Part shown: positions 1 through 64,000 of the stretch, piece after piece | Layout: every line of letters begins with the position of its first letter | How positions within the stretch are numbered: the first letter of the stretch is position 1 | DNA from: Lentisphaeria bacterium UBA1732 | GTDB lineage: Bacteria; Verrucomicrobiota; Lentisphaeria; Victivallales; UBA1829 | Length of the DNA stretch: 64,000 nt | NCBI GenBank assembly: GCA_002315855.1 | Contig: DCIG01000050.1 | Span: forward strand, 24,350 to 88,349 | Reading direction: 5' to 3' | Program-made: the position numbers and the translations under genes | The notes under the pieces: generated by a model | What the model was told of the DNA's origin: nothing | The model's database searches: none | What the model saw: only the letters and a program-made list of their open reading frames with translations

Positions 1-568
1 GAGAATCGTAGTATTCCTGTGCGCCGGGCTTTCTCATATCCACGCCGTACATATCGGGGTTCCAGCTGCAGGTATTGCGGCGGTCGGCGATGTCGGCGGC
101 GCGATAGGTGGTGCCTTTGATGGGAGTATTGGCATTGACGGCCTGACGTGCGATACCTCGCATGAGGTGAATCCCGAATTTCAGACCTTTGCTGTGCACG
201 TAGTCGGCAAGAGGCTTGAAACCGGCACCATCTTTGGCGGACGGGAACTTGGTGAGAGCAGGAAGGAGACGGGAATATTCATCCATCTGGAGCTGTGCGC
301 CGGCACGATAGCCATGTCCCTGAGAATTGGGTTCGTACCACTGAATGTCAACAACGAGGTATTCCCAGCCGCAATCTTTCAGATATTTCGCCTGAGCATC
401 CGCCTGAGCTTTGGCAATGGTTTCGGTAACAGTGGTACCGAAGCAGTCCCAGCTGTTCCACCCCATGGGGGGAGTTTTGGCGAAGTCGTGGTAATCGACT
501 GCGAAAGCAGCAAGGCTGAGCGAAGCAGCGACAGCACCGATGCAGATTGTTTTCATTTTGGGATTCAT
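1..568 (-). CDS. GH27-like alpha-galactosidase (melibiase family), N-terminal part; the gene runs past the window start
   Basis: My reverse-strand translation from ATG 568 gives MNPKMKTICIGAVAASLSLAAFAVDYHDFAKTPPMGWNSWDCFGTTVTE...: a signal peptide followed by the PPMGWNSW motif typical of GH27 enzymes. An AAAGGA-type RBS lies upstream. The + strand ORF 167..628 is its antisense shadow. Confidence 0.7.
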   Translation of the reverse strand, partial: MNPKMKTICIGAVAASLSLAAFAVDYHDFAKTPPMGWNSWDCFGTTVTETIAKAQADAQAKYLKDCGWEYLVVDIQWYEPNSQGHGYRAGAQLQMDEYSRLLPALTKFPSAKDGAGFKPLADYVHSKGLKFGIHLMRGIARQAVNANTPIKGTTYRAADIADRRNTCSWNPDMYGVDMRKPGAQEYYDS

Positions 569-624
569 AGGGAGATAATCCTTTCCGATATTAGTGTTGC
601 AAGGCAAAAAGCCGAATATGTGAT

Positions 625-660
625 CTGATTTCAAAAGTCCTGCCGGGAGCTGTGAAATTT
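625..660. repeat. Palindromic intergenic repeat, copy 1 (right arm degenerate)
   Basis: ctgatttcaaaa-gtcctgccggga-gctgtgaaattt. Lies in the leader of the GH27 gene. Confidence 0.7.
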
Positions 661-772
661 TTTTCGGCATTCGCCGGAAGAGCGTTTTCGGCGGCTGCTT
701 TTCCAGAAGCCACCTCAAAAAACTACTCCCGCCAACTGCGCGAAAATCCTTTTTCAATCTTTCCGTCAATTA

Positions 773-788
773 CTTTTGAAATCAGGTC
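773..788. repeat. Palindromic intergenic repeat, isolated right-arm half copy
   Basis: cttttgaaatcaggtc matches the right-arm consensus TTTTGAAATCAG. No clear left arm. Confidence 0.45.
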
Positions 789-798
789 ATGTTTTAGA

Positions 799-826
799 AA
801 AATAGCATAATGTTACTTTTTTTCAA
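799..826 (-). promoter_or_regulatory. Sigma-70-type promoter for the GH27 gene
   Basis: On the minus strand: -35 TTGAAA (complement of 821-826), 16-nt spacer, -10 TATTTT (complement of 799-804). Confidence 0.5.
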
Positions 827-874
827 GAAGCAAGACATAAAAAGTAGTGAAAAAAACGGGTGTTCTTCTCTGAA

Positions 875-912
875 CTGATTTCAAAATTCTGCCGGGAGCT
901 TTCAAGTCAGCT
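875..912. repeat. Palindromic intergenic repeat, copy 2
   Basis: ctgatttcaaaa-ttctgccgggagc-tttcaagtcagct. The right arm overlaps the glgB stop codon (907-909). Confidence 0.7.
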
Positions 913-3180
913 TATTCCTTCCATCAAAGGGACGGGTTCAGGCGACGGTTTCGGAGCAAGGATGATGCAGGAAAGCCACGGGAGACGCACCGTAAGATGA
1001 TAAGGAAGATTGTGGAAAATGCCGTCCTCGGCAACCATGCGCTGACCATTCAGGAGACCGGTCCCATCGTATTCTTCACGGTCGGTGTTGAAAAGTTCGA
1101 CCCATTCTCCGGGGAGAGGAACGCCAAGAGTGAAATTATCACGGACCACCGGAGTCAAGTTCAAAATCACAACGAGGGGATGCCTGTGCGCTTTGTCCCA
1201 TCGAATGAAAGAAAAGACACTCTGCCGGAAATTGCCGCAGTCAATCCACTGGAAGCCATTCATGGTGAAATCATCTTCCCAAAGAGAAGGCTGAGAACGA
1301 TAGAAGAGATTGAGTTCGCGGACCATGCGGTGCAGGGCATCGTGAGCAGGATATTTGAGGAGAAGCCAGTCAATGCTCTGGTTGTTGCAGTTCCATTCAA
1401 TCACCTGAGCGAGCTCGCCGCCCATGAAGATGAGTTTTTTACCGGGATGAGCCGCCATATAGGCATACATGGCACGGAGGTTGGCAAACTTCTGCCTGTA
1501 ATCACCGGACATGCGGTCAAACAGGGATTTTTTGCAGTGAACGACCTCATCATGGCTGAACGGGAGGATAAAGTTTTCCGTGAACGCGTAGCAAATCGAA
1601 AACGAAAGTCTGTTATGATGATAACTGCGGAAAATGGGGTCGAGCGCGAAATAATCAAGGGTGTCGTGCATCCAGCCCATATTCCACTTGAACGTGAATC
1701 CAAGACCGGAGAGGTAAATCGGACGGGAAACGCCGGGCCATGAGGTGGATTCCTCCGCAATCATGACCGTGCCGGGGAACATGGAATGAGTCAGTTCATT
1801 GAGGCGGCGAATAAACGAAACGGCTTCCAGATTTTCACAGCCGCCGTACTGATTCGGAATCCATTCGCCCTCCTTGCGGGAGTAATTGAGGTAAAGCATG
1901 GAGGCGACAGCATCCACGCGCAAACCATCCACATGATAGCGATCCATCCAGAAAAGAGCACTGCCAATGAGGAAATCACGGACTTCGTTGCGTCCGAAGT
2001 TAAAGATGTAAGTACCCCAGTCCTTCTGTTCACCCTTGCGCGGGTCGGCGTGTTCATAGAGGGCAGTGCCGTCGAAACGTCCGAGTGAGAACAAATCACG
2101 GGGAAAATGAGCAGGGACCCAGTCAAGAATCACCCCGATATTCTTCTCGTGCATGTGATTCATGAACCATGCGAAATCATCGGGAGAGCCGTAGCGTGCA
2201 GTGGGGGCATAATATCCTGTTACCTGATAGCCCCAGGACTGATCGAGGGGATGTTCCATCACGGGGAGCAGTTCCACGTGCGTATAGCCCATATCCAGCA
2301 CATAATCCGCAAGTGCGACGGCAAGTTCGCGGTAGTTGTTGAAAGTCTCCTTGATTTCGGGGAGCTTCAAACCGGGACCGCCCCAGCTGCCGAGGTGAAC
2401 TTCATAAATATTCATCGGGCTTTCAATGGGATTGCAGGCGGAACGAGTCTGCATCCATTCGTCATCGGACCATTTGAAATGACCGCCATTGGAAACGATA
2501 CCGGCATTATTCGGGCGCAGCTCAGTGCGCTGTGCATAGGGATCGAGTTTGAGGACGATTTCACCCGTACAGGTGTGCACCTCGTATTTATAGACTTCGC
2601 CCTCTTTCACATCGGGGATGAAAAGTTCCCAAATGCCGGATGAACCAAGCAGACGCATTGCATGACGGCGACCATCCCAATTATTGAAGTTGCCAACGAC
2701 TGAAACGCCAAGAGCATTCGGAGCCCAAACCGTAAAGAGAGTACCGCTGACATCGCCGTATTTTTTCAGATGAGCCCCCATGACATCATAAACACGAAGA
2801 TGTTCGCCGCGGCTGAAGAGAGAAATATCATCTTCGGAAATACCGGGGAGGAAGCAATAGGGGTCGGCTGTAATGAAGGTGGAATGTTCAAATGTCTTGC
2901 GAATTTTATAGGCAAAGAATTTTCGTTTTGAGGGGAAGAAACAACCGAAGAGACCATTTTCATGAATGCGTGAAGCCGGGAAGAGATTGGCACCGACAAT
3001 GATCTCAATTTTCAGAGCATCGGGGTCGTAAACATAAACGGCAATGCCATTTCCAACCCTGTGCATTCCAAGGACGGCATGAGGATTGCGAGAAGAACCG
3101 CTGAATAAATCCTTCAAAGCAGAAGAATCGGGCACCGGAACAGAAATACGGATGTTCGAAGCACTCATAAAAGAAGTCAT
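907..3180 (-). CDS. glgB: 1,4-alpha-glucan branching enzyme (GH13)
   Basis: 757-aa ORF with branching-enzyme/GH13 motifs DWVPAHF, DGLRVDAVASMLY and IAEESTSWPG. Its start overlaps the cdsA stop by 4 nt. Confidence 0.93.
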   Translation of the reverse strand: MTSFMSASNIRISVPVPDSSALKDLFSGSSRNPHAVLGMHRVGNGIAVYVYDPDALKIEIIVGANLFPASRIHENGLFGCFFPSKRKFFAYKIRKTFEHSTFITADPYCFLPGISEDDISLFSRGEHLRVYDVMGAHLKKYGDVSGTLFTVWAPNALGVSVVGNFNNWDGRRHAMRLLGSSGIWELFIPDVKEGEVYKYEVHTCTGEIVLKLDPYAQRTELRPNNAGIVSNGGHFKWSDDEWMQTRSACNPIESPMNIYEVHLGSWGGPGLKLPEIKETFNNYRELAVALADYVLDMGYTHVELLPVMEHPLDQSWGYQVTGYYAPTARYGSPDDFAWFMNHMHEKNIGVILDWVPAHFPRDLFSLGRFDGTALYEHADPRKGEQKDWGTYIFNFGRNEVRDFLIGSALFWMDRYHVDGLRVDAVASMLYLNYSRKEGEWIPNQYGGCENLEAVSFIRRLNELTHSMFPGTVMIAEESTSWPGVSRPIYLSGLGFTFKWNMGWMHDTLDYFALDPIFRSYHHNRLSFSICYAFTENFILPFSHDEVVHCKKSLFDRMSGDYRQKFANLRAMYAYMAAHPGKKLIFMGGELAQVIEWNCNNQSIDWLLLKYPAHDALHRMVRELNLFYRSQPSLWEDDFTMNGFQWIDCGNFRQSVFSFIRWDKAHRHPLVVILNLTPVVRDNFTLGVPLPGEWVELFNTDREEYDGTGLLNGQRMVAEDGIFHNLPYHLTVRLPWLSCIILAPKPSPEPVPLMEGIS

Positions 3181-4151
3181 CCCCCAATGATGAAAATATA
3201 AATCGGACGCTGAATCATGGCAAATAGAACGGCATTGACCATCAAACTGTCCGTAAGGTCATAAAGACCGCCGATACCGGGCAGAAAATGACCGGAATCC
3301 TTCACTTTGCAGGTGCGCTTGATGCTGGATTCGGCAAGGTCGCCAATGGCACCGCCGAAGTAAAGGACAGCACCAATAGCGGAAGCAGCAAGGTACAGCG
3401 ACCATGTTTTCGGGAAAATATCATTGTACTGGGTGCTTCTGCACAGATAAATCATCAGATTACTGCCAATGATGCAGGTCAGGAGACCGCCGACAGCACC
3501 TTCCCATGATTTACCGGGACTGATTTTGGGAATGAGCTTATGATTGCCGCCTTTGTTCCGCAGAAAATAAGCAGAGAGACTGCCGACCACGTAGGCGCCA
3601 ATATCTCCGAGCTTGGTAATCAGAACAAAATAAAGGAAGAAGAAATTATATGAGGTAACATTCACATAATGAGCTTCTTCCCGGCCAAAGAAATAAATTT
3701 CCACGATGCACTGGATGGCCATATTCACCAAAAACATCGGGACCAGCATATTCACGATACGGCGGAATTTATTTTCCTTGTTGCAGGACTGGAGAATCGC
3801 CACCCAAATAATAAACGCAATCAGCAGAGGAAGCGAAAAACTGACCGCAGAGGAAATCTGAATCACAATGGAACGGAAATCCTGAACGATGTAGTGAAGA
3901 CGTCCGAAATGCTGCTGGACAATCGTTGCCGCCGTAGTCAGAAAACATGCTGTGGCGGAAAGATGAGCGGAAACATCTTTGCTGGCTTTTCCATCCAGCA
4001 TTTTGGCAAGCTCATAGGCTGTACCGTAAGTGAGCAGGCAGCACAAAATTCCAAACACCCAAATACTCAAGCGCATGGGCAGGAAAACTGAGCCGGAAAG
4101 CAAAGCAAGAAGAACTACCGTACTGAATGTGCGTTTCCAAAAAGTATTCAT
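3177..4151 (-). CDS. cdsA: Phosphatidate cytidylyltransferase family membrane protein
   Basis: 324-aa polytopic ORF. The C-terminal SSIKRTCKVKDSGHFLPGIGGLYDLTD aligns to the CDS signature SxxKRxxxxKDxGxxxPxHGGxxDRxD, but with His->Ile and Arg->Leu. Sits directly downstream of uppS, the usual uppS-cdsA arrangement. Confidence 0.8.
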   Translation of the reverse strand: MNTFWKRTFSTVVLLALLSGSVFLPMRLSIWVFGILCCLLTYGTAYELAKMLDGKASKDVSAHLSATACFLTTAATIVQQHFGRLHYIVQDFRSIVIQISSAVSFSLPLLIAFIIWVAILQSCNKENKFRRIVNMLVPMFLVNMAIQCIVEIYFFGREEAHYVNVTSYNFFFLYFVLITKLGDIGAYVVGSLSAYFLRNKGGNHKLIPKISPGKSWEGAVGGLLTCIIGSNLMIYLCRSTQYNDIFPKTWSLYLAASAIGAVLYFGGAIGDLAESSIKRTCKVKDSGHFLPGIGGLYDLTDSLMVNAVLFAMIQRPIYIFIIGG

Positions 4152-4154
4152 TTC

Positions 4155-4868
4155 TCAACGACCTCCGAATCTGCGGTTTCGATGATAGAAAGTCTGTACA
4201 GCCTTGTCAAATTCCGAAATATCAAAGTCAGGCCAATAGACCGGCGTAAAATAAAATTCACTGTAAGAGAGCTGCCACAAAAGAAAATTGCTGATACGCT
4301 GTTCGCCGCTGGTGCGAATCATCAGGTCGGGATTCGGCACATCCGGCAAAAACAGGTTGGAAGCAATGGTCTGCTCCGTAATATCATCAGGAGAAAGCGT
4401 ACCGTTTTGAACCTGTGCAGCGATTTTGCGGGCAGCAAATGTGATTTCCTGACGGGAACCATAATTCAGAGCAAGAATAAAGGTGCGCCGGAAGTCTGAA
4501 GAAGTTTCCTCCATGACTTTCTGTAAACGCACCTGACAGGAGGCCGGAAGACCATTTATGTCGCCCATCATCCGCAAACGGATTTTTTCCTGCTTAAGAA
4601 GAGCGAGATTGGAGTCGAGGAAGTCGCAAAGGATGGACATGAGAGCATCGACTTCCTCCTTGGAACGCTTCCAATTCTCCGTACTGAACGCATACAAGGT
4701 AACGAACTTGATTTCAGGATATTTCTGCATCCATTTAACGAAGTTGACGACATTTTTCGCGCCTGCCAAATGACCTTCGACACGTTCCAGATTGTGTTCT
4801 TTCGCCCATCTGCCGTTGCCGTCCAGAATAATGGCGACATGAGTCAGGGGAGAATCATTTTCCGCCAT
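4155..4868 (-). CDS. uppS: Undecaprenyl diphosphate synthase (cis-prenyltransferase)
   Basis: MAENDSPLTHVAIILDGNGRWAKEH and later RTSGEQRISNFLLWQ motifs. I prefer ATG 4868 over the track start 4955, because the upstream extension overlaps the gmhA-like CDS. Confidence 0.9.
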   Translation of the reverse strand: MAENDSPLTHVAIILDGNGRWAKEHNLERVEGHLAGAKNVVNFVKWMQKYPEIKFVTLYAFSTENWKRSKEEVDALMSILCDFLDSNLALLKQEKIRLRMMGDINGLPASCQVRLQKVMEETSSDFRRTFILALNYGSRQEITFAARKIAAQVQNGTLSPDDITEQTIASNLFLPDVPNPDLMIRTSGEQRISNFLLWQLSYSEFYFTPVYWPDFDISEFDKAVQTFYHRNRRFGGR

Positions 4869-5508
4869 AAAATTCCTCCTCCAGCATAATCGCCAGGGTG
4901 TGGTAAAGCGGGAGATGATATTCCTGAACGATATACGCTTCCTTGCCGGGGACATCCATAATCACATCGGCATACGGACGGCAAATGCCCTCTTCGTGGT
5001 CGCCCGTCATAAGAATCGTGGTAATGCCCATGGCACGGGCAACTTTGAAAGCATTGCAGATACTGACGGATTTTCCCGATGTGGTAAAGCCCATAACGGC
5101 ATCGCCTTCACACCCGTAAATGAGGAGCTGCTGAGCGTAAATCATCATCGGGTCAACATCATTCATGTACGCAGTCGCCAAGGCAGACTGACCACTGAGA
5201 GTCATTGCACGAAAACCGCACTGCAAAAAATCGGCAAGATGATCGTCAGGATACAAGGAATCAAGTTTCCGCCGAAGCTCGTCCGGGAGAGGACGTCTCT
5301 TCAGAAAACTCTTGCCAAGTTCCCCGACCAAATGATCCGCATCGGAATAACTTCCGCCATTTCCACAACAAAATAAAGTTTTGCCATTGAAAAATACGTT
5401 TTTCAGAGTAATGTATAGAAAGGATATTTTTTCAGACGCCGGTTCCAATGCGGGACAACGTCTGAACAAATCATCCAGATGCTTTTTCACATTGCTGTTG
5501 ATAACCAT
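4855..5508 (-). CDS. gmhA: SIS-domain phosphoheptose isomerase-like protein
   Basis: 217 aa with CCGNGGSYSDADHLVGEL, GFTTSGKS and IVQEYHLPLYH, which resemble the GmhA motifs GNGGSxxDAxH, STSGNS and QExH. Confidence 0.7.
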   Translation of the reverse strand: MVINSNVKKHLDDLFRRCPALEPASEKISFLYITLKNVFFNGKTLFCCGNGGSYSDADHLVGELGKSFLKRRPLPDELRRKLDSLYPDDHLADFLQCGFRAMTLSGQSALATAYMNDVDPMMIYAQQLLIYGCEGDAVMGFTTSGKSVSICNAFKVARAMGITTILMTGDHEEGICRPYADVIMDVPGKEAYIVQEYHLPLYHTLAIMLEEEFYGGK

Positions 5509-5798
5509 GTTAACCTTCTGTTGATGAATCGTTGAAAAATTAATACTATGTTAATAGAACACCATTTATCGACAAAGTCAAACATCTTTATCAACAAGTT
5601 TGAAAAAAAGTGAAAATGAGGTTAAAAAAGAGTGTTGAAATGGTGGTTATCAACATTATCAACATCTCTACTGATAATACAAATTTAAATTTGAAATAAT
5701 TATCAGAATCAGCCGAACAACAAAGTGTCAATAACATAACGGGCATCTCTATTGCAGTAGAGGTATCCCCAAATCAACGGTTATCCCGGAGGAACACC
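5496..5798. other. Candidate oriC: DnaA-box cluster plus AT-rich tract upstream of dnaN
   Basis: Five 9-mers match TTATCCACA at 8/9: TGTTGATAA (reverse) 5496-5504, TTATCGACA 5566-5574, TTATCAACA 5588-5596, and tandem TTATCAACA 5647-5655 and 5656-5664. An A-rich tract lies at 5600-5640. Flanking genes diverge (minus to the left, plus to the right). Confidence 0.45.
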
Positions 5799-6905
5799 AT
5801 GAAAATCAAAATCAAGAAAGACGTACTGTTCAAAGCAATGCAGCGAGTAGGAAGCACCGTAAGCAGCCGAAATACACTGCCGCTGCTCGCCAATGTGCTG
5901 ATTGAGGCGGCAGAAGGAAGCATCAAGCTCACCGGAACAGATTTGGAAATCCGAATTGAGACGACAGTGGCGGCTGAAGTGATAGAAGAAGGAAAAACAA
6001 CTCTGCCCGCGAAGAAGCTGATTACGCTGATTTCAAAGTGCCGCGGAGAAGAAGTGCTGATTGAAAGCAATGAAAATTATCACTCGAAAATCAAATGCGG
6101 AACGACCTCCGTCATGCTTCTGGGACTTGATCCGTCCGATTATCCTCAGCAAAATGAAATGACCGTGAAACGTTCGTTCAAGCTGAAACAGGCGGATTTG
6201 GCAACGATAATCGACAGAATCATGTATGCAGCGGCGAACAGCCAGGATTCAAGAACATATTTGCAGGGACTGCTTTTTTCCATCAAGGACGGCAAGTTCA
6301 CGGCAGTGGCAACCGACGGAAAACGTCTGGCTCTGTGCGAAAAGCTCTTCGACTACGAAGAAGGCACGGAAGAAACAGACGGCGACATTATCGTTACGCT
6401 GAAATCCGCCACAGAACTGAAGAGATTGATGGAGAAAGAAGGCGAAGTGGAAGTGCAGATTTCCGAAAATCAGGTATTGTTCCGCCTCAGCGACACGATT
6501 CTGATTTCCAAGCTGATTGACGGGAATTACCCGAATTACCGGCCGATTATTCCGTCTTCCTACAAGCAGGTGATTTCCGTTCCGAGAGACAGCGTGCAAT
6601 ACGCAATTGACCTGCTGATGAGCACATTCGGCGAATCGACTTCACCGAGCATACGTTTGACGTTCGGCGAAAACAATCTGCTGTTCGAGGTCAACAGCAA
6701 CATCGGCGAAGGCAAAGAAGAAGTGCCGATTCAGTACGAAGGCGAACCGATTTCCGTTCAGTTCAATACATCTTTCCTGCTGGAACCGTTCCGTCATCTG
6801 GACAACGACAATGTATTCATCAAGCTGAATGATGTGATGAGCCCGGTTACCGTGGAAAGCGGCGACGGATTCCTGTACATCATCATGCCGATGAGAAACA
6901 AGTAA
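5799..6905 (+). CDS. dnaN: DNA polymerase III beta subunit (sliding clamp)
   Basis: 368 aa starting MKIKIKKDVLFKAMQRV..., with three-domain clamp-like length and sequence. GGAGG RBS at 5788-5792. recF lies downstream. Confidence 0.93.
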   Translation: MKIKIKKDVLFKAMQRVGSTVSSRNTLPLLANVLIEAAEGSIKLTGTDLEIRIETTVAAEVIEEGKTTLPAKKLITLISKCRGEEVLIESNENYHSKIKCGTTSVMLLGLDPSDYPQQNEMTVKRSFKLKQADLATIIDRIMYAAANSQDSRTYLQGLLFSIKDGKFTAVATDGKRLALCEKLFDYEEGTEETDGDIIVTLKSATELKRLMEKEGEVEVQISENQVLFRLSDTILISKLIDGNYPNYRPIIPSSYKQVISVPRDSVQYAIDLLMSTFGESTSPSIRLTFGENNLLFEVNSNIGEGKEEVPIQYEGEPISVQFNTSFLLEPFRHLDNDNVFIKLNDVMSPVTVESGDGFLYIIMPMRNK

Positions 6906-7001
6906 GAGCAAATTCAATGAAAAAGGGGTCTTGCGGCGATTTTCTGAAGATTGTTTTCCGAGCGTAAACGAGGAAAAGAAGTCGCCGCAGAAGAATCCCG
7001 G

Positions 7002-7043
7002 AGCTGATTTTAAAAAATCTGTCTGCGATTTTTGAAATCAGCT
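7002..7043. repeat. Palindromic intergenic repeat, copy 3
   Basis: agctgattttaaaaa-atctgtctgcga-tttttgaaatcagct; arms complementary at 14/15. Followed by tcatgaa. Confidence 0.8.
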
Positions 7044-7072
7044 TCATGAAAAATCTTCCCGTCAATTGTGCA

Positions 7073-7114
7073 AGCTCATTTCAAAATGTCCGGCAGGACT
7101 TTTTGAAATCGGTT
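7073..7114. repeat. Palindromic intergenic repeat, copy 4 (core in reverse orientation)
   Basis: agctcatttcaaaa-tgtccggcaggac-tttttgaaatcggtt. Followed by tcatgaa. Confidence 0.8.
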
Positions 7115-7260
7115 TCATGAATGTAAGCGGGCAGGATTTTCGGGGGACAGAATGTGCTTTTTTTCATTCGTTCAGGCTGTGCAGAAACAGGTGAAACGAA
7201 AGGTAAAAGAGTGATTCCATCCCCCTGAATTCAGCTCAAACCATTTTTTTGCCATACAGT

Positions 7261-8334
7261 ATGATTTCGGCTCTGGAACTTCACAATTTTCGATTGTTTG
7301 AATCACTTTCGCTCAACTTCAATGCGCGAAAAGTTTTTTTATGCGGTTCAAACGGACAAGGAAAGACGACGATTCTGGAGTCGCTGTTCTATTTGTCGAA
7401 TTTAAGGTCGTTCCGGACATCGCGCGCCGCAGAAATGATCACGATTCATGAGGAATATGCTTCACTGGCGGCAGATGTGTCATTCACCGGATGGAAAAAG
7501 CGGATTCAGGCAGGCTTGGGGAATAACTGCAGGCAGCTGAATATCGACGGAAAGCATGTAACGCGGGCAAGCGATTTTGCAGGAACGTATCACACCGTAA
7601 CTTTTCTGCCGAATGACCCGGAAATCATAACGGGACGTTCGCAGGTAAGACGGCGGATGCTGGACATGTTTATTTCGATGATTGACCGGGATTATTTCAC
7701 AGCACTGCAAATGTACAGCACGGGAGTACGAAGCCGGAACTGTCTGCTGCGAGACCCGAAAAGCGATGAGGCACTGATCCGGTCGTATCATCCGCTGATT
7801 GCAGAGTACGGCGCAAAAATCAACGAAAGCAGAAAAATCCATTTGCGGATATTGTCGGATTATATGCACGATGTAATCGTAACGCTGAAGCCGGAATTGT
7901 CCGATTTGACCATGAAAATGCGGACGAGTCGCGAATTGTGCGAAAAAGAAGCATACTGCAAGCGGCTGGATTCATCCATCGAACATGACCGGGGAATGGG
8001 ATATACTTCATTCGGTCCGCATTTGGATGATTTCGATTTTGTGGCGGATGAAAAATCCCTGAAACTGTACGGGTCGCGCGGACAATGCAGAACAGTGTCC
8101 TTCGCACTGAAAGCGGCAGAATTTGACATCACGCAAAATCAGCGTTCCTCACGGGACAATACAATCGTAATCGTAGATGACGCCACAGGAGACCTGGATA
8201 AGAAAACGCAGGACGCATTCTACAGCCGAATCTCAACGGCAAAACAGGTATTCTGCACATTTACGGAACTGCCCGATCATCCGATGTCTGCGGATGCTCA
8301 GGTAATCCAGATTACCGCAGGACGCGCAGTTTAG
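7261..8334 (+). CDS. recF: DNA replication and repair protein RecF
   Basis: MISALELHNFRLF..., Walker A GSNGQGKTTILESL, and position after dnaN. The track start at 7249 is a TTG; ATG 7261 gives the usual RecF N-terminus. Confidence 0.9.
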   Translation: MISALELHNFRLFESLSLNFNARKVFLCGSNGQGKTTILESLFYLSNLRSFRTSRAAEMITIHEEYASLAADVSFTGWKKRIQAGLGNNCRQLNIDGKHVTRASDFAGTYHTVTFLPNDPEIITGRSQVRRRMLDMFISMIDRDYFTALQMYSTGVRSRNCLLRDPKSDEALIRSYHPLIAEYGAKINESRKIHLRILSDYMHDVIVTLKPELSDLTMKMRTSRELCEKEAYCKRLDSSIEHDRGMGYTSFGPHLDDFDFVADEKSLKLYGSRGQCRTVSFALKAAEFDITQNQRSSRDNTIVIVDDATGDLDKKTQDAFYSRISTAKQVFCTFTELPDHPMSADAQVIQITAGRAV

Positions 8335-8407
8335 CCATAAGAGCTGAGCTCACAAGCGATTCAGAGCCGATTTCAAAACAAGCTGATAAGAAAGGAAACG
8401 AATATCA

Positions 8408-9688
8408 ATGTACAATTCGATTATATGCCGGTACAATGAGATTGCCACAAAGGGCAACAACCGCTCCATGTTTGAAAATATGCTGATGCGCAACATGCGG
8501 ACGCTGATCAAGCCGGATATTCCTGAGATACTGCTCCGGAAAATGCGCGGACGCATTTACATTTACAAAGACGGGTTTACGGTTTTCACGGAAGAAGAGA
8601 AAGAAATGATTACGGAACGCCTGAAACGTGTTTTCGGGCTGGATTCATTTTCGTTCTGCATGGAGGGACCGCGAGAATTTGACGCTTTGATGCAAATGAT
8701 TCGTGATGAAGTGGTTCCGCTGTTTGAAGAACAGTTTGCAAAGGGCAATTCCGTGGTGAAATTCAGAACACGCGCCAGACGGTCCGACCATACATTTCCA
8801 ATGTGTTCCCGCGATATTGAAATCGAAGTGGCAACGATGCTGGAAAAAATCGTGGGAGAAGATCATCTGAAAGTGGATTTGACCGATCCCGATATTTCCA
8901 TCGGCGTGGAAATCCGCGAAAACAATTCCTCGGTCTTTCTGGAAACAGAAAAGGCGGCGGGCGGTCTTCCGGTGGGTTCCAATGCAGCTGTACTGGGATT
9001 GCTTTCCGGCGGAATCGATTCACCTGTGGCATGTGTCATGGCAATGCAGCGCGGATGCAGGATGGATTATCTGACCTTCCACAGTTATCCGTATACGCCA
9101 ATGGAATCGGTGGAAAAGGTCCTGCGGATTTCGCAAATTGTCAACCGGTGGCAGCCGCACGGGACATTGTTTGCGTGCAATCTTTCCGAAATCCAGAAGC
9201 TGATTCGCGACAACTGTGACCCGCGATGCCGGACTGTACTGTACCGCAGAATGATGATGCGAATTGCATCCATGCTCTGCCGGAAACGCAAACTCAGTGC
9301 CATTGTAACCGGTGAAGCCGTGGGACAAGTGGCAAGCCAGACCGTGGAAAATATGGGCGTCATCAATCAGACAGTGCCGGATTTGATTCTGCGTCCGCTG
9401 TGCGGCATGGACAAGAATGAAACCATCATCCGCGCAAGAAACATCGGGACTTTTGAAACATCCATTGAGCCAATGATTGACAGCTGCACCGTCTTCGCTC
9501 CGGACTCTCCGGTGCTCCATGCAAAACTGCCGCAGATCGAATATGAAGAAAGCAGAATACCGGATTTGCAGGCGGCACTGCAAGCGGCATACGATGACAT
9601 TGACATCGTTACAAATGACGAAAACGGTATGAAGCTGACGAAACTTTCCGGAAAGAAAGATTATCATGAAAATAATGATAATCAATGA
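8408..9688 (+). CDS. thiI: tRNA 4-thiouridine synthase ThiI (THUMP + PP-loop; no rhodanese domain)
   Basis: 426 aa starting RYNEIATKGNNR, with PP-loop LLSGGIDSPVA. AAAGGA RBS. Confidence 0.9.
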   Translation: MYNSIICRYNEIATKGNNRSMFENMLMRNMRTLIKPDIPEILLRKMRGRIYIYKDGFTVFTEEEKEMITERLKRVFGLDSFSFCMEGPREFDALMQMIRDEVVPLFEEQFAKGNSVVKFRTRARRSDHTFPMCSRDIEIEVATMLEKIVGEDHLKVDLTDPDISIGVEIRENNSSVFLETEKAAGGLPVGSNAAVLGLLSGGIDSPVACVMAMQRGCRMDYLTFHSYPYTPMESVEKVLRISQIVNRWQPHGTLFACNLSEIQKLIRDNCDPRCRTVLYRRMMMRIASMLCRKRKLSAIVTGEAVGQVASQTVENMGVINQTVPDLILRPLCGMDKNETIIRARNIGTFETSIEPMIDSCTVFAPDSPVLHAKLPQIEYEESRIPDLQAALQAAYDDIDIVTNDENGMKLTKLSGKKDYHENNDNQ

Positions 9689-9699
9689 TTTGTTATAAA

Positions 9700-9785
9700 T
9701 GACGGAACATTCGTCATTGACGGAAATATGACGGAATATCCGTTATTGACGGATAAAATGTCCGTTACAGATGACGTAATGACGG
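9700..9785. repeat. Array of six TGACGG/TGACGT motifs, several paired with CCGT as short palindromes
   Basis: TGACGG at 9700, 9718, 9729, 9747 and 9780; TGACGT at 9772. Palindromic units: cgtca-t-tgacg (9712-9722), tgacgga-atat-ccgtta (9729-9745), tgacgga-taaaatg-tccgtta (9747-9767). Confidence 0.6.
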
Positions 9786-9840
9786 TTATCCCGTAAATGA
9801 AGAAAAACCCAACAACATTAACCAATAAAGGAATGAAAAC

Positions 9841-10905
9841 ATGAAAAAAAGAACAGCTTTGTTCCTGGCAGCCATGACTGCAACGGGTATTCTGGCAACC
9901 TCCTGCGCCGGCGGACTCTTCAGTCAGAATGATGAAGGAACAATCACGACAGCAGAAGCACCGTCTGCAGAAATCCAGCAGAAATTCCGTAATGAATACG
10001 GCATTCTGAAACGGCTGGATATGGTTCAGCAGAATTTCGTCAACAAAGACGGCGACATCCATTACTGTCAGGGCGTTTACAATGCAGACAAGCCGGGCAA
10101 ATTTGCGATACTGGTGTTTCTGCACGGCGGCGGCGAAGGCGGAAATGAAAACCTGGCACAAATCCGTCTGGCCGTCAGCGAAATCGTGAAACACATGCGC
10201 GACGGCGGCCGCAAGGTCATCGTGCTGGCACCGCAATGCCCCGATGGGGAAATCTGGGCACAGCTTCACCGCGGCGGCGAAATGGCGGAAATGCGTGAAA
10301 AACCGTTTAAGACGGTGGGCATGATTCCTGCATTGATCAAAGCGAAAATCAAAGAATTTGACGCCGATGCGGATCGTGTGTATGCGACCGGACTTTCCAT
10401 GGGCGGTTACGGCACATGGGATTTGCTTCAGCGTTACGGCACAGATGTTTTCGCCGGCGGCATTGTCTGCTGCGGCGGAGCCGACCCGAACCGTGCCAAA
10501 AAGATGAAAAATCTGCCGGTATGGATTTTCCACGGAAACGCCGACAATGCAGTGCCGATTCAGCTTTCACGCTATCAGTACGTGAAGATGAGAGAAGCAG
10601 GAAACAACAACGTGTTCTTCCGCGAATATCCGGGCGTGGAACATAACTGCTGGGATCGCACTTACGCCAACGACGAAGTGTGGACCTGGCTCTTCTCCCA
10701 GAAGCGCGGTACAGTCTCCGGTGTGCGTCCTGCACAGGAAGCTGTTGTGCCTCCCACCGAGGAACAGTATGCTGAAGGATTCGGTTTTAACGGCGGTCCG
10801 AAGAGCAGATATCCGGATGGATTCCTACCGCCGTTCCCCAGTGATGAGCAGCTGAAGAAGGCGGGTTTCACCCGCGCAAATGCTTTCGGCGGAAATCAGC
10901 GCTGA
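9841..10905 (+). CDS. Secreted alpha/beta-hydrolase (esterase or predicted peptidase type), probable lipoprotein
   Basis: Signal peptide with ...LATSC, nucleophile elbow GLSMGGYGTW, FLHGGGEGGNEN and FHGNADNAVP motifs. Confidence 0.65.
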   Translation: MKKRTALFLAAMTATGILATSCAGGLFSQNDEGTITTAEAPSAEIQQKFRNEYGILKRLDMVQQNFVNKDGDIHYCQGVYNADKPGKFAILVFLHGGGEGGNENLAQIRLAVSEIVKHMRDGGRKVIVLAPQCPDGEIWAQLHRGGEMAEMREKPFKTVGMIPALIKAKIKEFDADADRVYATGLSMGGYGTWDLLQRYGTDVFAGGIVCCGGADPNRAKKMKNLPVWIFHGNADNAVPIQLSRYQYVKMREAGNNNVFFREYPGVEHNCWDRTYANDEVWTWLFSQKRGTVSGVRPAQEAVVPPTEEQYAEGFGFNGGPKSRYPDGFLPPFPSDEQLKKAGFTRANAFGGNQR

Positions 10906-10998
10906 ATTTGAGGGTATTTCCATTCACCTTTATTCCGTCTGTGTCCGGTGCTTGCCGGGCATAGATGGAGAACCAAAAGACAGGAGCTGATTTTTGCC

Positions 10999-11226
10999 AT
11001 GAAACTGTTTCGGATGATTGCATCATTTGCACGAAAAAATTACATGTTTCTGCTGCTTCTGCTTATAATTGCCGCATTTCTGTGGGGTATGAGGAAAAAA
11101 GAAGTGCCGGCGGCAGAGCCTGAACACCATAATCCGCAGGCTGTTCAGCGCGACTCGGAATCAGGCGATGTAAACAATGGAGCCAAAACGATTGAAAATG
11201 GCTCAATGCTCAATGATTTAAAATAA
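10999..11226 (+). CDS. Small hypothetical membrane protein (75 aa)
   Basis: ATG 10999 is preceded by AGGAG (10982-10986). One hydrophobic helix (MFLLLLLIIAAFLWG). No recognisable family. Confidence 0.3.
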   Translation: MKLFRMIASFARKNYMFLLLLLIIAAFLWGMRKKEVPAAEPEHHNPQAVQRDSESGDVNNGAKTIENGSMLNDLK

Positions 11227-11228
11227 AA

Positions 11229-11302
11229 TGGAGCGGGCGACCGGAATCGAACCGGCGTGGCCAGCTTGGGAAGCTGGAGCATAACCATTTTGCTACGCCC
11301 GC
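11229..11302 (-). tRNA. tRNA-Gly (anticodon CCC)
   Basis: Reverse complement is GCGGGCGTAGCAAAATGGTTATGCTCCAGCTTCCCAAGCTGGCCACGCCGGTTCGATTCCGGTCGCCCGCTCCA. It folds as a cloverleaf with anticodon loop TTCCCAA, a GGTTCGATTCC T-arm and an encoded CCA. Confidence 0.92.
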
Positions 11303-11317
11303 ATAATGAGTTTATAT

Positions 11318-11346
11318 AAAATACATCATTTTTGAAGAAAAATCAA
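11318..11346 (-). promoter_or_regulatory. Promoter for tRNA-Gly
   Basis: Minus strand: -35 TTGATT (complement of 11341-11346), 17 nt, -10 TATTTT (complement of 11318-11323). About 15 nt upstream of the tRNA 5' end. Confidence 0.55.
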
Positions 11347-11450
11347 GTTAAAAAAACAGCTATCCTGTAAAAAAGTGGAGTTTTTCGGGAAAACATAAAA
11401 GATGGATTCGGATAAATGGCGATTTTGTTCCCTGTGTTTTCAGTTTTGAT

Positions 11451-11479
11451 TTGATTCTGGTGAAATCTTATGCTATATT
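11451..11479 (+). promoter_or_regulatory. Promoter for the LptF/G-family permease gene
   Basis: -35 TTGATT 11451-11456, 17 nt, -10 TATATT 11474-11479. Divergent from the tRNA-Gly promoter. Confidence 0.6.
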
Positions 11480-11552
11480 ATATAAAACGAGAGACACTCC
11501 GTATGATTCATTTTCGCACCTGATGAAACCCCGGAACCCCTGAAAAAGCGTT

Positions 11553-12659
11553 ATGTTTATTCTCAACTGGTACATCGTCAAAAACTTCCTCGCCACATTT
11601 CTGATGGCGATATTGGTGCTTACGTTCCTCATGACCGGCAACAACATCATGAAGATCGTGGACTATATGACGCAAGGTGTTCCGGCCGCCACTGCATTTG
11701 AATTTCTGCTTCTGTCCATGCCGATGGTGATGGCTTTCACGATTCCGTGGGCGGCACTGGTGTCCATCATGCTTGTTTTCGGGCGTATGTCCGCAGATAA
11801 TGAAATCACCTCCATGCGTGCCTGCGGGATTTCCATTTTGCAGATTATTTCACCGCTGCTGGTGCTGATGTTTGCGCTGACCTGCCTGTGCCTGTATATT
11901 CAGATGGAAGTCGGACCGCCGTCTCTTGGCAAGGCGCGCACCCTCATCAAAAGCGCGGCGGCATCGTCTCCGCTGGCGTTTTTCACGCCGGGTATCCCTG
12001 TGGAAATCAGCGGCCTGAAGGTGTATATCGACAGCAAGGATTCCGACGGCAATATCTATGGCATTCAGATTTACGTACCGAACAGCGACGGTTCCACCAA
12101 GCAGGACATCATGGCGACCCGCGGGCGCATTGAGAGCGACCCCGAAACGCAGGATATGCGCATTCTCCTGTATGATGCGCTGATTGAAACGACCGAAGGA
12201 AGCGATGGCGACCGCAAGAAAGTCTATGCGTTCTCCGAAGAAAGCGATATTCAGCTGCCGTTCGGGACGCGCTACAATACGCGAAACGTGTCCGTCGATG
12301 ACAAATATCTTTCCTACCGCGGACTTTTCGCACGTTCCGCACTCCTGCAGGAACAAGGCGCCAGCCGTGAAAAACTCACTGCCATCGACGTGGAAATCAA
12401 CCAGCGAATCGCATTGTCTCTGGGACCGATCGCATTTCTGCTTCTGGGTCTGCCGCTGGCAATCCGGACCAGTCGCCGCGAAACATCCATCGGCTTGATT
12501 CTGAGCGTGATTCTTGCGGCACTGTATTATTGCGGGATTCTGGTATCGGATGCACTCCGCAACCATCCGAATCTGTATCCGCAGTATATCGTATGGATTC
12601 CGCCGATTCTCTTCCAGTTATTCGGCATCATTTATCTGTCCAGTATCGCCCGCAAATAG
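11553..12659 (+). CDS. LPS export ABC transporter permease, LptF/LptG (YjgP/YjgQ) family
   Basis: 368 aa starting MFILNWYIVKNFLATFLMAILVLTFL. Three N-terminal TM segments, a large periplasmic insert and three C-terminal TM segments, as in YjgP/YjgQ proteins. Confidence 0.8.
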   Translation: MFILNWYIVKNFLATFLMAILVLTFLMTGNNIMKIVDYMTQGVPAATAFEFLLLSMPMVMAFTIPWAALVSIMLVFGRMSADNEITSMRACGISILQIISPLLVLMFALTCLCLYIQMEVGPPSLGKARTLIKSAAASSPLAFFTPGIPVEISGLKVYIDSKDSDGNIYGIQIYVPNSDGSTKQDIMATRGRIESDPETQDMRILLYDALIETTEGSDGDRKKVYAFSEESDIQLPFGTRYNTRNVSVDDKYLSYRGLFARSALLQEQGASREKLTAIDVEINQRIALSLGPIAFLLLGLPLAIRTSRRETSIGLILSVILAALYYCGILVSDALRNHPNLYPQYIVWIPPILFQLFGIIYLSSIARK

Positions 12660-12686
12660 TTTTTCCCGGTGCGAAATAATAAAACT

Positions 12687-12735
12687 GCTCCATAATTTTC
12701 TTGATGAAAGAGAGTTATGGAGCAAGTTCTTTTTT
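12687..12735 (+). terminator. Intrinsic terminator after the permease gene
   Basis: Stem gctccataa (12687-12695) pairs with ttatggagc (12715-12723), followed by a T-run at 12729-12735. The loop is rather large. Confidence 0.5.
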
Positions 12736-12785
12736 ATGGCGGAGCAGTTTTTCAAGACGGAAATTTTCAGAACTGCTTTCCGATG

Positions 12786-13073
12786 TCATTGACGGAGAGA
12801 TTGGGCGTCAGCACATTCTTTCTGCCAATTTTCCCCGGCTTCATTGTCCTGCGGATGGACAAAACGATGGTATAGTTCCATGAGAGTCTGCAATGCTGTT
12901 TCCGGTGTAAAATCGGGAATAAAGAGGGCTTTGTCATATAATTCCGATGTCACTGACGGTTTTTTTTGAGCTTGTTCTGTTAATTTACTTTTATTTGTAC
13001 AAAAGTCAAGTTTTGGCGGGCTGTTATCCAAAGCAAATCTGTATGAAAATGCGTTTGCGGACTCATTAATCAT
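12786..13073 (-). CDS. Hypothetical 95-aa ORF straddling the AT-rich island boundary (possibly chimeric or non-coding)
   Basis: AAAGGA RBS before ATG 13073. The first ~40 codons are AT-rich and the rest has host-like composition. No recognisable motifs. Confidence 0.2.
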   Translation of the reverse strand: MINESANAFSYRFALDNSPPKLDFCTNKSKLTEQAQKKPSVTSELYDKALFIPDFTPETALQTLMELYHRFVHPQDNEAGENWQKECADAQSLRQ

Positions 13074-13146
13074 TGTGTTTCCTTTATTGAAAAAGGATTC
13101 AAATTTTTTTACGATGTAAGTGATTGTAATATAAAAATGTGGTAAA

Positions 13147-13860
13147 TTAATGATTTACATAGGCTTTATCAAAAATTTCATTTATAAATGCAATGCTCTT
13201 TCGATTCAAGGTTTTTTGACATAATTTATTTAATACAACTGGAAGAATAATGAATAACTCTTCTAGTGCACCTTCTTTTCCACTTGCAAGATCATAAAAA
13301 CGTTTGCCATCAATCATTCTGATTTTTGAATCCTGTTTACAATGTTCTCCTGTTGATGGATCTGATGGGAAAAACATGTTATTAACACCTTCTGGTGATT
13401 TCGGAACAATCATAACATAATAGGCAGTATAACCTCTGAAAAAACTTGTCTTGCTGTTGACCATTTCAGATAGTTTTCTATACAAAGTAACAAGCCCATC
13501 TGCATTAAGAGTATTGTGTTTATTTTTAATATCAGCGATTATTTTTTGTTTTTGGTTAAGAAGGTCAACTTGATTTGAAGTTTGTAGGTCAAACCATCCA
13601 TTTATATTTCCTAAAATTTGTTGATGAAATAGTCCAATAGCATTAGATAAAGCCTTATCAAGTTGCCGATTGATTTCGTTATTCTTCCATTCTTCCGCAG
13701 ATAAATCAAACAATGCCATCGAAAATGCAACTCCAAACGGATCGCAAACATTTCGGCTAAACTTTTTTTCAGCATTAATTTGTCCTTGCCGAACGGAAAG
13801 GATTAAATTATTACATGCTTCCGTAAGTTTTTCATCTGAAATCCATGATAAGTATGACAT
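13147..13860 (-). CDS. Type II restriction endonuclease, Eco47II-like (family guess)
   Basis: 237-aa AT-rich ORF directly downstream of a C5 methyltransferase. Motifs DPFGVAF, NAIGLFHQQILG and ADIKNKHNT match my memory of the RE_Eco47II family, and its length is close to the ~239 aa I recall for R.Eco47II. Not verifiable here. Confidence 0.6.
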   Translation of the reverse strand: MSYLSWISDEKLTEACNNLILSVRQGQINAEKKFSRNVCDPFGVAFSMALFDLSAEEWKNNEINRQLDKALSNAIGLFHQQILGNINGWFDLQTSNQVDLLNQKQKIIADIKNKHNTLNADGLVTLYRKLSEMVNSKTSFFRGYTAYYVMIVPKSPEGVNNMFFPSDPSTGEHCKQDSKIRMIDGKRFYDLASGKEGALEELFIILPVVLNKLCQKTLNRKSIAFINEIFDKAYVNH

Positions 13861-13924
13861 TTTTTCTCCTTCGGGTTAGAAATTCGAAAGATAATATAAT
13901 CTTGTTTTTTGTAGTTTCAAGGTA

Positions 13925-15166
13925 TTATTCAATAATATTTAACATTCTAACCAAAGCACGCCCCATTGCATAAGCTAAATTTACAGGGACTGCATTCCCA
14001 ATTTGTTTATAAATGCTACTAATTGACCCAATAAATTCCCAATCATCGGGAAATGTTTGTATTCGAGCATATTCCCGTGTTGTAAGAGGTCTTGTCTCGT
14101 CAGGATGGCATCGTTCTGTTTGTTTTTGAGCAGGAGCACATGTTAGCGTTAGACTTGGCTCATCCCATGAAAGGCGACGTGCCATCCCTGTTTTTCCACC
14201 CTCAAGATAAAAGCTGCCTTTCATATATTCTTTTTGTAATTCGATAGGTAAGTCTCTCCAATATCCTCCCGGAGGAACAAATGAAAGAATTTCTTCCTTT
14301 CTTTTTGGATATTTTTGTCCTGGAGAAGGAGGGCAATCAGAATCATAAAGTATTCCCTTTTTTAATGCATCTTTAAGGGTAAGAATTCTTTCATATGGAG
14401 ATGGCCAAGAAAATTTTAGTTTATCTGCAAGATCATTTCTTATTCCAACCAAAAAGAGGCGTTCCCTTTTCTGAGGAACCATGTAAAAAATGGCTTTTAG
14501 AAATTGAGGTTCAACAAGAGTATAGCCAATTTCTTTAATAACATCTTTAATTGTTTGAATTGTTTTTCCGTTATTGTGATCAAGCAGTCCTCTAACATTT
14601 TCACCTAAAAATATTTTTGGCTGTACCTCTTTTACAACTCTGGCAAATTGATAAAAAAGTGTCCCACGTGTATCTTCAAAACCAAGTTTTTTCCCAGCAT
14701 ATGAGAATGCCTGACAAGGAAATCCTCCAGAAACCATATCAATTTGTCCCTTATATTTTTCAAAAGAAATCAAAGAAACATCCCCCTGAACAACGTTCCA
14801 GTTTGGACGATTTTTTTTAAGTGTCCAACATGCATCAGGAACGAGCTCATTAAGCATAATATGACAAAATCCTGCTTTTTCCAATCCTAATGCTAATCCA
14901 CCTGCTCCGGCAAAAAGTTCTATGTCAGTATATTTTCTGTGAGGCTTGGTTTTTAATTCATTATTCCAATTTGTGTTAAACATGACTTTTGCTTCATCAA
15001 ATAAAAGAAGCTGTTCTTTTTCATATACGCGATAATTGTTTTTGGGATGTCGAACTGGCTTCAGTTTTCCATTGTTATCCCACCGTCTTAAAGTTTCCTT
15101 TGAGACAGAAAGCATATCTGCAACTTCTGAAATAGAAAAAAAAGATTGGGTTAGAGTTGTGCCCAT
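13925..15166 (-). CDS. DNA (cytosine-5) methyltransferase with N-terminal MerR/excisionase-type HTH
   Basis: C5-MTase motifs I ELFAGAGGLALG, IV GGFPCQAFS, VI LGENVRGL, VIII QKRERLFLVG and X GNAVPV. The N-terminal FSISEVADMLSVSKETLRRWDNNGKLKP is a MerR-like HTH. Confidence 0.92.
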   Translation of the reverse strand: MGTTLTQSFFSISEVADMLSVSKETLRRWDNNGKLKPVRHPKNNYRVYEKEQLLLFDEAKVMFNTNWNNELKTKPHRKYTDIELFAGAGGLALGLEKAGFCHIMLNELVPDACWTLKKNRPNWNVVQGDVSLISFEKYKGQIDMVSGGFPCQAFSYAGKKLGFEDTRGTLFYQFARVVKEVQPKIFLGENVRGLLDHNNGKTIQTIKDVIKEIGYTLVEPQFLKAIFYMVPQKRERLFLVGIRNDLADKLKFSWPSPYERILTLKDALKKGILYDSDCPPSPGQKYPKRKEEILSFVPPGGYWRDLPIELQKEYMKGSFYLEGGKTGMARRLSWDEPSLTLTCAPAQKQTERCHPDETRPLTTREYARIQTFPDDWEFIGSISSIYKQIGNAVPVNLAYAMGRALVRMLNIIE

Positions 15167-15192
15167 GATGAATTCCTTTCAATGATATAAAC

Positions 15193-15234
15193 ATTATACA
15201 TGGTTACTATACATTTATAACCGTATTATTTCAA
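15193..15234 (-). promoter_or_regulatory. Promoter region of the methyltransferase (two overlapping candidates)
   Basis: Minus strand: -35 TTGAAA (complement of 15229-15234), 17 nt, -10 TATAGT (complement of 15206-15211); plus an extended -10 TGTATAAT (complement of 15193-15200). The short inverted repeat GGTTA/TAACC (15202-15206 / 15218-15222) overlaps them. Confidence 0.55.
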
Positions 15235-15255
15235 GTAAAAAATTAAAATAATGAT

Positions 15256-15289
15256 AAAAAAAGCGGTCCATTCCTGCGAACAGACCGCT
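15256..15289 (-). terminator. Intrinsic terminator of the GH51 gene
   Basis: Minus strand: agcggtc-N14-gaccgct followed by a T-run (A-run at 15256-15262 on the + strand). Confidence 0.7.
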
Positions 15290-15322
15290 TTGTATAACAG
15301 TGTAATTGCGCAGCCGGAGCGA

Positions 15323-17374
15323 TTATTTCGCGCGGATACGGATGACACTCATGGAGCGCGGCTGGCAAACAACTTTGAAGTTTCTGCCAAGTGCGACTTC
15401 ATCATTGGTCATGGAATACTGTGTGGAATTCCATGTACCGGTGATGGTGGTGCGTGTACCGACGTTGCTGAGAGAGCCGATGATATTGGTCAGATCGACA
15501 GACATATCAAATGCTTTTTCAGTTACGTTGACGAGCTTGATGATGACATCGCCCTGACCATCTTTGCCATCGCGAACCACAGAGGCAACCATCTTGCGTT
15601 CGAAGTCGGCGGGAACCTGTTCATCGAATCTGATCTGGTTGGTAACATAACGGACGCCGGCATTATTGCCGAAGAGCTTCTGGACTTCGTAAGTGGTGGT
15701 GGATTTGACTTCCTTGTTGTTGAAAGGAATCATATCCGGATACCACTGGGTGTTGCCTTCCTTGTGGACCAGCGGGGCATAGGAGGTCATGACCACGACA
15801 TCGCCGTTGCGTTCAACGCCGGCCAGGAAGACGGCTTCATCCAAAGCAGTTTCGACTGTGTTGCGGCGGGTGCGCTGACCGCGTTCATGTGCGGCGTATT
15901 CACCGGCATAAACTTTCACGCTGCCGCGTTCATATTTGTCATAACGATGGTAACCGTTATCCACGAACCAGTTCGGTTCCATGTAGAAGTGTTCGTCAAC
16001 GATGGGAATGTTTTCCTGACGAGCGAAATTCCATCCGTTGTTGAAGTCATTGCCGGAAGCACCAGGGCCGACGGTACCGACAACGATGATTTCCGGGCAT
16101 TTCTTCTTGAGTTCATCGAAAACCATTTTGAAGCGGGCGCGGAAGGCATCAGTGATGGCTTCTTCGTTGCCGAGTCCGAGGTATTTCAGGTTGAAGGGTT
16201 TCGGATGTCCCATTTCAGCGCGGAGCTTGCCCCATTTGGTAGTAACAGGACCGTTGGCAAATTCGACCAGGTTCAGGGCTTCATCAACGATGTATTTCAT
16301 TTCTTCCATCGGAACGGCCTGCTGTCCGCCGCTGAACTGGCAGTCAACGCCGCAGGAGAGAATCGGCAGCGGATGAGCGCCGATGTCTTCGCAGAAGAGG
16401 AAGTATTCATAGTAGCCGAGACCGCGTGTCTGGTGATAGCCCCAGCGGTTGTGAATCGGAACACGGTCTTCCAGCTTGCCGACGGATTCGGACCAGTAAT
16501 ACACGTCATGTTTACCGCGTTCACCGGGGACGAGTCCGCTGTGAATCTTACCGTCTTTGCCGCGGGGCAGGTCGCCGTGAGCAACGCAGCCGCCGGGGAA
16601 GCGGACGAATGTCGGCTTCAGGTCAGCGATAGCCTGCGCCAGATCTTTGCGGAGACCATTCTTGCGGCCTTTGAAAGTGTCCTGCGGGAACAGGGAAACC
16701 ATATCCAGACCGACTTTGCCTTTCTTTTCCGGCGTAATGGAAAGCTGTGCTTTGTCGCAGTTGGCATCGGCTTCAATGGTTGCAGTCAAGGTGGTCCATT
16801 CACCGGATTTGACGGTAACGGTTTCGGACCCGATGTCTTTTCCGTTTTCGTCAATCAGTTTGACGAGCAGGGTCTGAGGAGCATTTTCAAAGTTTTTGGC
16901 AAACACGGAGAAATCGTATTTTGCATCTTCCTTGACGCAAATGCCGCCGAAGCCTTCATTGATGAGGCTTGCACCCGGTTCCGTGGTGGTCAGTACAGCG
17001 TAATTCTTGTTGTTGACGCTGATGGGATTTTCCACAGAGGTGTCGAAAGAAGTGCCTGTGCCCTTGAGCGACCATGCGGTCTTGGCATTCCAGTTGCGGT
17101 CATCACCGATTGCCGCGGAAAATTCAAAGTCGCGGTTGCGAACGAGTTCTGCATACAGACCGCCGTCTGCACCATAGTTGATGTCTTCAAAGAAAACACC
17201 GAACATGGTGTCGGAAATCAGTTTGGTGGAAGCGAGATTGATGGTCAGATTTGCTTTGACCGCTCCTTCGGGAACGGCATCTGCTGCCATGCTCTGTGTG
17301 GCGAAACCAGTCAATGCGATGACAGCTGCAGTAACAGTTGCTGCGACAGGTTTACGGGTAATGTGGGGCATCAT
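15323..17374 (-). CDS. Alpha-L-arabinofuranosidase, GH51 (long form with N-terminal CBM-like domain)
   Basis: 683 aa with GGLYAELVRNRDFEF, YLGLGNEE (acid/base Glu), VYAGEYA (nucleophile Glu) and WGYHQTRGLGYYEYF. N-terminal signal sequence. Confidence 0.85.
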   Translation of the reverse strand: MMPHITRKPVAATVTAAVIALTGFATQSMAADAVPEGAVKANLTINLASTKLISDTMFGVFFEDINYGADGGLYAELVRNRDFEFSAAIGDDRNWNAKTAWSLKGTGTSFDTSVENPISVNNKNYAVLTTTEPGASLINEGFGGICVKEDAKYDFSVFAKNFENAPQTLLVKLIDENGKDIGSETVTVKSGEWTTLTATIEADANCDKAQLSITPEKKGKVGLDMVSLFPQDTFKGRKNGLRKDLAQAIADLKPTFVRFPGGCVAHGDLPRGKDGKIHSGLVPGERGKHDVYYWSESVGKLEDRVPIHNRWGYHQTRGLGYYEYFLFCEDIGAHPLPILSCGVDCQFSGGQQAVPMEEMKYIVDEALNLVEFANGPVTTKWGKLRAEMGHPKPFNLKYLGLGNEEAITDAFRARFKMVFDELKKKCPEIIVVGTVGPGASGNDFNNGWNFARQENIPIVDEHFYMEPNWFVDNGYHRYDKYERGSVKVYAGEYAAHERGQRTRRNTVETALDEAVFLAGVERNGDVVVMTSYAPLVHKEGNTQWYPDMIPFNNKEVKSTTTYEVQKLFGNNAGVRYVTNQIRFDEQVPADFERKMVASVVRDGKDGQGDVIIKLVNVTEKAFDMSVDLTNIIGSLSNVGTRTTITGTWNSTQYSMTNDEVALGRNFKVVCQPRSMSVIRIRAK

Positions 17375-17496
17375 AAAATGATTCTCCTGTTGAGTTCCGC
17401 ACGGTCTGGAAAACTATACAGAACAGTTAATGATTGTGAAATGAGAATGAAAAAAAATTAATTAATTTTGTAAAAATAATTAACTTATTTGTTGGA

Positions 17497-17524
17497 AATA
17501 TACACGATATCCCATAAATATCAA
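17497..17524 (-). promoter_or_regulatory. Candidate promoter for the GH51 gene
   Basis: Minus strand: -35 TTGATA (complement of 17519-17524), 16 nt, -10 TATATT (complement of 17497-17502). About 120 nt upstream of the ATG. Confidence 0.4.
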
Positions 17525-17588
17525 GTGAAAAATACGGAAAAACTTTGAAATTTCAGAAAAACCTTTTTCTGTTACCTGCATTTCCATC

Positions 17589-17631
17589 AAAAAAGACCTC
17601 GCGTATCATGGAGATACCCTGAACGCGAGGT
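17589..17631 (-). terminator. Intrinsic (potentially bidirectional) terminator after the 414-aa gene
   Basis: Stem gacctcgcgt (17595-17604) pairs with acgcgaggt (17623-17631). An A-run precedes it and a T-run follows on the + strand. Confidence 0.7.
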
Positions 17632-17670
17632 TTCTTTTTCAGGATTCCGTCCGGAAGATGGCGCGGGAAA

Positions 17671-18915
17671 TTATTCTGCATCAAAATATTCGGCGTAGTG
17701 TTCCGGGAGCAGTAAAACTTCCGCCCATTTCATGGTATTGCTTTCCAGCCACAATGGACGCAGACGCATGTAGTTCTGCATAATGCGTGTATACTGTTCC
17801 TGCGGGGAGGCACTGAACCATTCGGCAATCATGCGTTCCAGCTGTTCTGCGCTCTGGAAACATGCTTCCGGAGCGGCGGCATGATAATTGCCGATGTCCT
17901 GCACAAAAGCAGGCACACCTTCCGCCCATGCTTCGTACAGCTTGATGGGACTTTTGCACTCGTTGAAGAGATTCTTCTGAAGCGGCTGAATATAAAGGTC
18001 AGGGAACAGAGTCTGCCGGAACAGCGGATACTGCAAAAACATGCTGGGGGGTGCATATTCAAAATCGCCGGAATAGGGTTTCAGGGCATCCAGCATACCG
18101 CCGTGAAAAATAAACTGATATTTTTTGCGGTTTTCGATAATCCAGTCCAAAATACCGGAAAAATCGTTGTTGCGGGGGGCATTTCCCTGCCCGAAATGAG
18201 ACTGCGAACATGAAAAACAGATTCGGAGTTTCCGGTGATTTCTGTTAAGAAGCCGGGAACGGACGGTCAGCGGATTGAAATGGTCAAAGAAAAACTGGGG
18301 AGGGTAGTTTTCCATGATTTTGAATTTTTTCCGTTCAATTCCAAGTTTCCCGGAATAGTAATCTGCAAGTCCGGCACAGGATACCGTGATAAGGTCGCAC
18401 ATATCCATAAAATATTTGATGGTGCTTTGAATTTCCGGTGTTATGTCGCGGTAAATGTTGTAATCCGGCATATCTTCCGGAATCAGCACATCGTCAATGT
18501 CATAAATCAGCCGGAACGGAAATTCTTTTCTGGCAGGAACCAGAACGCGCTCCGCCCATGGAATGTTTCTTTGATTGGTTACACGCTGCAAACGCAGACT
18601 GTCCAGACGGAACAGCTGATTTCTTTCCGGTAAAATCGTAGTGTTTGTGGATGCCAGATTACCGAGCGACTGTTCCAGAAGCTGGTTGACAAATCGGACG
18701 CGGTAATATGCACTCGCTCCGTAATCCATCATTGCCGAGTGAATAAAATTGAAATGCTGATTTTTTTCGGACTTGGCTGACGGGGTGGATTGAGATGAAA
18801 TTCCGCTTTTTCCGGCAGAACTTTTTTGCTCGTCCCCGGCATTCTGTTTGGCGGGGATGGACAATTTGGGTGGAGAGTACGAGAACATTATAGCTTTCAG
18901 TGTGGTGCTTCCCAA
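17671..18915 (-). CDS. Hypothetical protein with a possible GT-B-type glycosyltransferase C-terminal half
   Basis: 414-aa ORF (TTG start at 18915; first ATG at 18888). Low-complexity Ser/Lys-rich N-terminus. KSPIKLYEAWAEGVPAFV resembles the GT-B ExxxxxEAxAxGxPV segment. Assignment is weak. Confidence 0.5.
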   Translation of the reverse strand: MGSTTLKAIMFSYSPPKLSIPAKQNAGDEQKSSAGKSGISSQSTPSAKSEKNQHFNFIHSAMMDYGASAYYRVRFVNQLLEQSLGNLASTNTTILPERNQLFRLDSLRLQRVTNQRNIPWAERVLVPARKEFPFRLIYDIDDVLIPEDMPDYNIYRDITPEIQSTIKYFMDMCDLITVSCAGLADYYSGKLGIERKKFKIMENYPPQFFFDHFNPLTVRSRLLNRNHRKLRICFSCSQSHFGQGNAPRNNDFSGILDWIIENRKKYQFIFHGGMLDALKPYSGDFEYAPPSMFLQYPLFRQTLFPDLYIQPLQKNLFNECKSPIKLYEAWAEGVPAFVQDIGNYHAAAPEACFQSAEQLERMIAEWFSASPQEQYTRIMQNYMRLRPLWLESNTMKWAEVLLLPEHYAEYFDAE

Positions 18916-18949
18916 ACCGGGTATTGCATGATTTAAAATGTGAACTCAT

Positions 18950-18977
18950 ACAATACCACAAAAAAACAAAAAGTCAA
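18950..18977 (-). promoter_or_regulatory. Promoter for the 414-aa gene
   Basis: Minus strand: -35 TTGACT (complement of 18972-18977), 16 nt, -10 TATTGT (complement of 18950-18955). Confidence 0.5.
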
Positions 18978-19288
18978 GAAAAATAAAAAGAAAAATATAA
19001 AAAATAAAAAGGAATGTTTTATGTTAATCGAATATAAGATGTTGAAAAAAATATTCTTATAAATGATAAAAAAGCTCATGATGAGAACAGATTTTCAGTA
19101 AAAACAGTCGAATAAAACCATCAATAAAATGTCAGAAAAAGGGACAATTCATTTTTGACTCGTATTTTTTGCAGATTTGAGTTCAGAGTATCTTTATTTG
19201 TTGAAAGATTGATTTGTCAATTGGTATCCGGCATATTCGGATGGTATTATCCTTAGAGGATGAAGATGTTTTTGCCAGAAAGCACGGC

Positions 19289-19327
19289 AAAAAAAGAAAC
19301 ACACAGATTCAAAAGTCTGCGTGTTTC
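19289..19327 (-). terminator. Intrinsic terminator of the HTH-cupin-acyl-CoA synthetase gene
   Basis: Minus strand: gaaacacgcaga-cttttgaa-tctgtgtgtttc followed by TTTTTTT. Confidence 0.8.
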
Positions 19328-19406
19328 TCTGAAAGAAAACATGATTTGTCCGTTGTTCAAACAGAACGAATCATATTCTGTTATGTTAAGGGTATTCCCC
19401 TTAGAT

Positions 19407-21710
19407 TCAGTGCTGTGCTGCCTGAGTCTTGCTCTGTTCGCGGAGAGCCGAACGGCGGATTTTTCCGCTGATGGTTTTCGGCAGTTCACTGACAAATTCC
19501 ACAATGCGCGGATATTTGTAGGGAGCCGTATTTTCGCGGACATACGCCTGAATTTCCTTGATCAGTTCCGGAGTTCCTTCGGTACCGTTTCGCAGGACGA
19601 TGGATGCTTTGACAACCTGACCGCGCACGGGATCGGGCGCGCCGTAAACCGCGCATTCCAGTACGTAGGGGAGTTCCATCAGGACATTTTCCACCTCGAA
19701 AGGACCGATGCGGTAGCCGGAGGATTTGATCAGGTCATCGGTGCGTCCGACATACCAGTAGTAGCCGTCTTCATCGCGCCAGGCGGTATCTCCGGTGTGA
19801 TAATAACCGTCATGCCATGCGTTGTCGGTGGCTTCCTGATTGTTGTAATACTGCTGGAAGATACCGCAATGTTCGTTGGGCTGGACGCGGATGCAGATTT
19901 CCCCGGTATCGCCGGAGGAAACAGGTTTGCCGTTGCTGTCCAGCAGGTCGATGTGCAGGGACGGCACGGGTTTTCCCATGGAACCCGGTTTCGGATTCAT
20001 GCCGCGGAGATTTGCCAGCTGGAGCGTGGATTCGGTCTGACCGAAGCCTTCCATGAGCTTCAATCCCGTCGCCTGATAGAATTGCTGGAACACTTCCGGA
20101 TTCAGAGCTTCGCCGGCAATGGTAACGTGCTGAAGCGAGGAGAAATCATACTTCGAGAGATCCTGCTTGATGAAGAAACGATACATCGTAGGCGGTGCGC
20201 AGAATGTCGTGATGTGGTGTTCCTTGAAGAGCGGCAGAATATCTTCCGCATGAAAACGGTCGAAATCGTAAACCAGAATGCCCGCTTCGCAGAGCCACTG
20301 CCCATAGAGCTTGCCCCACAGAGACTTGCCCCATCCTGTGTCCGAAATCGTCAGATGCAGACCGTTCGGGTCCACACAGTGCCACCAGCGGGCAGTGATG
20401 ATGTGTCCCAGCGGATAAGTGAACGTATGAAGCACCATTTTCGGGTAGCCGGACGTGCCGGAACTGAAGAAAAGTGCCATCGGATCGTTGGCATTATGAT
20501 CGGCGGGGCGGGGGAATACGGCATCGAAATGTTCGAGTTCGCGGTTGAAGCAAATCCAGCCGGGCCGTTCGCCTTCCACGATAATGCGGTGCTGAAGTGT
20601 GGGACTGTCCGCCATGGCAGCGTCAATTGCGGCAGCGGTTTCGCCGAGTCCGGTACAAACGACAGCCTTGATTCCGGCTTCATTGAAGCGGTATGAGAAA
20701 TCGTGTTCGGTCAGCATGACAGCGGCCGGCACTGCGATGGCGCCGATTCTGTGCAGGGCATTCATGACGTACCAGAACTGATAATGACGGCGCATCACCA
20801 GCATGACACGGTCACCTTTGCGGATTCCGAGAGAGGTCAGGAAATTTGCCGTCTTGCAGGAATTGACCGAGATGTCTTTGAACGTGAAATTCCGTACTTC
20901 GTGAGTGCGTGAAATCCAGCGCATAGCCACCTTGTCCGGGCATTTTTCAGCGAGCGCATCCAGTACATCGTAAGCGAAGTTGAAATTATCGGGATAATGG
21001 AACCGGATGTCCTGAAGCATTCCGTTTTCATCGATGGTTTCCGTTGCGAATTTCTTGTAAATCAAGTCCTGTCCTGCCGAATTTTCCTGCTTGACGGCAG
21101 GTTCTTCTTTCTGCACGGGATTGAATGCCATCGGCTTGCTCTGTTCGTCATCGGATTTGATGACCACCGCCAGGAAGACGCATTCTTCGCCGCCAATGGA
21201 GATCATGCCGTGAGGATGACCGGAGTCATAATAAATCGAGTCGCCGGGTCCCATGATTTCGACTTTGTCGTCAATCTGGACTTTCAGATGACCGCTGATG
21301 ATATAGTCAAATTCCTGCCCGCTGTGGGTGGAAAGATGAATTTTATCCTGTTCCCCCAGATACGGTGCACGCACGATAAAAGGTTCTGCCGCGCGGTCTT
21401 TCATCATGGCCGCCTGATGCAGATATTCAAATCCGGCACGGCGTTTAATCGGAACCCCTCCGCCAGCCCGTGTCAGAATGAATGAAGAGAGACGGGGCGA
21501 TTCGCCCGTTACAAGCGCGCTGATGTCAACACCGAACCGCTGTGCGCAGCGGAGAATGAAAGTGAAAGAACTGTCAATCTGGCCATCTTCATGACTTTTG
21601 TACTCTTCCACAGTCATCCGGTGGAGTTCCGCCATATCTTCCGGACTGATGTCCAGCAAAGTGCGGAGTTCGCGGATGCGCCGTCCCATTTGTTGCAGTT
21701 GATTTTCCAT
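19407..21710 (-). CDS. Fusion protein: XRE-family HTH + cupin domain + AMP-forming (medium-chain-type) acyl-CoA synthetase
   Basis: One uninterrupted 767-aa ORF. N-terminal HTH: MGRRIRELRTLLDISPEDMAELHRMTVEEYKSHEDG. Cupin: GDSIYYDSGHPHGMISIGGEECVFLAVV. AMP-binding: FFSSGTSGYPKMVLHT, YHTGDTAWRDEDGYYWYVGRTDDLIKSSGYRIGPFEVE, LPKTISGKIRR. GGAG RBS. Confidence 0.85.
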   Translation of the reverse strand: MENQLQQMGRRIRELRTLLDISPEDMAELHRMTVEEYKSHEDGQIDSSFTFILRCAQRFGVDISALVTGESPRLSSFILTRAGGGVPIKRRAGFEYLHQAAMMKDRAAEPFIVRAPYLGEQDKIHLSTHSGQEFDYIISGHLKVQIDDKVEIMGPGDSIYYDSGHPHGMISIGGEECVFLAVVIKSDDEQSKPMAFNPVQKEEPAVKQENSAGQDLIYKKFATETIDENGMLQDIRFHYPDNFNFAYDVLDALAEKCPDKVAMRWISRTHEVRNFTFKDISVNSCKTANFLTSLGIRKGDRVMLVMRRHYQFWYVMNALHRIGAIAVPAAVMLTEHDFSYRFNEAGIKAVVCTGLGETAAAIDAAMADSPTLQHRIIVEGERPGWICFNRELEHFDAVFPRPADHNANDPMALFFSSGTSGYPKMVLHTFTYPLGHIITARWWHCVDPNGLHLTISDTGWGKSLWGKLYGQWLCEAGILVYDFDRFHAEDILPLFKEHHITTFCAPPTMYRFFIKQDLSKYDFSSLQHVTIAGEALNPEVFQQFYQATGLKLMEGFGQTESTLQLANLRGMNPKPGSMGKPVPSLHIDLLDSNGKPVSSGDTGEICIRVQPNEHCGIFQQYYNNQEATDNAWHDGYYHTGDTAWRDEDGYYWYVGRTDDLIKSSGYRIGPFEVENVLMELPYVLECAVYGAPDPVRGQVVKASIVLRNGTEGTPELIKEIQAYVRENTAPYKYPRIVEFVSELPKTISGKIRRSALREQSKTQAAQH

Positions 21711-21727
21711 TTTTTACTCCTGACTAA

Positions 21728-21767
21728 CTGATTTCAAATCATCCGGCAGGGTATTTTGAAATCAGCT
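21728..21767. repeat. Palindromic intergenic repeat, copy 5 (reverse core), in the leader of the fusion gene
   Basis: ctgatttcaaat-catccggcagggta-ttttgaaatcagct. It ends 5 nt from the RBS region. Confidence 0.8.
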
Positions 21768-21801
21768 TCTCTGATGAAAATTTCGTAAAGAGATTTTAAA
21801 T

Positions 21802-21830
21802 AATATAGCACAGAAAAAACGAAAAATCAA
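21802..21830 (-). promoter_or_regulatory. Promoter for the HTH-cupin-acyl-CoA synthetase gene
   Basis: Minus strand: -35 TTGATT (complement of 21825-21830), 17 nt, -10 TATATT (complement of 21802-21807). Confidence 0.65.
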
Positions 21831-21915
21831 GAAAAAACGGAGCTTTGTGAGGTTTCCGCGCGCGGATTTGAGCAGGCAGCGGACAGATGGCAGAGTGTTT
21901 GGAAATTGGCGCCGG

Positions 21916-21950
21916 TTTCAGAAGTCATGCCGGGAGATTTGAAGTCAGCT
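21916..21950. repeat. Palindromic intergenic repeat, copy 6 (degenerate arms), just 3' of rpoD
   Basis: tttcagaa-gtcatgccggga-gatttgaagtcagct. Confidence 0.6.
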
Positions 21951-21968
21951 TTTTGGAAAAGATTTTTT

Positions 21969-23348
21969 TTACAGGGAATCGAAATAAAGAGAAACCAGTT
22001 TCGGCTGGCGCAGCTTCTGAAATGCGCCGCGTTCAATCTGGCGGATTCGTTCTTTGGAAAGTGCAAATATCTTGGAAAGTTCCGAAACGGTTTTCGGCGT
22101 TTTGCCGTCCAGTCCGAAATGAAGCCGGAGCAGGAGCTGTTCCCGTTCGGAAAGAGTTTTGAGCGCGTCTGCCAGTCCGTCCTGGAGCTGTTTTCCGGCG
22201 AGACATTGTTCCGGATCGGATGCTTCCGAATCGCAGATGATTTCTTCCAGTTTCAGCGAATTTTCATCGCTGCCGACCTGCATTTGCAGAGAAATCTGCT
22301 GTGCCGCCATTGCCCGGATGGAACGCACACGGGCGGCCGGCATTTCCAGTTCTGCTGCGAGCTGCTCTGAGGATGGCTCAAATCCGTTGTGCATGATGAA
22401 ATTCTGCTCGGCGCGGCGGATTCGCATAATCGTCTGGTACATGTGCGGCGGAATATGAATCACACGGGTTTGCGAGGAAATGGCATGGAGAATATTATGC
22501 CGGATCCACCATGTGGCATAGGTCGTGAAGCGGTGTCCCAGCTTGTAGTCGAACCGTTCGAGAGCCTTGATCAGCCCCAGATTTCCTTCCTGAATCAAGT
22601 CAATGATATTCTGCGGCTGGACATGGATTCTGTTCAGAATACTGACCACAAGGCGAAGATGCGACTGGACAATCCGATTTTTCAAATCGGTTTGAACATC
22701 AATATGTTTTTCCAGTTCAGCCATGATGCGCTGATCTTCGGATTCTTCGCCCGTCAGGCGGATTTCCTGATTGGACGATTCACCGGATTCTTCGGCGCGG
22801 CTGGTGAAATATGCATGGGCAAGCTGAAACCATTCGTCCAGTTTGATTTTTGCAGCCGGATAGCGGGACAGAAGTTCTTTGGCGCGCTTCGCCATTTCCG
22901 CACGCTTGTCAGCGGACGCAAGAGGGTCAGAATACACCCGGAGAGTTTCCTGACGCAAGGCCTGAATCTCCGATTTCCAGCCGGGCAGACGCTGAAGAAG
23001 CAGATAGGGCGTTTTGCGGCATTCTTCCGGCAGCAAGGATTCCCAGAAAAGAGACGGAATTGCTTCCGTATCAGTACATTGCTCTGCCAGCCGGATATGC
23101 TCATCCAAAATGAAAAGGAAATGAAAAAGCAAATCGTAGATGGTATTTGTTTCGCGGTCCATGGAAGCCCACAGCGCGTCGGATTCTTCGGCGGTCAAGG
23201 GCGTACTGTTGTTCAAATCCCGGTAATACTGCATCAGGACATCCGAGCAATCTCCTGAAGATTGCGCAGATTCCGACAGAAACGCAGACAGTTCTTCAGA
23301 AGCTGCGTCCGCAGAAGTTGAATCAATGTTGTTTTGTCGTTTTGCCAT
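21969..23348 (-). CDS. rpoD: RNA polymerase sigma-70 family factor (primary-like)
   Basis: 459 aa. Region 2: NLGLIKALERFDYKLGHRFTTYATWWIRHNILHAIS. Region 4: LSEREQLLLRLHFGLDG...SKERIRQIERGAFQKLR. Confidence 0.88.
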   Translation of the reverse strand: MAKRQNNIDSTSADAASEELSAFLSESAQSSGDCSDVLMQYYRDLNNSTPLTAEESDALWASMDRETNTIYDLLFHFLFILDEHIRLAEQCTDTEAIPSLFWESLLPEECRKTPYLLLQRLPGWKSEIQALRQETLRVYSDPLASADKRAEMAKRAKELLSRYPAAKIKLDEWFQLAHAYFTSRAEESGESSNQEIRLTGEESEDQRIMAELEKHIDVQTDLKNRIVQSHLRLVVSILNRIHVQPQNIIDLIQEGNLGLIKALERFDYKLGHRFTTYATWWIRHNILHAISSQTRVIHIPPHMYQTIMRIRRAEQNFIMHNGFEPSSEQLAAELEMPAARVRSIRAMAAQQISLQMQVGSDENSLKLEEIICDSEASDPEQCLAGKQLQDGLADALKTLSEREQLLLRLHFGLDGKTPKTVSELSKIFALSKERIRQIERGAFQKLRQPKLVSLYFDSL

Positions 23349-23445
23349 AAGGATAACGCGAGTCGGGATTCAGGAAGGATTTGGAAGTCTTGCATCCTTT
23401 TCGGAGATGAGGCTTCCTCCTCTGAAAAAAGTTTTCTCTTTCAAA

Positions 23446-23491
23446 CTGATTTCAAAAAAGATTGGAAAAGACCGGACTTTTGAAATAAGCT
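23446..23491. repeat. Palindromic intergenic repeat, copy 7, in the rpoD leader
   Basis: ctgatttcaaaaaa-gattggaaaagaccggac-ttttgaaataagct. Confidence 0.7.
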
Positions 23492-23511
23492 CATAAGTCG
23501 GTTTTCTAAAT

Positions 23512-23540
23512 AATTTAATTCTCATTCTGCGATTTTTCAA
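23512..23540 (-). promoter_or_regulatory. Promoter for rpoD
   Basis: Minus strand: -35 TTGAAA (complement of 23535-23540), 17 nt, -10 TAAATT (complement of 23512-23517). About 160 nt upstream of the ATG. Confidence 0.5.
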
Positions 23541-23627
23541 GCATGTCTTTGCATTTTTTCACAGCAGGTGTCATGCCCCGGAAAAACAGAGCAGGATATG
23601 AGCGTAAAAACATGCAATGACTGCAAG

Positions 23628-23659
23628 AAAAAGCCGGATTCACATGAAGCAAATCCGGC
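23628..23659 (-). terminator. Intrinsic terminator of carB
   Basis: Minus strand: gccggatt-tgcttcatgtg-aatccggc followed by TTTTT. Confidence 0.8.
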
Positions 23660-23704
23660 AAAAGGTGATTTCATGAGCGTTCAGAAAAAATTCTGACCGA
23701 TTGT

Positions 23705-26700
23705 TCAGCCTATGAACTTATACGGAGTCGTACTGTGGTATTCCTGCAGAGACTTCGGTTCGAGGTCCGGATGTTTCAGCATCGTTTCAATCCCGATGGA
23801 GCTGGCATCTGCGGCGGCAATCGTTGTCATGTACGGGATGCGCAGCTGAATGGCGGTACGGCGGATGTAGCTGTCGTCTTTCTTGGAGGAGCGTCCGGCC
23901 GGCGTGTTGAAAATCAGCTGAATTTCGTTGTTTTTCATCATGTCGAGGATATTGGGACGATCTTCGCTGAGTTTGAAGACCTTGGTATTGGCAATGCCGT
24001 TTTCCGTAAGGAAAATCGAGGTGCCTTCCGTTGCAAGAATCTTGAAGCCCAGCTTCTGCATACGCTGTGCGATGGGAAGCAGATACTTGCGATCCTTGGG
24101 GTTGATGGTGATCAGCACGGTCCCGCTGGTGGGCAGGATGCAGCCGGATGCGGCTTCGGCTTTGTAGTAAGCGGCTCCGAAATTGTCGGAGATACCCATG
24201 ACTTCGCCGGTTGCACGCATTTCAGGTCCCAGAATCGGGTCGACTTCCGGGAACATATTGAAGGGGAATACGGCTTCCTTCACGGCCACAAACGAGGTCT
24301 CACCGGTCTTCGGGAGCTGGAACTGTTCCAGCTTCTTGCCCAGCATCAATTCCGTGGCGAGACGCGCCAGAGGCACGCCGGTAACCTTGGAAATGATAGG
24401 TACGGTACGGGATGCACGCGGGTTGGCCTCGATGATATAGACTTCATCTTCGCAAATCGCATACTGCACGTTCATGATACCGTCGACTTTGAAGTCCTTG
24501 GCGATGTCGGCAGTGTGCTGCTCAATGGTTTTGCGGTGCTTTTCGGGAATCGTTACCGGAGGAATGGTACAGGCGGAGTCGCCGGAGTGAATACCGGCAA
24601 GTTCGATGTGTTCCATGATGGCGGCAACATAGGTCTGTTTGCCGTCGGACACGGCATCGACTTCGCATTCGATGGCATTGTCGAGGAAGCGGTCAATCAG
24701 CATCGGATATTCGGGGCTGACCTGCAGGGATTCCACTGCATAACGGCGCAGAGTGGGTTCATCGTAAATGACTTCCATGCCGCGTCCGCCCAGCACGAAG
24801 GACGGACGGACCATGACCGGGTAACCAATATCATTGGCGATTGCCACAGCTTCTTCCAGAGATTTGCTGGTGGCACTCTTCGGCTGACGGATGCCCAGTG
24901 CAATCATGCGTTCGCGGAAATATTCGCGGTCTTCCGCCAGGCGGATGCCTTCCGGCTGAGTGCCGAGGATGTTCACGCCGGCGTCTTTCAGTTCCTGCGC
25001 GATATTCAGCGGGGTCTGTCCGCCGAACTGCACGATCAGACCTTCCGGTTTTTCCTTGTCGTAAATGGCAAGCACGTCTTCCAGTGTCAGCGGTTCAAAG
25101 AACAGCTTGTCGCTGGTGTCATAGTCGGTGGAGACGGTTTCAGGGTTGCAGTTGACCATGATGGATTCATAGCCGTTGTCGCGCAGTGTGAATGCGGCAT
25201 GAACGCAGGTATAGTCGAATTCGATGCCCTGACCGATACGGTTCGGACCGCCGCCCAGAATCATAATCTTGCGGTTGCTGCTGACTTCCACTTCATCGGC
25301 GACAGGTGCGTAGGTGGAGTAATAGTAGCAGGCATTTTCCACGCCGCTCACCGGAACCTTGCAGAATGCGACCTTGACACCCAGCGCCAGACGGCGTTCA
25401 CGGACAACGCGTTCGCATACGCTGAACAGTTTGGCCAGATATTTATCGGCGAAACCGAAGCGTTTTGCCTGAATCAGCATGTCATCGGACAATGTGTCGA
25501 ACGTGTATTTCTGGAGTTCGAGTTCGAACTGTGCAAGTTCATTGATTTCCTCAATGAAATAGCGTGTGATGCTGGTTTTTGCAACCACTTCATCCACGCT
25601 GTAGCCGCGGCGCAGATATTCATAAATCGCAAAGAAGCGAATGCTGTTCGGAGTTTTGATTTTGTCGCGCAGCTGGTCATCCGTCATTGCGGAGACTTTC
25701 TTGTCGAGACCGAGACCGGAACGTCCGATTTCCAGCGAACGGATTGCTTTCTGGAGAGCTTCTTTGAAGTTTTTGCCGATGGACATGACTTCGCCTACGG
25801 CTCTCATCTGGGTTCCAAGCTGATCTTTGGCTTTCGGGAACTTCTCAAATGCCCAGCGCGCAAACTTCACAACAACATAATCTCCGCTGGGTGTGTATTT
25901 TTCCAGCGAGCCATCGCGCCAGTACGGAATTTCATCCAATGTCATGCCGGCGGCAAGTCGGGTGGATACATTTGCAATGGGGAAGCCGGTTGCCTTGGAG
26001 GCAAGTGCGGAAGAACGCGAGGTTCTGGGGTTGATTTCGATGACGACGACTTCATCGGTTTCGCGGTTATGACCGAACTGGACGTTGGTGCCGCCGGTTA
26101 CGCCGATGGCATCCAGAATCCGGTAGGAGTAATCCTGCAAACGTGCCTGAAGTTCAGGTCTGACGGTCAGCATCGGTGCAACGCAGAAGCTGTCGCCGGT
26201 ATGGACGCCCATCGGGTCAACGTTTTCGATGTAGCAGACGGTGATTTTCTGTCCTTTCTGGTCGCGCACGACTTCCAGTTCCAGTTCTTCCCAGCCCAGC
26301 ACGCACTGTTCCACCAGCACCTGATGAATCAAGCTGGCGGAAAGACCGCGGGCTATCACTTCACGCAGTTCTTCCACATTGTAGACAATACCGCTTCCTG
26401 TGCCGCCCATGGTGTATGCCGGACGCAGCACAACCGGGTATCCGATTTCCGCTGCAATCTTTTCGCCTTCCGCGACCGATTCCGCAGGTGCAGATTTCGG
26501 AACGGGAACGCCGATCATTGCCATCGTTTTCTTGAATTCGATACGGTCTTCGCCGCGTTTGATGGCATCCAAATCAACACCAATCACCTGAACATTGTAT
26601 TTTTTCAGGATTCCGGCTTCCGCCAGACTCGAAGAAAGGTTCAGTGCAGTCTGACCGCCGAGGTTCGGCAGTAAAGCATCCGGACGTTCACGCTTAATGA

Positions 26701-26929
26701 CGCGTTCCAGACTTTCGATATTCAGCGGTTCAATATACGTATGATCCGCCATGCCGGGGTCGGTCATGATGGTTGCAGGGTTTGAATTGACCAGAACAAC
26801 ATCGTATCCTGCTGCTCTGAGTGCCTTACAGGCTTGTGTCCCGGAATAATCGAATTCGCAGGCCTGTCCGATGATGATAGGTCCGGAACCGATGATGAGG
26901 ATTTTATGAATATCTGTCCGTTTTGCCAT
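23705..26929 (-). CDS. carB: Carbamoyl-phosphate synthase large subunit
   Basis: MAKRTDIHKILIIGSGPIIIGQACEFDYSGTQA..., a duplicated ATP-grasp architecture and an MGS-like C-terminus. I start at ATG 26929 (GGAGA RBS) rather than the track's 27019. Confidence 0.95.
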   Translation of the reverse strand: MAKRTDIHKILIIGSGPIIIGQACEFDYSGTQACKALRAAGYDVVLVNSNPATIMTDPGMADHTYIEPLNIESLERVIKRERPDALLPNLGGQTALNLSSSLAEAGILKKYNVQVIGVDLDAIKRGEDRIEFKKTMAMIGVPVPKSAPAESVAEGEKIAAEIGYPVVLRPAYTMGGTGSGIVYNVEELREVIARGLSASLIHQVLVEQCVLGWEELELEVVRDQKGQKITVCYIENVDPMGVHTGDSFCVAPMLTVRPELQARLQDYSYRILDAIGVTGGTNVQFGHNRETDEVVVIEINPRTSRSSALASKATGFPIANVSTRLAAGMTLDEIPYWRDGSLEKYTPSGDYVVVKFARWAFEKFPKAKDQLGTQMRAVGEVMSIGKNFKEALQKAIRSLEIGRSGLGLDKKVSAMTDDQLRDKIKTPNSIRFFAIYEYLRRGYSVDEVVAKTSITRYFIEEINELAQFELELQKYTFDTLSDDMLIQAKRFGFADKYLAKLFSVCERVVRERRLALGVKVAFCKVPVSGVENACYYYSTYAPVADEVEVSSNRKIMILGGGPNRIGQGIEFDYTCVHAAFTLRDNGYESIMVNCNPETVSTDYDTSDKLFFEPLTLEDVLAIYDKEKPEGLIVQFGGQTPLNIAQELKDAGVNILGTQPEGIRLAEDREYFRERMIALGIRQPKSATSKSLEEAVAIANDIGYPVMVRPSFVLGGRGMEVIYDEPTLRRYAVESLQVSPEYPMLIDRFLDNAIECEVDAVSDGKQTYVAAIMEHIELAGIHSGDSACTIPPVTIPEKHRKTIEQHTADIAKDFKVDGIMNVQYAICEDEVYIIEANPRASRTVPIISKVTGVPLARLATELMLGKKLEQFQLPKTGETSFVAVKEAVFPFNMFPEVDPILGPEMRATGEVMGISDNFGAAYYKAEAASGCILPTSGTVLITINPKDRKYLLPIAQRMQKLGFKILATEGTSIFLTENGIANTKVFKLSEDRPNILDMMKNNEIQLIFNTPAGRSSKKDDSYIRRTAIQLRIPYMTTIAAADASSIGIETMLKHPDLEPKSLQEYHSTTPYKFIG

Positions 26930-26976
26930 GGTGTCTCCAATGCTTATTTGTTTCAGAATCAAAAAACCAAATTGAA

Positions 26977-27006
26977 ATAATATGCTCCACTTTTCCGATT
27001 TTTCAA
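26977..27006 (-). promoter_or_regulatory. Promoter for carB
   Basis: Minus strand: -35 TTGAAA (complement of 27001-27006), 18 nt, -10 TATTAT (complement of 26977-26982). Confidence 0.5.
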
Positions 27007-27203
27007 GTAAAAAGTCCATTTTTGATGAATATTTCTTTCGATTATTCGTGATTTGTTATTTTTAATCATATTTTCTGTTATTTTATTTCATTCGGATGTG
27101 TTTTTTGTATTGGTCTGTTTTTTGCCATTCTTTACCATCTCTTTTTCATTTGCGCTTTGCAGGAATGCGGCTTTTCTTTTCCATCATTCTGTATCCTGCT
27201 CTA

Positions 27204-27232
27204 TTGACATTTTCTCTTTTTCATGCTATTTT
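27204..27232 (+). promoter_or_regulatory. Promoter for the RgpF-like gene
   Basis: -35 TTGACA 27204-27209, 17 nt, -10 TATTTT 27227-27232. Confidence 0.6.
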
Positions 27233-27294
27233 ATTAACTGTCTTCCAAACAGGCTTTCCCATTTTATTTTCAACGCAACTTCGAGGAATCTGAC

Positions 27295-28719
27295 ATGAGC
27301 AGTCCGAAGCGATGGATGGTTTTTCTGCATTATGACCCGCAGGCGGTGATTGATGCCCACGTTTTGCACCTTTTGCGCTCGTATCGTCCGTTTTGCCGCC
27401 GCCTCATTTTCGTTTCCAATGCACCTCTCTCCGAGGCGGAACAGAAGAAAGCGTCAGAGTTCGCCGATGAAGTCAGACTTCACGACAACCGGGGATATGA
27501 TTTTGCGGCATGGAAAGACGTAATTCTGTCGCTTGCGCCGGATTTTTCCGGCTGCGGAGAGCTTATCCTCACAAATTCGTCTTGTTTCGGTCCCATTTTC
27601 CCGCTGGAAGAAATGTTTTCCGCCATGGATTCCCGCGAATGTGATTTTTGGGGGATTACACGTCATGCACGTGTGCATGGCTTCCCGGAACATCTGGCAT
27701 CCTACTTCATTGCATTCCGTCCCCGCGTACTGAACTCCCCGGCATTTCTGCAATTCTGGCGGAGTATCCGCTCTGAATACCGCAGTATGGCGCAGGTCAT
27801 CCACCACGGCGAACACCGTCTGACCCCGTATTTGCGCAGACATGGTTTCCGCGATGCAGTTTATTGTGAGCTTCCCGATACGCGGGAAGACCGCAGGATT
27901 GATTTTTTTGAATCGTTTACGACCTCATCCGCCGCAGAGCTGATTCGTCAGACGCGATGTCCTCTTTTGAAAGTGAAATCTTTTCAGAACGACTCGAATC
28001 TCCGATTCCCGAAAGCCCGCCTGATTTTTGAATCTTTGCGCGATACTGTAAGTCCCTATCCTTGCGATTTCATCATCCGTTTTCTCCGCCGTACAGCTCC
28101 CGCTTCATGGCTTTGGGATTTACCCGGTACTTCCCTGATTACGGATTTTTGCCAAACTCCGTTCCGCGGCACGGTTTCGGAATATCCCTGTATGGACGGC
28201 GATTTGGTTTTGGTGAAATCTCCCTCAAATTATCCTGATATGCCGTCCATGTACGGAGATGCCGTCCGACGTCATGCCGAACGTGCCTTGTATGGCGATG
28301 GCGAACGCCTCCGCCGGATTGCCGGATGTTTCGACCGGGAACCTCAGCTCGGCTTGATTCTCCCCTCAATTCCGCCTGTCATGCGTTTTGCCGGAGAGGA
28401 ATCCTCATGTTTTGCTGCCGGTGCATATCTGATTCGACGGACCTTGTTCCGCGAGGGTGTACCGATGAATGAAATCCCGGATTTCGTGCTGAAACAGGGT
28501 TTTTATTTCCGCGTTGCCGCGTCTGCGGAAGAATGGGCTTCGGATGCCGTTTGCCTGGATGCGGGAATGCAGAATCGTCGCAATTTCAATGGCCGCAAAA
28601 TCATGAAAGATGCTTTCCTATATTTAATCTGGCGAATCCGCAGTGTGTGGCATCGTGCATGTCCCCGTCTTTCTGAAAAGTTAATGCCGTTGGAAGACTT
28701 CTTCTGCGGGAATCGTTGA
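27295..28719 (+). CDS. Rhamnan synthesis protein F (RgpF)-family glycosyltransferase-like protein
   Basis: 474 aa. N-terminal half has FLHYDPQAVIDAHV, NRGYDFAAWKD, NSSCFGPIFPL, DFWGIT and ASYFIAFR, which match my recollection of the RgpF (PF05045) pattern. The C-terminal half is unassigned. Confidence 0.7.
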   Translation: MSSPKRWMVFLHYDPQAVIDAHVLHLLRSYRPFCRRLIFVSNAPLSEAEQKKASEFADEVRLHDNRGYDFAAWKDVILSLAPDFSGCGELILTNSSCFGPIFPLEEMFSAMDSRECDFWGITRHARVHGFPEHLASYFIAFRPRVLNSPAFLQFWRSIRSEYRSMAQVIHHGEHRLTPYLRRHGFRDAVYCELPDTREDRRIDFFESFTTSSAAELIRQTRCPLLKVKSFQNDSNLRFPKARLIFESLRDTVSPYPCDFIIRFLRRTAPASWLWDLPGTSLITDFCQTPFRGTVSEYPCMDGDLVLVKSPSNYPDMPSMYGDAVRRHAERALYGDGERLRRIAGCFDREPQLGLILPSIPPVMRFAGEESSCFAAGAYLIRRTLFREGVPMNEIPDFVLKQGFYFRVAASAEEWASDAVCLDAGMQNRRNFNGRKIMKDAFLYLIWRIRSVWHRACPRLSEKLMPLEDFFCGNR

Positions 28720-28729
28720 TTCCATACAC

Positions 28730-28763
28730 AAAAAAGCACCTCAGGCCGAGATGCTTTTCTTTC
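28730..28763. terminator. Bidirectional terminator between the convergent RgpF-like and MATE genes
   Basis: aaaaaa-gcacctc-aggcc-gagatgc-ttttctttc: a 6/7 bp stem flanked by A- and T-runs. Confidence 0.55.
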
Positions 28764-28767
28764 TGAA

Positions 28768-30162
28768 TTATGCCTGTGCTTCCATTTCCGAAACAGGCTT
28801 GCAAGGGGCGTTTCGCGGCTTGTTTTTCGGGTGGTCATACCGCCACATGATGTACAGATAAACGGCGAAAAGCAGCAGTCCGTTGGAGGTGCAGACCAGT
28901 CCCTCGTTGTAGCACACCCCGATGTATCCGAAATGTCTTGCCAGATAGAATGCGGTGATCAGTCTGCAAATTGTCTCCACAATGCCTCCGATCAGCGGCG
29001 GCAGAGTATGCCCCATGCCTTGCAGTGCGCTCCGGTAAATCACAATCATGCTGAGTGAAATGAAGAACGGAGCCACCCGGTTGAGGTATTGTTCGCCTGC
29101 GATGATGATGCCTTCGGTTTCCTGTCCGGAATCCAGGAAGATGCCCAGCAGAGGACGTTTGAAAAGATAAATCAGCAGACCGAAAACGAGGGAGAATGCA
29201 ATCGCCGCACGCCAGCAGATGCTTACGCCGCTGCGGATTCGCCGGAAGTTTCTCGCGCCGTAATTCTGTGCCGTATACGCCGTAACCGCCATGCCCAGCG
29301 CGCCGATTGGAATCCATATCAGCGCATACAAACGGCTTCCTGCGGCAATCGCCGCCACTTTTTCTTCGCCGAATTTATTCACAGCCGTCTGCACGATGGT
29401 CGCTCCGCTTCCCATGATGGTGAACTGAATCGCAATCGGCACCGATACATACAGATGCTCCCAGTACAGTTTGAATTTGTTGTTCCAGCTTTGAATTGTC
29501 GGGTGCAGTTCCGGCATTTTGAATACGATGAATCCCATGCACACCACGGCGGACACCATTTGCGCAATGACGGTGGCCCATGCTGCTCCCGCAATTCCCC
29601 AGCCGCACTTGCAGATGAAGAGCAAATCCAGACACACGTTCAGAATGGACGAACAGATAATCACATACACCGGACGCCGGCTGTCCCCCAGTGCCCGCAT
29701 CATTGAGGAGAACAGAAAATAAAACGAGCTGGCCGGAATCCCCAGCATGACCGTGAAAATATAGCAGTAAGTGTCTTCATAAATGGCTTCCGGCGTTTTC
29801 ATCAGCACCAGCAGATCGTCTATAAAGAAAACCGACCCCAGTGTCATGATGATGCTGGAAATCAGTGTAACCACCAGCGACACGCAGACCGAACGCCGCA
29901 TTCCGTCTGCATCTTTCGCCCCGAATCTCTGTCCCGTGATAATCGTCAGCGAGGATGGCAAACATGACACGAATCCCGTGAAAAGGAAGTTGATGGAACC
30001 CGTGGACCCCACTGCGGCAAGTGCATTGTCGCCGAGCCAGCGGCTCACGATTGCCGTATCGACGAACCCGTACATGTGCGTGAAGAGTTGCGCGATGGTC
30101 ATGGAAAAAAAGAAAGGGGCAATGGTTTTCAGCGGATGTCCCTTTGTCATATCCTGAGTCAT
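28768..30162 (-). CDS. MATE family efflux transporter
   Basis: 464 aa with 12 predicted TM segments. The N-terminal MTKGHPLKTIAPFFFSMTIAQLFTHMYGFVDTAIVSRWLGDNALAAVG is typical of MatE proteins. Confidence 0.85.
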   Translation of the reverse strand: MTQDMTKGHPLKTIAPFFFSMTIAQLFTHMYGFVDTAIVSRWLGDNALAAVGSTGSINFLFTGFVSCLPSSLTIITGQRFGAKDADGMRRSVCVSLVVTLISSIIMTLGSVFFIDDLLVLMKTPEAIYEDTYCYIFTVMLGIPASSFYFLFSSMMRALGDSRRPVYVIICSSILNVCLDLLFICKCGWGIAGAAWATVIAQMVSAVVCMGFIVFKMPELHPTIQSWNNKFKLYWEHLYVSVPIAIQFTIMGSGATIVQTAVNKFGEEKVAAIAAGSRLYALIWIPIGALGMAVTAYTAQNYGARNFRRIRSGVSICWRAAIAFSLVFGLLIYLFKRPLLGIFLDSGQETEGIIIAGEQYLNRVAPFFISLSMIVIYRSALQGMGHTLPPLIGGIVETICRLITAFYLARHFGYIGVCYNEGLVCTSNGLLLFAVYLYIMWRYDHPKNKPRNAPCKPVSEMEAQA

Positions 30163-30212
30163 AATATCCTGTCTGGATGTCTGTTAAGAAATAGTAAATA
30201 GTCAATTCTGTT

Positions 30213-30241
30213 AATATACTGCATTCCGGTTCCTTTTTCAA
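30213..30241 (-). promoter_or_regulatory. Promoter for the MATE gene
   Basis: Minus strand: -35 TTGAAA (complement of 30236-30241), 17 nt, -10 TATATT (complement of 30213-30218). Confidence 0.6.
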
Positions 30242-30248
30242 GCAGTAT

Positions 30249-30284
30249 GTGAAAATGTCATACCCCGGACTTTTGAAATCAGCT
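30249..30284. repeat. Palindromic intergenic repeat, copy 8 (left arm degenerate)
   Basis: gtgaaaatgtca-taccccggac-ttttgaaatcagct. Confidence 0.6.
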
Positions 30285-30293
30285 CTAATGTTT

Positions 30294-30322
30294 AGAATAC
30301 ACCGATTTTTTATTAAAATCAA
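30294..30322 (-). promoter_or_regulatory. Second promoter-like element upstream of repeat copy 8 and the MATE gene
   Basis: Minus strand: -35 TTGATT (complement of 30317-30322), 17 nt, -10 TATTCT (complement of 30294-30299). Confidence 0.4.
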
Positions 30323-30447
30323 GAAAAATGCATGAATATTCAGAAAAATCTCATTTTCCCCCGCAAATATCCCTTTTTTCACATTTGCACTGCCCTCTTT
30401 TTCTTCCTGAATTGCTTCCTTCCGGCCCCCCGGATTCGCATCAAATT

Positions 30448-31509
30448 TCAGTTTGCTTCTTTCATAACCTCCCAAACGCCATTACGTTTCCCATTCTTTC
30501 GGGTCAGAAGACCTTTATCCTGCAAGGTTTTGGTCAGAGTTTTTACCGTTCGTTCTGATTTTCCGATTTGTTCCGCAATCATTTTCTGCGTAGCATGAGG
30601 ATTTTTTGTGAGATATTCCAGAACGGCAGCCTCCTCTAAAGTGCAATTTTTGCACTTTGAATTTGCACTTTGAAATGCAGGATTCTCCTTCCAAAGAATG
30701 TGACAGAATCGGTTTTTCAGTTCATTTTGTCCCTGAAATATCAGATTTTCAAAGAAACGTTCCAAATACATCATAGAAGCGGAAATGTGCTGTGCATAGT
30801 TGTTATAGTTCGCACGGACAAGAGCATTCCTGAAGTACCATGAATGCTGCCGGAATGGTTCATTACTGACCTGAAAACCGAATTTGCGCAGATAAAGAAT
30901 TGTGAACACAGCGGTTGTTCTGGTGTTGCCTTCCCGGAATGGATGAATCTGCCATAACCCGGAGATGAATTTGCAGATATGTTTCACTGCATCTTGAGAA
31001 GATAAACCGCTGTATGAAAATTGCCGTTCCTGCGAAAAATCATATTCCAGCGTTTCTTTCAGCAAGTCTGCAGGGGCGTAAGTAACGCTTTCACCATCCA
31101 GCACCCACTCTTTCTTGGAGATATTCACGGTACGATATTCCCCGGCATGAGAAAAAACACCGGTAAAGAGTTTCCAGTGAAGTCTCGCGTATTCCTGCGG
31201 AATGAAGGAAAAGGCGTCTTCAGCCAGCACACTCATGATTCTTGTTGCCACAATGTCAGCTTCGTCAGTGCGCTCTGCTGCGAGCTTTCGGCCTTCTTCG
31301 GTCTGATAGTAATCCGTGATCCGCTTTTGGGCTGCAGCAAGATCCAAAGTTCCCTCAATATGCTGTTTTGCCGTATCGAAAAGATAGGGGGAGTTCTTCA
31401 GCTGATCAACATCCTGCAGTCCAATAGCTATTTGCCAGTTTTCCGCCCGTTGTTTTCGGGATGTTTCTCCCTGAACGATATATTCATCAAAAATATTTTT
31501 TTGTTTCAT
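30448..31509 (-). CDS. Fic/Fido-domain protein with C-terminal winged-helix domain
   Basis: 353 aa. Fic motif HPFREGNTRTTAVF (canonical form is HxFx[DE]GNGRxxR). The C-terminal LEYLTKNPHATQKMIAEQIGKSERTVKTLTKTLQDKGLL is wHTH-like. Confidence 0.85.
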   Translation of the reverse strand: MKQKNIFDEYIVQGETSRKQRAENWQIAIGLQDVDQLKNSPYLFDTAKQHIEGTLDLAAAQKRITDYYQTEEGRKLAAERTDEADIVATRIMSVLAEDAFSFIPQEYARLHWKLFTGVFSHAGEYRTVNISKKEWVLDGESVTYAPADLLKETLEYDFSQERQFSYSGLSSQDAVKHICKFISGLWQIHPFREGNTRTTAVFTILYLRKFGFQVSNEPFRQHSWYFRNALVRANYNNYAQHISASMMYLERFFENLIFQGQNELKNRFCHILWKENPAFQSANSKCKNCTLEEAAVLEYLTKNPHATQKMIAEQIGKSERTVKTLTKTLQDKGLLTRKNGKRNGVWEVMKEAN

Positions 31510-31588
31510 TTTTCACTCCTTGAACCACGAATGCACGCGAATATACACTTGTCCGGTATTCTTGCAGAACCGGGAAGATATACCGTGG

Positions 31589-31617
31589 AATATAACCTCA
31601 TTCAACGAAAAAATCAA
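31589..31617 (-). promoter_or_regulatory. Promoter for the fic gene
   Basis: Minus strand: -35 TTGATT (complement of 31612-31617), 17 nt, -10 TATATT (complement of 31589-31594). Confidence 0.55.
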
Positions 31618-31656
31618 ATAAATTCAAGAAAAACAATATAATAAAATTGGTGGTCT

Positions 31657-31770
31657 TTAGACTGACACACTTTCGTTTACCGTTGACTTGGTAGCGGTAA
31701 TAATTAAATCCACCTTCTTTTTTTGGTAGACAGTCCCTGTCTCCGGTTTAATCTTGATTTTCTTTCCCAT
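31657..31770 (-). pseudogene. Frameshifted, truncated N-terminal stub of a tyrosine integrase
   Basis: From ATG 31770: MGKKIKIKPETGTVYQKK. After a 1-nt shift in the run caaaaaaag, the reading continues EGGFNYYRYQVNGKRKCVSLKTTN. Joined, this resembles integrase N-terminal arm-binding regions (..VYQRKdGg..YrY..nGKRk.vSLkT..). It stops after about 45 codons and lies 100 nt from tRNA-Leu. Confidence 0.45.
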
Positions 31771-31833
31771 GATACATTCTCCAAAATAATGTCTGTTGTG
31801 GCTTAATATAGCCTCATTTCCGGGAAATGAAAA

Positions 31834-31857
31834 TCAAAAACGGTACCAAATGGTACT
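31834..31857 (-). terminator. Weak terminator-like hairpin 3' of tRNA-Leu(CAA)
   Basis: Minus strand: agtacc-attt-ggtacc followed by gtttttgatttt. The stem is only 5 bp. Confidence 0.35.
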
Positions 31858-31881
31858 AAAAAAGAGTTTTTGAGGTAAAAA

Positions 31882-31965
31882 TGGTGCCAGAGGCGGGACT
31901 CGAACCCGCACGGTGTTAGCCGGTTGATTTTGAGTCAACTGCGTATGCCATTTCGCCACTCTGGC
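31882..31965 (-). tRNA. tRNA-Leu (anticodon CAA)
   Basis: Reverse complement is GCCAGAGTGGCGAAATGGCATACGCAGTTGACTCAAAATCAACCGGCTAACACCGTGCGGGTTCGAGTCCCGCCTCTGGCACCA. Long variable arm, anticodon loop CTCAAAA, encoded CCA. Confidence 0.92.
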
Positions 31966-32002
31966 CCATGTCTGCGTGAAAGTCAGCAGATTGAATACAA
32001 TT

Positions 32003-32031
32003 AAAATACTCCGTTATCGGAGAAAAATCAA
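32003..32031 (-). promoter_or_regulatory. Promoter for tRNA-Leu(CAA)
   Basis: Minus strand: -35 TTGATT (complement of 32026-32031), 17 nt, -10 TATTTT (complement of 32003-32008). Confidence 0.6.
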
Positions 32032-32080
32032 GCACAAACGAAAAAAAACAGGAAAAATCTGAAAAAAAAGACAGATCTAT

Positions 32081-32109
32081 TTGATTTTCCATGAAAAAAG
32101 TGATATATT
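32081..32109 (+). promoter_or_regulatory. Promoter for rpsD
   Basis: -35 TTGATT 32081-32086, 17 nt, -10 TATATT 32104-32109. Confidence 0.65.
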
Positions 32110-32201
32110 AATCAATCTCGTCGTGATACAGGCCCCCGGTTTTCTGGTGCTTGACGCCTGTATCGCTTATACAAAAACACCTCTTTCGAAAGGATTATGG
32201 G

Positions 32202-32810
32202 ATGAAACAAGGTCAAGCCAAACATAAACTGTGCCGCCGCGTCGGCTACTGCATCTGGGGCATGAGCAATTGCCCGACTGTCAAACATGAACGCACTTAT
32301 GCTGCTGGTCAGCAGGGCAAGAACGCCCGTCGTAAAAAACTGACCACCTACGGCGAAATGATGCTCGAAAAGCAGAAACTGAGAGCCCACTATGCTCTGA
32401 CTGAAAAGCAGCTCCGTTCTGCATTCCTTGCCGCCAAGCGCATTGAAGGCAAGACAAACGAAATCCTTATGCAGCGCATCGAACTCCGTCTGATCAGTGC
32501 CGTCTATCATGCCGGTTTTGCTCCGACTATCTTCGCTGCCAAGCAGTTCGTCAACCATCGCCACATCCTCGTGGACGGCAAGATTGTCGACCGCGGTTCC
32601 TACCTGCTCCGTCCGGGTCAGGTTATCACCATCAATGCTGAAAAGTCCCCCACAATCGCGACGATTGCCAAGGGCGTTGAAACTGCAGCTCCTGCATATT
32701 TTGAAGTGGACAAAGATGCCCTCAAGTGTGTTGTTGCTCGTCAGCCGATGCTTGAAGAAATTCCGTTCCAGGTCGAATCCATGCGCGTGGTCGAATACTA
32801 CGCTCGTTAA
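32202..32810 (+). CDS. rpsD: 30S ribosomal protein S4
   Basis: MKQGQAKHKLCRRVGYCIWG...YGEMMLEKQKLRAHYALTEKQL...RLISAVYHAGFAPTIFAAKQFVNHRHILVDGKIVD (S4 domain). ATG 32202 with an AAAGGA RBS. The track start at 32151 is an upstream extension. Confidence 0.93.
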   Translation: MKQGQAKHKLCRRVGYCIWGMSNCPTVKHERTYAAGQQGKNARRKKLTTYGEMMLEKQKLRAHYALTEKQLRSAFLAAKRIEGKTNEILMQRIELRLISAVYHAGFAPTIFAAKQFVNHRHILVDGKIVDRGSYLLRPGQVITINAEKSPTIATIAKGVETAAPAYFEVDKDALKCVVARQPMLEEIPFQVESMRVVEYYAR

Positions 32811-32833
32811 TTCACGGATATTCTGCGAATTTC

Positions 32834-32870
32834 AGACCGTTTCCCTTTACCGGGCGACGGTCTTTTTTTT
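32834..32870 (+). terminator. Intrinsic terminator of rpsD
   Basis: Stem agaccgt (32834-32840) pairs with acggtct (32857-32863), followed by a run of 8 T. Confidence 0.8.
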
Positions 32871-32880
32871 GTCTTCGGAA

Positions 32881-32913
32881 CTGATTTCAAAAGTCCTGCC
32901 GGGATTTTGAAAT
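32881..32913. repeat. Palindromic intergenic repeat, copy 9 (right arm truncated)
   Basis: ctgatttcaaaa-gtcctgccggga-ttttgaaat. Confidence 0.75.
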
Positions 32914-33172
32914 AATAATTTTATGAGGACCTGTTCAGGATATATCTCCCTTTGCAGACAGAATTCTGCGTCAGGAGCCCAAGAAAGAATGAAGACGTCT
33001 TCTGTGATTGAATTTCACATGGCTTTGGATGCCTCTTCGCAGTTGAGGCAGAAAGATGGATAGAATACCTTATTCCATAAAACGGCTTGCTTCGTTCAGA
33101 AATCTGATTCATATAATGCCGTTTACACTCTTGCAAGCAGTCCGTTTTTCGGAAATCTCCGCATTTCCGGAC

Positions 33173-33207
33173 AAAAAAAAGCCGAACCTGAAAAACTCAG
33201 ATTCGGT
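33173..33207 (-). terminator. Intrinsic terminator of tRNA-Leu(CAG)
   Basis: Minus strand: accgaatctga-gttt-ttcaggttcggc followed by TTTTTTTT. Confidence 0.75.
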
Positions 33208-33222
33208 AATCAGCAGAAAAAG

Positions 33223-33308
33223 TGGTGCCGACGAGAGGAGTTGAACCTCCACCTCCGTGAAGAGACTGCGACCTGAACGCAGCGCGTCTGCCATTCCGCC
33301 ACGTCGGC
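33223..33308 (-). tRNA. tRNA-Leu (anticodon CAG)
   Basis: Reverse complement is GCCGACGTGGCGGAATGGCAGACGCGCTGCGTTCAGGTCGCAGTCTCTTCACGGAGGTGGAGGTTCAACTCCTCTCGTCGGCACCA. Long variable arm, anticodon loop TTCAGGT, encoded CCA. Confidence 0.92.
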
Positions 33309-33344
33309 ACTTTCAGTAGCCGGTTTCATCCGGCACGATATTTT

Positions 33345-33372
33345 ACTATAGCGCAAAAAACATAAAAATCAA
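33345..33372 (-). promoter_or_regulatory. Promoter for tRNA-Leu(CAG)
   Basis: Minus strand: -35 TTGATT (complement of 33367-33372), 16 nt, -10 TATAGT (complement of 33345-33350). Confidence 0.6.
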
Positions 33373-33412
33373 GCTAAATCTCAAAAAAAGTCGAAAAAAA
33401 ACACATTTTGGT

Positions 33413-33440
33413 TTGATGTTTTGGAAAAAGGGACTATATT
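33413..33440 (+). promoter_or_regulatory. Promoter for recJ
   Basis: -35 TTGATG 33413-33418, 16 nt, -10 TATATT 33435-33440. Confidence 0.55.
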
Positions 33441-33478
33441 GTTAGTGTGAAAGTTAATTTAAACAAAGAAGAAAGCTG

Positions 33479-35257
33479 ATGGAAAACAAAACATGGAGAT
33501 GTTCATCTGACGGCAAAGACAACATTATAACTGAACTAAAGGACATTGGCGGTCTCCCTTTGGCGATTGCCATGTATCTTGCGTCCCGTGGAATTACTGT
33601 CAAAACGCAAAAACGTTATTTTGAGGGTGGTTTCGCGGACTTGAGCGACCCTTTCCGGTTCACTGGTATGGAAAACGCCGTCAAGCGTTTGTGGAAAGCG
33701 ATTCGTAACCGTGAGTATATCCTCATCCATGGGGATTACGATACGGACGGTATCACTGCAACTGCGCTTTTATCGTCGATCCTCGAACACAACGGGGGTC
33801 TTGTCTACACGTTTCTGCCTCACAGATTTGATGACGGATATGGCTTTACTCCGGAATCTCTTACGAAGGCTCTCGAAACGCTGCCTGCTTACACCCCAAG
33901 CGGCTTCACCCCCGAATCTCTGAACAAAGCTCTCGAAAACGTTCCCGACCGCAAATGCGGCGTCCTCGTTACGGTGGACTGCGGCATCAACAGCACGGAA
34001 GCGGTGCAGGAAGCTCGCAAAATGGGGATTGATGTGATCATTACCGATCACCATGAACCTGCGGACGCTCTTCCCGAGGCACTTGCCGTGCTGAATCCGA
34101 AAATCTATCCGGAGGACCTGGAAGATTTGGTGCATTTGTCCGGTGTCGGTGTCGCGTTCAAGCTCGCCCATGCGTTTATTCTCTACGGGCGTATGCTCAA
34201 CATCGGCGGTTTTGAAACGGACATTCAGGACGTGCTCGATTATGTGGCGCTGGGTACGGTGGCGGACATCGTGCCTCTGCTGGGGGAAAACCGCATCCTC
34301 GTCCGCTGCGGCATGGAAACGCTGAAAAGCCAAATCCGCCCCGGTGTCTGTGCGCTCATTGAACATGCTCATGTCGGACCGGTTTTGCAGCCCTCTGACA
34401 TTACGTTCAAGCTGGCTCCCCGCCTGAATGCCGCAGGACGGCTCGGCAACGCTTCCTCGGCGTTGGAACTGATGAAGGAAACCAGCATTGTGGATGCCCA
34501 GAAGCAGGCCGACCGGCTGGAAGACTTCAACAAGGAACGTCAGGAGAAAGAGCAGGAAATCTTCGCACAGGCAAAATGCGAGGTGGAGAGCGACCCCGAC
34601 TACAAAAACCGCATGTCCATTATTGCTGCCGGTGAAAACTGGCATCAGGGTGTGATCGGGATTGTGGCTTCACGCTTTGCCCGCGACTATAACCGTCCGG
34701 CTATCGTCCTTACGATTATCGGTGATGAAGCGCACGGTTCAGGGCGCAGCGTCGGTTCCCTCAACCTCATCCGGATTCTCAGCAAATGTTCGCATCTGCT
34801 GACCCGTTACGGCGGGCATCCGATGGCGGTCGGGCTGGGGCTTCCCAAGGATAAAATTCAGGATTTCAAGGACGAATTTGAGCGTTGTGTCCGCGAAGAG
34901 GCCACTCCTGCGGATTTGATCAGCCACATCAATTACGACGGCTCGATTCTTTTCCACAATCTGAACGATCAGTTCTTTGCGCAGTACAGCAAACTCGGTC
35001 CGTTTGGACACAGCAATCCCGCCCCGCTTTTCCTGATTCAGGGCGTGGATATTTTCCGCCTCTATCCCATTAAGCCGGTTCATACGAAAGGTGTTTTCAT
35101 GGATGCCCACGGCGATACGTTTGACTTTATCGCGTTCAACCGTAAAATGTCGCAGGATTTCCGCTGGGATGTGCTTGTGGAACCTCAAATCAATGAATTT
35201 AACGGCAAACGCCAGCTGTTTGTGAAAGACTGCAAGCCGGTCGAACGCATCCGCTGA
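33479..35257 (+). CDS. recJ: Single-stranded-DNA-specific exonuclease RecJ
   Basis: 592 aa with DHH-family motifs IHGDYDTDGITA, VDCG, ITDHH and GGHPMAVG. Contains an internal 20-aa tandem duplication (see findings). Confidence 0.92.
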   Translation: MENKTWRCSSDGKDNIITELKDIGGLPLAIAMYLASRGITVKTQKRYFEGGFADLSDPFRFTGMENAVKRLWKAIRNREYILIHGDYDTDGITATALLSSILEHNGGLVYTFLPHRFDDGYGFTPESLTKALETLPAYTPSGFTPESLNKALENVPDRKCGVLVTVDCGINSTEAVQEARKMGIDVIITDHHEPADALPEALAVLNPKIYPEDLEDLVHLSGVGVAFKLAHAFILYGRMLNIGGFETDIQDVLDYVALGTVADIVPLLGENRILVRCGMETLKSQIRPGVCALIEHAHVGPVLQPSDITFKLAPRLNAAGRLGNASSALELMKETSIVDAQKQADRLEDFNKERQEKEQEIFAQAKCEVESDPDYKNRMSIIAAGENWHQGVIGIVASRFARDYNRPAIVLTIIGDEAHGSGRSVGSLNLIRILSKCSHLLTRYGGHPMAVGLGLPKDKIQDFKDEFERCVREEATPADLISHINYDGSILFHNLNDQFFAQYSKLGPFGHSNPAPLFLIQGVDIFRLYPIKPVHTKGVFMDAHGDTFDFIAFNRKMSQDFRWDVLVEPQINEFNGKRQLFVKDCKPVERIR

Positions 35258-35282
35258 TTTCAACTCATTTGCCGATTATGAT

Positions 35283-35334
35283 ACGGGCGTGTTTTTGCGG
35301 ACTTTTCTCCGCAAGACGCGTCCGTTGTTTTTTT
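35283..35334 (+). terminator. Terminator-like structure after recJ
   Basis: Inner hairpin gcgga-cttttc-tccgc (35297-35312) inside an imperfect outer stem, followed by a T-run at 35328-35334. Confidence 0.5.
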
Positions 35335-35474
35335 ACCATCATTAATGCGGGCTGATCGTCAAATTCATCCCTGTCCGCAGATTGATTTCATTGCCGGAAA
35401 TCCTCCTCTTTGCGAACTGCCTCACCTCATTTCCGAAAAATATGAAAAAGATGTTCTTTTTTTCAAAAAGCCTC

Positions 35475-35503
35475 TTGAATTGCATGGAGTGCTATGATAT
35501 ATT
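35475..35503 (+). promoter_or_regulatory. Promoter for the sodium:solute symporter gene
   Basis: -35 TTGAAT 35475-35480, 17 nt, -10 TATATT 35498-35503. Confidence 0.6.
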
Positions 35504-35571
35504 AGCGTAACAATAATTTTATAACCATAATTTTACAACCCCAAAACAAAACAACTTACGGAGTAACAAAC

Positions 35572-37380
35572 ATGACGATTGCATCGTTCATTCTGTTCAT
35601 CGTTCTCGCCGGTGTGGCTACATGGTTCATCGTGCGAAAACAAGAAGTCAGCTCTCAGGACGGATTCTTCCTGGCCGGACGCAGCTTGACGTATCCTCTT
35701 ATTGCGGCTTCTCTGCTGCTGACCAACCTTTCCACCGAGCAGATGGTCGGACTGAACGGTTCTGCGTTCCGTCAGGGCATGTGCGTGATGGCATGGGAAG
35801 TCGTTGCTGTGGTATCTTTGGTTGCCATGGCATGGTTCTTCCTGCCGAAATTCCTCAAGAGCGGTGTTACCACTGTTCCGGAATACTTGGAACTTCGCTT
35901 CGGCAAATCCACCGGTCAGCTCGCCAATGGTTTGTTCCTGATTTTCTACGTCGTGCTGCTGCTCCCGCTGATTCTTTACACCGGTGCCACCGCGCTTGCC
36001 CAGATTCTTGACTTCAAGGCTCTGTTCGGCATGGAAAACCGTATGGCCATTCTGTGCCTTGCCATTGTCATGATCGGCATTCTCGGCTGCCTGTACTCTC
36101 TCTCCGGCGGTCTCCGTACCTGTGCCGTGCTGGATACCATCAACGGTATCGGCCTGCTCATCGGCGGTTTCATGATTGTGTTCTTCGCGCTTGCCAAGGT
36201 TGGTGCCGTTTCCGGCGCAGAGGGCCTTGTCGGTCAGCTGAAAGAACTTGCCAATGCCGACCAGACCATGTTCAACACCATCGGCCGCCCGAAATCGGAA
36301 GTCCCGTTCGGAACTCTGTTCACCGGCGTGCTGATTATCAATATGTTCTATTGGTGCACCAACCAGCAGATTATCCAGCGCACCCTCGGTGCCAGCAGTC
36401 TGGCGGAAGGTCAGAAGGGTGTTCTGCTTTGCGGTCTCCTCAAGCTCCTTGGCCCGCTGTACCTCGTTCTCCCCGGCATGATTGCCTTCTATTTCGCATG
36501 GAAAGGCCTGCTCCCGGTCAGCATGGATAACTCCGCAGAAGCCTATGGTCAGCTTGTTACCTTTGTGCTTCCGAAGTACCTCCAGGGCTTCTTTGCCGCT
36601 GTCCTGATCGGTGCTGTGCTGTCCAGCTTCAACGGCGCTCTGAACTCCAGCTGCACTCTGTTCAGCGTAGGCTTCTACAAAGGCGCAATCAATACCAAAG
36701 CCACCGACAAGGAAACTGTCCGTGCCGGTCGTATCTTCGGTCTTGTGATTGCGATTATCGCTATGGCCGGTGCTCCGCTGCTGGACAAGGCTCCGAGTAT
36801 CTTCGACTACCTGCAGAAGACGAACGGCGTGTACAATATTCCGCTGTTCGCAATCGTTCTTGTCGGTATGCTGACCAAGTTTGTGCCGCACAAGGCCGCC
36901 AACTGGGCTCTGGGCATTGGCGTGGTTGTGATTGCATTCCTGACGTTCGCAAGCTCCGAAATCGTCAACAAAATCACCGGCGGTATGAATATCTACCATG
37001 TTGATACTGTCGTCTTCTTCATCCTCTGCGCCATCATGGTCGTCTGGGCAAAGGCGAAACCGCGTAAGGAAGCATTCGTTCAGGTTGACGTGAAGGCTGT
37101 CGATATGACCAACTGGAAGTACAACTGGCTCGCCGGCGGCGCACTGCTCGTCCTCGTGGCTCTCATCTACGCTTCGTTCGCCAATTTCAGCGCACTGAGC
37201 GATGACAAGGAACCTGTCCAGTATCGTGCCGACCTGCTGAAGCAGGGCATCGTCCTGAACGCTCCCGGCAATGCCGCCAAGGCTGCCGGTACTGCTGTTA
37301 CCAATGCAGCACAGGCTGTCGGTGAAGCTGCCGGCAACGCGATGAATGCGCTCAGCAATGCCGTCAACGGCGGCAAGTAA
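35572..37380 (+). CDS. Sodium:solute symporter (SSS/SGLT) family transporter
   Basis: 602 aa, about 13-14 TM segments. The N-terminal FFLAGRSLTYPLIAASLLLTNLSTEQMVGLNG is typical of SSS proteins. It has an unusual Ala/Asn/Gly-rich C-terminal tail. Confidence 0.85.
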   Translation: MTIASFILFIVLAGVATWFIVRKQEVSSQDGFFLAGRSLTYPLIAASLLLTNLSTEQMVGLNGSAFRQGMCVMAWEVVAVVSLVAMAWFFLPKFLKSGVTTVPEYLELRFGKSTGQLANGLFLIFYVVLLLPLILYTGATALAQILDFKALFGMENRMAILCLAIVMIGILGCLYSLSGGLRTCAVLDTINGIGLLIGGFMIVFFALAKVGAVSGAEGLVGQLKELANADQTMFNTIGRPKSEVPFGTLFTGVLIINMFYWCTNQQIIQRTLGASSLAEGQKGVLLCGLLKLLGPLYLVLPGMIAFYFAWKGLLPVSMDNSAEAYGQLVTFVLPKYLQGFFAAVLIGAVLSSFNGALNSSCTLFSVGFYKGAINTKATDKETVRAGRIFGLVIAIIAMAGAPLLDKAPSIFDYLQKTNGVYNIPLFAIVLVGMLTKFVPHKAANWALGIGVVVIAFLTFASSEIVNKITGGMNIYHVDTVVFFILCAIMVVWAKAKPRKEAFVQVDVKAVDMTNWKYNWLAGGALLVLVALIYASFANFSALSDDKEPVQYRADLLKQGIVLNAPGNAAKAAGTAVTNAAQAVGEAAGNAMNALSNAVNGGK

Positions 37381-37435
37381 GCATCTTTTGTAGAAACAGC
37401 GTTTCCTGAAACGCTGTTTCAGCAATCAGAATTTT

Positions 37436-37474
37436 GCACCTCATAAGCCGGAAACGGCGGATGAGGTGCTTTTG
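37436..37474 (+). terminator. Intrinsic terminator of the symporter gene (preceded by a second perfect 10-bp hairpin at 37393-37420)
   Basis: Stem gcacctcat (37436-37444) pairs with atgaggtgc (37461-37469), followed by TTTT. Confidence 0.65.
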
Positions 37475-37494
37475 CTTGCTCCAAAGGAAAAATG

Positions 37495-37530
37495 AAAAAA
37501 GCCTCAACGGCGGAATATGCTCATTGAGGC
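37495..37530 (-). terminator. Intrinsic terminator of the CYTH gene
   Basis: Minus strand: gcctcaa-N16-ttgaggc followed by TTTTTT. Confidence 0.7.
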
Positions 37531-37564
37531 GCGATTGGCGTAATGCGTTTTGTGGAGAAAAGGA

Positions 37565-38050
37565 TTATTTCTTTTCGTCGTCGGTCCATTTGCTGTACGG
37601 ATACCGGAGTAAATGTGAATTGCGGAAGCGCACTTCCTGCGAAACCTCCCGTCCAATCCATTCGGGAACGGGAAATTCTTCATCGGGGGTATGCAGTTCG
37701 ATTTCTGCAACGACAAGCCCCTCATTTTCCCCATGAAATTCATCGATTTCCCATAGGAAACCGCCGAAGGGAACATGCCAGCGGCGTTTTTCCACCAGCT
37801 GTCTTCCGCAGAACATGCCGAGCATTTTTTCGGCGTCCGCCAGTGGAATCGGATATTCAAATTCAGGACGTGAAATCCCGAAAACAGGTCCTTTGACCGT
37901 CAGCCTTGCGAAATCATCTGCAATTCTGACGCGCACGGTTACACCGTTGCTGGTCGGGAAATAGCCTTGACGGAGCGAACGCGAGCTTGTTGCCAACGCT
38001 TTCCAGGAATCATTTTGAACGAGGTATTTTCGCTCGATTTCCACTGGCAT
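37565..38050 (-). CDS. CYTH-domain protein (triphosphate tunnel metalloenzyme)
   Basis: MPVEIERKYLV (ExExK motif) and WEIDEFHGENEGLVVAEIEL. ATG 38050 is preferred over the track start 38122, which would run to within 9 nt of repeat copy 10. Confidence 0.75.
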   Translation of the reverse strand: MPVEIERKYLVQNDSWKALATSSRSLRQGYFPTSNGVTVRVRIADDFARLTVKGPVFGISRPEFEYPIPLADAEKMLGMFCGRQLVEKRRWHVPFGGFLWEIDEFHGENEGLVVAEIELHTPDEEFPVPEWIGREVSQEVRFRNSHLLRYPYSKWTDDEKK

Positions 38051-38130
38051 GATAAAACCTTCTTTCCTGCTGAAAATGTCAGAGTTGATTTGCAGCGCGG
38101 TTGCCGGAATAAATGGAATCAACCCTGAGA

Positions 38131-38164
38131 AGCTGATTTCTTAAGTGCACTTTTGAAATCAGTT
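38131..38164. repeat. Palindromic intergenic repeat, copy 10 (divergent core)
   Basis: agctgatttc-ttaagtgcac-ttttgaaatcagtt. Followed by catgaa. Confidence 0.7.
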
Positions 38165-38178
38165 CATGAAATGATAAG

Positions 38179-38577
38179 TTACGAATCCTTTTTCCCTTTT
38201 GCCTGAAATGCGGCGCAATCTGCCATCGGCTGCACTTCTTCCCCGCTTTTGGTGCAGATAATTGCAAATGGATTGGCTATCGCAAAAACGCAGTCTCTGC
38301 AAAAATGTTTTTCCGCTTCCTCGAAGACCGGACGCTTCTCCACCAGATTTTCATCTTCCCCGAAAAAGGCGAGAAGCGAACTTTTCGCAGAAGTGCCGTC
38401 TGCCGTTTTCCCCTCACGGGCGGATGTCGTTCCGTTTTCCCCGTTCGGCACTGCGGCTCCGCAGAAGGAACACACTGCTTCTTCCCCGGTTACTGTCCAG
38501 CCGTCCATGATTTTTTTCTTCTTCACGAATGCTGCTTCGCCGCATGACGGACAGTGAAAACGTTCTCCCTCATTCAT
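38179..38577 (-). CDS. Hypothetical Cys-rich (zinc-ribbon-like) protein
   Basis: 132 aa with CPSCG...CSFCG and CRDC...C pairs. Its start overlaps the stop of the upstream AI-2E gene by 8 nt. Confidence 0.45.
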   Translation of the reverse strand: MNEGERFHCPSCGEAAFVKKKKIMDGWTVTGEEAVCSFCGAAVPNGENGTTSAREGKTADGTSAKSSLLAFFGEDENLVEKRPVFEEAEKHFCRDCVFAIANPFAIICTKSGEEVQPMADCAAFQAKGKKDS

Positions 38578-40057
38578 TGGTTTGCATTTCCATTTTGCGG
38601 CGCACTTTGTGCTGATTCTGAAGAGACGAATAGAACAATGGAATCAGGAGTTTGATCAGGGCGGCAACCGGCACGGAAATAATCATGCCGATGATATTTC
38701 CGCAGACTGCGCCGAGCAGAACGACGATGATGGTTTCCACCAGGGTCAGACCAATCGCCTCACCCACCATAATCGGGTACAGGAGCAATTGTTCCAGAAT
38801 CCCCCAGATCAGGATATAGCCGATGATGATGCCGAGTACCGGCAGCATGACGCCTCCCTCTGCAAATGCGATTGCAACCACCATAGACACCGCCAAAGAC
38901 ACAATGGGACCAATGATGGGCAGAAGGGTCGTACATCCCCCTAAAAACGCTAAAACGGGCCAGAAAGGCACATGGAACGGGATGAACACCAGTGAGAACA
39001 GAATTGTCTTGATGAAAATAATCCAGAAATACCCCAGCAGCCACGCATTGAACATTTCGTAAATGCGGTTGAAAATCTGGGAGGCAGATTTCCTGACTTG
39101 TTCCGATACATCCGGCAGCCAGCCGGAATCGTAAATACTTTTTACCATCCAGTCGCCGATGGTCCCGTCAACGGTCGGATGACTGGCCACGAAAGATGCC
39201 ATTTTGAACAGGAAAAAGTAATAAAAAAATGCAAACATGAGCAAATCGAAGGTAAATCCGCCCAGCCATGACAGAATCCCGAACAGGTCGCGCATCAGAT
39301 AATTGCCTGCCGACAGTGTGAATTTCGCGATGTTGATATGATTCTCTGCCAGTGTATCCGCCAGCATGATACGCAGTTTTTCCCGTTGTTCCTGCTTGAT
39401 GTCAGAGGAATTTTTATCTGCGTTTTGAGGCGTTTCCGCTGTTGTGCCCGCATTGGCGTTTCCCTGATTTTGAGCTTGAGTGTCATCATCCGGGAAAATA
39501 TATTCATCCATGATGCGGAACAGTGCCGCTTCGCTTTTTTCCAGAACCCGGCTTTTTTCCAGCCATTTCACGGAGCCGTCGGTCATTTCCGAAATGGACG
39601 GCGCGATGGACCACAGTCCCCAGACGGAGACCGTAACAATTAAAAACGGGAAAAAAACAGCCAGCATGGAGGCGCGCATTACCAAAGATGTGCGCCGTGC
39701 ATTCATGATTTCCTGTTCTGTCTTGTCGCAGGATTTGTGCCCGGCTTTGCGCATGACGGATTTGCGAATCCGCTGGAAAGGTTCTGACAGTGACAGGAAA
39801 AATCCGTGAATGGCATGAACGATTTTGGTATTCAGCACTTTATGTTCCAGAAAACGTTCCAGCGGCAGCGAAAGCACAGCCGCCAGAAAACCGAAAAAGA
39901 GCGATTTCAGAAACAGTGCTGATAAAATCAGGAGCAGTAAAATGACAAGAACCGGATAAAATCCGCGCGGCATGACTTTCAGAGCGGGCATTTGCTCGCC
40001 CCGTGCGAAAAACATCTTGATGGTGTTTCGTTTGTCTTGCGGATGATCCGGTTCCAT
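38570..40057 (-). CDS. AI-2E family transporter (PerM/UPF0118-type permease)
   Basis: 495 aa, multi-TM. The C-terminal LLPIIGPIVSLAVSMVVAIAF...LEQLLLYPIMVGEAIGLTLVETIIVVLLG is typical of this family. The exact start is uncertain. Confidence 0.78.
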   Translation of the reverse strand: MEPDHPQDKRNTIKMFFARGEQMPALKVMPRGFYPVLVILLLLILSALFLKSLFFGFLAAVLSLPLERFLEHKVLNTKIVHAIHGFFLSLSEPFQRIRKSVMRKAGHKSCDKTEQEIMNARRTSLVMRASMLAVFFPFLIVTVSVWGLWSIAPSISEMTDGSVKWLEKSRVLEKSEAALFRIMDEYIFPDDDTQAQNQGNANAGTTAETPQNADKNSSDIKQEQREKLRIMLADTLAENHINIAKFTLSAGNYLMRDLFGILSWLGGFTFDLLMFAFFYYFFLFKMASFVASHPTVDGTIGDWMVKSIYDSGWLPDVSEQVRKSASQIFNRIYEMFNAWLLGYFWIIFIKTILFSLVFIPFHVPFWPVLAFLGGCTTLLPIIGPIVSLAVSMVVAIAFAEGGVMLPVLGIIIGYILIWGILEQLLLYPIMVGEAIGLTLVETIIVVLLGAVCGNIIGMIISVPVAALIKLLIPLFYSSLQNQHKVRRKMEMQTNE

Positions 40058-40086
40058 GTGCTGAATCTCCTTGAGGCAGTTCAGGG

Positions 40087-41133
40087 TCAGTCAACCACCT
40101 TGGAGACGCCGGTCCCTTCTGTAAGTTCGCCGCAGACAAAGGCGTTGATACCTGCAGAGGATGCCGCGGAAATCGCTTTGTCCGCGTCTTCCGGCTTGAC
40201 AAACCAGACCATGCCCACGCCCATGTTGAAGACGCGGAAGGCTTCACTGTCCGGCAACATTCCGATTTCGACCAGAAGTTTGAAAATCGGAGGTGCATTC
40301 TTGATGGTGTGCTTATGGAATACCGCATCCACGTTTTTCGGGAGAATGCGCGGTACGTTGTCGAAGAGACCGCCGCCCGTGATGTGCGCAATCCCGTCAA
40401 TGGCAATGCCGGCTGCCTTTGCGGCTTTGATTGCAGCGGAATAGCAGGTGTGAGGCTTCAGCAGTGCTTCGCCGACGGATTCGCCGTTGAGACAGTCCGG
40501 CTTGGATTCCACCGTATAGCCTGCCTTGTCGAAGAGCAGTCTGCGGGCGAGACTGAAACCGTTGGTATGCAGACCGTTGGAAGCGAGTCCGATTGCCACG
40601 TAGCCCGGCGTGAGTTTTTCGCCGGTGATCAGTTCGTCTTTTTCCACGATGCCGGTAATGACGCCGACCAGGTCGAAATCATTGCCGTACATGCCGGGCA
40701 TTTCGGCTGTTTCGCCGCCGAGTACCGCGCAGCCTGCGGCCTTGCAGGCATCGGCGATGCCGCCCAGCACATTTTCGTACAGCGGACTGCGGAGCTTGCC
40801 GATTCCGATGTAGTCGAGGAAGTAAATCGGTTCTGCTCCCTGCACTGCAATATCGTTGATGCAGTGGTTCACGATGTCGTGGCCTACGGTGTCGTATTTG
40901 CCCATCATCATGGCGACCATGAGCTTGGTGCCTACTCCGTCAATACTGGAAACAAGCACCGGATTTTTGTATTTGGACAAATCAAGACCGAAAAGTCCGC
41001 CGAAACCCCCGATCGGGGCGAGCATTTCCGGTCTGCGGGCAGCGGCAAGACGCGGTTTCACGCGAGTGAGAAGTTCCGTTGCCAGATCAATATCGACTCC
41101 GGCATCTTTGTAGGAGAATGTTTTCTGATCCAT
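40087..41133 (-). CDS. purM: Phosphoribosylformylglycinamidine cyclo-ligase (AIR synthetase)
   Basis: 348 aa with YKDAGVDID, SIDGVGTKL, HDIVNHCINDI and GGETAEMPG motifs. Confidence 0.93.
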   Translation of the reverse strand: MDQKTFSYKDAGVDIDLATELLTRVKPRLAAARRPEMLAPIGGFGGLFGLDLSKYKNPVLVSSIDGVGTKLMVAMMMGKYDTVGHDIVNHCINDIAVQGAEPIYFLDYIGIGKLRSPLYENVLGGIADACKAAGCAVLGGETAEMPGMYGNDFDLVGVITGIVEKDELITGEKLTPGYVAIGLASNGLHTNGFSLARRLLFDKAGYTVESKPDCLNGESVGEALLKPHTCYSAAIKAAKAAGIAIDGIAHITGGGLFDNVPRILPKNVDAVFHKHTIKNAPPIFKLLVEIGMLPDSEAFRVFNMGVGMVWFVKPEDADKAISAASSAGINAFVCGELTEGTGVSKVVD

Positions 41134-41157
41134 AGCTTATTCCCTGTTGATGATATT

Positions 41158-41958
41158 TTATAATTTGATGTTGGCAAATGCGGATGCGAGGCTTCCCGGT
41201 GCCTCGTTGGACGGCGGCAGCGGATAGTCCTCCAGAATTCGCTTCTGGGCGGCAAAAATCGGAGCCAGACCGATTTTCGCGTATTCGAGAAGCTGGTCAA
41301 GCTGGGCGCGGTCGAATGGTTCTTCTTCCGCAGTCCCCTGGATTTCCACGAATTTCCCGGATTCCGTCATGATGACATTCATGTCCACGTCGGCGGCGGA
41401 ATCTTCTTCATAGCACAAATCCAGCAGAATTTTCCCGTTGCGGATGCCCACGCTGATGGCTCCTACGTTTTCCCGCATGGGGAAACGCGGAATTTTCTTC
41501 ATTTTGAGAAGTTTGCGGAATGCGATTTGCAGAACGACGCTTGTTCCGCAGATGGAGGCGCAGCGGGTCCCTCCGTCTGCATCAATGACATCGCAGTCGA
41601 TGTACAGCGTATTCTGCCCCAGTGCTTCCATATCGATGACGGAGCGGAACGAACGCCCGATCAGACGCTGGATTTCCATCGTCCGCCCGGACTGTTTGCC
41701 GCGGGAGGCTTCACGGGCAACTCGTGTATTCCCTGCTCCGGGAATCATGCCGTATTCGCAGGTTACCCACCCGCCGGAAACTCCCTGCTGCCGCATCCAC
41801 GAGGGTACTCCCTGTTCAAAAGAAGCGGAGCAGACTACTTTGGTTCCTCCGCATTCCACCAGCGCGGATGCGATCGGGTGGGCGAGAAAACCGGGGGTTA
41901 TCTTGAATTTTCGTGGCTGATCCGGAAGACGTCCGTCAATACGGGGGGAATTGCTCAT
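41158..41958 (-). CDS. rph: Ribonuclease PH
   Basis: From ATG 41958: MSNSPRIDGRLPDQPRKFKITPGFLAHPIASALVECGGTKVVCSASF... The C-terminus is about 25 aa longer than I recall for E. coli Rph. The track start at 42150 would read through the SRP RNA. Confidence 0.9.
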   Translation of the reverse strand: MSNSPRIDGRLPDQPRKFKITPGFLAHPIASALVECGGTKVVCSASFEQGVPSWMRQQGVSGGWVTCEYGMIPGAGNTRVAREASRGKQSGRTMEIQRLIGRSFRSVIDMEALGQNTLYIDCDVIDADGGTRCASICGTSVVLQIAFRKLLKMKKIPRFPMRENVGAISVGIRNGKILLDLCYEEDSAADVDMNVIMTESGKFVEIQGTAEEEPFDRAQLDQLLEYAKIGLAPIFAAQKRILEDYPLPPSNEAPGSLASAFANIKL

Positions 41959-42034
41959 GATAACCGTAACCTTTAACCTTTTTCGTAACGAGAACAGTCC
42001 AAAATGTTTGAATTTGCCTCGAAGATAAAGAAAA

Positions 42035-42139
42035 CCGCCGTATACCGAACCATGCACAAGGTTTGAACGCTTATAGCTGCTTTGTTCCCAACCTGACTCG
42101 TTCACGCCAACGCCATTGCACGGAAGCGGCATACGACGG
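42035..42139 (-). ncRNA. ffs: Small (4.5S-type) signal recognition particle RNA
   Basis: The minus-strand RNA CCGUCGUAUGCCG...GAGUCAGGUUGGGAACAAAGCAGCUAUAAGCG...CGGUAUACGGCGG forms one long hairpin. The apical region matches E. coli 4.5S domain IV (GUCAGGU, GGAA tetraloop, AAGCAGC) with compensatory changes in the closing helix (UUG/CAA versus UCC/GGA). The terminal 13-bp helix defines the approximate ends. Confidence 0.8.
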
Positions 42140-42200
42140 AAAATTAACAATACCGATGTTTCTTTGGAGTTTTTTCAGTCCTCTGAATCAACTCTGTATA

Positions 42201-43115
42201 TTATACTTTACATCCGAATTTAAAATATTCAAGGCAAAGTGATAGTTCTCCTCGTAAATTTTTTCGTTCTACGATGCGGTCTATCAATCCTTTCTGCAAA
42301 AGGAACTCTGCCGTTTGGAATCCCGGAGGAAGCTGTGCCTGAGTTGTGGCCTCGATGACGCGCCGTCCGGCAAAACCGATCAAGGCTTCCGGTTCTGCAA
42401 AAATGAGGTCGCCCAGCGATGCGAAACTTGCCATTACGCCTGCTGTCGTCGGATGGGTCAGGATTGCGATATAGGGCAGGCCTGCATCGGCATGTCGTTT
42501 GAGCGCACCGCTGGTTTTGGCCATTTGCATGAGGCTGATCATGCCTTCGTACATGCGCGCTCCCCCGCTTGCGGTAACGATGACCACGGGAATTTTCAGC
42601 TCTGTGGCTTTTTCGATGGCGCGTGTGATTTTTTCGCCTACCACGGCTCCCATGCTGGCTCCGAGAAAACGGAAATCCATCACGGCAAGCACGAATGCCC
42701 GTCCGTCCAGTGTTGCCGTCCCCGAAATCACGGCGTCGCGCAATCCCGTTTTTTGCCGGTTTTCCTGCAATTTCCGGCTGTATGGCACTTCGCTGACAAA
42801 TCCCAGCGTATCAACGGATTCCAAATGCGGATCAAGCTCAACAAACGACCCCAGATCCACCAGCAGATCAATCCGTTCCAGGGCCGTCATCGGGTAATGG
42901 TAGCCGCATTGAGGACATACTTCCAAATTCTCTTCACGGCGGCTCGTGAAAATGATTTCTCCGCATTTCTTGCACTTTTCCCACAGCCCTTCGGGAATAT
43001 CCTTGCGTTTCGCCACGTCAATCTGCTTCTGATTCGAGAACGGACTTCCCGCAAAGGAACTCCTCTGCGGCGGTACTGCGGATAGTACAGGTGCTTTTTT
43101 TCTGAATGTTGCCAT
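42201..43115 (-). CDS. accD: Acetyl-CoA carboxylase carboxyltransferase beta subunit
   Basis: 304 aa. N-terminal zinc ribbon CKKCGEIIF...CPQCGYH followed by the carboxyltransferase domain (GGARMYEG). Confidence 0.92.
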   Translation of the reverse strand: MATFRKKAPVLSAVPPQRSSFAGSPFSNQKQIDVAKRKDIPEGLWEKCKKCGEIIFTSRREENLEVCPQCGYHYPMTALERIDLLVDLGSFVELDPHLESVDTLGFVSEVPYSRKLQENRQKTGLRDAVISGTATLDGRAFVLAVMDFRFLGASMGAVVGEKITRAIEKATELKIPVVIVTASGGARMYEGMISLMQMAKTSGALKRHADAGLPYIAILTHPTTAGVMASFASLGDLIFAEPEALIGFAGRRVIEATTQAQLPPGFQTAEFLLQKGLIDRIVERKNLRGELSLCLEYFKFGCKV

Positions 43116-43266
43116 ATTGATTGTTTCCTCGATTTGAGTGATGATGCCGGGACATCTCTTCTGGCTTCCGCGTCGGAATGCGTGTACGGAAAACGCATCT
43201 GCGGAGAATCATCCCGTCAACAGCCGGCTTTTCGGTTTTTTGCCAAAACGGAAGCTCCTGAACTGG

Positions 43267-43974
43267 TTATCGTCTGGCGGCGGATACCGCGCTTACGGAA
43301 GCCGCCCCATGTTCCAGCAAGATTCGGGCGGCTGCGGCAAGTGTGGTGCCGGTTGTTAAAACATCGTCTACTAATAATATGGCACGGTTTTGCCATTTTG
43401 TCAACTGAACAGGCAAAAAAGCCCCATTTAAATTCTGCATTCTTTCTTCTCTGCTCAAATGCGCCTGCTGGCGTGTGTACCGCGTTCGTTTCAGAGCACG
43501 CACCATTGGAAATCCTGTTTCCTGCGATACCATTTGACAAATCAGATGTGCTTGATTGTACCCTCTTTGCAGAAAACGGAGCCAGTGCAGCGGTACCGGT
43601 ACGATGATGTATTGTTCGTCCGGCGGAAGCACCGTCTTCAGTTTCCGTCCGAGCAGAACTCCGATGGTTCGTGCATATTCCACATGATTCCGGTATTTCA
43701 GCTTCAGAATCCCTTCGCGGGCGTCCTCTTCCATGCGGAACAGCGAATATGCGTTCTTCCACGGACGTTTCGGCTGATTCATGCACTTCGAGCAGATTGC
43801 GAAAATACCGTCCAGCGTGCCGCCGCATCCCGGACAATAAGGCTCTTGAATCCATGGCATCCCCTTGAGGCAGTCTCCGCAGAGCATTCCCGGTGTCCCG
43901 TCGAACGGCTCTCCCCCGCAGATTGGGCATCTCGCAGGATTGTAAGCGGTGGCGAGCTGAAGCAGCTGATCCAT
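43267..43974 (-). CDS. comF: ComF family protein (phosphoribosyltransferase-like)
   Basis: 235 aa. N-terminal Cys pairs CPICG...CGDC...CPGCG and PRTase motif ILLVDDVLTTGTTL. Confidence 0.8.
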   Translation of the reverse strand: MDQLLQLATAYNPARCPICGGEPFDGTPGMLCGDCLKGMPWIQEPYCPGCGGTLDGIFAICSKCMNQPKRPWKNAYSLFRMEEDAREGILKLKYRNHVEYARTIGVLLGRKLKTVLPPDEQYIIVPVPLHWLRFLQRGYNQAHLICQMVSQETGFPMVRALKRTRYTRQQAHLSREERMQNLNGAFLPVQLTKWQNRAILLVDDVLTTGTTLAAAARILLEHGAASVSAVSAARR

Positions 43975-43989
43975 GTCGCAAGCTCGTTT

Positions 43990-45132
43990 TCAGCGCAGAC
44001 GGCTGTAGGAGCCGTCCGGATTTTTGCGGACGCGGTGCAGGATTTCCAGCGCAATCATGGCGGAGACCACATCTCCTGCCGGAAGATCCGTCTTTTCGCT
44101 GATTGCATCGATGGTCAGGGACCCTTTCCGCAGAACATTCAGGATTTCCTGATCATCCGGGGAGAGCATGGTGTCTGCGGAAGCGTCTGCGATTGGCATT
44201 TCGCCGTTTCCCTCTTCTTCTGCGAATGCAAACGGACGGTCCGCTTCCATTCCCGGCAGGAAATCAAATTCCTGTAGAATTTCTTCAAATCCGCTGACCA
44301 GTGTCGCTCCTTGGCGGATCAGCTGATTGCATCCTGCCGCCGATGGATTGTCCGCTTCTCCCGGCAGGGCAAAAACATGCCGTCCCTGCTCCAGTGCATG
44401 GGCGGCTGTAATCAGCGACCCGCTGTTGACGCCTGCTTCCACCACCAGTGTCCCGCACGAAAGTCCCGAAATAATTCGGTTCCGCATGGGAAAAGTCTGT
44501 CGTGTGGGCGACATGCGGATGGGGTATTCGGTGATGATTGCTCCTCCGCCGGCAATGATGTCCCGCGCCAGATCCACGTTTTCCGCCGGGTGCAGATGGG
44601 AAAATCCCCCGCCCAGCACCGCTACGGTTTTTCCGCCGGCGTCCACGGTGGCCCGGTGTACGATGGTGTCGATTCCTACGGCAAGTCCGCTGATGGTAAC
44701 CCAGCCTGCGTATGCGGCTGATTCTGCGATATGCCGTGCCATCCGCGCGCCGTAGTTGGTGGCATTCCGGGTGCCGACCATGGCGAGAGAACGCTGTCCC
44801 AGTTCCGGCGGCAGGGTCCCGCGCACATACAGGGTAACGGGCGCATCCCGGAAATTCCGCAGCTGGGCAGGATATTTTTCATCCGCCGGGGTCAAAATGG
44901 TTACACCGCCCGATTCTGCCGTTTCCAGTTCACGCTGCAAATCCACATGTTTTTCCCAGTTCACCAGCTTGTTTGCGAGTTCCGTGCTGATGCCGTGAAT
45001 TTGTGCCAGTGTGGACGCCTCCTGTTCAAAAATCGCCGATGCCGACCCGCAGAATTCCGCCAGCATGTTGGAGCGTGCAGGTCCGATGCCGGTCAGCAGA
45101 TTCAGAATTATCCAGGCGGTATGATCAGTCAT
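43990..45132 (-). CDS. dprA: DNA processing protein DprA (Smf)
   Basis: 380 aa with GLAVGIDTIVHRATVDAGGKTVAVLGGG and a C-terminal wHTH-like tail. Overlaps the aroB stop by 4 nt. Confidence 0.9.
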   Translation of the reverse strand: MTDHTAWIILNLLTGIGPARSNMLAEFCGSASAIFEQEASTLAQIHGISTELANKLVNWEKHVDLQRELETAESGGVTILTPADEKYPAQLRNFRDAPVTLYVRGTLPPELGQRSLAMVGTRNATNYGARMARHIAESAAYAGWVTISGLAVGIDTIVHRATVDAGGKTVAVLGGGFSHLHPAENVDLARDIIAGGGAIITEYPIRMSPTRQTFPMRNRIISGLSCGTLVVEAGVNSGSLITAAHALEQGRHVFALPGEADNPSAAGCNQLIRQGATLVSGFEEILQEFDFLPGMEADRPFAFAEEEGNGEMPIADASADTMLSPDDQEILNVLRKGSLTIDAISEKTDLPAGDVVSAMIALEILHRVRKNPDGSYSRLR

Positions 45133-46238
45133 GGGAGGAAGCTCTCCCAGATTTTCAGAATTGTCTCATCCGGCACATCGTGATGCACTTCGCAGTGTCC
45201 GATGGCGTGAGGCAGGATCAGCCGGATTGTTCCGTTCCGGTTCTTCTTATCGGAGTACATGGCATGGAGCAGTTCTTCCGGTTTGCAGTCTTCAATCGCC
45301 ATGGGAAGCTCGTATTTCCGCACGATTTCTTCGATTTTTTCTTCCTCGTCCTGTGCCAGAAGACCCAGCTCCCGTGCCAGCCGTGCGGAAGCGGCGAGCC
45401 CCGTCCCCACTGCTTCGCCGTGCTCGAATCCGCAGAAATCCTGTACTTTTTCGATGGCGTGTCCGAATGTATGGCCCAGATTCAGGAGCATTCGTTCGCC
45501 CTTTTCCTGCTCGTCCCGTGATACGACTCCCGCTTTCAGCCCGCAGGACAACGCAATCAGTTCCGTCATTTCGTCCATCGGCGGATGGGTCAGGATGTCG
45601 TCTCCGGCGTTCAGGAGCTTGTCGAACAGTCCCCGGTCAAACAGAATTGCATGTTTAATCAGTTCGGCAAATCCGTTGATCAGTTCTCTCCGCGGCAGTG
45701 TTTTCAGAAACTCCGTATCCATCAGCACGGCTTTCGGCTGATAAAATGACCCGATGAGGTTCTTTCCTTCCGGCAAATCCACTCCCGTTTTTCCGCCTGC
45801 GCCTGAATCGACCATGGCCAGCAGGGATGTCGGCACCTGAATGCAGTCAATCCCTCGCATATAGATGGATGCCGCAAATGCCGCCATATCGCCCGTAACA
45901 CCGCCGCCCAGACCTGCAATCAGCGACCCCCGGTCGAGCTGATTCTGCGCGCATGTCCGGCAAATCATTGCCACGGTTTCAAAGTTTTTCGACTGTTCCC
46001 CCGCAGGAAAAACGCACAGCGCTGTTTCTTCTCCTGAAACTTCGCGGACAGCGCGTTCCACTGCCGCTGCATACAGGGGGGCCACATTGGAATCCGCCAC
46101 AATCAGCACTTTGCGTCCTGCCGCGTAGGGGCGCAACAGCTCTTTTGCGTTCCCGTCTTCCGCGAAAAGTCCGGGACTGACGTAAATCGGATAGGAACGC
46201 GTCCCAAGTTCAACCTGAACGGTTTGCATCGTCGCCAT
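45129..46238 (-). CDS. aroB: 3-dehydroquinate synthase
   Basis: 369 aa with GGGVTGDMAAFAASIYMRGIDCIQVPTSLLAMVDS and LNLGHTFGHAIE motifs. Confidence 0.92.
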   Translation of the reverse strand: MATMQTVQVELGTRSYPIYVSPGLFAEDGNAKELLRPYAAGRKVLIVADSNVAPLYAAAVERAVREVSGEETALCVFPAGEQSKNFETVAMICRTCAQNQLDRGSLIAGLGGGVTGDMAAFAASIYMRGIDCIQVPTSLLAMVDSGAGGKTGVDLPEGKNLIGSFYQPKAVLMDTEFLKTLPRRELINGFAELIKHAILFDRGLFDKLLNAGDDILTHPPMDEMTELIALSCGLKAGVVSRDEQEKGERMLLNLGHTFGHAIEKVQDFCGFEHGEAVGTGLAASARLARELGLLAQDEEEKIEEIVRKYELPMAIEDCKPEELLHAMYSDKKNRNGTIRLILPHAIGHCEVHHDVPDETILKIWESFLP

Positions 46239-46241
46239 CGT

Positions 46242-46973
46242 TTATTCCCCGGCGGACTGAACCAATGCTGCGTATGTAGTGCGTCCGTCGTACAGGGCCT
46301 TGCCTACGATTGCGCCTTCCAGATTCTTTTTGCCCAGCGACACCAGATTCTTTGCATCATCGGGGGACGTTACTCCGCCCGATGCGATAATCCATGCTTC
46401 CGGCAGAGATTCGCACAGCGTGCGCATAAACGGCAGATTCGGTCCCGACATTGCTCCGTCGGTGGCGATGTCGGTGAAAATAAAGCGTCTTATACCGTAC
46501 CCGAAAAGCAGTTTCGCCAGTTCGATTGCATCCACGGCGGATGTTTCCAGCCAGCCGCGTGTGGCGACTTTCCCGCCTCGTGCGTCAATTCCCGCGACGA
46601 TTCGGTCCGTTCCGAACTTTTTGACGAATGTTTCCGCCATTTCGGGGTGATCGCAGACCACGGTGCCGAGAATGACGCGGCTGATACCCAGATCGAATGC
46701 CCTTTGCGCGTCTTCCGGCTTGCGGATGCCGCCGCCCAGCTCGCACGGGATTTTCACCCGTTCGCAAATCCCGCGGATTGCATTGGCATTGGTTACGGAC
46801 CCGCCTTTCGCACCGTCCAGATCCACCAAATGAATCAGCGGTGCTCCTGCGGCCTCCCATGCCGCCGCCTGATCGGCGGGCGAACTGGAATAAACCGTCT
46901 TTTTATTGTAATCTCCTTGGAAAAGACGGACACACTGCCCGTCTATCAGGTCAATTGCAGGAAAAATTTTCAT
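46242..46973 (-). CDS. hisA: ProFAR isomerase (histidine biosynthesis HisA)
   Basis: 243 aa starting MKIFPAIDLIDGQCVRLFQGDY, with LHLVDLDGA and GGGIR motifs. Confidence 0.92.
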   Translation of the reverse strand: MKIFPAIDLIDGQCVRLFQGDYNKKTVYSSSPADQAAAWEAAGAPLIHLVDLDGAKGGSVTNANAIRGICERVKIPCELGGGIRKPEDAQRAFDLGISRVILGTVVCDHPEMAETFVKKFGTDRIVAGIDARGGKVATRGWLETSAVDAIELAKLLFGYGIRRFIFTDIATDGAMSGPNLPFMRTLCESLPEAWIIASGGVTSPDDAKNLVSLGKKNLEGAIVGKALYDGRTTYAALVQSAGE

Positions 46974-47034
46974 CTGTATGAAATCTCCGTGTTTGGAAAA
47001 TTAGCTTGTTGAATTGGCAAAATTGATATTCCCC

Positions 47035-47631
47035 TTATCGGGAGTAAATGGCGTCGCGGACTTCTTCGTAGACGGAACCGATGTCATCCAGAAATGCCCC
47101 GACGGTTGCTTCTTCTTCCGGCAGCAGGCAGGAATGCAGATCAGCTGCAAATACGTTCTGTTCCATAAACGTTTCCATCTCGCCGAAGTCGCGCTGGATT
47201 TCCGCCATTCGTTCCGGCGGTGCGTTTTCGATTTCTTCCAGAACTCGTTCTCTTCCATCGCCCATGAACTGTGTGCGGACATTTTGCATTTCCCGGTTCC
47301 AGCGGGCTTTTTCTTCCGGCGGGAGAGCACGGTATTCGTCCAGTGCCTTGCAGAATTCATCCCGGATTCGTTCCGGGCTGATTTCATCGCTGTGGTCGTT
47401 TCGCTCCACGACGCGCACGATTCTGTTTCGCCCGCCCGAATTTCTGCGTCCGCCGCGTCTTCTTGGACCTCCTTCATCATGATTTTCGGTCTCTTCGGTT
47501 TTGGTTTCGTCATCTTTTTCTTCAGTGGACTTGTTTTGTTCTTTGAAGAATAAAAATGCGGCAAGTGCAATCGCTGCGATGCAGGCGCATGAGGCGATGG
47601 ACATAAATGCAGATCGTATCTGATAATTCAT
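47035..47631 (-). CDS. Hypothetical membrane-anchored protein with highly charged linker
   Basis: 198 aa: one N-terminal TM helix, then an acidic tract (EEKDDETKTEETENHDE) followed by a basic R/G tract (GGPRRRGGRRNSGGRNR). No family recognised. An alternative-frame ORF, 47001..47570, overlaps it. Confidence 0.45.
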   Translation of the reverse strand: MNYQIRSAFMSIASCACIAAIALAAFLFFKEQNKSTEEKDDETKTEETENHDEGGPRRRGGRRNSGGRNRIVRVVERNDHSDEISPERIRDEFCKALDEYRALPPEEKARWNREMQNVRTQFMGDGRERVLEEIENAPPERMAEIQRDFGEMETFMEQNVFAADLHSCLLPEEEATVGAFLDDIGSVYEEVRDAIYSR

Positions 47632-47672
47632 GATTTTCTGTTCCTTCTTGATGAAATATGGGGGTTTTTCCC

Positions 47673-48773
47673 TTAATCTGACGTTTTTTTCTCGTGCTCG
47701 CAGTCAATCAGGACTGGATGAGAGGCTCTGTTCGGCGAATGCAGAATGATTTTGTGTTTGCCTTCAAATGTGATGAAGTGCATCCCGTGTCCGCCGTCTT
47801 TGGTGTAAATCGGCGTTTTGCTTTGTTCCCACGGACCTTCCAGTTTCCCCGTTTTCGAGGTGGCGATTGCCAGCTGGTATGATCCGTTGTCGAATGCGCT
47901 CCACAGCATTTTCAGCTTGCCGTCTTCGCGGTACAGATAGCAACCGTCGGTTACGTAATTGTTTTTCCCCTCGTCAGGGTGCGACCACGGTGCTTCCGAC
48001 CCGCGGAACAGCAGAATCGGTTCTCCGGTCATCTTCGACAAATCGTCGGACAGCGGTGCCGCGCACACGGTCCCGTCCGTTACCTGTACCCATTCATGAC
48101 AGAACACCATCCACGGCTTTCCCTCCGGTGTTACGTACAGTGTCCCGTCCAGACACATCCAGTCTTCCGGCGTTGCGGGACGCGGCGAAACCGGCACATA
48201 CGGACCTGCCGGATTGCCTGAGGTCGAACGGAATATCTGTGTCCCCCGGTGTGCCTCGCTTCCTGTTGTTCCGAAAAGATAATACTGTCCTTTCCACTTG
48301 TGGAGTTCGGGGGCCCAGTAATTATCGTCCATCCAGAAATCCTTGTCCGCAATGAATCCGGGGAAGGGGCCGCGCCAGTTTTCCAGGTCTTCGCTTGCGT
48401 AGGTAACGAATCCGCGCGCCCGTCGTCCGTCTTTCCATGATACGCTTCCGAAGCATGTCATGTAGTACAGTCCGTCTTCTGCGGGCAGAATGCAGATGTC
48501 GCGGATGAAAAGCGAGCCCAGCGGTGCTGTTCGCACGTTGACGTCCCCGAAAAGCTCATCCAGCCTGGCCCAGGCGGCTTTTGCTTTGACTGCTCGTTTC
48601 GCCGGGTCTTTCAGCTCCGGTTCATCCGGATACCGTGCATCATGCGAGGACAGGATTTCACCCTCTTCTCCCGGAATTTCGCTCATCGCGCAGGATGCAG
48701 ACATGAAAACGCCTGCCAGTGTCAGCAGTGCAGTACTGATGCACGGAATCGAGTAAATCTTGTTGTTCTTCAT
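47673..48773 (-). CDS. Glycoside hydrolase family 43 protein, probable lipoprotein
   Basis: 366 aa. Signal peptide ending in SASC; IRDICILPAEDGLYYMT, WAPELHKWKGQYYLF and LDGTLYV motifs, typical of GH43 five-bladed propellers. Confidence 0.8.
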   Translation of the reverse strand: MKNNKIYSIPCISTALLTLAGVFMSASCAMSEIPGEEGEILSSHDARYPDEPELKDPAKRAVKAKAAWARLDELFGDVNVRTAPLGSLFIRDICILPAEDGLYYMTCFGSVSWKDGRRARGFVTYASEDLENWRGPFPGFIADKDFWMDDNYWAPELHKWKGQYYLFGTTGSEAHRGTQIFRSTSGNPAGPYVPVSPRPATPEDWMCLDGTLYVTPEGKPWMVFCHEWVQVTDGTVCAAPLSDDLSKMTGEPILLFRGSEAPWSHPDEGKNNYVTDGCYLYREDGKLKMLWSAFDNGSYQLAIATSKTGKLEGPWEQSKTPIYTKDGGHGMHFITFEGKHKIILHSPNRASHPVLIDCEHEKKTSD

Positions 48774-48794
48774 TTCTTGTTGCCTCCTGCTGAG

Positions 48795-49547
48795 TCAGGA
48801 TAGTTTTTCGGATAAAGTTTCTTGCAGTTTCTGCCGGACTTCCGCTCTTGTGCGGATGCACCGCATCAGCATGGACAGATATTGTCCGATTACGCGGCCG
48901 GACAGTTTGCTTGTCCCGTGTTCCCGCATGGCGAATGTAATCGGGTGTTCCATCACCGGCACCGGACCTGCGAGCATGAAGAGCCACGCCAGTTCCAGCA
49001 TGATTTTGAATCCTGACGGCGACATCGCTGGTCGAACCAGCTCGAAAGCCCGTTTCTGAACTGCGAAAAATCCCGACATCGGGTCTTTCAGCGTTACGCC
49101 CAGACAAATCCTTGCCGCAATTGCCGCTGACCTGCTGCACAATGTGCGGAACAGCGACCAGCGTTCTGTGAAACCGCCCCCCGCTACATGACGCGAGCCG
49201 GTCATCATGACTGCGCCTTCCCGTTCCATGTGTTCCAGCAGCGGCATCAAATCCGCCGGACGGTGTTGTCCGTCCGCATCCATGCACACCAGAATCTCGC
49301 CGCTTGCTTCGCCGAATCCGTATGCCACGCTGGGCGACAGTCCCCGCTCTCCCCGGTTGCGCAGTACCCGTACCGGGGCTCCTGCGGCCGCCGCCGCTCG
49401 TTCTGCGGCTGCCGCTGTGCCGTCGGGCGAATGGTCATCCACAACAATGATTTCCATGCGGTCCGGTGCCAGTACGGCCAGTTCGCGAATCATTGCGGCG
49501 ATGTTTTCTGCCTCGTTGTACGTCGGCAGGATGACGGAATATTTCAT
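48795..49547 (-). CDS. Family 2 glycosyltransferase (polyprenol-phosphate mannose/glucose synthase-like)
   Basis: MKYSVILPTYNEAENI, VVDDHSPDGT and DADGQH motifs. The track start at 49694 adds 49 codons that contain CTA and TCA codons, which look rare in this genome, so I prefer ATG 49547. No clear RBS for either start. Confidence 0.8.
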   Translation of the reverse strand: MKYSVILPTYNEAENIAAMIRELAVLAPDRMEIIVVDDHSPDGTAAAAERAAAAAGAPVRVLRNRGERGLSPSVAYGFGEASGEILVCMDADGQHRPADLMPLLEHMEREGAVMMTGSRHVAGGGFTERWSLFRTLCSRSAAIAARICLGVTLKDPMSGFFAVQKRAFELVRPAMSPSGFKIMLELAWLFMLAGPVPVMEHPITFAMREHGTSKLSGRVIGQYLSMLMRCIRTRAEVRQKLQETLSEKLS

Positions 49548-49733
49548 GGTCGCTTGCTTTCGGAAATATGAGTTGAAAACTGTTGTATAGTAAAGATAGC
49601 ACAGCAAACACGGAAATACCAGTAGGAACACCAAAATATTCCGGAAAATGAGGAAAGAACGCCTCGATTCATTGGCAATCTCCTCTTCCTGCATCCCCGG
49701 TGTCTCTCAAACACATTTTTTCGCCTCCTGACT

Positions 49734-49762
49734 TGAAAGCATCCCTCCCGAATGATATATTT
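49734..49762 (+). promoter_or_regulatory. Promoter for nfo
   Basis: -35 TTGAAA 49734-49739, 17 nt, -10 TATATT 49757-49762. Confidence 0.6.
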
Positions 49763-49826
49763 TTCGTCAGATTTTATGGACCGCCCCCTGTCCTCACCCA
49801 TTTTTATCTTTCACGGGAATTTCAAT

Positions 49827-50657
49827 ATGCACATCGGATGCCACTTGTCAACCTCCGGCGGTTATGTCGCCATGGGGAATACTGCGCTGAAACTTGGCGC
49901 GGATACTTTGCAGTTTTTCACCCGCAATCCGCGGGGCGGCGATGGTCGCATTCCCTCGGACGAGGAGATTTCATCGCTCGTTCAGATCATGCGCGAACAC
50001 AGCTTCGCCCCTGCCGTGGCTCATGCTTCCTACACGCTGAATATCTGCTCCGCCACGCCTGCCACGCGCGAATTTGCCAAACGCACCATGCGCAGTGACT
50101 TGGAGCTTCTGAACCGTTTCCCCGCCGGAACGGTTGTGTATAATTTCCATCCGGGCAGTCATACCGGGCAGGGCATTGAGGAGGGTATCCGCCTCATCGT
50201 CGAGGGCTTGAATGAGGTTCTTACCGAAGAAATTCATACTCCGGTCCTGCTGGAAACCATGTCGGGCAAAGGTTCGGAAGTCGGCGGCCGTTTTGAAGAA
50301 CTCGCCGAAATCATTGCCGGAGTTCGTCTACAGGAAAAAATGGGCGTGTGTCTTGATACATGCCACATCTTTTCGGCCGGCTATGACCTCGTGAACTCCC
50401 CCGAAGATGTCCTGGCGGAATTTGACCGCATTATCGGGCTGAATCGCCTCCATGCCGTTCACCTGAATGACAGTATGACACCTTTCAGCTCGAAAAAGGA
50501 CCGCCACGAAAAACTCGGCGCAGGTTCGCTTGGCTTTGAAGCCCTTTGGAATTTCGCCCGATTGGATGCTGTCCGTGAACTCCCCCTCGTTTTGGAAACA
50601 CCCAATGAACTGGACGGTTATGCCGCTGAAATCGCGAGAATGAGAGCCGGATTATGA
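49827..50657 (+). CDS. nfo: Endonuclease IV (AP endonuclease)
   Basis: From ATG 49827: MHIGCHLSTSGGY, then HASYTLN, FHPGSH, ETMSGKGSEVG, DTCHIFSAGYD and VHLNDS motifs. The track start at 49752 lies inside the predicted -10 box. Confidence 0.9.
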   Translation: MHIGCHLSTSGGYVAMGNTALKLGADTLQFFTRNPRGGDGRIPSDEEISSLVQIMREHSFAPAVAHASYTLNICSATPATREFAKRTMRSDLELLNRFPAGTVVYNFHPGSHTGQGIEEGIRLIVEGLNEVLTEEIHTPVLLETMSGKGSEVGGRFEELAEIIAGVRLQEKMGVCLDTCHIFSAGYDLVNSPEDVLAEFDRIIGLNRLHAVHLNDSMTPFSSKKDRHEKLGAGSLGFEALWNFARLDAVRELPLVLETPNELDGYAAEIARMRAGL

Positions 50658-51571
50658 AAATTTCACGCTTGTTTGTTTCCGTTTGCTCTGTACTTGTACT
50701 GACTTTTTCGGCCTCCTGCTTCGTGACGGCGGAAAAACGCGCTCAGAATGAGGTGAAGGACTTGCTTGCTCAGGCGGAAAAAGGCGATGCCGCTTCTCAG
50801 AATGAACTTGGCTTGCATTACCTCAGTGGTGAGGGTGTCGCTGTCGATCCGTATGCCGCCGCGAAATGGTTCCAGCGCAGTGCGGAGCAAGGCACCGCGC
50901 AAGCTCAGTACAATCTTGGCTTGCTCTGTCTTCACGGCGAAGGCGTAGTCAAAAGTCTGAAAAATGCCTTCGGCTGTTTCCTCGAAGCCGCGAAACAGAA
51001 CATCCCCGATGCCCAGTTCCGGGTCGCCGTGATGCTGGAAAAAGGCATGGGTACCGACAAAGACCCCTTGGAGGCCGCTTCATGGTATCGCAAGGCCGCC
51101 GATCACGGACACCGCGAAGCTCAGTTCGTGGTCGGAATGGAAGAGGTGAAGACCCCTGAAACCCGTTCCCATGGCCTCGAACTCATCCGCTTTTCTGCGG
51201 AGCAGGGGCTTGCACGTGCCCGGCTTCAGTACGGTACGATTCTTCTCAACACAGGAAAAAGTGCCGATGCGGAAGAAGCTCTTCGCTGGATTCTGCTTGC
51301 GGCGAAACAGGGGCTCCCTGATGCTCAGCTTTCTGCCGCCATGCTTTATCTTTCCGGCGGACACGGCATTCGGAAAGACGTTTCTTCCGGTCTTGCGTGG
51401 GCGGAAAAAGCCGCCGCTCAGAATTTCCCCGAAGCCGAATATTTCCTTGGCCGTCTCTGCCTCGAAGGCAAGGACGTGGATAAGGACGAACCCAAAGGCC
51501 GTGCCTTGCTGTTGCGTGCGGAATCTCACGGCATTGCCGATGCCCGCACCCTTCTCGATGCAAAGAAATAG
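50654..51571 (+). CDS. Sel1-like repeat (SLR) protein, secreted
   Basis: 305 aa. Signal peptide, then about 7 repeats of the G.GV..D...A..W...AA.QG...AQ..LG type. Start overlaps the nfo stop (ATGA). Confidence 0.85.
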   Translation: MKISRLFVSVCSVLVLTFSASCFVTAEKRAQNEVKDLLAQAEKGDAASQNELGLHYLSGEGVAVDPYAAAKWFQRSAEQGTAQAQYNLGLLCLHGEGVVKSLKNAFGCFLEAAKQNIPDAQFRVAVMLEKGMGTDKDPLEAASWYRKAADHGHREAQFVVGMEEVKTPETRSHGLELIRFSAEQGLARARLQYGTILLNTGKSADAEEALRWILLAAKQGLPDAQLSAAMLYLSGGHGIRKDVSSGLAWAEKAAAQNFPEAEYFLGRLCLEGKDVDKDEPKGRALLLRAESHGIADARTLLDAKK

Positions 51572-51683
51572 AAACATCCTGTATTTTCCCTCCGCCAATG
51601 TAATTTTTAGACAGTCGATGAATCGACTTCTTATGTTTGCTGGAGCCATTATCCGTTCCAATCAAATGTAAGTGTTTTTTTTA

Positions 51684-51763
51684 AAAACCCCCGATTTGTA
51701 AGCGTTTTGGCACAAAAATAAATGTTTTGGCACAAAACCCCGATTTGTAAGTGTTTTGGCACA
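51684..51763. repeat. Tandem direct repeat (~50-bp unit, 1.6 copies) with an internal GTTTTGGCACA sub-repeat
   Basis: aaaacccccgatttgtaagcgttttggcacaaaaataaatgttttggcac is followed by aaaaccccgatttgtaagtgttttggcaca. A further tgtaagtgtttt lies at 51667-51678. Confidence 0.7.
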
Positions 51764-51958
51764 CCGTCTTCTCTGAGCCGGGGTATATCAGGCCGGGAGA
51801 GAGGCGGAAATGATAAAAAACGGAGTGCATCAGCCATTGCACCATTTTGCGAAGTGTCTTGTATTCCTCAATGCAAAAGGATGCGAAGGCAGGGATTCTT
51901 TCCTGATTTTGTTTTTCTTCCATGAGCTTTGCTTCCTTTGAAGCACTTTCCCTTGCAG

Positions 51959-54175
51959 TTACTGATCATCCTGTTTTTTTTCAGCATCCGCGATTCGCTT
52001 GAAATCCGGCAGCCGCTTCAGTCTGGTGCGCAGTTCATGCACTGCATTGTCCGTGCAGTCGTCTTTGGAGAACCGGATGGACTGATAGAACTGTACAGTC
52101 TGCATAAGCTCATCATTCCCGATGCTTTCCGCCCATTCCTGCAAAGGCTGGGAATCTTTACGGAAAACTCCCGTTTGAATGGAAATCTTTCTCTGTTTCG
52201 CCAGCATCAGAGTCATGGCCCGGTGCTGATTCATGCCAACGGAATACCGCCGTATCGCGCGTCTTCGGAGAAATAGGATGATGCCCGCAATTCCCCCTGA
52301 AATTGCCAGCAGGATCAGGATCATTGCCGCCGGATGATTTCTGCTGAAATCTGCTGCGCTCGAATATACGATGATCCACGCACGGTAAATCACGCGTGCC
52401 GGATATCCGCGCCGAATCCAGTAGGACAGAGCGGAAAGTTTCAGCCTGCATTTTGCCAGGAAAACGTCTGTTTTGCTGTATTGCATCCGGGGGGCCTGTT
52501 CGCCGATTGAACTGCCCGGCGTGGTTTCCACCATGACCCAGCGCTGTTCGTCTTCCAGCCATGCTTCGGTCCAGGCGTGCAGGTCCCGGTCTGTGGCGAA
52601 ATAAAAGCCTGCTGGGTGGTAACTCGTGCAGACAATTCCCGTAACATACCGCGTCGGTACGCCGAGGGCGCGCAGGAGCAGGGCGGATGCCGTTGCGAAA
52701 AGCTCGCAGTGCCCTTGTTTGGTGTAGAATAGGAAGCTCGATACGGCATTCGGATATTCTGCGGTTCTCAGCGTGGTAATATCCCTGTCCAGCGTATAGC
52801 TGTAATTGTTCAGCAGATGGTTCGCGACCGCCTGAATCCTTTGACGCGGGGGCAATGATTCAGGATTGCGGTTGCCGATCAGCGAAAGCCCCAGTTTCGT
52901 AAATGGCTGAATCATATTGGACGGTATCGTCAGATAGCTTCGGAATAAATCGGTTCCCCGCACCATTCTGCTCCCGTCCGGGTATTGGGCGGCGGAAACT
53001 TCCTGCGGCGGTGCCAGTGTGCAGATACAGCCCGTTGTGGAGTTCCAGTTTTCGGGAATCAGGCTTCCTTCCTGCGAAAGCGACAGACTTTTTGCGTCTG
53101 CCAGCACGGAGGACGCATTGACCGGAACAGGCATGATTTCACCGGAAAATCTCACCGGGAAACGTATTTCCGCACGTGCCGTATCTTTTTCCCACGAGGG
53201 AAGCAGCTGGAATGCCAGCACGGACAGGTCTTTTTCTATGTCCAGTTCCATTGCCTCATCATCGGCATCTTCGTTCGCAATCCACACTCCCCCCTCATAC
53301 TCCGAGAAATAGCGGTATGCCTTTGCCCGCAGATAACCCGGCGCACTGTCTGCGATTGCTTCCACAAGCAGTTGCGGCGGCTCGTTATATTCGGGCGGGT
53401 ACATGATTTTTGCGCGCGAGGGGAACGATGTTTCTCTGGAACTGTCCCGGTTCTGAATGAATGTCCGCACGTAGCTCCGCCACCTTATGAAAAGGTGTTC
53501 GCTTGAGAAGAATGCCGTGGAACTTGCACAATAGAGAAGCGGAATCAGCAGAAATGCCGTCAGCCGTACCCATTTCAGCGAACGCAGCGGCTTGCCGGTG
53601 TCGTATCTCGATTGTGCCGTCAGCAGCAGAAATGTCCCGAATCCCTGGAAAATGACGCAGACGAGGTACACTTTCCGGTAATTCCGCAGAAGCCCCGTCG
53701 TCCCTGTGAATACCGTATTCTCCATGGAGGCGGTGTTGTACACATCACAGCAGATCAGGGCCGCAAACATGGCAATCAGAAGCACGATTGGCGCGACTGC
53801 CCGCTTCCTCCTGAACCAGCACATCAGAGCCGCCAGATAAATCATCAGCGGCAGAAAAATATACGAATTCATCAGATAATCCACAAACGACAGACGCGAT
53901 GGCTGTATCTTCACGATGAATCCCGGCAGAAACGCCATGATGCAGATCAGCAGTGTCGAATAGATGACCGGACGTTCCCGCATTTCCAGCGAATGCGTCA
54001 GAAAGGACGATCCCACGATCAGCACCAGCGCAAATATCAGAATGTGCGGCAAATCAAATTTCAGGGCCAGCAGAAATGCCGGCGGTGCCAGCAGACACAG
54101 CCGCGTGATCAGTCCCAGATGCCGGACCGGAGGAGGCGTGAAATCTGCACTCGGTCTGATTTTCTTTTCCCTCAT
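51959..54175 (-). CDS. Transglutaminase-like membrane protein (TgpA-type)
   Basis: 738 aa. N-terminal multi-TM region and a transglutaminase core QGHCELFATASALLLRALGVPTRYVTG ... DLHAWTEAW. Confidence 0.85.
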   Translation of the reverse strand: MREKKIRPSADFTPPPVRHLGLITRLCLLAPPAFLLALKFDLPHILIFALVLIVGSSFLTHSLEMRERPVIYSTLLICIMAFLPGFIVKIQPSRLSFVDYLMNSYIFLPLMIYLAALMCWFRRKRAVAPIVLLIAMFAALICCDVYNTASMENTVFTGTTGLLRNYRKVYLVCVIFQGFGTFLLLTAQSRYDTGKPLRSLKWVRLTAFLLIPLLYCASSTAFFSSEHLFIRWRSYVRTFIQNRDSSRETSFPSRAKIMYPPEYNEPPQLLVEAIADSAPGYLRAKAYRYFSEYEGGVWIANEDADDEAMELDIEKDLSVLAFQLLPSWEKDTARAEIRFPVRFSGEIMPVPVNASSVLADAKSLSLSQEGSLIPENWNSTTGCICTLAPPQEVSAAQYPDGSRMVRGTDLFRSYLTIPSNMIQPFTKLGLSLIGNRNPESLPPRQRIQAVANHLLNNYSYTLDRDITTLRTAEYPNAVSSFLFYTKQGHCELFATASALLLRALGVPTRYVTGIVCTSYHPAGFYFATDRDLHAWTEAWLEDEQRWVMVETTPGSSIGEQAPRMQYSKTDVFLAKCRLKLSALSYWIRRGYPARVIYRAWIIVYSSAADFSRNHPAAMILILLAISGGIAGIILFLRRRAIRRYSVGMNQHRAMTLMLAKQRKISIQTGVFRKDSQPLQEWAESIGNDELMQTVQFYQSIRFSKDDCTDNAVHELRTRLKRLPDFKRIADAEKKQDDQ

Positions 54176-55557
54176 AGAACCACCCCGTTCCCTTTCAGCA
54201 GTGGTTCCGCCGGCACATGGATTACGTTCTCCGGCAAATCCGTCCGTCTTGGTTTTTCGGACACCAGAATCGGCACGACCTGCACATCGGGCTTTTCCAG
54301 TTCCGCAATCAGCGCCGCCACGGCGGTGTCATACCGTTTCACCACCAGAAACACCATCCCTGCGTCTTCCACGTCGCCCGCAATCGCAGGAAGCGCATTC
54401 TTGCTGAATGGATCGAGGATTGCAGGTTCCGCCAGTGCCAGCGTATCGAGCACGTCCTGTTCGGAAAGCGTGTTTTCTCCCTCATTGCATTGGATGGCCC
54501 GGCTTCCCGACACAAAGGCTCTTATGCGCACTCCGCGCCGGGTCAGCTGTTCTGCGATGGAGGCCGCCATTGACACTGCCGCCTCGAAAACAGGTTCCGG
54601 CTGATAACGCAATGTTACATTGTCCATGAGCGAGATTTTGAATTTCAGCAGCGAGGTTACAGGCTGATAAATGTCCAGAATGATTGCCGCCGCAGAGGTC
54701 TCCTCTTCCTGAAAATCCTTGACGATGGGCTGTCTCAGACGGGCTGTCGCACGCCAGTGGATTTTCCTCAGCGGATCGCCCGGCCGGTATTGTCTGCATC
54801 CGAAAAAATCCATGCTTTCCCCCGATTTCGGCGAAGACAGCGAATCCGAACGCTGCGGACAGGAAAGCCCCGGCAGTGAAAACAGCCCCGTGATTTGCGA
54901 GACCGATGGATGCACGATGAGATTCTGCTTTTCCGAAAACAGCACAGAGTGCTTGATGAGGTTGAATGGGAAAATGGACTCCGCGATTCCCTGCGGAATT
55001 GACACAATGCCGCGCCGGAATGCAATCAGTTTCAATTCTGCGTGGCCCGTCTGTTTTCCCCCGAATGAGTTCATCGCGGAGAGCTCGGCGTACCGCAAAT
55101 CCGGCAGTGTGATATTCGGGTCGAACCGGACATCGTAGGCGGGCAGCTTCCGCAGATTGGTAACGTCATATACGATTTTGAATGGAATTCCGCAGCGCAC
55201 GCGGGATGGCAGTTTGCGCGTGATGTTCAGCTTCGGTTTGAAGACCCATCCCGCGGCGAAATCCGCCGCAAGCAGTGCCGTCAGAATCAGAAACAGCGTG
55301 ATTGCAGGACTTCGCATCGACAGAGATGAAAAGAAAAATGCGAACACGTAAATAATCAGAAACAGACGCGCGTGCCAGCTGAATATCCTGTCATACCACG
55401 CCATCCCCCAGAAAAACAGTTTCAGGCTGGGCGACCGGTAATGCCGGAAAATAAATCCCAGTCCATGGGATTCACGAATCCAGCCCGGCCCTTCCAGAAA
55501 TTTCTCCCACTTTCTGCGGATGAAGTGTCGCATGTGCATTATTCTCTTGTCCGGCAC
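54172..55557 (-). CDS. DUF58-domain protein
   Basis: 461 aa. FGCRQYRPGDPLRKIHWRATAR matches the conserved DUF58 motif. Sits between moxR and the transglutaminase gene and overlaps the latter's start by 4 nt. Confidence 0.85.
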   Translation of the reverse strand: MPDKRIMHMRHFIRRKWEKFLEGPGWIRESHGLGFIFRHYRSPSLKLFFWGMAWYDRIFSWHARLFLIIYVFAFFFSSLSMRSPAITLFLILTALLAADFAAGWVFKPKLNITRKLPSRVRCGIPFKIVYDVTNLRKLPAYDVRFDPNITLPDLRYAELSAMNSFGGKQTGHAELKLIAFRRGIVSIPQGIAESIFPFNLIKHSVLFSEKQNLIVHPSVSQITGLFSLPGLSCPQRSDSLSSPKSGESMDFFGCRQYRPGDPLRKIHWRATARLRQPIVKDFQEEETSAAAIILDIYQPVTSLLKFKISLMDNVTLRYQPEPVFEAAVSMAASIAEQLTRRGVRIRAFVSGSRAIQCNEGENTLSEQDVLDTLALAEPAILDPFSKNALPAIAGDVEDAGMVFLVVKRYDTAVAALIAELEKPDVQVVPILVSEKPRRTDLPENVIHVPAEPLLKGNGVVL

Positions 55558-55569
55558 AAATCATCCCGT

Positions 55570-56514
55570 TCAAACCGGGACGCGGATTTTTTTCCGGATG
55601 GCGTCCAGCAAAGTCGCGGCTGTCTGTCCCGCATGTTTGCTTTCCGAACTCACTTGCAGACGGTGTGCCAGCACAAACGGCATTAAAAACACCACGTCAT
55701 CCGGGATTACGTAGTCGCGTTTCTGCAAAAATGCCCGTGCCTGTGCGCAGTGTGCCAGGTCCAGCAGGGCGCGCGGGGATGCTCCCAGCACGAACCCCGA
55801 TTCTGCTTCGCGTGTCGCGCTTACGATGGCGCGCATGTATTCCTGCACCGAGCGTTCCACGCTGACGGTCCGCACTTCTTTCTGCAAATCCTGCAATTCC
55901 GCGCACGAGATGACCGGCTTGAGTTTTTCCAGCGGGTCGGAATCCCACCGCTCGTTCAGCATGGCAAGTTCCTGCTCTTCATTGGGATAGCCGATGGAAA
56001 ACCGCACCATGAACCGGTCCAGCTGTGCTTCCGGCAGCGGAAATGTCCCGAAATATTCAATCGGGTTTTCTGTGGCAATCACCAGAAATGGATGCGGCAG
56101 ATCGTAGTGGCCGCCCTCAATCGAAATCTGCGATTCATTCATCGCCTCCAGCAGTGCCGACTGCGTCCGCGGCGATGCCCGGTTGATTTCGTCTGCAAGC
56201 AGAATATTGGCGAAAATCGGTCCCTTGTAGAAGATGAACTCCCCTGTTTTCTGACTGAATACCGATGACCCCAGAATATCCGACGGCATCATGTCGGATG
56301 TGAACTGAATCCGTTTGAAATCGGCTTCCAGGGAGCGTGCCAGTGCTTTGGCCAGGGTCGTTTTCCCCACCCCAGGTACATCGTCCAGCAGTACATGTCC
56401 TGACGCAAGTACCGCGTTCAGAAGCAGTTCTACCACCTGTTTCCCCGCATGGATGACGGAATGCAGATTGGCTCGGATTAACTCTGTTTTTGCAAATGAT
56501 TCAGTTTGATTCAT
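55570..56514 (-). CDS. moxR: MoxR-family AAA+ ATPase
   Basis: 314 aa. Walker A DDVPGVGKTTLAKALA, Walker B ILLADEINRASP, and a size typical of MoxR. Confidence 0.9.
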   Translation of the reverse strand: MNQTESFAKTELIRANLHSVIHAGKQVVELLLNAVLASGHVLLDDVPGVGKTTLAKALARSLEADFKRIQFTSDMMPSDILGSSVFSQKTGEFIFYKGPIFANILLADEINRASPRTQSALLEAMNESQISIEGGHYDLPHPFLVIATENPIEYFGTFPLPEAQLDRFMVRFSIGYPNEEQELAMLNERWDSDPLEKLKPVISCAELQDLQKEVRTVSVERSVQEYMRAIVSATREAESGFVLGASPRALLDLAHCAQARAFLQKRDYVIPDDVVFLMPFVLAHRLQVSSESKHAGQTAATLLDAIRKKIRVPV

Positions 56515-56735
56515 GGATCTTTCCGGGGTTGCTCGTTTGGATTCCTGGTGACCGGATGCTTGGATTTCCCTGCCGGAAACGCTCCTGAAGGAAACGTCGC
56601 TTCTTGCTGGTCTCTCGCGTCCTGAAGGGGTTCTCTGTGAATGGAGATACCCTAAACAATAACTTCTTTTTTCTGAAATTGCAACTTATTCTGTGAAAAA
56701 TAGAGAAAAAAAGAACTCTTCCTGCAAAAAAACGG

Positions 56736-56764
56736 TTGATTTTTTCGCAGAAACGGTCTATCTT
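56736..56764 (+). promoter_or_regulatory. Candidate promoter for the lipoprotein gene cluster
   Basis: -35 TTGATT 56736-56741, 17 nt, -10 TATCTT 56759-56764. Confidence 0.45.
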
Positions 56765-56833
56765 ATTTATATACGTTTCAACTTTTGATATCGTTTCCCA
56801 TTGGGGGCTTTTTGTCCCTTGATAAAACTGCGG

Positions 56834-56872
56834 AGCTGATTTCAAAAGGCATTGAAACTTCGGATTTTAGCT
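56834..56872. repeat. Palindromic intergenic repeat, copy 11 (degenerate right arm), in the leader of the lipoprotein cluster
   Basis: agctgatttcaaaa-ggcattgaaacttcgg-attttagct. Confidence 0.6.
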
Positions 56873-56928
56873 CATTGGTATCTCTTCCGGATGCCGCTAA
56901 TTGCCTTTCTCGGCGGGAGACTCGTTAC

Positions 56929-57480
56929 ATGAAAACAAATAAATTTTGCACCATCTGCTTCCGGACTGCGGTCGTTTGTCTGGCTGTGATGTGCTGTGGA
57001 TATCGCAGTTGTGATTCTACGGACCGGGAAGTCATTTACGACCCCGCAAAATGGGAAGAATCTCAGAAACCTACAAAAAGTGTCGTCTCGATTCACGAAA
57101 TCGTGCGCATCCCCCGCGGCGAAGGCGCCGAACTCAATATCCTGAGCTACTTCGAGGATGACGTCTGCATCAACAGCATTCAGTACCTCGATTCTTCGGA
57201 AATCATGTCCATTGAAGCGATTCCCATCCCAAATAACACATCGTACAATCTCCGCCTGACTTTGACCGAACGCGGGCAGAAACGGTGGCTGATGGCGAGT
57301 ATTGCCAACAAAGGCAAACAGCTCGCTTTTGTCATCGATGGCATGATGTACCGCCGGTTTATCCCCAGAGTGACGGATGACAATAACAACGTGATTATCA
57401 TTGACGGTCCGTTTGACCGTGCCACCGCCATGGAAGTTCAGAACAATTCCAAAATGAATTACTATAAAATGAGGAAGTGA
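56929..57480 (+). CDS. Hypothetical lipoprotein, paralog 1
   Basis: 183 aa from ATG 56929. Signal peptide with Cys-rich end (LAVMCCG). About 45% identical by eye to the next gene. The LAFVIDGMMYRRFIPR...IIIDGPFD segment faintly resembles the SecD periplasmic head motif. Confidence 0.55.
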   Translation: MKTNKFCTICFRTAVVCLAVMCCGYRSCDSTDREVIYDPAKWEESQKPTKSVVSIHEIVRIPRGEGAELNILSYFEDDVCINSIQYLDSSEIMSIEAIPIPNNTSYNLRLTLTERGQKRWLMASIANKGKQLAFVIDGMMYRRFIPRVTDDNNNVIIIDGPFDRATAMEVQNNSKMNYYKMRK

Positions 57481-57484
57481 TCTC

Positions 57485-58048
57485 ATGAAAAAAATGTTGA
57501 AAATCCTGTCCAAATTCCTTTTCGCCGCTTCCATTGTGTTCGTTTCTTCCTGCGAAGAAATTACCATGGAAAATATTGACGAACAGACTCTCCTCGACCC
57601 GGAACAGTGGTCTCTTGAAATGGAAAACCTTCCTCTTGAAAACCTTGTTTCCATTCACGAAATCATCAAATATCGTCGCGGTGAAGATAACGAACTGATG
57701 ATGCCAAGTTCTTTTGAAGGTGATGTTTGCGTCAATAATAAGCAGCTCCTTGACTCCACCGAAATCAAGTCCGTCAAAAAACTCCCCGTCCCCGATGAAG
57801 ATACATTCAATCTTCAGCTGGATTTGACGGACCGTGGTCGTAAACGCTGGATCGGGTTGAGCATCGCTCACAAGGGCGAACAGCTCGCTTTTGCCATCGA
57901 TGGCACCGTCTATCGCCGTTTTGTCCCTCGTCAGATTTACGATGATACCACCACTTCCATTATTATCGACGGTCCGTTTGATAAGATTACGGCGGAAAAA
58001 CTCGAAAAATTCTCTCGTCCTAACTTCCGCCGTGTCGGTCGGAAATAA
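57485..58048 (+). CDS. Hypothetical lipoprotein, paralog 2
   Basis: 187 aa with lipobox FVSSC. Shares VSIHEI, DVC.N, LDS.EI, RG.KRW, QLAF.IDG..YRRF.PR and IIIDGPFD blocks with paralog 1. Confidence 0.6.
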   Translation: MKKMLKILSKFLFAASIVFVSSCEEITMENIDEQTLLDPEQWSLEMENLPLENLVSIHEIIKYRRGEDNELMMPSSFEGDVCVNNKQLLDSTEIKSVKKLPVPDEDTFNLQLDLTDRGRKRWIGLSIAHKGEQLAFAIDGTVYRRFVPRQIYDDTTTSIIIDGPFDKITAEKLEKFSRPNFRRVGRK

Positions 58049-58081
58049 ACCTTCTGTTGTCATTGAAAGGAGACCTGAATC

Positions 58082-59197
58082 ATGTTGACCCGTTTTAAAA
58101 CCTTTGCTTTGATTGCCTGTCTGGCTGCCGGTTCTGTCCTGTTTGGCGCAAATGCCTCTGCCGCCTCGTCTGCCGCAGCTCAGACCGCCGCCTCAAAACC
58201 TGCTGAGAAAACCCTTTATGCCTGGGATTTCGTCCCCGCGGATGCCGTTGTGATTACCACATTCCAGTTCGACAAATTCCTCGCCGATGCGGCGATGGAC
58301 GCGGTGAATGCTGTGAAGCCGAAAAATGATGTCGAAAAAGCCGTTTACAGCATCATGGAAGAGATGAAAGTTAATTCGGAAATGCTTCAGAATATTCAGG
58401 CTGTTTCCTGGCAGACCGCGAAATCCGCCGCGGTTCTTTCCTCCGGGAAATTCTCTGAAACGGAACTCGTCCTTAGAATGCCGGACATCATCCGTTTCTA
58501 CGACCCGATTCTGAAAAATGCCAAACAGTTGGAGCTTACACCTGTGCAGGGCAAAAAAGGTTTCACCGCTTCTGTGTCTGTGCACAATGGCGATTCCGAT
58601 ACGTCCGTCAAACTCCTCGTGGAATTTATGGACAATGATACCGTTCTGATTCGTTCTTCGAATACCGCTCCCGAGTGGAAAGTTCTGACGAAAGCGGATA
58701 ATCCGCTGGTCAAGCAGATGAAAGCGAAAAACAACCTGTTTACGGTCGGCGTCGACCTCAACAAAATCAAGCTCAACGAAAAGACCGCTGACAATCTCAT
58801 TGAGGGCATGGACCGTATTACCTCCGTGATTTTCCGTTTCTCCAAGCTCGTGGAGGACAGTTATACCGCCACCGCTATCCTGAAATGCAAAGACGAGGAT
58901 TCCTGCAAAGACCTCCAGCGTGCAATCAATCTTACCCTCACGCTCGCTCTTGCCGCAATTGACGACGATGATGAAATCGAAATCAATGAAGACGGCAAAA
59001 TCATCAAAAAGGAAAGCAAAAATAATCTGAAATTCCTGGAAGATATTAAGTCCGGTATCATGAAGAGCGACCTCTATTATCAGGTCGAAATTCCCAAATC
59101 CGCCATCGAGGGCAATATCGACCGGCATCTCCCGAAAAATTCCGGAAAAGATGCCTCGAAAAATGCCTCTGTTACCGTTTCTGCAACCAAAAAATAA
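58082..59197 (+). CDS. Hypothetical secreted protein
   Basis: 371 aa, signal peptide ...GANASAAS, no recognisable domain. Same operon-like spacing as the two lipoprotein genes. Confidence 0.55.
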   Translation: MLTRFKTFALIACLAAGSVLFGANASAASSAAAQTAASKPAEKTLYAWDFVPADAVVITTFQFDKFLADAAMDAVNAVKPKNDVEKAVYSIMEEMKVNSEMLQNIQAVSWQTAKSAAVLSSGKFSETELVLRMPDIIRFYDPILKNAKQLELTPVQGKKGFTASVSVHNGDSDTSVKLLVEFMDNDTVLIRSSNTAPEWKVLTKADNPLVKQMKAKNNLFTVGVDLNKIKLNEKTADNLIEGMDRITSVIFRFSKLVEDSYTATAILKCKDEDSCKDLQRAINLTLTLALAAIDDDDEIEINEDGKIIKKESKNNLKFLEDIKSGIMKSDLYYQVEIPKSAIEGNIDRHLPKNSGKDASKNASVTVSATKK

Positions 59198-59294
59198 TCC
59201 CCATCGATTCGTCCGGTGCAAATCTTTTTATGACGATGTGTCCTTTGCATTGCCTCCGATGAATCTGTCCCCGTGTTTTTGACGGAGTTTGAAT

Positions 59295-59804
59295 ATGGAT
59301 TTTTATGATGTAATCGAAAAACGCCGCAGTATTCGCTGTTACAAGCCCGATGCTGTCCCCGAAGATTCTCTCGCTCGCATTGAAAAGGCGGTTCAGCTGG
59401 CTCCTACGGCCTGCAACCGTCAGCCTTTCCGTCTCCTCATCCTGAAAAATGCGGAACTCCGGGCCAATCTTTGCGGCGCATGTATTTTCGACTGGCTGAA
59501 ACAGGCTCCCATGATTGCTGTTTTGGTCGGCGACAGTCAGTCCGCTTGGACTCGCTTTGAAGGTACCAGCATTCTTGATGTGGATGCCGGTATCGTGATG
59601 GAGCATTTTATCCTTGCCGCAACCGCCGAAAACCTTGGCACCTGCTGGGTTTGTGCGTTTGACCGGGCAAAAATCAACGAGGTGCTTGGTATCGAAGCTC
59701 CTTGGAGTGCCATCGCACTCTCCCCGCTCGGTTTCGGCGCTTCGGATGCCGTCAAACCGCGCAGCGTTAAAGCAATGAACGAAATTATAAAGGTAATCGA
59801 ATGA
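59295..59804 (+). CDS. Nitroreductase family protein
   Basis: MDFYDVIEKRRSIRCYK..., typical of the nitroreductase fold. ATG 59295 lies 8 nt after GACGGAG. The track start at 59289 is a TTG. Confidence 0.85.
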   Translation: MDFYDVIEKRRSIRCYKPDAVPEDSLARIEKAVQLAPTACNRQPFRLLILKNAELRANLCGACIFDWLKQAPMIAVLVGDSQSAWTRFEGTSILDVDAGIVMEHFILAATAENLGTCWVCAFDRAKINEVLGIEAPWSAIALSPLGFGASDAVKPRSVKAMNEIIKVIE

Positions 59805-60868
59805 GCATGTTTGTATGCAATGACGGCAAATGGTCGCTGGAAAGCTCGAATCCGTCTTTGAAACTTGAACTTGACACACCTTCTGTCGGCGGGTTCTCCA
59901 TGAATACCGTCGGCGGTCTTGCCGTCTCTTCCTTGGAAGCAATCCCCGGCGAATACCCCGAATCTTTGGGAATGCGCGGCAGTCAGCGTTCCCACCTCGC
60001 GGAAGATGGCTTCGATGCTTCGCTTGTGCTGGAACAGAAAATCCCGTTCGGCGTTCCCATTTCCATTGTCCGCTCCTATCGGGTCGATGACGACTCCATG
60101 GATGCTGTCGTCAATTTCCAGCTGCCTCATGCGTTCCCCCTGAAAAATCTGATTGCCGGCGGTTTGAAATTCTCAGGCGCAGTCTCTGCCGCCTCCATCG
60201 TGGCAATTCCTGCTCATCCAGGTGCCATTGGCAAGCCGAAGGACCTGGCGTTTGCCGATGCCGCCGAGGGCGCGGAACTTTATCGCGGCACCAGACCGCC
60301 TCTCATGCTTTCGGTCATTGGAAATGACGGTCGGTACGTCCGTTTTGAGCTTGGCTGCGATATTTGGCGCTGGTGCAATGCCGAACGCCTTGGCGGCGGC
60401 AAGGCCACATACATCATCCGCAAGGAAAACAACGCTTTGCTCTTTACTTGGACTCTCTATGCGTTCGGCGGCGGATGCACCGAGGTCCCGGAACCTCCGT
60501 TCGGACGCAACTGGAAACTCGAATGGTCGCTCCACTGGAATGACCCCGCCGTTCCTGAAAACGTCATCGAAACTGCTTCCCTTGATGACTTCGCTGACGA
60601 TTGTGCCTGTGCGAAAAGTTCCGAAAACGCCATGAAAAAGTGGATTCGCCGGCATTTCTCCGATTTGAAAGATGGCGATACGCTCGTCTTGAAGGTCGGT
60701 ACTCCCCGTTTCTGCGGAAATGCCGCTCACGTCGACCGGGCGGCCAAAAAGAATTTGGATCACTGGGAACTCCCCGCCTTGCGTGATTTTTCACGCTGGG
60801 CAAACCGCCAGCTCCGCAAGCATGGTGCATCTTTGATTCTTGCAGTTGGAAAGGAGTCTGAAAAATGA
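59801..60868 (+). CDS. Hypothetical protein (355 aa), translationally coupled on both sides
   Basis: ATGA overlaps with the nitroreductase stop and with the tsaB start. Host-like codon usage. No recognisable motifs. Confidence 0.55.
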   Translation: MSMFVCNDGKWSLESSNPSLKLELDTPSVGGFSMNTVGGLAVSSLEAIPGEYPESLGMRGSQRSHLAEDGFDASLVLEQKIPFGVPISIVRSYRVDDDSMDAVVNFQLPHAFPLKNLIAGGLKFSGAVSAASIVAIPAHPGAIGKPKDLAFADAAEGAELYRGTRPPLMLSVIGNDGRYVRFELGCDIWRWCNAERLGGGKATYIIRKENNALLFTWTLYAFGGGCTEVPEPPFGRNWKLEWSLHWNDPAVPENVIETASLDDFADDCACAKSSENAMKKWIRRHFSDLKDGDTLVLKVGTPRFCGNAAHVDRAAKKNLDHWELPALRDFSRWANRQLRKHGASLILAVGKESEK

Positions 60869-61602
60869 TTTGGAAAGCAGCCTTGGATTATTCCGGCTCT
60901 GAAATCATTGTTTCCGTCCTCAACGAACAGAACTCCCTTGTCGCCGATTCCTGCACCGATTTGCCGGGACGCGACTCTTCGTCCCTGCCTCTGATTGTGG
61001 AAGACACCCTCGCACAAGCTCATTTGAAACTCGAAGACATCTCCGAATGGACCCTTGGCATGGGACCCGGTTCTTTTACTGCCCTGCGTGTCGCCGCCGC
61101 GTATGTGCTGGGCATCGTCTATGGTCGCCTGAATCACAAAACGCTGGAAGCTCTCATCGGCGAAAAGGCGGAAGAAGCCGCTGTCCCGGCGGATGATGTC
61201 AATCTCGTTTCGGTTCGCGGCGTTCCCTCTGCATGTGGTTTGCCCCGGCATGGCGAACGCGTCCTGACTCTTTACGATGGCCGCAAAAAAGAACTCCTTG
61301 CCTATGGGCTGAAGCTGGAAAACGGCTCGTATATCCCCGATGGACGGCAGTGCGTTTTGGAAAATCATGACGCGCTCGAAGCGGTGAAGTCCGAATATGA
61401 TGCCTTTGTCGCTCGTGCCTGTGATATGCCGGCTGTTCGCGCGTTCGCTCCCGAACTGACCGTTCAGGAAGTCGCACACGTGGATGGTGCCGCGCTTGCA
61501 CGTCTTCCGAAAGGTGTCTGCGATTTGCCTCCCACCGAGCCGATTTACCTGCGTCCTGCCGTTTTTGTCGATCCGAAACCCATTCGCAAATTTGAAGTCT
61601 GA
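60865..61602 (+). CDS. tsaB: tRNA threonylcarbamoyladenosine biosynthesis protein TsaB-like
   Basis: 245 aa with GMGPGSFTALRVAAAYVLGI, matching the TsaB G.GPGSFTGLRIG motif. The middle region is divergent. Confidence 0.72.
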   Translation: MIWKAALDYSGSEIIVSVLNEQNSLVADSCTDLPGRDSSSLPLIVEDTLAQAHLKLEDISEWTLGMGPGSFTALRVAAAYVLGIVYGRLNHKTLEALIGEKAEEAAVPADDVNLVSVRGVPSACGLPRHGERVLTLYDGRKKELLAYGLKLENGSYIPDGRQCVLENHDALEAVKSEYDAFVARACDMPAVRAFAPELTVQEVAHVDGAALARLPKGVCDLPPTEPIYLRPAVFVDPKPIRKFEV

Positions 61603-61605
61603 TTT

Positions 61606-62982
61606 ATGGTTGCCTCCTGCCGCCGTTTCGCTTCTTTTCTGTTGAAAAGCATTCTCTGCGGAATGCTTTTTCTGGTCGGTGTGCTTGGAGTAACTTCCCC
61701 TTGCGCGGATGCGGCGGAAGTGCCGGGGCATATCCTCTTGGGCGCGGATAAGAAACCCGTCCTGAAAGCCGGTGCTTTCGGCGGCGATCGCGTGATGCTT
61801 CCCGACTCCTACCGCGAGAAAGCTCAGGAATTTCGTGCGGTATGGGTTTCTACCGTGTTTAATCTCGACTGGTCACAGACCAAAACGCCCGCCGCGTTCC
61901 AGATTGCTTTCCTGAATATGATCAGCCGGATTCAGCGCGCCGGATTCAATACCCTCATTTTCCAGATTCGCCCCTGCAATGATGCCTTTTATTCATCGAA
62001 GCTGAACCCGTGGTCGCGCTTCATGAACGGAAGCGAGGGCGTTCCTTTCTCCGGCGGATGGGACCCGCTGAAATACATGATTTCCGAGTGCCACAAGCGC
62101 GGGATTCGATTCTATGCGTGGATGAATCCGTTTCGCGTGGGCACCGTCAAGGACGGCACTTCTCCCGACGCTTATTTGAAAACGCTGGATGCCCGCAACT
62201 TCGCACGCCTCAAACCGAATTATGTTTTGAGGCTGAAAAAAGATGGCAAAACCCAGCTTTTCCTGGACCCCGGAGAACCCTCTGTCCGCATGTTTGTTGT
62301 GGATACGGTCAAGGAGGTGATTGACGGGTACAATGTGGACGGCGTCGTGTTCGATGATTACTTCTATCCCTACGAGGGCATGAAATCGGAGGACTATTCT
62401 TCGTGGCGCAAATATCGCCGCGGCAGTCAGAAACTGGAAGACTGGCGTCGTTCCAATACGGAACAGCTGATTCGCTCGGTCAGTACGCTCGTTCGCCAGT
62501 TAAATGTGAAAAACAAGCGTTCCGTCCGGTTCGGGGTCAGCCCGTTCGGCATTTGGGCGAATAAATCTTCTGCTCATCCCAATGGCTCCAATACCAAAGG
62601 TTTGGAATCTTACAGCGCGATTTACTGCGATACCCTCTCATGGGTGAAAAACAACCTCGTTGACTTCATCATCCCCCAGATTTACTGGGGTTTATCTCAT
62701 CAGAAAAGTGCATACGCGGAACTCGTCGACTGGTGGTGCAATGCTGTGCGCGGTACCAAAGTCAAACTCTATATCTCTCATGCCGTTTACAAATCCGGCG
62801 ATGCCGCCGACATGAAATCCGTCTCCGAAATTCCCGATCAGCTCCTCTACAACATGCTGAAAGCGGATGTCAAAGGGTCTTGCCTTTTCTCGTATCATTC
62901 GATTTTCTCTCCCGCAAATGCCGTCATGAAAACCAATGTCAAAACCGTCATCGAAAAATACTGGCGCGGCAAACTTCAATAG
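61606..62982 (+). CDS. Glycoside hydrolase-like 10 (GHL10/YngK-type) protein, secreted
   Basis: 458 aa. Signal peptide; RAVWVSTVFNLDWS, FYAWMNPFRVG and GVVFDDYFYP motifs, as in family-10-like glycosylhydrolases (PF02638, from memory). Confidence 0.78.
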   Translation: MVASCRRFASFLLKSILCGMLFLVGVLGVTSPCADAAEVPGHILLGADKKPVLKAGAFGGDRVMLPDSYREKAQEFRAVWVSTVFNLDWSQTKTPAAFQIAFLNMISRIQRAGFNTLIFQIRPCNDAFYSSKLNPWSRFMNGSEGVPFSGGWDPLKYMISECHKRGIRFYAWMNPFRVGTVKDGTSPDAYLKTLDARNFARLKPNYVLRLKKDGKTQLFLDPGEPSVRMFVVDTVKEVIDGYNVDGVVFDDYFYPYEGMKSEDYSSWRKYRRGSQKLEDWRRSNTEQLIRSVSTLVRQLNVKNKRSVRFGVSPFGIWANKSSAHPNGSNTKGLESYSAIYCDTLSWVKNNLVDFIIPQIYWGLSHQKSAYAELVDWWCNAVRGTKVKLYISHAVYKSGDAADMKSVSEIPDQLLYNMLKADVKGSCLFSYHSIFSPANAVMKTNVKTVIEKYWRGKLQ

Positions 62983-63054
62983 TTGTTCATGCCGGTGTGC
63001 GTTTGCCGGAAGACGGATTTTCCCCACGTCTTCATGAAAAATACAACTTTTTGT

Positions 63055-63083
63055 TTGCATTTTCATGAATATCATGATATAGT
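63055..63083 (+). promoter_or_regulatory. Promoter for gltA
   Basis: -35 TTGCAT 63055-63060, 17 nt, -10 TATAGT 63078-63083. Confidence 0.55.
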
Positions 63084-63152
63084 AATCAGTTTGCAAAGTT
63101 TTTTGTAGAACTCGGTTTCTCCCATCTAACCTCACACATAGAGGATTTGCTT

Positions 63153-64000
63153 ATGTCATCTCCGAAAAATGCTATTTTGACCATTGGGAATCAGCAGATC
63201 GAACTTCCGATTATCACTGGTACGGAAGGAGAAAAAGCGATTGACTTGTCTGATCTCCGCAAAAACACCGGTTTCGTAACGTATGACCCCAGTTTGATGA
63301 ATACTGCTGTTTGCAAAAGCAGCATCACCTATGTAAACGGCGAAAAAGGCATTTTGTGCTATCGCGGGATTCCGATTGAACGCCTGATTAAAGATGGCGT
63401 TTCTTTCGTGCAAATCGCATATCTGCTGGTTCACGGCAATCTCCCAAATTCAAGCGAAGGAAAGGCATTTTCTCAGCTCCTCAACGTGAACTCCCTCATG
63501 CACGAGGATATGCGTCATTTCTTCGATCTCTATCCGCGCGGCGCTCACCCGATGCACATCCTCTCCACCATGATCAATGCTTTGGCGGTCTATTACCCGA
63601 ATGTTGACCTGCTTTCCCTCAAGGAAGACATCGATATTTCTTCGGCTCGTCTGATTTCCACCGTCCGCACCATGGCGGCGTTTGCCTACAAGAAAAGTCT
63701 GGGCGAACCGATTGTTTACCCTCGCAACGACCTTTCCTACTGCGCCAACTTCCTGAATATGATGTTTGATTCGCCTGTGGCTCCCTACCATATTTCCGAA
63801 CAGGATGTGCGCCTCCTGAATGTCTTGCTGATTCTCCACGCCGACCACGAACAGAACTGCTCCACCACGACCGTCCGCACCATCGGCAGTGCTCAGGTCA
63901 ACCTGTATGCCACGATTTCCGCCGGTATTTCCGCTCTTTCCGGTCCTCTTCATGGCGGTGCGAATCAGGCTGTTATGGAAATGCTCCGCAAGATTCAGAA
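63153..64000 (+). CDS. gltA: Citrate synthase (N-terminal ~282 codons; runs off the window end)
   Basis: Not in the ORF track because there is no stop in the window. My translation from ATG 63153 gives MSSPKNAILTIGNQQIELPIITGTEGEKAIDLSDLRKNTGFVTYDPSLMNTAVCKSSITYVNGEKGILCYRGIPIE..., and later ILHADHEQNCSTTTVRTIGS, the classic citrate synthase signature region. Confidence 0.92.
   Translation, partial: MSSPKNAILTIGNQQIELPIITGTEGEKAIDLSDLRKNTGFVTYDPSLMNTAVCKSSITYVNGEKGILCYRGIPIERLIKDGVSFVQIAYLLVHGNLPNSSEGKAFSQLLNVNSLMHEDMRHFFDLYPRGAHPMHILSTMINALAVYYPNVDLLSLKEDIDISSARLISTVRTMAAFAYKKSLGEPIVYPRNDLSYCANFLNMMFDSPVAPYHISEQDVRLLNVLLILHADHEQNCSTTTVRTIGSAQVNLYATISAGISALSGPLHGGANQAVMEMLRKIQ

Follow-up and report, generated by a model that had tools for sequence, protein, structure and literature searches.

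Short, closely similar palindromes recur between the genes of the 64-kb stretch of DNA analyzed here (the window), which raises the question of whether they are scattered copies of one element or hairpins that the host maintains by selection. They form a lineage-specific, intergenic family in an uncultured gut/rumen Lentisphaerota bacterium (Verrucomicrobiota; UBA1732). The arm CTGATTTCAAAA has 10 exact matches in the window. When one mismatch was allowed, 17 sites were found, compared with 0.90 ± 0.93 (maximum 5) in 100 dinucleotide-preserving shuffles of the window; with up to two mismatches there were 32 sites against 13.3 ± 4.2 expected. Intergenic DNA (7,782 bp, 12.2% of the window) contains 16 of the 17 arms with at most one mismatch, which bears out the intergenic bias proposed in the original prediction. 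The single coding arm, at 6027 within dnaN, carries one mismatch and is at chance frequency, and the coding 88% of the window contains no exact arm.

The window holds nine full palindromes of 33–48 bp plus approximately five half copies or relics, a density of ~0.2 full and partial copies per kb. The consensus is AGCTGATTTCAAAA-GTCCTGCCGGGA-TTTTGAAATCAGCT: two inverted arms of 14–18 nt, (TCATGA)AGCTGATTTCAAAAGT(CC), enclose a GC-rich core that is short and asymmetric (GTCC-TGCC-GGGA). GC content is 25% in the arm CTGATTTCAAAA and 31–54% in whole copies. The 5' flanks carry (T/G)GA(G/A) ahead of CTGATTTC, and TCATGAA, correctly said before to follow several copies, lies immediately 3' of three (7044, 7115, and 38164), on one side only. 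The gap between arms is 6–20 nt and, in one pair (621–638/772–789), 133 nt; in four of the nine copies the spacer differs in length as well as in sequence. Between the arms, GTCCTGCCGGGA and its reverse complement were both found, as originally noted, so that both orientations are present. That this asymmetric core is shared in both orientations suggests that the palindromes are copies of one template and not independently evolved hairpins. The copies and their partial relatives are given below, with bit scores and E-values from a covariance model of the family run on the window.

621–660, plus strand: copy with exact arm CTGATTTCAAAA and exact core GTCCTGCCGGGA, right arm degenerate (GCTGTGAAATTT); 48.1 bits; a run of T lies on its 3' side
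772–789, no strand assigned: solo arm ACTTTTGAAATCAGGTCA, the distal partner of 621–638, preceded by the linker motif CCGTCAAT
873–912, plus strand: full copy, 52.1 bits; the last codon and stop of glgB (AGC TGA, minus strand, 907–912) lie inside the right arm
7002–7050, plus strand: full copy with divergent core, followed by TCATGAA; first of two tandem copies in the dnaN-recF spacer
7073–7121, minus strand: full copy with reversed core (GTCCGGCAGGAC on the plus strand), followed by TCATGAA; second of the tandem pair; 55 bits
7126–7140, no strand assigned: fragment AGCGGGCAGGATTTT, like the core plus the start of an arm, by resemblance only and with no model match
8366–8390, plus strand: solo arm CCGATTTCAAAA with one mismatch, in the 73-bp recF-thiI spacer; 12.9 bits, E = 2.2
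12770–12803, minus strand: possible decayed relic, weak, with 79% identity over 34 nt to the unit at 755–788 (CCGTCAAT linker plus arm)
21726–21767, minus strand: full copy, 59.6 bits, folding z −4.9
21910–21950, plus strand: degenerate full copy, 19 nt 3' of the stop of an rpoD-like gene; 43.3 bits
23444–23491, minus strand: full copy whose core is long (20 nt) and divergent; 44.8 bits
30244–30284, minus strand: half copy, one exact arm plus GTCCGG, just 5' of the −35 of a promoter-like site of a MATE transporter gene; 11.4 bits
32879–32916, plus strand: full copy with exact core and truncated right arm, 69 nt 3' of the rpsD stop codon; 49.8 bits
38131–38171, no strand assigned: short copy, its core 6 nt long (GTGCAC), with TCATGAA directly 3' of it; it takes up most of the 56 bp that separate two co-directional genes; 41.6 bits
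56834–56872, plus strand: half copy with exact left arm and the rest diverged, abutting the TGA stop of the gene at 56872–57654 (minus strand); ~10.5 bits

The original prediction had located 11 copies, a half copy, and two fragments in this DNA, and each was recovered in its place. Nine of the 11 are full palindromes; the other two (30249–30284 and 56834–56872) have one good arm only, with model E = 4.6 to 8.3. The overlap with the glgB stop was also confirmed, at 907–912 in the arm of the copy at 873–912. The proposed search pattern, CTGATTTCAAAA-N-TTTTGAAATCAG, matches no copy exactly, and the family does not make up most of the otherwise unexplained intergenic sequence: its summed length of ~500 bp is only ~6.5% of the intergenic DNA in the window. 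The ORF at 167–628 on the plus strand, which ends at the first copy, was rejected as spurious, the real gene there being a minus-strand GH27 alpha-galactosidase.

Intact and broken copies form a decay series that runs from the nine full copies through half copies and solo arms (at 772, 8366, 30271, and 56836) to fragments. One longer arrangement is present, in which the left arm at 621–638 pairs inverted with 772–789 at 17 of 18 positions, 133 bp apart; the pair spans 169 bp, and its interior is unique within the window. Copies cluster at 621–912, 7002–7140, and 21726–21950. The cores are inverted in the 21726(−)/21910(+) cluster and direct in the 621(+)/873(+) cluster, and the divergent core of 7002 leaves the orientation of the 7002/7073 pair ambiguous. 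Relative to transcription, the cores are approximately four sense to five antisense, with no strand bias.

Copies occupy no fixed place relative to promoters, stop codons, or terminators. Those at 21726 and 23444 follow promoters, that at 30244 precedes a −35, those at 873 and 56834 overlap or abut stops, that at 32879 lies after a 3' end, and that at 38131 sits in an operon spacer. The copy at 21726–21767 has a sigma70-like −10 box 35 nt upstream and the start codon of an acyl-CoA synthetase gene 16 nt further on, making it part of a candidate 5' UTR, and the copy at 23444–23491 lies ~20 nt 3' of the −10 of a sigma70-like promoter serving the rpoD-like gene. The canonical carB terminator (23633–23659) is separate from the latter copy.

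Comparison with other genomes indicates that the copies are stable between close strains and confined to this lineage. Eight copies are at identical sites in two other samples of the same species (~99% identical), and for these eight no presence/absence polymorphism was found over 11.3 kb in those two strains, which are only ~1% diverged. Against the second strain, there were 4 SNPs in 226 bp of repeats and 53 in 7660 bp of coding DNA (Fisher p = 0.08 for repeats against the rest of that contig), so the repeats are no more conserved between strains than their surroundings. A related genus, with RecF 63% identical, has the same gene order, glgB-cdsA-uppS-SIS-dnaN-recF-thiI, and no copies there; its spacers are shorter (dnaN-recF, 130 bp versus 343 bp; recF-thiI, 17 bp versus 73 bp). 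No copy was found in the carB neighborhood of the closest GTDB genomes, and ~22 kb from each of the closest, high-GC GTDB relatives, RUG555 and RUG14783, contained neither a copy nor an analogous palindrome family.

Pattern scans did not find the family in other species among 185,579 GTDB reference genomes. A 24-mer had no GTDB matches, a 16-mer had at least 115, single among those listed, at chance level and in unrelated taxa, and the perfect two-arm pattern matched 13 loci, all of them singletons and again from unrelated taxa. No convincing second inverted arm that might mark a parent insertion sequence (IS) was present near the 16-mer matches. A 21-base pattern had no matches in JGI metagenomes, one match among viral contigs was ascribed to chance, and a BLAST search with the consensus found no plasmid or phage match with an E-value under 0.3. 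A looser two-arm pattern matched at least 120 metagenome loci, which were rejected as relatives because the shared arm is what the search had selected for. They included several loci that shared a different repeat (ACTTCTCATGCTGATTTCAAAAAACTAAATTTTTTTGAAATTGG...) on low-GC, eukaryotic-looking contigs, where any ORF of ≥90 aa was lacking within 1.5 kb. Two metagenome contigs of 65–70% GC with similar palindromes had no Pfam-recognizable genes and were also set aside.

At its gathering threshold, Rfam returned three tRNAs only for the whole window, and thus none of the matches to a described repeat or ncRNA family that had been named as counting against the proposal. At E ≤ 10, positions 500–8500 gave unrelated families, with a best E of 1.8. 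parS, CRISPR-repeat, attC, and riboswitch readings were rejected because of the spacing and context of the copies and because Rfam did not support them (a CRISPR-DR35 match had E = 2.1). A literature search for the arm sequences retrieved unrelated primers only and no named family. The earlier view that the family has no known name therefore agrees with Rfam, plasmids, phages, the literature, and GTDB genomes alike.

Could the palindromes be RNA hairpins that the host selects as mRNA stabilizers, RNase processing sites, or translation/transcription attenuators, with selection on RNA structure maintaining their spread? E. coli REPs near stop codons affect expression of the upstream gene, and some have been shown to act at the RNA level. 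Here, some copies are necessarily transcribed (the candidate 5' UTRs at 21726 and 23444 and the operon spacer at 38131), and those at 873, 21910, 38131, and 56834 lie within 0–19 nt of stop codons. Six of the 11 copies folded clearly better than shuffled sequence (z −2.4 to −5.6), the strongest hairpin being 7002–7050 (RNA, −20.3 kcal/mol, z −5.6), in which arms 7002–7016 and 7029–7043 match inverted at 93%. The claim that each transcribed copy would form a hairpin thus holds for these six but not for the other five (625, 875, 21916, 30249, and 32881), which folded no better than shuffled sequence; 30249 gave no hairpin at all. The hairpins are also stable as DNA. In the nine full copies (33–48 nt), 82% of stem positions are paired, but covariation, measured on a trimmed alignment with a user-specified structure, was no better than in shuffles, and nine stem pairs vary on one side only, changes that break pairs. 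Together, the one-sided pairs and shuffle-level covariation fit decay rather than selection for structure. The asymmetric core shows no strand bias with respect to transcription, copies are no more conserved than their flanks between strains, and the orthologous spacers of the related genus do without them. Selection for RNA hairpins is therefore an unlikely explanation. Convergent intrinsic terminators, perhaps bidirectional and built from an A-tract, a GTCC..GGAC stem, and a T-tract, are very improbable. AAAA and TTTT flank the core, a run of T follows the copy at 621–660, and several copies lie just 3' of stop codons, but none of the 33 terminator-like sites in a scan of 20–40 kb is a copy, the inner GC stem is only 3–4 bp, and in two cases a copy separates a gene's start codon from its promoter. 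Canonical GC-rich terminators with T-runs are separate and nearby, for example at 23633–23659 (after carB) and 33182–33206. Moreover, the shared sequence extends well beyond the stem, which indicates common descent and not convergence.

The arm itself might also be the functional unit. Mean pairwise identity is 78% in arms versus 46% in cores (p = 0.007), a comparison biased by the fact that copies were found through their arms; with that bias in mind, better conservation could mean that arms are selected as a recognition sequence. A 12–14-nt arm acting as a site for a DNA-binding protein (nucleoid-associated or regulator) or as a motif like a DNA uptake signal would be consistent with the solo arms, with the spacer that varies in sequence and length in four of nine copies, and with promoters near some copies. 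The window also encodes the competence-associated protein DprA, which says little for competence because DprA is nearly universal. Half-sites 6–20 nt apart, and once 133 nt, are incompatible with a dimeric operator, and copies also occur at 3' ends and over a stop codon instead of being fixed at promoters. Independently selected arm pairs would differ in their cores, but most copies share the same asymmetric one, and the target genes have no common theme. Neisseria uptake sequences (DUS) occur as inverted pairs in terminators downstream of genes; they resemble the present family in having a conserved 12-mer, often as an inverted pair 3' of genes with some loops variable. They differ in that most copies here have a specific core in common and lack the T-tract architecture of a terminator, and no exact arm occurs here in coding DNA, where Pasteurellaceae uptake signals do occur. 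A protein-binding site or uptake signal of this kind is thus quite doubtful. It is likewise improbable, if a little less so, that the 14-nt arm and not the whole palindrome is the selected unit, recognized by a host protein or by a non-RAYT hairpin-binding transposase, a reading suggested by arms that outconserve cores, solo arms, copies that are stable between strains, and a family found in one lineage.

REPs are recognized by a genomic copy number above 100, a rayt (Y1/HUH) gene lying between two copies in inverted arrangement, and BIME/REPIN clusters of alternating orientation. The present family shares with REPs and REPINs short (20–50 nt) imperfect palindromes restricted to extragenic DNA, high local density in both orientations and in clusters of two to three units, singlets and decayed copies alongside intact ones, vertical stability between close strains, and species-specific sequence; as in REPINs, conserved sequences form an inverted pair around a variable spacer. 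REP/BIME/REPIN sequences are mobilized by RAYT (TnpA-REP) in Proteobacteria (Nunvar 2010, PMC2817692; Bertels & Rainey 2011, PMC3116915, PMC3337134), and the RAYT groups tied to abundant REPs have been described mainly from Pseudomonas and enterobacteria (PMC5581495), whereas the host here is a PVC-group Lentisphaerota bacterium. A 5' GT(A/G)G head and a stem rich in GC characterize canonical RAYT-type REPs (PMC2817692; for the stem also PMC3184786). In contrast, none of the present copies has a GTAG or GTGG head, and their stems are longer (14–18 bp) and AT-rich, with GC only in the apical 3–4 bp. A rayt gene is absent from the 64-kb window; as originally reported, Pfam or NCBIfam scans of the ORFs taken as genes found no transposase or Y1/HUH gene there.

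Compared with MITEs such as Correia/NEMIS, RUP, and MITEAba12 (reviewed in PMC3184786 and PMC10969869), the family has terminal inverted repeats of 14–18 bp whose conservation exceeds that of the interior, is non-coding and intergenic, would form a long hairpin if transcribed, and includes one candidate longer member (621–789, 169 bp); a copy can also give a neighboring gene a stop codon or a promoter-like hexamer. Most copies, however, are 33–48 bp and essentially arm-core-arm, as opposed to the usual 50–500 bp. Both flanks of all copies were inspected and no consistent direct repeat was present, so that target-site duplication is missing. Insertion polymorphism was not seen in the two strains ~1% diverged over 11.3 kb, and no parent IS with matching ends was found in the window, plasmids, phages, or GTDB matches.

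Taken together, these data suggest that the family probably consists of non-autonomous palindromic repeats of the same general kind as REP/REPIN sequences and miniature inverted-repeat elements. The REP/BIME- or MITE-like class originally proposed thus remains the best explanation, still without a name, but the defining features of both the canonical RAYT-type REP (head and stem) and the MITE (duplication and size) fail here. The family is previously undescribed and is most likely a selfish repeat of the REP/MITE-like kind, which bacterial genomes commonly contain. An enzyme encoded outside the window would have spread copies into non-coding DNA, either a RAYT- or IS200-type HUH/Y1 enzyme that recognizes hairpins or a DDE transposase to which the arms are terminal inverted repeats. 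Because no insertion polymorphism was seen in two ~99% identical strains, we infer mobility from the distribution of copies only; since their spread, the copies would have been inherited vertically and decayed slowly. As a side effect, copies in transcribed spacers may place AU-rich hairpins in untranslated regions (5' and 3') and in the RNA between cistrons, where they could change the stability of mRNA, the termination of translation (at glgB), or the context of promoters.

Many bacteria contain short dispersed palindromes, but work on them has, to our knowledge, dealt almost exclusively with Proteobacteria and a small number of Firmicutes. The present family is a clear REP-like case from an uncultured Lentisphaerota bacterium, without the GTAG head or GC-rich stem usual in RAYT-associated REPs, which suggests that REP-like repeats of other phyla may rely on different enzymes. 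For annotation, the family accounts for unusual hairpins found in spacers and 5' UTRs as well as for the C-terminal end of glgB, and its palindromes should not be taken for operators, terminators, or sRNAs. The sequence tag AGCTGATTTCAAAAGTCC can be used to recognize, bin, and type the lineage in metagenomes. If the arm were the selected unit after all, this would be the first REPIN-like pairing of repeat and enzyme, or the first uptake/recognition-signal system, to be described from the PVC group, with an AT-rich stem and no GTAG head.

The repeat unit contains inverted copies of an arm-type sequence, AGCTGATTTCAAAAGTCC, and every element listed in the original prediction was found in its place. 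The 12-nt arm CTGATTTCAAAA (reverse complement TTTTGAAATCAG) has 10 exact matches in the window. There are 17 matches with at most one mismatch, compared with 0.90 ± 0.93 (maximum 5) in 100 dinucleotide-preserving shuffles, and 32 with two mismatches, compared with an expected 13.3 ± 4.2. The commonest intergenic 8-mers in the window are all derived from the arm. Intergenic DNA makes up 7,782 bp (12.2%) of the window by a hand-built gene map, and it contains 16 of the 17 arms with at most one mismatch; the remaining arm is a one-mismatch match within dnaN. Altogether, the window contains nine full units and approximately five solo arms or relics, amounting to approximately 500 bp. The repeats had been credited with most of the unexplained intergenic sequence, but their actual share is approximately 6.5% of intergenic DNA.

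Alignment of the copies in the orientation of their cores gave ..GA(G/A)CTGATTTCAAAA-GTCCTGCCGGGA-(N)TTTTGAAATCAGCT(TCATGAA), and the true extent of the arm is AGCTGATTTCAAAAGT(CC). The core GTCCTGCCGGGA, or a close variant, lies between the arms in six copies and occurs elsewhere only at chance level, inside genes. Arm 621–638 pairs at 17 of 18 positions with a solo arm 133 bp away (772–789), and a linker containing CCGTCAAT adjoins arms at 755–788 and 7051–7068, with a decayed form at 12770–12803. The motif ATTGACGG, which is shared with a motif array downstream of thiI, adjoins repeat arms at 763–770 and 7059–7066 and is also present at 12788. A covariance model made from nine copies recovered these nine at 41–60 bits when the window was scanned and revealed no further strong copy; the half copies at 746–787, 8365–8384, 30244–30284, and 56834–56865 were marginal (E approximately 2–8).

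The copies do not share a position with respect to genes. Their contexts are as follows, with promoter and terminator calls being consensus matches only:

Two copies: 3′ of sigma70-like promoters, in the putative 5′ UTRs of acyl-CoA synthetase and rpoD-like genes
One copy: just 5′ of a −35 box (promoter consensus match)
Copy 873–912: ends in AGCTGA (907–912), which forms the TGA stop of glgB together with the Ser codon before it
One copy: abuts another stop codon
One copy: after the rpsD 3′ end
One copy: occupies an operon spacer

The proposed overlap with the glgB stop codon was borne out, with both the TGA and the last Ser codon supplied by the repeat. GlgB is 757 aa long in the window compared with 739 aa in a related genus (scaffold L198). 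ORF 167–628 (+ strand, 153 aa) is spurious; the actual gene in 1–628 lies on the minus strand and encodes a GH27 alpha-galactosidase with a signal peptide; it begins at 568 and continues past the window edge. Copy 621–660 therefore precedes a gene start, by 53 nt, rather than following the end of a gene. Three copies adjoin an unusually divergent sigma-70-family protein (21969–23348); its best non-conspecific homologue is 43% identical, it scores far below RpoD equivalog cut-offs, and its long N-terminal region is unmatched by those models. Relative to local transcription, the core is sense in approximately four copies and antisense in five. None of seven divergent spacers contains a copy, which is not significant at such numbers.

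Each transcribed copy had been expected to form a hairpin, and folding supported this for six of the 11: the copies starting at 7002, 7073, 21726, 23444, 38131, and 56834 fold better than shuffled sequence (z −2.4 to −5.6), whereas those at 621, 873, 21910, 30244, and 32879 do not. DNA hairpins gave a similar pattern. In the alignment with a specified stem, 82% of cells are paired and covariation is not above that of shuffles; in nine stem pairs just one side varies, and in one pair both sides are changed. A decaying palindrome would show this pattern. Mean pairwise identity is 78% in the arms versus 46% in the cores (p = 0.007), a comparison biased by the use of the arms to find the copies.

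Host selection for RNA hairpins is suggested by the positions of copies in transcripts, but about half of the copies do not fold and the family shows neither covariation nor strand bias; we consider this explanation unlikely. The arm could alternatively be a protein-recognition or uptake-like motif, as the existence of solo arms and the arm-versus-core contrast, with its bias from discovery through arms, would suggest. Spacing is variable, however, the core is common to copies, and no exact arm lies in coding DNA, which leaves this a rather improbable reading. In the 20–40 kb part of the window, no copy qualifies as a terminator and canonical GC-rich terminators with T-runs adjoin copies; it is very improbable that the repeats are terminators.

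The nearest GTDB CarB sequences (84% amino acid identity) belong to the rumen MAGs RUG555 and RUG14783, "uncultured Lentisphaerae," and RecF relatives at 40–45% identity are labelled Lentisphaeria. The same species is present in two Logan contigs from other samples, L081 (ERR11637140; approximately 99% identical to the window) and L197 (SRR9184938; 99.27% identity across 8,644 bp, gapless). All eight copies that these contigs jointly span are present at identical positions. The portion of the genome examined was 64 kb, plus 11.3 kb from these two near-identical strains. Against L197, the 226 bp of repeats have 4 mismatches and the 7,660 bp of coding DNA have 53, and the repeats are not specially conserved between strains (p = 0.08 versus the rest of the L197 contig). 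A related genus, represented by the ENA rumen scaffolds L198 and L199 (57% GC; RecF 63% identical), keeps the glgB-cdsA-uppS-SIS-dnaN-recF-thiI gene order. No repeat copy was detected in either scaffold at E ≤ 1, and spacers there measure 130 bp versus 343 bp in the window and 17 bp versus 73 bp.

Other features were observed in these regions. Upstream of dnaN, a 290-bp divergent spacer contains six DnaA-box-like 9-mers at 5496–5665 (TTATCAACA, TGTTGATAA, TTATCGACA), partly laid out as a long AT-rich palindrome; it is a candidate replication origin, though there is no adjacent dnaA gene. Downstream of thiI (9689–9840), TGACGG(A/T) and CCGTCA motifs are densely arrayed; because a comparable array occupies the same position in the related genus (L198, 12340–12470), the region resembles a conserved operator or an iteron-like region. 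The genes at 13147–15166 encode an Eco47II-family restriction endonuclease plus a C5 cytosine methylase whose N terminus has a MerR-type HTH, and they are probably an acquired restriction-modification island; GC content is 0.41 for 12–16 kb versus approximately 0.49 overall. At 51663–51763, in a 387-bp convergent spacer after a Sel1-repeat gene, a unit of approximately 50 bp (..CCCCGATTTGTAAG(C/T)GTTTTGGCACA) is tandemly duplicated with 81% identity and was missed by Tandem Repeats Finder. In L198, a sequence of approximately 85 bp (ACACGCGCAAGGTACAGTAAAAA.TACCTTGTTTTTACTGTA.CTTGAGGTTTTAGTTTGAGCTCAGGATATTTGAG) lies on both sides (2980–3060 and 3772–3860) of a gene adjoining glgB (202 aa, function not assigned); this arrangement may represent another kind of small mobile unit.

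Searches of GTDB species genomes, JGI metagenomes, viral contigs, plasmids, and phages did not find the family, an absence that rests mainly on specific patterns and, for the 16-mer GTDB and second metagenome scans, applies among the matches listed. The matches listed from these collections were isolated, chance-level palindromes in unrelated taxa. No Rfam family matches the repeat, and a literature search for the arm sequence retrieved unrelated primers only. Low-GC metagenome loci (L229, L218, L318, L277, L208, L249, and L301) on contigs that are probably eukaryotic carry another multi-copy repeat, ACTTCTCATGCTGATTTCAAAAAACTAAATTTTTTTGAAATTGGTTAAGGTTTCGCGAAGT; the sites checked lack any ORF of 90 aa or more within 1.5 kb. 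This repeat has the 12-nt arm and preceding CATG in common with the window family, a likeness that we take as coincidence from the search pattern.

The data point to copies of one template, spread in this lineage and now decaying, because an asymmetric core is common to copies in both orientations; the copies are clustered, confined to spacers, and graded from intact to fragmentary; there is no covariation, strand bias, or positional logic; and orthologous spacers in the related genus, whose gene order is the same, lack copies. Copies of the template would have spread into non-coding DNA and would since have been decaying. The mechanism of spread is inferred. The window contains no enzyme gene for it, the copies have no target-site duplication (TSD), and no empty sites were seen in two strains only approximately 1% different. 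In agreement with the original prediction, scanning the ORFs taken as genes against Pfam or NCBIfam identified no transposase, integrase, or Y1/HUH protein.

The proposed REP/BIME- or MITE-like nature stands as a REP/REPIN-MITE kind of element, without the features of a canonical REP or typical MITE. Canonical RAYT-type REPs have a 5′ GT(A/G)G head, a GC-rich palindrome, and a flanking rayt gene (Nunvar et al., PMC2817692); the copies were tested for the head and the GC-rich palindrome, both are missing, and this identity was rejected. Typical MITEs are longer and carry a TSD, whereas the window copies are too short and have none, so this identity was also rejected. The abstract of a bioRxiv preprint (10.1101/2022.05.22.493013) describes slow, vertically inherited dynamics for REPINs, with which the stability of the repeats between strains is compatible. 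Because it is neither a canonical RAYT-type REP nor a typical MITE, the family is assigned more broadly to the short dispersed palindromic repeats, a known class in which this sequence family is new.
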